Of a stretch of DNA of 15,628 nucleotides, positions 1-15,628 are shown piece by piece. The stretch is from an uncultured Deinococcales bacterium (GTDB lineage: Bacteria > Deinococcota > Deinococci > Deinococcales > JAAFIG01): positions 1-15,628 of the forward strand of contig CAXTTL010000110.1 in assembly GCA_964247135.1 (NCBI GenBank). Reading direction: 5' to 3'. How positions within the stretch are numbered: the stretch's first letter is position 1; each line of letters opens with the position of its first letter. The notes under the pieces are model-generated. The model was not told where the DNA came from. It did no database searches and saw only the letters and a list, made by a program, of their open reading frames with translations. A program made the position numbers and the translations under genes.

Positions 1-3000
1 GTACTGCCCTCGAGTGGACCTTTTTGGGCGAGATTGTGATTGACGGGGGCAACCACGGCGGCAGTCACGTCCGGTTTGGGGCGGCGTTCTTCAAAACGGC
101 GTTTTTGCGGCTCGAATTTTGGACGAGGTTGTGCGGGTTGACTCGAAGCGACTGGACTCGAGGCTGTCGGACTTGCGACAACCGAACTCGAGCTTGGAAT
201 TGGCGTCGTTGCGGTTTGTGGGTTTGGATTCTTTGGACGGTTGAATCGGCGGCGCGGGTCGTTGCGACCTTCAATTCGAGGTTCAGTACGAACTTCAGGG
301 CTACCCTCAACTCGAGCCTCCACGTTTGGACGGGGCGTTTGATTCGGGTTTTGGCGCGGGTGCTGGTTTGGATTCGGACGCGGGTGCTGGTTGGGGTTAA
401 CTCGAGCTTGGTTGTTGGGTTGCGTGCTCGGGCGTGAACCGTTCAATTGGTTGTTGCGGGTGTCACCAGCATTGCCACGCTCGTCGGCTTCCATGTTCTC
501 GCGGGTCCACTCGCCAAAGTACAACTTGCGGGCGGTGACCTTGACGGGTCTGGAGTATTCGCCGTGCATTTTACCGTCCAGTACGACCACACGGCGACGG
601 TTATCGCCTTTTAAAGCGGCTGGCTTTTGGACTCCAGCGCCGCCTGGGCGGTTGCGGAATTTTCCCATGGTGTTCTCCTTGACAGGCAGCGCAAGATCAA
701 TCTCGCGCCCGACTGCGTTGACGCGTTCGATGCGAACGCGCACTGGTGTGCCCAGACGGAACATCCGCCCTTGACGACCTTTGAAAGCTTGCGAACCTTG
801 AATGAAGGTGTATTGATCGTCTTTCATGTCCTCGTGGCGCATCAGACCTTCGACGCCATTCTCGAGGGTCACGAACACGCCGAACGGCATCACGCCGCTG
901 ATGTAACCGCGCCAGGTTTCACCAATTTTGCCTTGCGCCCATTTGCACTGGTAATACTTGTTCAGGTCGCGTTCGGCGCTGGTGGCGTTGCGTTCGCGCT
1001 CGCTCACAAACTCGCCCAGTTCGGGCAGGCTTTCGCGCAAAACCTCGCGTTTTTTGTCGTTTAATTTTTGTGCGATCACCAGTTTTAAAACGCGGTGCAC
1101 CAGCAAATCTGGGTAACGACGAATCGGGCTGGTGAAGTGCAAATAATCGCTAAACGCCAGCCCGAAATGACCTTTGTTCTCGCTCGAGTATTTGGCTTGA
1201 CGCAAGCTGCGCAGCAACAACGAGTTGACGGCGCTCTCTTGCGGCGTGCCGCGCACCGACGCCAAAATCTGTTGATAGGCTTGCGGGGTTGGCTCGAGCA
1301 GACCGGCTTGGGTCACGCCCATGCGGTTGAGGGCGTCCAAAAGTTCCTTGAAGCGCGTTTCGGCTGGGACTTCGTGAATGCGAAAAAGCGCGGGCGCGTC
1401 GTTTGCCAGCAAGAACGCCGCAATCAGGCGGTTTGCCAGCAGCATCAAATCTTCGATCAACCCTCGAGCCGTCTCTTCACGCACCGGCACCAGGCGCGGC
1501 GAACCGTCAGGCTCGAGCACGACCTTGACCTCAGACAGTTTGAAGTCCAGGCTGCCGTCGCGGAAGCGTTTTTCGCGCATTTTGGTGGTGAGCTTCAGCA
1601 GCAAATGCAAATCGCCTTCAACATCCCTGGCATGGTCGGGCATGGCGGATTTGCCCTCGGAGAATGACTGAACTTCGTTGTAAGTGAGTCGTGCTTTGGA
1701 GTGAATCACGCTGTTTCGCACGGCGTAATTGACCACATCACCCTCTGGGCTGAGTTCGACCAGCGCCGACACCGTGAGACGGTCTGCGAACGGCACGAGC
1801 GAGCAGACGCCGTTTGACAGACGCTCGGGCAGCATCGGCAGAACTTTTCCAGGCAGGTAAACGCTGGTTGCCCTGGTTTTGGCTTCAATGTCAAGCTTGC
1901 TGCCGTCGGTCACGTAATGCGAGACATCGGCAATATGAACGCCGACCAAGAAATTACCGTTGCCGAGCGGTTCGATGTGAATCGCATCGTCAAAATCTTT
2001 GGCATCCTCGCCGTCAATCGTGAACACGCGCTTGACCCGCAAATCGACCCGACCTTGCAGGGCTTTGACCGGAATCTCGAGCGGAATTTTTTCGGTCTCG
2101 AGCATCACGTCGCTTGGGAATTCGTCGCGCAGGTCAAACTTCACGACCACCGCTTGGGTTTCGACCTCTGGCGAGTCGCTGATGCCGAGCACGCTCGAGA
2201 TTTCACCGAACGGTTCGTCCTCGCCGGTGTTTTCGGGCCAGTGGAGTTTGGCGACCACCCGAGCGCCAGCCGAGAGGCGGTCACGGTAGGGCATCAGCAC
2301 AATGCGGTGCGGAATTTTGTTCTCGTCGGGGCGCAAAATCGCGTAACCCTGCCTGTACTCGAGTGTCCCAACCACTTCGTCGCGGTCACGCTCGAGAATG
2401 CGGATGACCACGCCGCGAGAACGGTTTTGGCTGCGTTCCTCGCGCACGACGACACGGTCGCCGTGCCAGGCGAACAAAGAATCTCTGGCGTCAATGCCAA
2501 ATTCTTTCATGCCTGGGGTTTCGGGTTGCACGATGCCGCCACGGTTGCCAGTCAGGCTGTAGCGCCCAACGACCAGGTTGACATCTCGAGGCAAGCCGTA
2601 AGTGTGACGGCGCACCAGCGTTAAACGCCCTGCGGCGACCAGATTCTCGAGTGAATCCTCGAGTCCCTTGCGTCCGCCAAGACGCTCGTAATCAAAAGCG
2701 GGCAGGCGTTTGGCAATGTCGCGCACCTGATGCGCCCTGGGGTTGGCGCGGAAAAATTCGAGCAGCGCCTCGAGCGGGTCGAGCGGCGCTTTTTGGGTTT
2801 CAAAAATGTTCGTTCGTCCAGCTTTTCGCGCCCGCACGGTCGGCTTGCTGGTTTCTGGCACCGGAATCGGTTTTAAGGTTTCTGCGTCCAGATTCTCGAT
2901 TGGGGTTTCGTCAAGCTGTTCAGGTTCGAGCGAAACTGATTTTGATGTTTCAAGCTCCAGTGGAACAATTGTAGGCTCGAGGCTTACCGTTTCGAGCGGC

Positions 3001-3620
3001 AACAACTCGAGTTGTTGCACTTTGGGAATAATCTTTTTGCGCCCACGGGTTTTCTTGGGTGCTTCAGTCACTTCTGGCGTTGAAGCTTCGCCAACCTTGG
3101 GCTTTACAGGTTCAAGGGTTTCAGGCTCGAACAGCACAGCTTCTGGATCGAGTAACACTTCGGGTCTGGCGCGTCTGGTTTTTGGTTTGAGCGCTGGTGA
3201 CGTGGTGACCTCTACAGGCGCAACGAGAACGGGCGCAGCAAGCAGCGCCCCTACGGTTTTTTGCTTGCTTTGAACTTTGGGTTTGCTTTCAATTTCGATC
3301 ACAGGTTTTGATTCGGTGGTTGCTTCCTCAAGAACTTTTTTGCTGCGTCCTCGGGTTTTAGGCGCGGTTTCGAGTAAGACAGATTCTGGAGGCTCGGGTA
3401 CAACTGGGTTGCTCACCTCGAGCGTGACGGAGTCCTGCACCTCGAGCACCGGCACAACAAATTCAACGGGAGCGGACTTCTTCGCACCTCGAGGGACAGA
3501 TTTCTTCGCTTTGCCGTTCAAAGCGTCCTGGATTTGGGTTGGTTGAGTTTCCTCAACGGCTTTTTTCCTCGGTTTTTTCGAGGCGGGCGCTTTCGCACCT
3601 TTTACAACAGACTGGCTAAT
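1..3620 (-). CDS. rnr: Ribonuclease R (RNB family) with long disordered N- and C-terminal extensions; 3' end lies outside the window
   Basis: Manual translation of the minus frame (codons start at positions = 2 mod 3) showed no stop in the segments I read (3620-2500, the motif regions, 720-1). Catalytic motif FTIDGEDAKDFDDAI at about 2024-1980, then VHIADVSHYV, ATSVYLPGKVLPMLPERLSNGVCSL, HFTSPIRRYPDLLVHR (about 1139-1092) and an S1-like region ending ..REIDLALP (about 690). Start set at ATT 3620 because SD AAGGAG lies 5 nt upstream and an in-frame TGA lies 11 codons upstream. Confidence 0.95.
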   Translation of the reverse strand, partial: MSQSVVKGAKAPASKKPRKKAVEETQPTQIQDALNGKAKKSVPRGAKKSAPVEFVVPVLEVQDSVTLEVSNPVVPEPPESVLLETAPKTRGRSKKVLEEATTESKPVIEIESKPKVQSKQKTVGALLAAPVLVAPVEVTTSPALKPKTRRARPEVLLDPEAVLFEPETLEPVKPKVGEASTPEVTEAPKKTRGRKKIIPKVQQLELLPLETVSLEPTIVPLELETSKSVSLEPEQLDETPIENLDAETLKPIPVPETSKPTVRARKAGRTNIFETQKAPLDPLEALLEFFRANPRAHQVRDIAKRLPAFDYERLGGRKGLEDSLENLVAAGRLTLVRRHTYGLPRDVNLVVGRYSLTGNRGGIVQPETPGMKEFGIDARDSLFAWHGDRVVVREERSQNRSRGVVIRILERDRDEVVGTLEYRQGYAILRPDENKIPHRIVLMPYRDRLSAGARVVAKLHWPENTGEDEPFGEISSVLGISDSPEVETQAVVVKFDLRDEFPSDVMLETEKIPLEIPVKALQGRVDLRVKRVFTIDGEDAKDFDDAIHIEPLGNGNFLVGVHIADVSHYVTDGSKLDIEAKTRATSVYLPGKVLPMLPERLSNGVCSLVPFADRLTVSALVELSPEGDVVNYAVRNSVIHSKARLTYNEVQSFSEGKSAMPDHARDVEGDLHLLLKLTTKMREKRFRDGSLDFKLSEVKVVLEPDGSPRLVPVREETARGLIEDLMLLANRLIAAFLLANDAPALFRIHEVPAETRFKELLDALNRMGVTQAGLLEPTPQAYQQILASVRGTPQESAVNSLLLRSLRQAKYSSENKGHFGLAFSDYLHFTSPIRRYPDLLVHRVLKLVIAQKLNDKKREVLRESLPELGEFVSERERNATSAERDLNKYYQCKWAQGKIGETWRGYISGVMPFGVFVTLENGVEGLMRHEDMKDDQYTFIQGSQAFKGRQGRMFRLGTPVRVRIERVNAVGREIDLALPVKENTMGKFRNRPGGAGVQKPAALKGDNRRRVVVLDGKMHGEYSRPVKVTARKLYFGEWTRENMEADERGNAGDTRNNQLNGSRPSTQPNNQARVNPNQHPRPNPNQHPRQNPNQTPRPNVEARVEGSPEVRTEPRIEGRNDPRRRFNRPKNPNPQTATTPIPSSSSVVASPTASSPVASSQPAQPRPKFEPQKRRFEERRPKPDVTAAVVAPVNHNLAQKGPLEGS
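327..398 (-). repeat. Three imperfect 24-nt tandem units encoding NPNQHPRP / NPNQHPRQ / NPNQTPRP in the RNase R tail
   Basis: Read directly from the translation of the rnr frame. Confidence 0.8.
666..680 (-). promoter_or_regulatory. Candidate internal in-frame translation initiation site in rnr (AAGGAG-6 nt-ATG)
   Basis: Minus strand reads gtcAAGGAGaacaccATGggaaaa. The ATG at 668 is in the rnr frame immediately after the S1 domain. Confidence 0.55.
3231..3254 (-). repeat. GTAG-type REP-like palindrome embedded in frame in rnr (encodes VGALLAAP)
   Basis: Minus strand GTAG-GGGCGCTGC-TT-GCTGCGCCC: a GTAG tag followed by a GC-rich palindrome with one mismatch, the layout of RAYT-associated REPs. 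Confidence 0.6.
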
Positions 3621-3834
3621 ACAAACTCCTTCACCCTGAAAAACTTGTTTTCAGGAAACCCGAGTGCATAATCCGTGACCTCGAGCAAGATCATGTTGCG
3701 CTCATCACGGCTGATGCCGAATGACTCCCACTGTTGGGTAGCGCTTGTTGAGATGGCGTTGTTCTTCACGCAGAACTTAATTCCTTCGGGGGGCTGAAAA
3801 ACGCAGGTACGTTTAAAGTCCTCATCCGAGACCT
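3621..3834 (-). promoter_or_regulatory. Putative ~214-nt structured 5' leader of rnr
   Basis: Lies between the extended -10 (3849-3841) and the ATT start. Contains hairpins at 3761-3776, 3727-3738, 3703-3716, 3676-3693 and 3635-3655. Confidence 0.45.
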
Positions 3835-3840
3835 GAGGGT

Positions 3841-3849
3841 AGTATAGCA
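3841..3849 (-). promoter_or_regulatory. Extended -10 promoter element for rnr (TGcTATACT)
   Basis: Minus strand atTGC-type motif reads aaaaTGcTATACT; an A 7 nt downstream (3834) is a plausible transcription start. Confidence 0.6.
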
Positions 3850-3935
3850 TTTTGGGGCGCCCGAAAACTGCGCCAAATGACCTATTCGCAATCAAGCTCG
3901 AGCAGCACAGCTAAAATCCGTGATTTAGCGTTTGT

Positions 3936-4346
3936 TTAAGAATCCTCGAGCAAATCGCGCAAATACTGTGGAATCGGCACGGTGCGTTTTTCAAAATCGG
4001 TTGCCATGTGCTCGGTAAACCCTTCGGCTAAAAGTAAATTGTCGCTGGCACGTTCAACGGCGTACTCGAAACGAACCATGCGCGATTTTAAACTGCCAAG
4101 TCGGGTGGTTAATATTATTGTGTCGTCAAAGACGGCTGGACGGCGGTATTTCACGCCAACGCTCGTGACCACCAAGTACACGCCGCGCTTCTCGACCTCG
4201 GAATATGGCAAACCCAACTCCTCGAGGAACGCCACGCGTCCCATCTCGAGCCAGATCACGTAATTGCTGTGATGCGCGATGCCCATCGCGTCGGTTTCTG
4301 CATAACGAACCTTGAATTGCAGTTGGGATTGCACCGCTTTTTTCAT
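3936..4346 (-). CDS. Acyl-CoA thioesterase, YbgC/FadM (4HBT hotdog) family
   Basis: Signature VRYAETDAMGIAHHSNYVIWLEMGR and YRRPAVFDD. ATG 4346 (MKKAV..) is preferred over 4379, which overlaps rbfA by 23 nt. Confidence 0.9.
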   Translation of the reverse strand: MKKAVQSQLQFKVRYAETDAMGIAHHSNYVIWLEMGRVAFLEELGLPYSEVEKRGVYLVVTSVGVKYRRPAVFDDTIILTTRLGSLKSRMVRFEYAVERASDNLLLAEGFTEHMATDFEKRTVPIPQYLRDLLEDS

Positions 4347-4356
4347 AAGATTTTTT

Positions 4357-4647
4357 TCATACAAAACTGTTCGCCGCATCCAAAAACTCGAGCAGCGGCG
4401 TGCGTTTCATCCGAACCTCTCGGGCGATGGCGCGTTGCAACAAGCCTTTCGCGCCGTTCAACGCCTCGAGCATGGGGGCAACCTCGCCCAAACCCGACAC
4501 AAAAACTTTGGCGTTCATCAAATCGGTGCTGATCTGCACGCGGTCAATTGTGATCACAATTGGCAATCTGGGGTCGCTCAGTTCATGTATCGCGTTTGAT
4601 AAAACCCGAGCGATGGTGGATTCAACTTGCGAGGTGCGCTGGCTCAT
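4357..4647 (-). CDS. rbfA: 30S ribosome-binding factor A
   Basis: 96 aa with motifs ELSDPRL, VQISTDLMNAKVFVS and GLLQRAIAREVRMKRTPLLEF. Confidence 0.93.
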   Translation of the reverse strand: MSQRTSQVESTIARVLSNAIHELSDPRLPIVITIDRVQISTDLMNAKVFVSGLGEVAPMLEALNGAKGLLQRAIAREVRMKRTPLLEFLDAANSFV

Positions 4648-4651
4648 AAAA

Positions 4652-4787
4652 TAGCTCTAAGCTTTAAGCCACAAGCTCCAAGCTCGAGATTCCTGATGCC
4701 AGAAGGTTTAAAAAATGGCTGAAAAGAAGTTGCTTTTATTGCAATGAAACAAAAAGAATTTTGCTTAAAGCTTAAAGCTTGGAGCTT
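4652..4787. repeat. Two inverted arrays of AAGCnnn heptamer tandem repeats flanking an AT-rich spacer
   Basis: Left array 4652-4686: tagctct aagcttt aagccac aagctcc aagctcg. Right array 4760-4787, reverse complement: aagctcc aagcttt aagcttt aagcaaa. Confidence 0.75.
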
Positions 4788-4798
4788 ATCGCTGCCCT

Positions 4799-6124
4799 TC
4801 ATGATGCCCCGCCCACACGCCTGATGACACTGGCAACCGATTCGGCAAGTTCTTTGATTAAACTTTCGCTCGGACCTTCGATCATGACGCGCACCAGCGA
4901 TTCCGTGCCGCTGGGTCGCAAATTCACCCGTCCCAAGCCCGCCAGTTTTTGTTCGACCTCGAGCACGGCTTGTTGAACGTCTTTGTGTTGAGAAATCCCG
5001 TGCTTGTCGGCAACGCGCACGTTGACCAGGGTTTGCGGGAACAGCGGCATCTCGTTGCGCCACTCGAGCAGGCTTTTAGCGCTTTGCCTGATGGCTTTGA
5101 GGGTTTGCAGCGCGGTCATGATGCCGTCGCCGGTGGGTGCCGCGTCCAAAAACAGGGTGTGACCGCTCTGTTCGCCGCCCAGGGTAAAGCCTTTCTCGAG
5201 CATCCGCTCCAAAACGTAGCGGTCGCCGACGTTGGTGCGCTCGAGGTTGATGCCGTGCTCGCGGAGTTTGACTTCCAAGCCCATGTTGCTCATGAGCGTG
5301 GCGACCACGGTGCGTTCTTTGCGGGTCACGCCGTTGATGTAAAGTACGTGGTCGCCGTCGACCATTGCGCCGCCCGAGTCGACAAACAGGGCGCGGTCGG
5401 CGTCGCCGTCGAAGGCGATGCCGAGGTCAAACCCAAGGTCTTTGACGGTTCGCTGCAACACTTCGGGGTGGGTGCTGCCGCAGTTTAAATTGATGTTTTT
5501 GCCGTCTGGCGTGGTGAAAATCGTGAAAACATCCGCGCCGGCGCGTTGAAAGACTTTGGGAGCAATGTGAAATGCCGCACCGTTGGCGCAGTCGAGCACA
5601 ATTTTGACGCCCGTCAAATCTGGGGCGTGACTGAACAAGAAGTCGCCGTACAGGTTTTCGGCTTCGTGGTAATCCTTGACCGTGCCGAGTGCCACGCCCG
5701 TCAAGTCCGAAATGGGTTTCTCGAGGTTGGCTTCGATTTCGTGCTCTAAAGTGTCGGAGAGTTTTTCGCCGTTTGCGCCGAAGAATTTGATGCCGTTGTC
5801 CTGGTAGGGGTTGTGGGAGGCGCTGATGACCACGCCTGCGGTTGCCCCAAGTTGACGGGTCAGGTAACTGACCCCAGGGGTTGGAATGATGCCAATGTGA
5901 ATCACATCGACGCCCTGGGCGGTCAAGCCTGCCGCCAGCGCCGCCTCGAGCATGTCGCCGCTGCGCCGCGTGTCGCGCCCGATGACCACGCTGGGTTTGC
6001 GCGACTGGGTTTTGAAAACCTCGGCAGCCGCTTTCCCGAGGTTTAGGGTCCAAGTGGCGGTCAGTGGGTGTTGTCCCGCGACGCTGCGCACGCCGTCCGT
6101 ACCAAAAAATTTGCGATCAGCCAT
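4799..6124 (-). CDS. glmM: Phosphoglucosamine mutase
   Basis: FFGTDGVR N-terminus, GVVISASHNP phospho-Ser motif, DGDADR metal loop, GGEQSGH and RPSGTE; SD AAGGA upstream. Confidence 0.96.
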   Translation of the reverse strand: MADRKFFGTDGVRSVAGQHPLTATWTLNLGKAAAEVFKTQSRKPSVVIGRDTRRSGDMLEAALAAGLTAQGVDVIHIGIIPTPGVSYLTRQLGATAGVVISASHNPYQDNGIKFFGANGEKLSDTLEHEIEANLEKPISDLTGVALGTVKDYHEAENLYGDFLFSHAPDLTGVKIVLDCANGAAFHIAPKVFQRAGADVFTIFTTPDGKNINLNCGSTHPEVLQRTVKDLGFDLGIAFDGDADRALFVDSGGAMVDGDHVLYINGVTRKERTVVATLMSNMGLEVKLREHGINLERTNVGDRYVLERMLEKGFTLGGEQSGHTLFLDAAPTGDGIMTALQTLKAIRQSAKSLLEWRNEMPLFPQTLVNVRVADKHGISQHKDVQQAVLEVEQKLAGLGRVNLRPSGTESLVRVMIEGPSESLIKELAESVASVIRRVGGAS

Positions 6125-6183
6125 AAAAATTCCTTAAATGAGGGGTTTCTCGAGTGGTTCACCCGAGGCTTGAAGAGAGGGTC

Positions 6184-6192
6184 AGTCTATCA
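6184..6192 (-). promoter_or_regulatory. Extended -10 element for glmM (TGaTAGACT)
   Basis: Motif match about 60 nt upstream of the glmM ATG. Confidence 0.5.
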
Positions 6193-6437
6193 CCTTGATT
6201 TTTGTGGCACTGGGTTTTGATGCAGGCGCGTCAGGGTTTTGAAAATTCGCCATCAAATGAAAACGGTGACACACGCGAGTTTCGCCCAAAGTTGCACTCG
6301 GGTTCGGGAAATGGATTTAGATTTCATGCTAATTTAATGAAGATTCTGAACTTGGTTGAACCATAAAACGGGCTTCACAGACCCTGAGACCTATTTTATT
6401 TTTTAGCTTTGCTCGGAAACCACTTGGAGGTGGTTGA

Positions 6438-9095
6438 ATGAAGTATTCACGTTATACGTTGATGCTTGTAGTTGGTCTCACCCTGGGGGCTTGCAATCAA
6501 GCCGCGCCGCAAGAAATTGCCATCGTCGGCGATCAACCGAGCGCCAAGGCGAACCTCTCGAGTGCGAGCGGCTTTCAAAGCCTGATGCCGCTCAATGCCC
6601 TGCCGGCGGTCAACGACCAAATGGTCAACGAAACGCCCAAATCTTGGTTCGTCGAATTGAGCGGCAACCCGGAAGCCGACGGCGGCGTTCGCTCGAGCTT
6701 GGATTCAGAGCGGGCAGGCTTCAAACGCGATGCCAACAGCCAAGGCGTGAAATACGAGGTGCGCCGTTCGTACAGCGACTTGTTCAACGGTTTTTCGGTG
6801 CGGGCAAGTGGCAGCGAAATCGTTAAAATCTCGCGCCTGCCAGGGGTTCGGTCGGTTTACCCAGTCGGTCAATCGACGCTTCCCAAAAGCGAAGTGGTCT
6901 CCAACCCCGACCTTGCCACCGCCATCACCATGACCGGCGCGGACATCGCCCAGAACGAACTCGGGCTTGATGGTCGCGGCGTCAAAGTGGGCGTGATCGA
7001 CAGCGGCATTGACCTTCAGCATCCAGACCTGGCGGGACGCATCACCAACCAATACGATTTTGTTGGCGACGCCTACAACGCCGACCCCAGCAGCCCAAGT
7101 TTTAACCCAGTGCCAACGCCAGACCCAATCGCCGACGATTGCGGGGGTCACGGCACGCACGTCGCAGGCATCATTGGTGCGAACGGTCAAGTCAAAGGCG
7201 TTGCCCCAGCCGTCAGCTTCGGTGCGTACCGCGTCTTCGGTTGTGAAGGCTCAACCGATGACGACGTGCTCTTGGCGGCTTTGGAGCGTGCCAAAGCCGA
7301 CGGTATGCAAGTCATCAACATGAGCCTCGGGTCATCGTTCGGCTGGGCGCAATCGCCACTGGCTCGAGCCTCGAGCCGTCTGGTCAAAAAAGGCATTGTG
7401 GTGGTCGCCTCGGCGGGCAACAGCGGCGATTTGGGCTTGTACTCGACGGGTGGACCCTCGGCGGGCGAAGAGGTCATTTCGGTGGCTTCGTTTGATAACA
7501 TTGCCGTCAGCTTGCCGTACTTTACGGTGTCCCCAAATCAAACCCATGTCGGTTACATCGAAGCCACGGGCGCACCGGCAGCACCAACCTCGGGCATGGC
7601 AGGCATTGCACGCACCGGTACGATCACCACCACCAACGATGCTTGTGCACCACTGGCGGCGGGCAGCCTGACGGGCAAGACCGCACTGATTCGCCGTGGC
7701 ACTTGCTCGTTTTATTCCAAAGCCAAAAATGCCCAAGATGCGGGCGCGGGCGCCGTGGTCTTGTACAACAATGCGGCTGGACGAATCAACCCGACCGTGG
7801 CGGGCAGCCCAGCCATCACCATTCCGGTAGTTGCGATCACCCGCGAAGACGGGATTGCCATCAATGCGCTCTTGGACGCCGCAGCGGTCGATCAAACCTG
7901 GACCAACCAACGCGACGGATTCCCAGTCCCAACCGGCAACCTGATCTCGAGCTTCAGCTCTTACGGACTGGTGCCAGACCTCAGCCTCAAGCCCGACATT
8001 GGTGCGCCCGGCGGTCTGATCCGCTCGACCTATCCACTCGAGCTTGGCGGTTACGCCACCCTCAGCGGCACGTCCATGTCCTCGCCGCACGTGGCTGGCG
8101 CGGTGGCGTTGCTGTTGCAATCCAACCCCGACATCAAAGCCATCGACGTGCGCAGTTTGCTGCAAAATACCGCCAGCCCTCGAGCCTGGTTTGGCAATCC
8201 AACCCTCGGCTATCTGGACAGTGTGCACCACCAGGGCGCGGGCATGTTGCGCATCGATTCTGCCGTGCTCAGCCCAACCACCGTTTACCCATCCAAGCTC
8301 TCGTTGGGTGAAAGCGCAAACGGACCTGTACAAAACGAACTCGAGGTGGTCAATGACAGCCCAACTGCCGTCACCTATACCCTCAGCCACGAGCCAGCCC
8401 TGTCCACTGGACCCAATACCTACGCCCCAGCATTTGGCACAGGCTTTGCCAGCACAACCTTCAGTTCGCCGACCGTGCGCGTTGAACGCCGCAGCAAAGG
8501 CACCGTCAGTGTCACCATCACCGCCAACCCAGCCCTTCCTGACCGCAGCATTTACGGCGGTTACATTGTCCTGACGCCCGACAACGGCGGACAGGTGATC
8601 CGCGTGCCTTACGCCGGCTTCAAAGGCGATTACCAAGCGATTCAGGTGCTCTCACCAACCGCCTATAACTTGCCGTGGCTGGCAAAAGTGGTTGGCACAA
8701 ACCTGGTCAATCAAACGGCTGGCGCGAGCTTCACGATGCAAGCTGGCGACTTCCCAGAAATCTTATACCACCTCGACCACCAATCCAGGCGCTTGCGATT
8801 TGACGTCTACAACATTGCCACGCCCAAAAAGACCTTCCTGATTGACGGCGCGGATTACCTGATTCGCAATTCGGGTCCAAATGGTTTCTTTGCGCTCGAG
8901 TGGGACGGCACCGCCACCAAAGACGCCGAGGTTGCCGAGAACGGTTTTGTCACGCCAGACCCCAAGAAGATCGTGACCTTGCCCAACGGTCAATACGCCA
9001 TCAAGATTACCGTCACCAAAGCGCTGGGCAAATTCAACCGACCCAGCGACACCGAAACTTGGATTTCGCCCACCATCACTGTTGCCCGTCCTTGA
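6438..9095 (+). CDS. Lipoprotein subtilisin-like S8 serine protease (I9-like propeptide, S8 catalytic domain with PA insert, Fn3-like C-terminal domains; Vpr-like)
   Basis: Lipobox LGAC. Triad motifs VIDSGID, HGTHVAG and GTSMSSPHVAG; oxyanion SAGN; PA domain ALIRRGTCSFYSKAKNAQDAGAGAVVLYN; KPDIGAPG. SD GGAGGT upstream. Confidence 0.95.
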   Translation: MKYSRYTLMLVVGLTLGACNQAAPQEIAIVGDQPSAKANLSSASGFQSLMPLNALPAVNDQMVNETPKSWFVELSGNPEADGGVRSSLDSERAGFKRDANSQGVKYEVRRSYSDLFNGFSVRASGSEIVKISRLPGVRSVYPVGQSTLPKSEVVSNPDLATAITMTGADIAQNELGLDGRGVKVGVIDSGIDLQHPDLAGRITNQYDFVGDAYNADPSSPSFNPVPTPDPIADDCGGHGTHVAGIIGANGQVKGVAPAVSFGAYRVFGCEGSTDDDVLLAALERAKADGMQVINMSLGSSFGWAQSPLARASSRLVKKGIVVVASAGNSGDLGLYSTGGPSAGEEVISVASFDNIAVSLPYFTVSPNQTHVGYIEATGAPAAPTSGMAGIARTGTITTTNDACAPLAAGSLTGKTALIRRGTCSFYSKAKNAQDAGAGAVVLYNNAAGRINPTVAGSPAITIPVVAITREDGIAINALLDAAAVDQTWTNQRDGFPVPTGNLISSFSSYGLVPDLSLKPDIGAPGGLIRSTYPLELGGYATLSGTSMSSPHVAGAVALLLQSNPDIKAIDVRSLLQNTASPRAWFGNPTLGYLDSVHHQGAGMLRIDSAVLSPTTVYPSKLSLGESANGPVQNELEVVNDSPTAVTYTLSHEPALSTGPNTYAPAFGTGFASTTFSSPTVRVERRSKGTVSVTITANPALPDRSIYGGYIVLTPDNGGQVIRVPYAGFKGDYQAIQVLSPTAYNLPWLAKVVGTNLVNQTAGASFTMQAGDFPEILYHLDHQSRRLRFDVYNIATPKKTFLIDGADYLIRNSGPNGFFALEWDGTATKDAEVAENGFVTPDPKKIVTLPNGQYAIKITVTKALGKFNRPSDTETWISPTITVARP

Positions 9096-9120
9096 GGGTT
9101 TAAGAATCTTGGTTTGTATC

Positions 9121-9160
9121 AAAACGCGCCTATCGATAAATGGTGGGCGCGTTTTCTATT
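9121..9160 (+). terminator. Intrinsic terminator after the S8 protease gene
   Basis: Stem aaaacgcgcctatc / ggtgggcgcgtttt (two G-U pairs), 7-nt loop, T-rich tail, 26 nt after the stop. Confidence 0.8.
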
Positions 9161-9191
9161 TTGAACAGCCTTAACGGGATCGATTCTCGAG

Positions 9192-9436
9192 GGGTGCGTC
9201 CATAGATTGAGTATAAACTCCCTCAAATTTGGATTTCGACTGAATTTCCGCAAGCCCTCACCCCGTCGTTCGCTGCGCTCACAACGACCCTCTCCCGAAT
9301 ATTCGGGAGAGGGTGACGAGCCTCGGCGAGTCGGGTGAGGGCTGCTGGCGATTTTTGGCAAAACAGAAAATACGGCTGTCCTGAACGTAGTCATCGTTTT
9401 TGCTTAGATTCCTGTACCCAATCTGTGGACGTACCC
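9192..9436. mobile_element. Non-autonomous MITE-like element, 245 bp, 24-bp imperfect TIRs, 8-9 bp target duplication
   Basis: Left end gggtgcgtccatagattgagtata (9192-9215) versus reverse complement of right end gggtacgtccacagattgggtaca (9413-9436), 20/24 identical. Flanks are aTTCTCGAG (9183-9191) and tTTCTCGAG (9437-9445). No transposase ORF. Confidence 0.75.
9253..9343. repeat. BoxC-like nested palindromic (cruciform) repeat
   Basis: Outer stem agccctcaccc/gggtgagggct, inner stem gtcgtt/aacgac, and a perfect 28-bp palindrome accctctcccgaatattcgggagagggt (9287-9314). Confidence 0.75.
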
Positions 9437-9481
9437 TTTCTCGAGTTGGTCAAAAAACCAAACTCGAGAATTCATAAAAAC

Positions 9482-9539
9482 CGTGTCTGACAGAATTTTC
9501 TCTCGTGTCACGCTCGTGTCACGCTCTATTTTGTATGGT
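9482..9539 (+). promoter_or_regulatory. 11-bp-phased direct repeats (PhoB/OmpR-type box candidate) upstream of a possible -10
   Basis: ctcgtgtcacg occurs twice in tandem (9502-9523), a third cgtgtc lies 22 bp earlier (9482), and TATGGT follows at 9534-9539. Confidence 0.4.
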
Positions 9540-9771
9540 ACGGCTCGAGCAGGAAAAAGGGAGAAAATGATGGGTTACGAAAAAGCAACGACTCTGGTTG
9601 GGAAATTCCCAAAGAAGACTTCACCCCCGAAACTCGAGGAAGGTTGAACCGTTTCTGGAGCTTGAGACTGGTTTGGATTATAATATTTTTGGTCTGGTTG
9701 AGGCTCAACATGGTCGGTCAGGTTCATTGTTTGGCTTGAAGGCGCTCGAGAATTTAAGGTTCAAGGAGCTT

Positions 9772-10899
9772 ATGTTGAACATTCGTCTTGGTTGGATTTC
9801 TTTGCTGGCGCTGGGCTTGAGTGCCTGCCCTCAAAATGCAATCCCAGCCGATCATCTGGTGTTGGTGTCTCAGGCTGGCTCGAGTACCCTGGCGGTCATT
9901 GACCCAGGCAGCGGTGAGACGATCAAACGAATTACGGTCGGTGGTTTACCGCACCGTTTGCTGGTGCTTGGCGACAAAGTTTACGCGCTGCTGGTCGGTT
10001 CGCAAGCCATTGCCGAAATTGACATCAAGTCCCTCGAGGTCACGCGCACCATGTTGACCGCAGCGGTGCCCAAAAATCGCAGCGATGGCAGCCTGATTCA
10101 GGGGCACATTGACCGAGACGCTTTTTCCAAAACCACCTGTTTTGCCTGCCACAACACCAGCGCCGAGGGCGTCAAACCGTTCGTGGTCGGTGAGCGCCCC
10201 GTGGGTTTAACGCCCTCGAGCGACGGCAGCAAACTGATCGTCTCGCACCTTCGCAACTCGAGGTTGAGTGTGCTGGACCGAAGTTCTGGCAGACTCGAGC
10301 AAAGCGTGATGCTAAGCCCAACGGGGACGGCTTCAGAATTGTCTGATGTGGCAAGCCTTGGGCAAAAATTGGTCGTGACCATGCGGTCAGCGCAACCGAG
10401 CACCACTCCTGGCGTGGTGCGTTGGTTAAACGCCGATACGCTCGAGGCGGTCTCGGAATTTGCGACTGGCAGCGACCCGAGTTTTATCCTAGCCATTCCC
10501 AACCGCGACAGTGCTTTGGTTTCAAATTTTGAGTCCAACACCGTCACCGAATTTAAGGCAGATGCCGCGCCCGTCTCGCACGAGGTCACCCCAGGTCCAC
10601 TTGGCACACGGCACCTGCCGGACGGGCGAATTTTGACGCTCAATTATTACTCGAACAGCGTTTCAATTCTTGATTTGGTCAAAAACCAGAGCAGCACCTT
10701 CAAACTCGAGTTGGACAACCAAGAATTTGTCAATCCAACCAATGCCGCGCTCTCGCCAGATGGTCAAGTGGCGTACATCGTCTCGAGCGGGACCGACGCG
10801 CATTTGTTGGTGTTTGATTTGCAATTGCAACGGGTCGTAAAAGCCATAAAAATTGATGGTCTGAGTTTTGATGTGGTTGTGATTCCGCGCATTCCGTGA
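9772..10899 (+). CDS. Lipoprotein with YVTN/YncE-type beta-propeller and one CxxCH heme c-binding motif (375 aa)
   Basis: ATG 9772 with SD AAGGAG; lipobox LSAC. Propeller repeats such as TLAVIDPGSGETIKRITVGGLPHRL, VGERPVGLTPSSDGSKLIVS and NPTNAALSPDGQVAYI. CFACH at 10138-10152. Confidence 0.85.
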   Translation: MLNIRLGWISLLALGLSACPQNAIPADHLVLVSQAGSSTLAVIDPGSGETIKRITVGGLPHRLLVLGDKVYALLVGSQAIAEIDIKSLEVTRTMLTAAVPKNRSDGSLIQGHIDRDAFSKTTCFACHNTSAEGVKPFVVGERPVGLTPSSDGSKLIVSHLRNSRLSVLDRSSGRLEQSVMLSPTGTASELSDVASLGQKLVVTMRSAQPSTTPGVVRWLNADTLEAVSEFATGSDPSFILAIPNRDSALVSNFESNTVTEFKADAAPVSHEVTPGPLGTRHLPDGRILTLNYYSNSVSILDLVKNQSSTFKLELDNQEFVNPTNAALSPDGQVAYIVSSGTDAHLLVFDLQLQRVVKAIKIDGLSFDVVVIPRIP

Positions 10900-10966
10900 C
10901 AGCTAAATAACGGCAATCGATCAGCTCGAGCTTCCCTCGAGGGCGCAAGTGTTTCAGGAGGTGGGT

Positions 10967-12880
10967 ATGAAAAAGTTATTCGGTGCATGGATGCCGCGAC
11001 TCGTCTTGACCCTGGGGTTTGGTTTGGTCGCCTGCGGTGGGGGCAGCAACCCTCCCCCTGGTCCGACGGACACTGGGGTGGTCGCCGGTTTGGTCACCGA
11101 CATCAGCAACGGCGCAAGGTTGGCGGGCGTGAAAGTCACGCTGGTCGGAGGCAGCACCACGGTCAACACCGACAGCAAGGGCGAATTTGCCCTCAGCAAC
11201 CTGGCGACCGGAACCATCAACTTCTCGCTCGAGAAGACCGGATTTGCGCCCAGTTACGCCAGCGCCGAGGTGGGCAACACCGCGCAGACGGTGCTGGTCA
11301 GTTTAAAAAAAGAAGGCTCGAGGCAGACGTATGATGCCTCGCAAACCAAAACCTTGATTCAACGCACCGAGGCTGGACCGTATGCCGTGATTTTCACGGC
11401 GGGCAGCTTGGACACCAGCGACACCAACCTCAAGGTTTCAATCACGCCGCTCGATCCGACCAAAGAACTTTCCGCCCTGCCGGGCGAACTGGCAACCAGC
11501 AGCACGCCGCTGTCGGCGGTGACCTTCGCCGAATTCACGATTTACGACTCGAGCGGCAAAAAAGTCAACCTCAAAGCGGGCGCCAACGCGATGGTCGAAC
11601 TGCCCATTCCGGCTGATTTGCGCGTTCAATACCCCTTGGGGGCAATCATTCACTGTTATGCCTACAACCCGCAAACGGGCAAATGGGAGGATTTTGTCGA
11701 GGGTACGGTCGTCACCTCGAGCGTCGATAACAGCACCCCAGTGCTTCGCGCCCAGATCAGGCACTTCAGTTGGTACGGTGGCGCTCCAGAAGTCAAAAAG
11801 CAACGCTGCGCTCGGGTGAAAGTCCGCAGCGCCCTGACCGGCGCGATTCTCGAGGGGGCGAGGGTGACGGCAAGCCCTGGGCTGAGTGCCACCACCAACG
11901 CCAACGGTTCGGCGAACATCACCGTCGAAGACGGTGTGCCTGTGACCTTCACCGCCAGCCGAACCTATCCAAACAGTTACGTCGAGAATGGGATCATCGT
12001 GACCAAACCTGGCTTTCCTGGAAAGGTCATCGAGATCGGCAAGGTCACACGCCTGCCCAACATCTGGGTGGATGATCCAGGCAAACCCTGCACAAAACCC
12101 GCCGCCCAAACCCCTGAACCCCCCACCCGAGATGCCGCCGATGGTCTTGAAATCGTCATGGGACTTGCGCCCGACGCTGTATACCAAGCCTTTGGTCAAC
12201 TGAACACCAGCGGTTTTTCCTTGATCTTGCAAAAAGGCATTCCCAACACCGACGGCGGCATCGACGAGCCTGAAGCCGCCGGAGGCGCCAAAATCATGCT
12301 CTCGGATGGCAGCACCAGTGTCAACCTGCAAGAAATACCTTCTGGGCAACCGAACGTTTCCACCGGTTATTACAGCCTACCGACGGTTGCCCCAACGCTG
12401 AGCATTCAACCAGGCGGGCGTTACACCGTGACCATCGACGGCGATGCCAACGGCACCATTGATGGTTCGGGTTCTGCCTCGGTGGTCGGGCACCTTGCCT
12501 TCAGCAACATTGTCCAGGGCGGACAATACACCGCCAACGGTTTTACGGTCGCCTGGACCGATTCTGGTACAGCCACGCCTGGATACAACGTCTTGTATCA
12601 GGTTCTGGCGCTGCCCAAAAACGCGCAACAATCCTCGAGTATCGGTTTTTACACCGGCTCGAGCCTCAGCGCCAGCTTGGGGGTGATCGATTTCGCCAAT
12701 CCTGGTGGCTTGCCACAACCCTTAACGCCTGGCAATTACAGCATCTCTTTGACTGGTTTCAGCGGTGGTTTTGCCGCCGCGACCGGTTTTAGCCAAAGCG
12801 ATAACATCACGGGCGTTGGGGTGAGCGGTCAGTTGTTCAGTTTCGGTTCGGTTCCGCAAGTGGACGTCACGCTGAAATAA
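10967..12880 (+). CDS. Lipoprotein with carboxypeptidase-regulatory-like (Ig-like) domains and an HFS-motif beta domain (637 aa)
   Basis: ATG 10967 with SD AGGAGGT; lipobox LVAC followed by a GGGSNPPPGP linker. VAGLVTDISNGARLAGVKVTL..TDSKGEFALSNL..LEKTGF matches the CarboxypepD_reg pattern. Also YAYNPQTGKWE..RAQIRHFSWY and a second Ig-like unit. Confidence 0.85.
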   Translation: MKKLFGAWMPRLVLTLGFGLVACGGGSNPPPGPTDTGVVAGLVTDISNGARLAGVKVTLVGGSTTVNTDSKGEFALSNLATGTINFSLEKTGFAPSYASAEVGNTAQTVLVSLKKEGSRQTYDASQTKTLIQRTEAGPYAVIFTAGSLDTSDTNLKVSITPLDPTKELSALPGELATSSTPLSAVTFAEFTIYDSSGKKVNLKAGANAMVELPIPADLRVQYPLGAIIHCYAYNPQTGKWEDFVEGTVVTSSVDNSTPVLRAQIRHFSWYGGAPEVKKQRCARVKVRSALTGAILEGARVTASPGLSATTNANGSANITVEDGVPVTFTASRTYPNSYVENGIIVTKPGFPGKVIEIGKVTRLPNIWVDDPGKPCTKPAAQTPEPPTRDAADGLEIVMGLAPDAVYQAFGQLNTSGFSLILQKGIPNTDGGIDEPEAAGGAKIMLSDGSTSVNLQEIPSGQPNVSTGYYSLPTVAPTLSIQPGGRYTVTIDGDANGTIDGSGSASVVGHLAFSNIVQGGQYTANGFTVAWTDSGTATPGYNVLYQVLALPKNAQQSSSIGFYTGSSLSASLGVIDFANPGGLPQPLTPGNYSISLTGFSGGFAAATGFSQSDNITGVGVSGQLFSFGSVPQVDVTLK

Positions 12881-12901
12881 GCCAGTCCTTTAAGGAATCA
12901 A

Positions 12902-12930
12902 GTGGTGAACTCGAGCTTCGAGTTCACCAC
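12902..12930 (+). terminator. Strong hairpin after the lipoprotein gene, probable terminator
   Basis: 13-bp perfect stem gtggtgaactcga / tcgagttcaccac with a 3-nt loop; the U-tract is weak. Confidence 0.6.
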
Positions 12931-13037
12931 ATCATTTCTCGAGAGAAAAATCCCAAGCGTCACTTTTGCAACCCAAATTCCTCGAGCCAGTTAAAGTTCT
13001 TCTGAAAAATGCGAACAATTTATTGCACAAAACGCGC

Positions 13038-13043
13038 TATGAT
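13038..13043 (+). promoter_or_regulatory. -10 element of a probable leaderless transcript
   Basis: TATGAT lies 5 nt upstream of ATG 13049 and no SD is present. Confidence 0.55.
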
Positions 13044-13048
13044 GCCTT

Positions 13049-14674
13049 ATGTTTGAGGCGAAAACAGTCACTCCAGCTTGGATTCGTTCGCAACTGATCG
13101 GTGCAAGCTCGAGCATCACAACGCCGTTTGGATCAAGGGCGTTAACCTACGCCGATTATGTGGCGTCTGGGCGATCCCTCGAGTTTGTTGAACAAGTCAT
13201 TCGGGAAAAAGTCTTGCCATTTTACGCCAACACCCACACCGAAGATTCGTTCACTGGGGCGCAGACCACGCACTTGGCGCACGAAGCCGCCGAGTACATC
13301 AAAACCCAAGTTGGCGCAATAGATTACAAGATTGTCTTCGCGGGTTCGGGGTCTACCGCCGCCATCAAACGCCTGCAAGACATTCTGGGCTTGAGCGTTC
13401 CCAGCAACCGCCGCGCCGCCATCCTTGCCGCCATGCCGCCGCTCGAGCGTCCAGTGGTCTTCGTTGGTCCTTACGAACATCACAGCAACGAGGTCTCATG
13501 GCGCGAAAGCCTTGCCGAAGTCGTCGAGATTCCCTTGTGCCCCAAAGGTCTGATTGACTTGGACGCGCTTCACGCCGCACTGACCGACTCGAGGTTCGCG
13601 GGTCGCCCCAAGATCGGGTCGTTCTCGGCTGCGAGCAATGTCACGGGCATTATTTCGGACACGCGTTCGGCGGCAAGGCTTCTTCATGCCCAGGGGGCGT
13701 TCGCATTTTTTGATTTCGCCGCCTCTGCGCCTTACGTCAAAATTGACATGAAACCAGGCAAGTTAGACGGTTACGATGCGATTTTTATTTCACCGCACAA
13801 ATTCGTGGGTGGTCCTGGCACGCCTGGCATTCTGATCTTTAACCCTGCCCTGTACAGCCTCTCGAGTCCGAGTACCGCAGGCGGTGGCACGGTCACCTAC
13901 GTCAATTCGGGCGAGCATTATTTTACCTCCGACATCGAAGCCAGGGAAGACGCCGGAACGCCCGCGATTACCCAGAAAATTCGTGCCGCACTGGCGTTTT
14001 GGGTCAAAAACGCCTTGGGCGTTGAAAACATCGAAAAACTCGAGAAACACTATATCCGCACCGCCATCAGCCGTTTAAGGGCACATCCCAAACTCGAGCT
14101 TCTGGGCAACCTCGAGACGCCACGGCTGGCAATCCTGTCGTTTTTGGTCCGTTGTCCCGAAGGTGGGTATTTGCATCCGCGTTTTGTGGTGAGGCTTTTG
14201 AATGATCTTTTTGGTATTCAGTCCAGGGGCGGTTGTGCCTGCGCCGGACCGTATGGGCATAAGTTGCTCGACATCGACGCCGCACACTCGGACGGCTACC
14301 GTGACGCCATTTTGGAGGGGTTTGAGGGCATCAAACCAGGTTGGACGCGCCTTAATTTTAATTCGTTCATCAGCCCCGAAGAGTTTGAATTCTTGCTGAG
14401 GGCGCTCGAGTTTGTTGCCGATGCTGGCGAGCGTTTTGTGCAACTGTACGATTTTGACTGGCGTTCGGGGGCTTGGAAACACCCGCTTGATATTGCGCCG
14501 CAAAGTTTGTTCTCAAATCTCGAGCCTGAAATCACCTCGAGCCAGACTGCCACAATTCCAGATTACGCGGCTTACCTCGAGTTCGCCCACAAGCTCGCCG
14601 CCAGTCTCGAGTTGACAGCCTCACGTCCAATCCCGCCCGAAGTCAACCCTGAATTGGTGTCCTTTAAACGCTAA
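13049..14674 (+). CDS. Class V PLP-dependent aminotransferase, cysteine desulfurase-like
   Basis: YADYVASGR, YANTHTE, EHHSNEVSW, SAASNVTG, FDFAASAPY, PLP-lysine motif SPHKFVGGPG, EDAGTP, and RGGCACAGPY (equivalent to the SufS catalytic-Cys loop). Confidence 0.9.
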   Translation: MFEAKTVTPAWIRSQLIGASSSITTPFGSRALTYADYVASGRSLEFVEQVIREKVLPFYANTHTEDSFTGAQTTHLAHEAAEYIKTQVGAIDYKIVFAGSGSTAAIKRLQDILGLSVPSNRRAAILAAMPPLERPVVFVGPYEHHSNEVSWRESLAEVVEIPLCPKGLIDLDALHAALTDSRFAGRPKIGSFSAASNVTGIISDTRSAARLLHAQGAFAFFDFAASAPYVKIDMKPGKLDGYDAIFISPHKFVGGPGTPGILIFNPALYSLSSPSTAGGGTVTYVNSGEHYFTSDIEAREDAGTPAITQKIRAALAFWVKNALGVENIEKLEKHYIRTAISRLRAHPKLELLGNLETPRLAILSFLVRCPEGGYLHPRFVVRLLNDLFGIQSRGGCACAGPYGHKLLDIDAAHSDGYRDAILEGFEGIKPGWTRLNFNSFISPEEFEFLLRALEFVADAGERFVQLYDFDWRSGAWKHPLDIAPQSLFSNLEPEITSSQTATIPDYAAYLEFAHKLAASLELTASRPIPPEVNPELVSFKR

Positions 14675-15087
14675 TCTTGCTCGAGTTTTAAAAACCGCCC
14701 TTTTTTGCTCGGTGACAAAAAAATGATCACCGGTTTCTCGAGTTCTGGGCGAAGTTCCAAACCCCATTCGATCACGATCAGCCGCGCCGTGTCCAAAAAT
14801 TCGTCCAAACCCATGCGCCACAATTTTTGCGGACGCTCGAGCCTGTGGGCGTCAATGTGAATCAGTTTGCCCTCGGGTGTTGGATACTCGTGAATCAAAT
14901 TATACGTTGGGCTGGTGACTTCGGCGCTCGAGCCTAAACCCCTCGCGATACCTTTGGTCAGCGTGGTTTTGCCCGCGCCCATCTCGCCCACCAGCAAGAT
15001 CACGCTGCCACGCCCAAACCTGGCGGGCAGCGTTTCACCGAATGCCTCGAGTTGTTCGGCAGTCTCGAGGGTGTGCGCTTCGGTCAT
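14671..15087 (-). CDS. tsaE: tRNA threonylcarbamoyladenosine biosynthesis ATPase TsaE
   Basis: Walker A GEMGAGKT, VTSPTYNLIHEY, HIDAHRL and VIEW. ATG 15087 is preferred over TTG 15108. Its stop overlaps the aminotransferase stop by 4 nt. Confidence 0.93.
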   Translation of the reverse strand: MTEAHTLETAEQLEAFGETLPARFGRGSVILLVGEMGAGKTTLTKGIARGLGSSAEVTSPTYNLIHEYPTPEGKLIHIDAHRLERPQKLWRMGLDEFLDTARLIVIEWGLELRPELEKPVIIFLSPSKKGRFLKLEQD

Positions 15088-15094
15088 AACAATG

Positions 15095-15100
15095 ATTCTA
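15095..15100 (-). promoter_or_regulatory. -10 element of a probable leaderless tsaE transcript
   Basis: TAGAAT lies 7 nt upstream of ATG 15087 and no SD is present. Confidence 0.55.
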
Positions 15101-15129
15101 CTTGACAATCAGAGGCTTCAAAGGAGTTT

Positions 15130-15380
15130 TCATGCTCCGTCAATACCAACTTCAATCCTCGTCTTCGTCGTAATCGGCATCTCCGCGCTCGGAATGGCTG
15201 AACGGTAAAACCTCATCAAGACGAAACTCTTGCCTTCCATTGGCAGGTCGGCTTTATCCTCGAGTTCATTGCTCGCCAGCGTGGCGGATTCATCACGCAA
15301 ACCTGAGGTTTCTGCGGCAGTGTCGACTTGATCTTCAAAACTCGAGTCGATCAATTCTTGATCATCGTCGGTCGTTTTAA
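15130..15380 (-). pseudogene. Acidic hypothetical ORF, possibly frameshifted or degraded
   Basis: The acidic reading TDDDQELIDSSFEDQ..EDKADLPMEG continues more plausibly in an adjacent frame as EFRLDEVLPFSHSERGDADYDEDED* (stop 15154-15152). No clear start or SD. Confidence 0.3.
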
Positions 15381-15628
15381 CAGCTCAAAATCAAAATGCT
15401 TTAACAGGCTGAAGCCAGTGCCAAGTCGAAGATGCCCGCCCGCTTTTGAACCGAGGGTTGATAACCAGTAAACTCTAAGGCACACCAACTCGGCTGCTTG
15501 ATCGGTCTGCTTCAGCCCAGAATCAGCTTCGTTTCAGTACAAACACAGGTAAACCTTTAATACTTTAGCCATGTTACAGCGCCTTGCATATTGGTTGACG
15601 TAAGCGCAAACTAAACCATGAAACCCTA

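What the first reader, a model, noticed from the sequence alone, without database searches (positions are those of the whole stretch)
1..15628. CTCGAG is a highly iterated palindrome (about 95 copies, roughly 20-fold over expectation), independent of reading frame
Seen: a manual count gives about 95 CTCGAG in 15.6 kb (1 per ~165 bp), against about 4-5 expected at an assumed ~55% GC. It occurs in all three codon phases of rnr alone (CTC GAG = LE, GCT CGA GTT = ARV, AGC TCG AGT = SSS), in every gene and in intergenic DNA. This points to a DNA-level rather than protein-level cause. Established: cyanobacterial HIP1 (GCGATCGC) is iterated in the same frame-independent way and has been linked to DNA methyltransferases; DNA uptake sequences in Pasteurellaceae and Neisseriaceae also accumulate in coding DNA. 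Inference: this organism has a HIP-like system based on the XhoI site, for example an orphan CTCGAG or TCGA methyltransferase coupled to biased repair, recombination or DNA uptake. I cannot verify whether this is already described for this lineage.
Basis: partly seen in the sequence, partly recalled or inferred. Interest (0 to 1): 0.85.

Follow-up and report, generated by a model that had tools for sequence, protein, structure and literature searches.

The report
Hyper-abundant CTCGAG palindrome in Deinococcales genomes
The six-letter palindrome CTCGAG occurs about every 150 bases throughout this uncultured Deinococcales genome and its whole family, is kept in place at the DNA level and has even changed protein sequences, which resembles the cyanobacterial HIP1 puzzle in a different phylum, with no matching methyltransferase found.

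Summary
The window holds exactly 95 CTCGAG, against 3.5 in shuffles. The source genome holds 33,925 sites, one per 150 bp, about 25 times the base-composition expectation, and CTCGAG is its commonest hexamer. The excess survives synonymous-codon permutation (7.3x, all three phases). Density is equal or higher in non-coding DNA. The excess is specific to the hexamer, because TCGA outside CTCGAG sits at expectation.

Sites are conserved between species far more than their surroundings, both at third codon positions and in non-coding DNA. They turn over by substitution, not insertion. Leu-Glu has become the most over-represented dipeptide.

All 19 genomes of the family show the trait. So do two of three genomes of one genus in another family, and a weaker form reaches Meiothermus. 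A 111-genome genus of another family (g7) is depleted, and a 32-genome genus (g9) shows no excess over the reversed word.

The proposed driver was not found. No XhoI-type nuclease or methylase occurs in any of the 19 family genomes, no methyltransferase orthologue is shared among those examined, and no Vsr was found.

Verdict: a real, apparently undescribed HIP-like iterated palindrome. The recognising factor is unknown. My best guess is a kin-DNA uptake or recombination tag.

The parts
1..15628 (.). Whole window: 95 copies of the palindrome CTCGAG (6.1 per kb). 80 lie in predicted genes (phase 0: 50, phase 1: 7, phase 2: 23) and 15 are intergenic.
3..3521 (-). rnr (RNase R; RNB, CSD2 and S1 domains; the ORF runs off the window's start). 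It has 24 sites in all three codon phases (15/5/4).
311..316 (.). Example of a phase-1 site in rnr: GCT CGA GTT = Ala-Arg-Val.
187..192 (.). Example of a phase-2 site in rnr: AGC TCG AGT = Ser-Ser-Ser.
4799..6124 (-). glmM-like phosphoglucosamine mutase with 6 sites, all encoding Leu-Glu. The sites at 5240, 5195, 5063 and 4958 sit where orthologues outside the family have other residues (FY, KA, AD/SE, QE). The site at 5945 is an ancestral Leu-Glu that the two Thermus records spell CTG GAG and the Deinococcus MAG spells CTC GAA.
9186..9549 (.). Intergenic spacer between the S8 protease and the next gene, with 4 sites (9186, 9440, 9463, 9544).
12910..12986 (.). Intergenic spacer with 3 sites within 77 bp (12910, 12938, 12981).
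7363..7375 (.). Closest pair of sites in the window, starting 7 bp apart (7363 and 7370). A spacing of 6 never occurs genome-wide, because it would create GAGCTC, the one hexamer absent from the genome.
13049..14674 (+). Class-V aminotransferase gene with 13 sites (9 in phase 0, 4 in phase 2).

Best explanation
CTCGAG is a lineage-specific highly iterated palindrome, a HIP-like word. It is not a repeat element, a codon artefact or a restriction target.

Shown:
- A force that recognises exactly this hexamer on duplex DNA creates sites by point substitution wherever protein constraint allows.
- The same force holds sites once made. It is strong enough to have added about 13,000 Leu-Glu dipeptides to the proteome.
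- It operates across a whole uncultured Deinococcales family, and at graded strength elsewhere in the order.

Inferred (most likely mechanism):
- The hexamer is the recognition site of an as yet unidentified sequence-specific DNA-binding or DNA-processing protein.
- Sites accumulate as a tag of kin DNA that favours uptake and/or homologous recombination of site-rich DNA.
- This would be a self-reinforcing molecular drive of the DUS/USS type, and matches what is now proposed for HIP1.
- It need not involve a classical methyltransferase.

My odds: about 0.9 that this is a real, DNA-level, actively maintained hexamer signal, and about 0.35-0.4 that its role is an uptake or recombination kin tag.
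For: Abundance:
- 33,925 sites genome-wide. CTCGAG is the commonest hexamer at 24.8x base-composition expectation.
- It is the only enriched palindromic hexamer. The next highest reaches 3.7x, and most G+C-containing palindromic hexamers are depleted.

DNA level, not protein level:
- Coding density is 6.60/kb and non-coding 7.00/kb.
- Short intergenic spacers carry 9.9/kb, and convergent spacers 12.3/kb.
- The excess is 7.3x over synonymous permutation, in all three phases.

Hexamer-specific:
- The other NTCGAN words are at or below expectation, and TCGA outside the hexamer is 41,370 against 39,533 expected.
- Flanks carry little information, and palindromic extension is not favoured.

Maintained:
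- Against a same-genus genome (236 kb aligned, 85% identity), 1,313 of 1,650 sites are shared (79.6%), against 44.7% of other hexamers.
- In-site third codon positions are 88.5% identical against 70.4% outside (p = 3e-118).
- In-site non-coding bases are 95.3% identical against 83.7% outside (p = 1.5e-31) (the same direction).
- All three half-site positions are about equally protected: 101, 95 and 75 transition differences.

Mode of spread:
- 587 substitution-type differences against 7 full-gap ones. 0 of 29 six-base insertions is CTCGAG.

Proteome effect:
- Leu-Glu is the top dipeptide (observed/expected 2.35, while Glu-Leu is 1.01). 77% of 23,025 Leu-Glu dipeptides are spelt CTCGAG.
- 4 of 6 glmM sites are family-specific replacements to Leu-Glu.

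Built up in resident DNA:
- The poorest patches are a Mu-like transposase, an HTH/unknown island and a sugar-uptake operon.
- G032's only C5 methylase island has 0.85/kb, against about 4/kb elsewhere in that genome.

Distribution:
- 19 of 19 family genomes carry 4.3-6.8/kb.
- In another family, two genomes of one genus carry 7-8.6/kb while the third carries 0.3/kb.

By analogy:
- HIP1 raises natural transformation efficiency and is now proposed as an uptake signal (abstracts of 10.1101/2024.09.10.611283 and PMC13756078).
Against: - No recognising protein was identified. The uptake or recombination role is inference by analogy only.
- Known uptake sequences are 9-12 bp, oriented, and about ten times sparser.
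- A six-base word at one per 150 bp gives only about 25-fold discrimination against foreign DNA.
- No transformation, binding or methylation data exist for these uncultured organisms.
- Selection and biased conversion cannot be told apart from between-species comparison.
- The apparent compensatory turnover is confounded by local rate variation. It was 60 against 38 expected within 50 bp, and not significant within 20 bp.
- My gene calls come from a crude ORF-based predictor.
- Related genomes are not independent observations.
Confidence: 0.4

Rival explanations
1. Methyltransferase plus biased repair, which is Elhai's HIP model and the first reader's proposal. An orphan methyltransferase marks CTCGAG, and a methyl-directed or very-short-patch-like repair converts near-cognate mismatches into the full site.
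For: - HIP1 and the alternative HIPs co-occur with cognate orphan methylases (abstract of PMC4390886, seen in the listing).
- CTCGAG is reported as a methylated motif in hot-spring metagenome genomes (passages of preprint 10.64898/2026.06.24.734251). The passages I saw do not tie it to Deinococcota.
- Family genomes carry many methyltransferases.
- The window's genome has one orphan-looking C5 methylase among housekeeping genes.
Against: - XhoI-family nuclease: 0 of 19 family genomes. It occurs in 7 of 363 genomes of the order, none of them hyper-enriched.
- The 340-aa methylase beside that nuclease has no orthologue in any of the 19.
- The orphan C5 methylase has full-length orthologues in only 3 other genomes.
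- The single-contig family genome G011 has no N4/N6-family gene. Searches with three methylase families and one D12 protein found only four methylase genes, and no further families were searched. The four are a SacI-type D12, an HsdM-like gene, a 1,108-aa fused enzyme and one C5 methylase that is not orthologous to those of other family genomes.
- G032's only C5 methylase lies in a site-poor island.
- No Vsr was found (that genome is 84% complete).
- One-off neighbours are not depleted: TTCGAG 1.74, CCCGAG 1.43, CTTGAG 1.17.
- All three half-site positions are equally protected. A single-position T:G repair would not do that.
Confidence: 0.25
2. Chromosome-architecture site. An abundant nucleoid-associated or repair-scaffold protein binds CTCGAG, and selection acts on site density along the chromosome rather than on individual sites.
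For: - Sites are spread almost randomly and everywhere. The spacing coefficient of variation is 0.96, and no 5-kb window has fewer than 9 sites.
- Gains and losses are roughly balanced: 337 against 250, and 13 against 12.
- There is a weak excess of a gain near a loss.
- A structural role was proposed for HIP1 (passages of PMC5861425).
Against: - No candidate protein.
- No helical periodicity or other short-range periodicity beyond the codon period.
- Kilobase-scale periodicity could not be tested on a 386-contig assembly.
- The turnover signal is confounded.
Confidence: 0.15
3. By-product of composition, codon or dipeptide usage: CTC and GAG are favoured codons and Leu-Glu is common.
For: - 62.5% of coding sites are in the CTC GAG phase.
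- The three Thermus records show a high raw count that is matched by the reversed word GAGCTC. In the 32-genome genus g9 the two words are likewise of the same order.
Against: - The excess is 7.3x after synonymous permutation and 16.4x after codon-order permutation.
- Density is equal or higher in non-coding DNA.
- Phases 1 and 2 are enriched 14.6x and 11.5x.
- The same codons in reverse order (GAGCTC) occur 0 times.
- The Leu-Glu excess is a consequence, not a cause: Glu-Leu sits at 1.01.
Confidence: 0.01
4. Dispersed repeat, or footprint of a mobile element that carries or leaves CTCGAG (MITE/REP-like, or six-base insertion scars).
For: Very high copy number. In-frame Leu-Glu could in principle arise from six-base insertions.
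Against: - Flanks are near background beyond three bases on either side.
- Spacing is near-geometric.
- Between species, 587 site differences are substitutions and only 7 are full gaps. 0 of 29 six-base insertions is CTCGAG.
- glmM sites align to substituted residues, not insertions.
Confidence: 0.01
5. An unknown sequence-specific conversion system. A nuclease or glycosylase acts on near-cognate hexamers in these possibly multi-copy genomes, and repair from sister copies drives all positions towards CTCGAG without any benefit to the cell.
For: - The whole hexamer is equally protected.
- The force is strong enough to override protein sequence.
- The extreme purging of many other palindromes, including total absence of GAGCTC, shows that cutting plus conversion is a powerful force in this lineage.
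Against: - No enzyme is known that cuts every one-off variant of a site but spares the site itself.
- One-off words are not depleted.
- Copy number is unknown for this family.
Confidence: 0.12

Closest known systems
HIP1 (GCGATCGC) and alternative HIPs of cyanobacteria
   Same: - A short G+C-rich palindrome, hyper-abundant genome-wide.
- Present in all reading frames and between genes.
- More conserved between genomes than its surroundings.
- Lineage-wide, with exceptions inside the clade.
- Spread by substitution (recalled for HIP1).
   Different: - A different word (6 bp, not 8 bp) and a different phylum.
- Density of about one per 150 bp.
- No cognate orphan methyltransferase found, whereas HIP1 has DmtA and DmtC.
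- One-base deviations are spread evenly over the hexamer. For HIP1 they are reported to be biased to the outer bases (abstract of PMC4390886).
- A clear proteome imprint: Leu-Glu is the top dipeptide.
DNA uptake sequences (Neisseria DUS, Pasteurellaceae USS)
   Same: - Over-represented short words in coding and non-coding DNA.
- Accumulated by substitution.
- Enriched between convergent genes.
- Explained by a self-reinforcing uptake and recombination drive, which would protect all positions of the word equally.
   Different: - Those are 9-12 bp, non-palindromic and about one per kb (recalled).
- They have a known or inferred receptor.
- No uptake data exist here.
Dcm-Vsr very-short-patch repair bias (CCWGG in E. 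coli)
   Same: A repair process tied to one methylated word can raise that word's frequency genome-wide.
   Different: - The effect there is small, and it depletes the T-containing neighbour (recalled).
- Here the excess is about 25-fold, the neighbours are not depleted, and no Vsr was found.
XhoI / PaeR7I / BsuMI restriction-modification systems (CTCGAG)
   Same: The same recognition word. Genuine XhoI-family systems exist in this order: 7 of 363 genomes, each with an adjacent 340-aa N4/N6-family methylase.
   Different: - Absent from all 19 hyper-enriched family genomes.
- Genomes that carry the system have ordinary site counts of 0.7-2.0/kb.
- Restriction normally selects against sites, not for them.
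Chi and other recombination hotspot words
   Same: A short, over-represented word that could stimulate recombination. This has also been suggested for HIP1 (abstract of 10.1101/2024.09.10.611283).
   Different: Chi is oriented, 8 bp, and enriched only a few-fold (recalled). A palindrome cannot carry strand polarity.

Membership tests
Highly iterated palindrome (HIP class) | Short palindrome over-represented genome-wide by an order of magnitude or more | tested here: met
   33,925 sites. Observed/expected is 24.8 on base composition, 35 on dinucleotides and 14.4 on trinucleotides. CTCGAG is the top hexamer by count.
Highly iterated palindrome (HIP class) | Independent of reading frame, and present in non-coding DNA | tested here: met
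   Phases 0, 1 and 2 are enriched 5.8x, 14.6x and 11.5x over synonymous permutation. Non-coding density is 7.0/kb and short spacers 9.9/kb, against 6.6/kb in coding DNA.
Highly iterated palindrome (HIP class) | Sites conserved between related genomes beyond the background | tested here: met
   79.6% of sites are shared, against 44.7% of other hexamers. In-site third codon positions are 88.5% identical against 70.4%, and in-site non-coding bases 95.3% against 83.7%.
Highly iterated palindrome (HIP class) | Cognate, usually orphan, methyltransferase recognising the word or its core | tested here: inconclusive
   None was found. XhoI-type methylase: 0 of 19 family genomes. No shared C5, N4/N6 or gamma-class orthologue among the genomes examined. 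Methylation itself cannot be read from sequence, and unknown methylase families are not excluded.
Highly iterated palindrome (HIP class) | Kilobase-scale periodic spacing (reported for HIP1) | not testable with these tools
   The assembly has 386 contigs. The single-contig relative can only be read 20 kb at a time.
XhoI-type restriction-modification system | XhoI-family endonuclease gene (Pfam PF04555) | tested here: not met
   0 of 19 family genomes, including the window's genome, against 7 of 363 in the order.
XhoI-type restriction-modification system | Cognate methylase (the 340-aa N4/N6-family protein beside the nuclease) | tested here: not met
   No orthologue by tblastn in the window's genome (best 25% identity, to the MvaI/BcnI-linked methylase). 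None in any of the 19 family genomes (best partial match E = 3e-17).
DNA uptake sequence (DUS/USS type) | Over-represented word in all frames and in intergenic DNA, accumulated by substitution | tested here: met
DNA uptake sequence (DUS/USS type) | Preferential uptake or transformation by DNA carrying the word, with a specific receptor | not testable with these tools
   The organisms are uncultured and no receptor candidate was identified.
DNA uptake sequence (DUS/USS type) | Word of 9-12 bp with orientation | tested here: not met
   The core is exactly 6 bp and palindromic. Flanks add little information.
Dcm-Vsr type very-short-patch bias | Vsr endonuclease present | tested here: not met
   No PF03852 match in the window's genome, which is 84% complete. 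The control genomes did respond.
Dcm-Vsr type very-short-patch bias | Depletion of the T-for-C one-off neighbour words | tested here: not met
   TTCGAG/CTCGAA is at 1.74 and CTTGAG/CTCAAG at 1.17 of base-composition expectation.
Dispersed repeat element (REP/MITE) | Conserved sequence extending beyond the core | tested here: not met
   Base frequencies return to background within three bases of the core. Spacing is near-geometric.

The most novel reading that the evidence does not exclude
Deinococcales carry a second, independent invention of the HIP phenomenon that does not depend on any recognisable methyltransferase. An unknown hexamer-reading protein uses CTCGAG as a tag of kin DNA for uptake, recombination or repair. 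This drives the word to one per 150 bp and rewrites more than ten thousand protein positions. The trait can be switched on or off within a genus, and it exists in weaker form in cultured Meiothermus, which makes the long-open question of HIP function directly testable in a second phylum.
Probability: 0.35. Interest if true: 0.9.

Novelty: new variant of a known kind. Interest (0 to 1): 0.78.

Why it matters
What highly iterated palindromes do has been open for thirty years, and it has been studied only in cyanobacteria. This is a second case that differs in four ways:
- It is in an unrelated phylum.
- It uses a different word.
- It is denser.
- No cognate methyltransferase was detected.

It tests which features of the HIP1 story are general (DNA-level maintenance, spread by substitution) and which are not (orphan methylases).

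The trait is graded across 363 genomes. It also shows a sharp on/off contrast inside one genus, which is the material that phylogenetic profiling needs to find the responsible gene.

The case also shows how far a DNA-level pressure can bend a proteome, since Leu-Glu has become the most over-represented dipeptide. It is a practical warning too. Composition-based binning, detection of horizontal transfer, and any XhoI-based cloning of DNA from this clade are all affected.

Tried and rejected
- **Codon or dipeptide artefact:** rejected.
- **TCGA-level cause:** rejected.
- **Repeat element or six-base insertion scars:** rejected.
- **Extended palindrome or hairpin:** rejected. Palindromic eight-base extensions make up 21% of sites, against about 27% expected from the independent flank frequencies (computed).
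- **Methyltransferases of the window's genome,** examined one by one:
  - M.PvuII-like.
  - M.HaeIII-like.
  - An MvaI/BcnI system, a NotI-like system, two MmeI-like enzymes and a 1,500-aa methylase-helicase.
  - A type I system and a SacI-type D12 system.
  - An orphan C5 methylase that is not family-wide.
  - None fits CTCGAG.
- **Terminase search** for a prophage in the window's genome: no match.
Uninformative.
- **Sequencing runs:** no RNA holder was listed, and only assembled contigs with small shares (at most 0.11) were available. These cannot show molecule ends.
- **Compensatory turnover test:** suggestive but confounded.
- **Literature:** nine searches found no paper describing CTCGAG hyper-abundance. 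The terms combined CTCGAG, XhoI, iterated or over-represented palindromes, Meiothermus, Deinococcota, Deinococcales and related words. Supplementary tables of the hot-spring epigenome preprint might say which phylum carries methylated CTCGAG, but they were closed.

Full report
**1. The observation**

The window contains exactly 95 CTCGAG. 200 dinucleotide-preserving shuffles gave a mean of 3.5 and a maximum of 10.

- rnr carries 24 sites in all three phases, including GCT CGA GTT (ARV) at 311 and 401, and AGC TCG AGT (SSS) at 187.
- Every predicted gene has at least two sites.
- 15 sites are intergenic.

The window is contig C110 of a 5.09-Mb, 386-contig, 52.7% GC genome that is 84% complete by marker genes. 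The nearest named records are metagenome-assembled 'Deinococcales bacterium' genomes, so the Deinococcota guess was correct.

**2. Genome-wide statistics**

- The genome holds 33,925 sites, one per 150 bp. CTCGAG is the commonest of all hexamers.
- Observed/expected is 24.8 on base composition, 35 on dinucleotides, 14.4 on trinucleotides, 3.45 on tetranucleotides and 1.24 on pentanucleotides. The last two nulls are themselves built mostly from CTCGAG.
- The signal is the hexamer, not TCGA. 62% of all TCGA lie inside CTCGAG, and the remainder (41,370 in double-strand counts) equals the base-composition expectation (39,533).
- The other NTCGAN words are ordinary. GTCGAC and TTCGAA are depleted about ten-fold.
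- Flanks carry only a weak, symmetric preference (A at -3 and -2, G at -1), with no coupling between the two sides.
- Spacing is nearly geometric (coefficient of variation 0.96), with only the codon period visible. All 810 five-kb windows have at least 9 sites.

**3. DNA level or protein level**

I used my own ORF-based gene set: 4,272 genes covering 84.7% of the genome.

- Coding DNA has 6.60 sites/kb and the rest has 7.00/kb.
- Short spacers between genes have 9.9/kb: 12.3 between convergent genes and 7.95 between divergent genes.
- Permuting synonymous codons within each gene, which keeps every protein and every codon count, leaves 3,912 expected sites against 28,460 observed. That is 7.3x overall, and 5.8x, 14.6x and 11.5x in the three phases.
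- Permuting codon order gives 16.4x.

The pressure has reshaped proteins:
- Leu-Glu is the most over-represented dipeptide (2.35, while Glu-Leu is 1.01).
- 77% of 23,025 Leu-Glu are spelt CTCGAG.
- 44% of all CTC codons are followed by GAG.
- In the window's glmM, four of six sites sit where orthologues outside the family have FY, KA, AD/SE or QE.

**4. Maintenance and turnover**

Against three same-genus loci syntenic with the window (85-88% identity), 72-86% of sites are shared, against 45-50% of other hexamers.

I then compared a larger sample: 345,584 bases fetched from same-genus genome G005, of which 236,010 alignment columns aligned at 85% identity.
- 1,313 sites are shared, 337 are only in the window's genome, and 250 are only in G005.
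- Third codon positions inside sites are 88.5% identical, against 70.4% outside (p = 3e-118).
- Non-coding bases inside sites are 95.3% identical, against 83.7% outside (p = 1.5e-31).
- One-base differences are spread evenly over the half-site: 101, 95 and 75 transitions at positions 1, 2 and 3. No excess at the CpG was seen. Because raw counts are not rate-normalised, this does not exclude cytosine methylation.
- Sites change by substitution (587 cases), not by insertion (7 full gaps). None of 29 six-base insertions is CTCGAG.
- A gain lies near a loss more often than random placement predicts (60 against 38 within 50 bp). Local rate variation could produce the same result.

**5. Where the sites are scarce**

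The poorest patches of the genome are a Mu-like transposase, an island with a transposase-type HTH protein and two unknown large proteins, and a sugar-utilisation operon. These carry 0.7-3/kb, next to genes with 9-14/kb.

In another enriched genome (G032), the island that holds its only C5 methylase has 0.85/kb, against about 4/kb elsewhere.

This fits DNA that arrives site-poor and is enriched in place.

**6. Distribution across 363 genomes of the order**

Kin are not independent, genome sizes are rounded, and one unpublished genome is included in the tallies.

| Group | CTCGAG density | Comparison |
|---|---|---|
| Family f1 (19 of 19 genomes, five genera) | 4.3-6.8/kb | local base-composition O/E 12-30 in the five of the 19 sampled; synonymous-permutation O/E 7.3 in G005 |
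| Genus g7 (111 genomes), family f3 | at most 0.36/kb | depleted |
| Genus g19, family f3: G149 and G150 | 8.6 and 7.0/kb | local O/E 32 and 27; synonymous-permutation O/E 10.5 in G150 (G149 not tested) |
| Genus g19, family f3: G151 | 0.3/kb | O/E 1.4 and 1.25 |
| Genus g15, family f3: G032 | 3.6/kb | synonymous-permutation O/E 3.5 |
| Several genera of f2 and f5 | 1.4-3.5/kb | few GAGCTC |
| Genus g9 (32 genomes) | about 0.6-1.6/kb | GAGCTC equally common |

In named records:
- Meiothermus taiwanensis DSM 14542 has 2.6/kb over 21 kb. That is 7.6x on base composition and 3.4x on synonymous permutation.
- Three Thermus loci have 0.71x on synonymous permutation.

The Leu-Glu excess follows the same gradient.

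G150 and G151 are only about 69% identical in conserved genes, so the 'genus' is deep.

**7. Search for a driver**

Methyltransferase genes of the window's genome were assigned as follows:

| Gene or system | Assignment |
|---|---|
| M.PvuII-like | E = 1.5e-149 to the solved enzyme; CAGCTG has 15 sites |
| M.HaeIII-like | GGCC has 380 sites |
| MvaI/BcnI system, NotI-like system, two MmeI-like enzymes, 1,500-aa methylase-helicase | other systems |
| Type I system | other system |
| D12 methylase beside a SacI-family nuclease | explains why GAGCTC is the one absent hexamer |
| C5 methylase among housekeeping genes | looks orphan, but full-length orthologues occur in only three other genomes |

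The single-contig family genome G011 has no N4/N6-family gene. My searches (three methylase families and one D12 protein) found only four methylase genes in it, and no further families were searched. None is shared with the family as a whole.

XhoI-family nucleases occur in 7 of 363 genomes, never in f1 or g19, and always in genomes with ordinary site counts. In the six intact loci a 340-aa N4/N6-family methylase lies beside the nuclease. No family genome has an orthologue of that methylase.

No Vsr was found. One-off neighbour words are not depleted.

A 2026 preprint lists CTCGAG among methylated motifs in hot-spring genomes.

**8. Interpretation**

Shown: a hexamer-exact, DNA-level force creates CTCGAG by substitution and holds it. 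The force is strong enough to override protein sequence, it acts on resident DNA, and it is present family-wide and labile at genus depth.

Inferred: a sequence-specific protein reads the site. Even protection of all positions and the lack of neighbour depletion fit recognition of the whole site better than a one-position repair bias.

By analogy with uptake sequences, and with the current reading of HIP1 (abstracts), I rank the explanations as follows:

| Explanation | Odds |
|---|---|
| Kin-DNA tag for uptake or recombination | about 0.35-0.4 |
| Methylase plus repair | about 0.25 |
| Architectural binding site | about 0.15 |
| Unknown conversion drive | about 0.12 |

Composition and mobile-element explanations are rejected.

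**9. Novelty**

Nine full-text searches found no description of this. The three HIP1 papers I searched do not mention CTCGAG or Deinococcus.

I class it as a new variant of a known kind: a HIP-like element with a different word, a different phylum, a density of about one per 150 bp and no detectable cognate methylase.

Noticed in passing
Genome-wide. The locus is G000:C320 (L282:1064-2988, minus strand).: GAGCTC, which is CTCGAG read backwards, is the only hexamer absent from the 5.09-Mb genome. A D12 methylase sits next to a SacI-family nuclease on C320. Orthologues of that methylase occur in 7 family genomes including the window's own, in G150, and in seven g7 genomes, all of which have low GAGCTC counts. 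Family members without the orthologue also lack GAGCTC almost entirely.
   Followed up: partly
Genome-wide (G000): Many palindromes are purged to an extreme degree: GGGCCC 1 site, CGGCCG 3, AGGCCT 4, CGTACG 5, GGATCC 7, CCGCGG 11, CAGCTG 15, GCATGC 17, and GGCC only 380 in all. This goes far beyond usual restriction avoidance. It matches in part the M.HaeIII-like, M.PvuII-like, MvaI/BcnI and NotI-like genes found. GGCC avoidance is not shared by all CTCGAG-rich genomes.
   Followed up: partly
Genome-wide (G000): For a 52.7% GC genome, A/T runs are unusually common. AAAA/TTTT is at 3.0x and CAAA/TTTG at 2.9x, and CAAAAA, GGTTTT and TTTTGA are among the most over-represented hexamers.
   Followed up: no
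G149 and G150 against G151 (loci L289-L300): Inside one genus of another family, two genomes have the highest CTCGAG densities in the order (7-8.6/kb). The third, a 2.3-Mb five-contig genome, has none of the excess and no C5 or N4/N6 methylase. This is a natural contrast for finding the responsible gene.
   Followed up: partly
L311:6897-8794 (G021) and L303-L308: Genuine XhoI-family restriction-modification systems occur in 7 of 363 genomes of the order. In the six intact loci the nuclease lies beside a 340-aa N4/N6-family methylase. The two methylases I aligned carry an SPPY motif, which by recall is typical of N4-cytosine enzymes. In G021 and G161 the two genes are convergent. In G356 the nuclease is broken by stop codons.
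   Followed up: partly
G000:C178 (L102:2933-4105, minus strand): A 391-aa C5 cytosine methylase with no nuclease neighbour lies between a DUF512 radical-SAM-like gene and a PEGA-domain gene, near an indigoidine-synthase-A-like gene. Its specificity is unknown. It is present in only four of the 31 genomes searched, including the window's own.
   Followed up: partly
window:3-3521 (minus strand): The RNase R ORF is at least 1,173 aa and runs off the window's start. Its N-terminal region of about 330 residues, ahead of the OB, cold-shock and RNB domains, has no Pfam match. The C-terminal tail beyond the S1 domain is also long.
   Followed up: no
G000:C17:20000-25500 and C79:827-2932: The site-poorest patches of the genome are low-GC islands. 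One holds a transposase-type HTH protein and two large proteins (810 and 780 aa) with almost no Pfam match. The other holds a Mu-like transposase.
   Followed up: partly

What the first reader, a model, noticed from the sequence alone, without database searches (positions are those of the whole stretch)
1..680. Strong internal SD+AUG in RNase R just after S1: a possible separately translated C-terminal protein
Seen: right at the end of the S1 domain the gene reads AAGGAG-aacacc-ATG (680-666), in frame. The product would be MGKFRNRPGGAGVQKPAALKGDNRRRVVVLDGKMHGEYSRPVKVTARKLYFGEWTRENM.., at least 222 aa. It has a small ordered-looking module (RRRVVVL..PVKVTARKLYFGEW) followed by an R/N/P/Q-rich disordered region. 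This site is more canonical than the gene's own AUU start. Inference: one gene yields both full-length RNase R and a possibly more abundant nuclease-free tail isoform (scaffold, RNA chaperone or competitor for partners). Alternatively it is the scar of fusion with a formerly separate downstream gene.
Basis: partly seen in the sequence, partly recalled or inferred. Interest (0 to 1): 0.78.

Follow-up and report, generated by a model that had tools for sequence, protein, structure and literature searches.

The report
Conserved internal start inside RNase R
Just after the last folded domain of the RNase R gene sits a ribosome-binding site plus AUG that four families of Deinococcales have kept, so the gene very probably also makes a separate nuclease-free tail protein.

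Summary
On the minus strand AAGGAG (680-675), aacacc, ATG (668-666) lies in frame in a long RNase R gene, 8 codons after the S1 domain. It sits exactly where predicted order ends.

In this genome the motif is rare inside genes: 20 in 910,490 in-frame codons. Spacing 6 is the modal spacing between AGGAG and ATG.

The strong evidence is comparative. Of 62 related rnr sequences that keep the conserved tail motif (RRVVxL..RPVxVT..YFGEW), 48 have an in-frame AGGAG, GGAGG or AGGAGG, 5-6 nt, ATG between S1 and that motif. That covers 15 of 15 sequences and 5 of 5 genera in the window's own family. None of 10 sequences without the motif has it.

The spacer and flanks vary freely. The codon before GAG is AAG, CAG or GAG (K, Q or E). 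In the own family AAG GAG is kept although AAA and GAA are mostly the commoner codons (joint p about 1e-4).

The full-length frame in this family appears to start at a conserved SD plus AUU or AUC.

No direct expression data could be had. No standalone homologue was found, and the tail is predicted to be disordered.

Verdict: a selected internal initiation site giving a 267-aa tail proteoform (confidence 0.8). Its function is inferred only.

The parts
1..3620 (-). RNase R gene (rnr). The full-length frame runs from the probable ATT start to the window edge and continues about 45 codons on contig C207.
   Evidence: ORF. Pfam OB_RNB, CSD2, RNB and S1. Continuation. 5' end.
3618..3630 (-). Probable primary initiation region: AGGAG (3630-3626), tttgt, ATT (3620-3618).
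   Evidence: The frame opens after the TGA at 3653-3651. There is no ATG, GTG or TTG before the TTG at 3521. AGGAG-N5-ATT or ATC is kept at the same place in 8 of 8 own-family sequences.
2760..3617 (-). N-terminal K/P/E/T-rich extension ahead of the helix-turn-helix and cold-shock region.
   Evidence: Translation. No Pfam match before residue 331.
1074..2051 (-). RNB catalytic domain.
   Evidence: Pfam PF00773, E 4.9e-108, residues 491-816.
690..926 (-). S1 RNA-binding domain, the last folded domain.
   Evidence: Pfam PF00575, residues 866-944. AlphaFold2 block means 80-94, with strands up to ..EIDLAL.
675..680 (-). Internal Shine-Dalgarno sequence AAGGAG (codons Lys-Glu).
   Evidence: Kept in 15 of 15 own-family sequences despite AAA and GAA being the commoner codons in most of these genes.
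669..674 (-). 6-nt spacer aacacc (Asn-Thr). It is free to vary among relatives.
   Evidence: no spacer position exceeds 63% identity among 38 distinct site sequences.
666..668 (-). Internal in-frame ATG, the proposed start of the tail proteoform.
   Evidence: Conservation. It lies at the order-disorder boundary.
3..668 (-). Coding region of the tail proteoform inside the window (222 aa; about 267 aa with the rest on C207).
507..599 (-). Conserved linear motif RRRVVVLDGKMHGEYSRPVKVTARKLYFGEW.
   Evidence: Alignment A1 of 39 sequences: Y, F, G and W invariant. Only 30 hits among 1.84e9 representatives. Not folded by AlphaFold2.
3..506 (-). P/R/N/Q-rich low-complexity region. A poly-Arg C-terminus follows on C207.
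   Evidence: Composition. C-terminus.

Best explanation
AAGGAG-N6-AUG at 680-666 is a functional internal translation initiation site that selection has maintained in the rnr mRNA.

Ribosomes that start at the 5' end of the gene (in this family at a weak AUU preceded by an SD) make the full-length RNase R of about 1,250 aa. 30S subunits that bind the internal SD start at Met952. They make a nuclease-free protein of about 267 aa that is identical to the C-terminal tail. It consists of a short basic N-terminus, a conserved motif of about 30 aa (RRVVxL..RPVxVT..YFGEW), a long disordered P/R/N/Q-rich stretch and a poly-Arg end.

Shown: the site, its rarity, its conservation at the nucleotide level, and its position at the end of the folded part.

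Inferred: that the short protein is made, and that in this family it outnumbers the nuclease because AUU starts are weak.

Most speculative: its role. By analogy with the K/R-rich tail of E. coli RNase R, the free tail most likely binds the same RNA or ribosome-associated partner as the tail of the enzyme. It would then tune or compete with the enzyme's recruitment.
For: 1. Anatomy. The SD has the organism's modal spacing. AGGAG-to-ATG spacings 5, 6 and 7 give 237, 253 and 190 cases against about 42 background. AGGAG at spacing 5-7 precedes 156 of 2,532 first start codons of long frames, but only 20 of 15,776 internal in-frame ATGs.

2. Conservation. Of 62 sequences in which both the S1 end and the YFGEW motif can be read, 48 have an in-frame SD of 5 or more matching bases, 5-6 nt, then ATG in the linker. 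Nine have a weaker form and 5 have none. By genus, 14 of 21 are strict. None of 10 sequences lacking the motif has a strict site.

3. Nucleotide-level rather than protein-level constraint.
- The -4 codon is AAG, CAG or GAG, or TGG in one genus.
- Spacer residues vary.
- The distance to the S1 end ranges from +4 to +40 codons and the distance to the motif from 25 to 148 codons.
- In one species a repeat insertion moved the site along with the tail (L089).
- In the own family AAG GAG is used in 11 of 11 genes tested. Gene-wide AAG is 15-62% of Lys codons and GAG 28-61% of Glu codons. The product over 5 genera is 1.2e-4.
- One species has GTG at the homologous codon with AGGAGG kept (L044).

4. 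In 30 rnr genes or gene parts the motif occurs outside the linker only 3 times.

5. The 50-nt window around the 43 strict sites tested folds more weakly than most windows of the same gene. The median share of windows folding as weakly or more weakly is 0.08, and 26 of 43 sites are at or below 0.10.

6. The Met lies where pLDDT falls from about 90 to about 50. The product is therefore a clean, domain-free tail.
Against: - There is no direct evidence of initiation or of a short protein. No RNA run was listed, and the supplementary tables of the Deinococcus N-terminomics and TSS papers could not be opened.
- Five of 62 motif-bearing sequences lack any SD plus start: one Deinococcaceae-like genus, three of four in genus g13, and genus g27. 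The site is therefore dispensable in some lineages.
- Nine of 62 have only weaker or non-ATG forms. That relaxed class also turns up by chance: 1 of 10 linkers without the motif has one (L028).
- Relatives are not independent, so the codon-usage p-value overstates the case.
- In the GC-rich families AAG and GAG are the default codons, so synonymous evidence comes only from the window's own family.
- The weak local folding is partly compositional: window GC 0.55 against gene GC 0.66.
- The strict class is defined by the motif. Its invariance there is circular; only the variable flanks are informative.
Confidence: 0.8

Rival explanations
1. The kept element is a peptide motif ([K/Q/E]-E-x-x-M) at the junction of S1 and the tail, needed in the full-length protein. 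It only looks like an SD plus AUG, and no internal initiation occurs.
For: Glu at -3 and Met are kept as residues in 48 of 62 sequences. In GC-rich genomes Lys and Glu are encoded by AAG and GAG anyway.
Against: K, Q, E and W at one position share no chemistry, but they share xAG or TGG codons. AAG GAG is kept in 5 of 5 genera of the own family, where AAA and GAA are mostly the commoner codons. The distance to both neighbouring conserved elements varies widely. The region is predicted disordered with no other conserved residue nearby.
Confidence: 0.08
2. The internal SD-like sequence acts on elongating ribosomes, for example as a pause after S1 that helps folding. The AUG is incidental.
For: The site lies right after the last folded domain. 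SD-like pausing has been proposed in the literature (recalled, and disputed).
Against: A pause element needs no start codon. Here ATG stands 5-6 nt after the SD in 48 of 62 sequences, always in frame. One species has GTG at the homologous codon (L044).
Confidence: 0.05
3. It is the leftover ribosome-binding site of a once separate downstream gene that fused to rnr, and it is now without function.
For: The tail is a separable unit. An older D. radiodurans annotation split the gene into DR_0353 and DR_0352 (passage of PMC11219805).
Against: No standalone homologue was found. The module profile gave 30 hits in 1.84e9 representatives, and all those inspected were RNase R or pieces of it. A word-based search at 122-389 aa gave one fragment. 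An unused scar would not keep 8 nucleotides across four families while spacer and flanks vary freely. The DR_0352/0353 split is reported as a sequence discrepancy between strains.
Confidence: 0.04
4. Chance: AAG GAG is a common codon pair that happens to lie two codons before a Met.
For: About 0.03 such sites are expected per gene of this length, which is small but not negligible across a genome.
Against: Recurrence at the homologous place in 14 of 21 genera, with variable flanks.
Confidence: 0.02

Closest known systems
In-frame internal initiation sites of E. coli genes: infB (IF2 isoforms), clpB, mrcB and arcB (ArcB-C). Source: passages of the Ribo-RET preprint 10.1101/520783.
   Same: SD plus start codon inside an ORF, in frame, giving an N-terminally truncated protein from the same mRNA. 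For arcB the site is conserved among species and the product is a C-terminal domain alone.
   Different: Here the gene is rnr. The product is a disordered tail with no folded domain. The site is kept across four families of an order. In one family the primary start is AUU. The Ribo-RET main text holds none of the terms 'rnr', 'RNase R' or 'ribonuclease'.
C-terminal K/R-rich region of E. coli RNase R. Source: passages of the review PMC12320835.
   Same: An unstructured basic extension after S1. In E. coli it binds SmpB together with S1 and is linked to trans-translation and to control of the enzyme's stability.
   Different: There is no sequence relation. The YFGEW motif gave only 30 hits among 1.84e9 representatives, and all those I looked at came from RNase R. 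The tail here is far longer (267 aa) and P/N/Q-rich. Separate translation of the tail is not mentioned in the passages I read.
Genes with AUU primary start codons. infC is reported for Deinococcus in PMC2830850. E. coli infC and pcnB are recalled.
   Same: SD followed by AUU or AUC at the 5' end of the frame, conserved among relatives. Such starts are weak and sensitive to IF3 (recalled).
   Different: It concerns rnr, and only the window's family. Deinococcus-like and Thermus-like relatives have ATG there. RNase R is not among the four genes named in that paper's text.

Membership tests
In-frame internal translation initiation site (iTIS) | Start codon inside an annotated ORF, in the same frame | tested here: met
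   ATG 668-666 is in frame in ORF 3521..3.
In-frame internal translation initiation site (iTIS) | SD complementary to the anti-SD at a working distance | tested here: met
   AAGGAG with a 6-nt spacer. Spacing 6 is the modal AGGAG-ATG spacing in this genome. The 16S 3' end itself was not found in the assembly.
In-frame internal translation initiation site (iTIS) | Conservation of SD and start beyond what the protein requires | tested here: met
   48 of 62 sequences and 14 of 21 genera. NAG at the -4 codon. AAG GAG kept where AAA and GAA are mostly commoner, 1.2e-4 over 5 genera.
In-frame internal translation initiation site (iTIS) | Weak mRNA structure around the start | tested here: inconclusive
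   The median share of gene windows folding as weakly or more weakly is 0.08 for 43 sites. The window is also poorer in GC, 0.55 against 0.66.
In-frame internal translation initiation site (iTIS) | Initiating ribosomes or a short protein observed | not testable with these tools
   No RNA run was listed. The supplements of PMC2830850 and PMC4007540 are closed.
RNase R (RNB family exoribonuclease) | Cold-shock/OB domains, an RNB catalytic domain, an S1 domain and a basic C-terminal extension | tested here: met
   Pfam OB_RNB, CSD2, RNB (E 4.9e-108) and S1. Basic disordered tail.
Separate gene fused to rnr (fusion scar) | Standalone homologues of the tail exist somewhere | tested here: not met
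   The profile search gave 30 hits in 1.84e9 representatives. The 16 sequences fetched (15 of them short, 80-369 aa) begin inside S1, at other internal Mets, or carry unrelated frameshifted ends.
   AlphaFold2 with 39 sequences: mean pLDDT 65 and no strands. In the S1 context the module blocks get 51-62.

The most novel reading that the evidence does not exclude
In Deinococcales rnr is a two-product gene. A nuclease is kept scarce, in the window's family by an AUU start. An abundantly initiated free tail carries a clade-specific YFGEW motif, a disordered basic region and a poly-Arg end. The free tail acts in trans. It may be a decoy that occupies the docking site of RNase R on ribosomes, tmRNA-SmpB or RNA and so gates when the nuclease can attack them. 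Or it may be a scaffold or RNA chaperone of its own. In the Thermus-like genus this would be a basic micro-protein of about 46-55 aa that has gone unannotated inside a housekeeping gene.
Probability: 0.3. Interest if true: 0.8.

Novelty: new member of a known kind. Interest (0 to 1): 0.66.

Why it matters
RNase R degrades structured RNA, defective ribosomes and non-stop mRNAs, and its access to ribosomes has to be controlled. A separately translated copy of its recruiting tail, conserved across an order that includes two genetic model genera (Deinococcus and, by inference, Thermus), would be a new layer of that control. It would also add a hidden protein to these proteomes. It gives a concrete experiment that is cheap to run, and it is a clean example of how synonymous-site conservation can reveal an internal start. 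My searches found no description of it. 'RNase R' with 'internal translation initiation' returned only circular-RNA and eukaryotic papers, judged by title. 'RNase R' with 'Deinococcus' and with 'Thermus thermophilus' gave no description in the passages read. The Ribo-RET preprint and a 2026 review of bacterial N-terminal proteoforms do not mention RNase R in their main text.

Tried and rejected
- RNA evidence: the look-up of sequencing runs (kind rna) listed no RNA holder for window 1-3700.
- Complex prediction, RNase R core (639 aa, alignment A2) against the first 63 aa of the tail (A3): no support, score 0.00 against a mark of 0.32. This is no evidence either way.
- The protein-atlas search on tail residues 1-75: best score 0.85 to unnamed clusters, below the level that means anything.
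- The search for homologous proteins at 122-389 aa: one 171-aa fragment.
- Promoter scan of 1-4000: one sigma-70-like site, far upstream at 2995-2968, no more than in shuffles. There is thus no sign of an internal promoter, and the scan is weak.
- The 16S 3' end was not found in the assembly, so the anti-SD could not be read.
- First automatic site picker: it took wrong Mets inside S1 in 10 sequences. Those gave ordinary folding energies. The analysis was redone on the strict sites only.
- First ORF picker: it chose the wrong strand for L048 and L066. Both were re-read.
- One search printed 'no YFGEW module' for five sequences that do have the module but lack a site (L041, L014, L022, L051, L049). 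I corrected this by hand.
- Rows left out of the counts: L001-L003 (the window itself), L007 (the fragment starts after the site), L036 (site present, but the module is masked by N), and L073-L076 (titled MAG Deinococcales loci that may be the same genomes as L004-L007).
- Note 1 gave the Met as residue 978. That was numbering from position 3600. The correct figure is 952 from the TTG at 3521.
Full report
WHAT IS THERE

The window begins inside a long minus-strand gene. Its product has the RNase R architecture: Pfam OB_RNB 331-375, CSD2 396-469, RNB 491-816 (E 4.9e-108) and S1 866-944, numbered from the TTG at 3521. Eight codons after the S1 match the sequence reads AAGGAG (680-675), aacacc, ATG (668-666), in frame.

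The frame runs off the window after 222 more codons. The end of contig C207 of the same assembly overlaps the window's first 94 bases at 98% identity. It carries 45 further codons, ending ..GADRQRRRRR, then a stop and a hairpin with a T run. A protein started at this ATG would therefore have about 267 aa. The join across the two contigs is my inference.

IS IT MORE THAN CHANCE IN THIS GENOME?

The assembly (5.09 Mb, GC 0.527) uses AGGAG as a ribosome-binding site. ATG follows AGGAG 237, 253 and 190 times at spacings 5, 6 and 7, against about 42 at spacings 10-24.

AGGAG at spacing 5-7 precedes 156 of 2,532 first start codons of long open frames. It precedes only 20 of 15,776 in-frame ATGs lying 100 or more codons inside them. 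That is 20 in 910,490 codons, and several of the 20 look like true gene starts.

By my arithmetic about 0.03 such sites are expected in a gene of this length. This site is the only AGGAG-N5-7-ATG of the gene in any frame. That is suggestive but not decisive for a single sequence.

COMPARATIVE EVIDENCE

I searched the S1-plus-tail protein in 41 related genomes. I then searched it in 364 genomes of the phylum, where 343 had a match. That tally includes one unpublished genome, G327, from which nothing else was used.

I read the region in loci from six anonymous families. Proteins that carry the tail motif include records named ribonuclease R of Deinococcus radiopugnans, Deinococcus sp. D7000 and D. 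misasensis. The window's nearest relatives are titled 'MAG: Deinococcales bacterium'.

The tails share one alignable element of about 30 aa, RRVVxL..RPVxVT..[KR]xYFG[ED]W. Y, F, G and W are invariant in 39 sequences.

In 62 sequences both the S1 end and this motif can be read.
- 48 have, between the two, an in-frame SD of at least five matching bases (AGGAG, GGAGG or AGGAGG), 5-6 nt, then ATG.
- 9 have weaker forms: GGAG only, spacing 8-9, or a GTG or TTG start.
- 5 have none.

By genus, 14 of 21 are strict, 5 have relaxed forms only and 2 have none. In the window's own family the count is 15 of 15 sequences and 5 of 5 genera.

Ten sequences lack the motif: nine genera of family f2, whose tails end in RRRVLVFGD, and one other genus. 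None of them has a strict site. One has a relaxed-type hit, which shows that the relaxed class arises by chance in Glu-rich linkers.

WHY THE CONSTRAINT IS ON THE RNA

1. The codon before GAG is AAG in family f1 and in part of f5. In the Deinococcus-containing family it is CAG or GAG, and in one genus TGG. K, Q, E and W share only their last two bases.

2. The two spacer codons vary: NT, FD, SP, SH, SN, NP, HI, ND, TD, KS, TS, IV, GE, VE, EE, KN. No flanking position exceeds 63% identity among 38 distinct site sequences. The SD and ATG themselves are invariant there by definition of the class.

3. The site lies 4 to 40 codons after the S1 end and 25 to 148 codons before YFGEW. In L089 a repeat insertion lengthened the linker upstream, and the site stayed with the tail.

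4. In the own family the genes mostly prefer AAA and GAA. AAG is 15-62% of Lys codons and GAG 28-61% of Glu codons. Even so, all 11 genes tested use AAG GAG at the site. Taking the five genera as independent gives 1.2e-4. The four genes added later are the same. Genera are related, so this figure overstates the case. However, their proteins are only 34-47% identical here, so synonymous sites should be saturated.

5. One species has GTG at the homologous codon with AGGAGG kept (L044).

6. Across the 30 rnr genes or gene parts scanned, the motif occurs outside the linker three times. Two are at a shared place inside S1 of genus g13.

OTHER FEATURES

The 50-nt window round the 43 strict sites tested folds more weakly than most windows of the same gene. 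The median share of windows folding as weakly or more weakly is 0.08, and 26 of 43 sites are at or below 0.10. The window is also poorer in GC (0.55 against 0.66), so this is only mild support.

AlphaFold2 on S1 plus linker plus motif (28 sequences) gives block-mean pLDDT 80-94 for S1, with strands up to ..EIDLAL. From residue 90 of the fragment it gives about 50. The Met is residue 94. The start therefore sits at the order-disorder boundary.

The motif is not folded, either alone (pLDDT 65) or next to S1 (51-62).

THE PRIMARY START

The frame opens after a TGA at 3653-3651. It contains no ATG, GTG or TTG before the TTG at 3521, which has no SD. AGGAG (3630-3626), tttgt, ATT (3620-3618) lies at its very beginning.

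The same AGGAG-N5-ATT or ATC is found at the start of the open frame in 8 of 8 own-family sequences examined, covering four genera. Genus g2 was not examined.

Three Deinococcus-like and two Thermus-like relatives have ATG there. [quoted passage not shown]

AUU starts are weak (recalled knowledge). In this family the strong internal site may therefore yield more tail than enzyme, and few elongating ribosomes would mask it. This is inference.

IS THE TAIL A FORMER GENE?

A profile of the motif against 1.84 billion representative proteins found 30 hits. I fetched 16 of them, 15 of which are short (80-369 aa). They begin inside S1 or at other internal Mets, or they are frameshifted chimeras. The long hits I looked up are RNase R.

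A word-based search at 122-389 aa gave one fragment. I could not inspect their contigs.

An older annotation of D. radiodurans split the gene into DR_0353 (760 aa) and DR_0352. A later genome has one ORF of 1,379 aa (passage of PMC11219805). Both probes rose together in an oxyR mutant table (PMC2225504). None of this shows an independent gene.

MECHANISM AND FUNCTION

The best reading is an internal initiation site of the infB, clpB or arcB kind (passages of 10.1101/520783).

What the free tail does is open. The E. coli K/R-rich tail, together with S1, binds SmpB and is tied to trans-translation and to proteolytic control of the enzyme. It is invisible in the 30S-degradation structures (passages of PMC12320835).

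In the Thermus-like genus the product would be only about 46-55 aa, made of the motif plus a poly-Arg/Lys end. That points to motif plus basic end as the working unit.

I therefore favour a trans-acting binder of the same RNA or ribosome-linked partner as the enzyme's own tail, acting as competitor or regulator. I hold this at about 0.3.

A test of docking of the tail onto the RNase R core gave no verdict.

LITERATURE

I saw passages only, not whole papers, of PMC11219805, PMC12320835, PMC2830850, PMC4007540, PMC4229858, PMC2225504, PMC9430589, PMC13515050 and 10.1101/520783. None of these passages mentions an internal start in rnr. Searches found no such report. Supplementary tables of the D. 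deserti N-terminomics and TSS papers, which I could not open, may bear on it.

VERDICT

The product and its role remain to be shown. It is a new member of a known kind (in-frame internal initiation), unusual for its depth of conservation, its host gene and its pairing with an AUU primary start.

Noticed in passing
window 3618-3630 (minus strand); L077-L083: The full-length RNase R frame appears to start at ATT (ATC in one genus), 5 nt after AGGAG. This is conserved in 8 of 8 own-family sequences from four genera. Deinococcus-like and Thermus-like relatives have ATG instead.
   Followed up: partly
whole window and whole genome G000: CTCGAG occurs 33,925 times in 5.09 Mb, 24.8 times the number expected from base composition and about one per 150 bp. 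There are 95 in the window and 24 inside rnr. Other 6-bp palindromes are almost absent: GAGCTC 0, GGGCCC 1, CGGCCG 3, AGGCCT 4, CGTACG 5, GGATCC 7, with 1,368-1,694 expected for each.
   Followed up: no
window 2760-3617 (minus strand); L080-L083: There is a K/P/E/T-rich N-terminal extension of about 255-290 aa ahead of the RNase R core. It has repeated KTRGR(S/K)KK-type motifs here and RGRP, GRPKK or GRPRK motifs in relatives. By recall these resemble AT-hooks. Not tested.
   Followed up: no
window 1-94 and L002 (G000:C207 end): The assembly breaks inside the low-complexity tail of rnr. The two contig ends overlap by 94 nt with 2 mismatches, which points to strain heterogeneity or a collapsed repeat.
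   Followed up: partly
L028-L031, L063-L067 (family f2): RNase R tails of this family lack the YFGEW motif and the internal start. They end in RRR(V/L)LVFGD, which resembles the first half (RRVVVL.G) of the motif.
   Followed up: no
L014 and L022 (genus g13): These sequences lack the linker site but have AGGAG-acgag-ATG in frame inside S1 (..RIGDEMEVKI..). Several short database proteins begin at that Met. It may be chance, gene-caller artefacts or a relocated start.
   Followed up: no
whole genome G000: AGGAG occurs 3,347 times on both strands. By my arithmetic from GC 0.527 about 10,400 are expected. About a fifth of them (680) have ATG 5-7 nt downstream. The SD core therefore seems to be avoided wherever it is not in use.
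   Followed up: no
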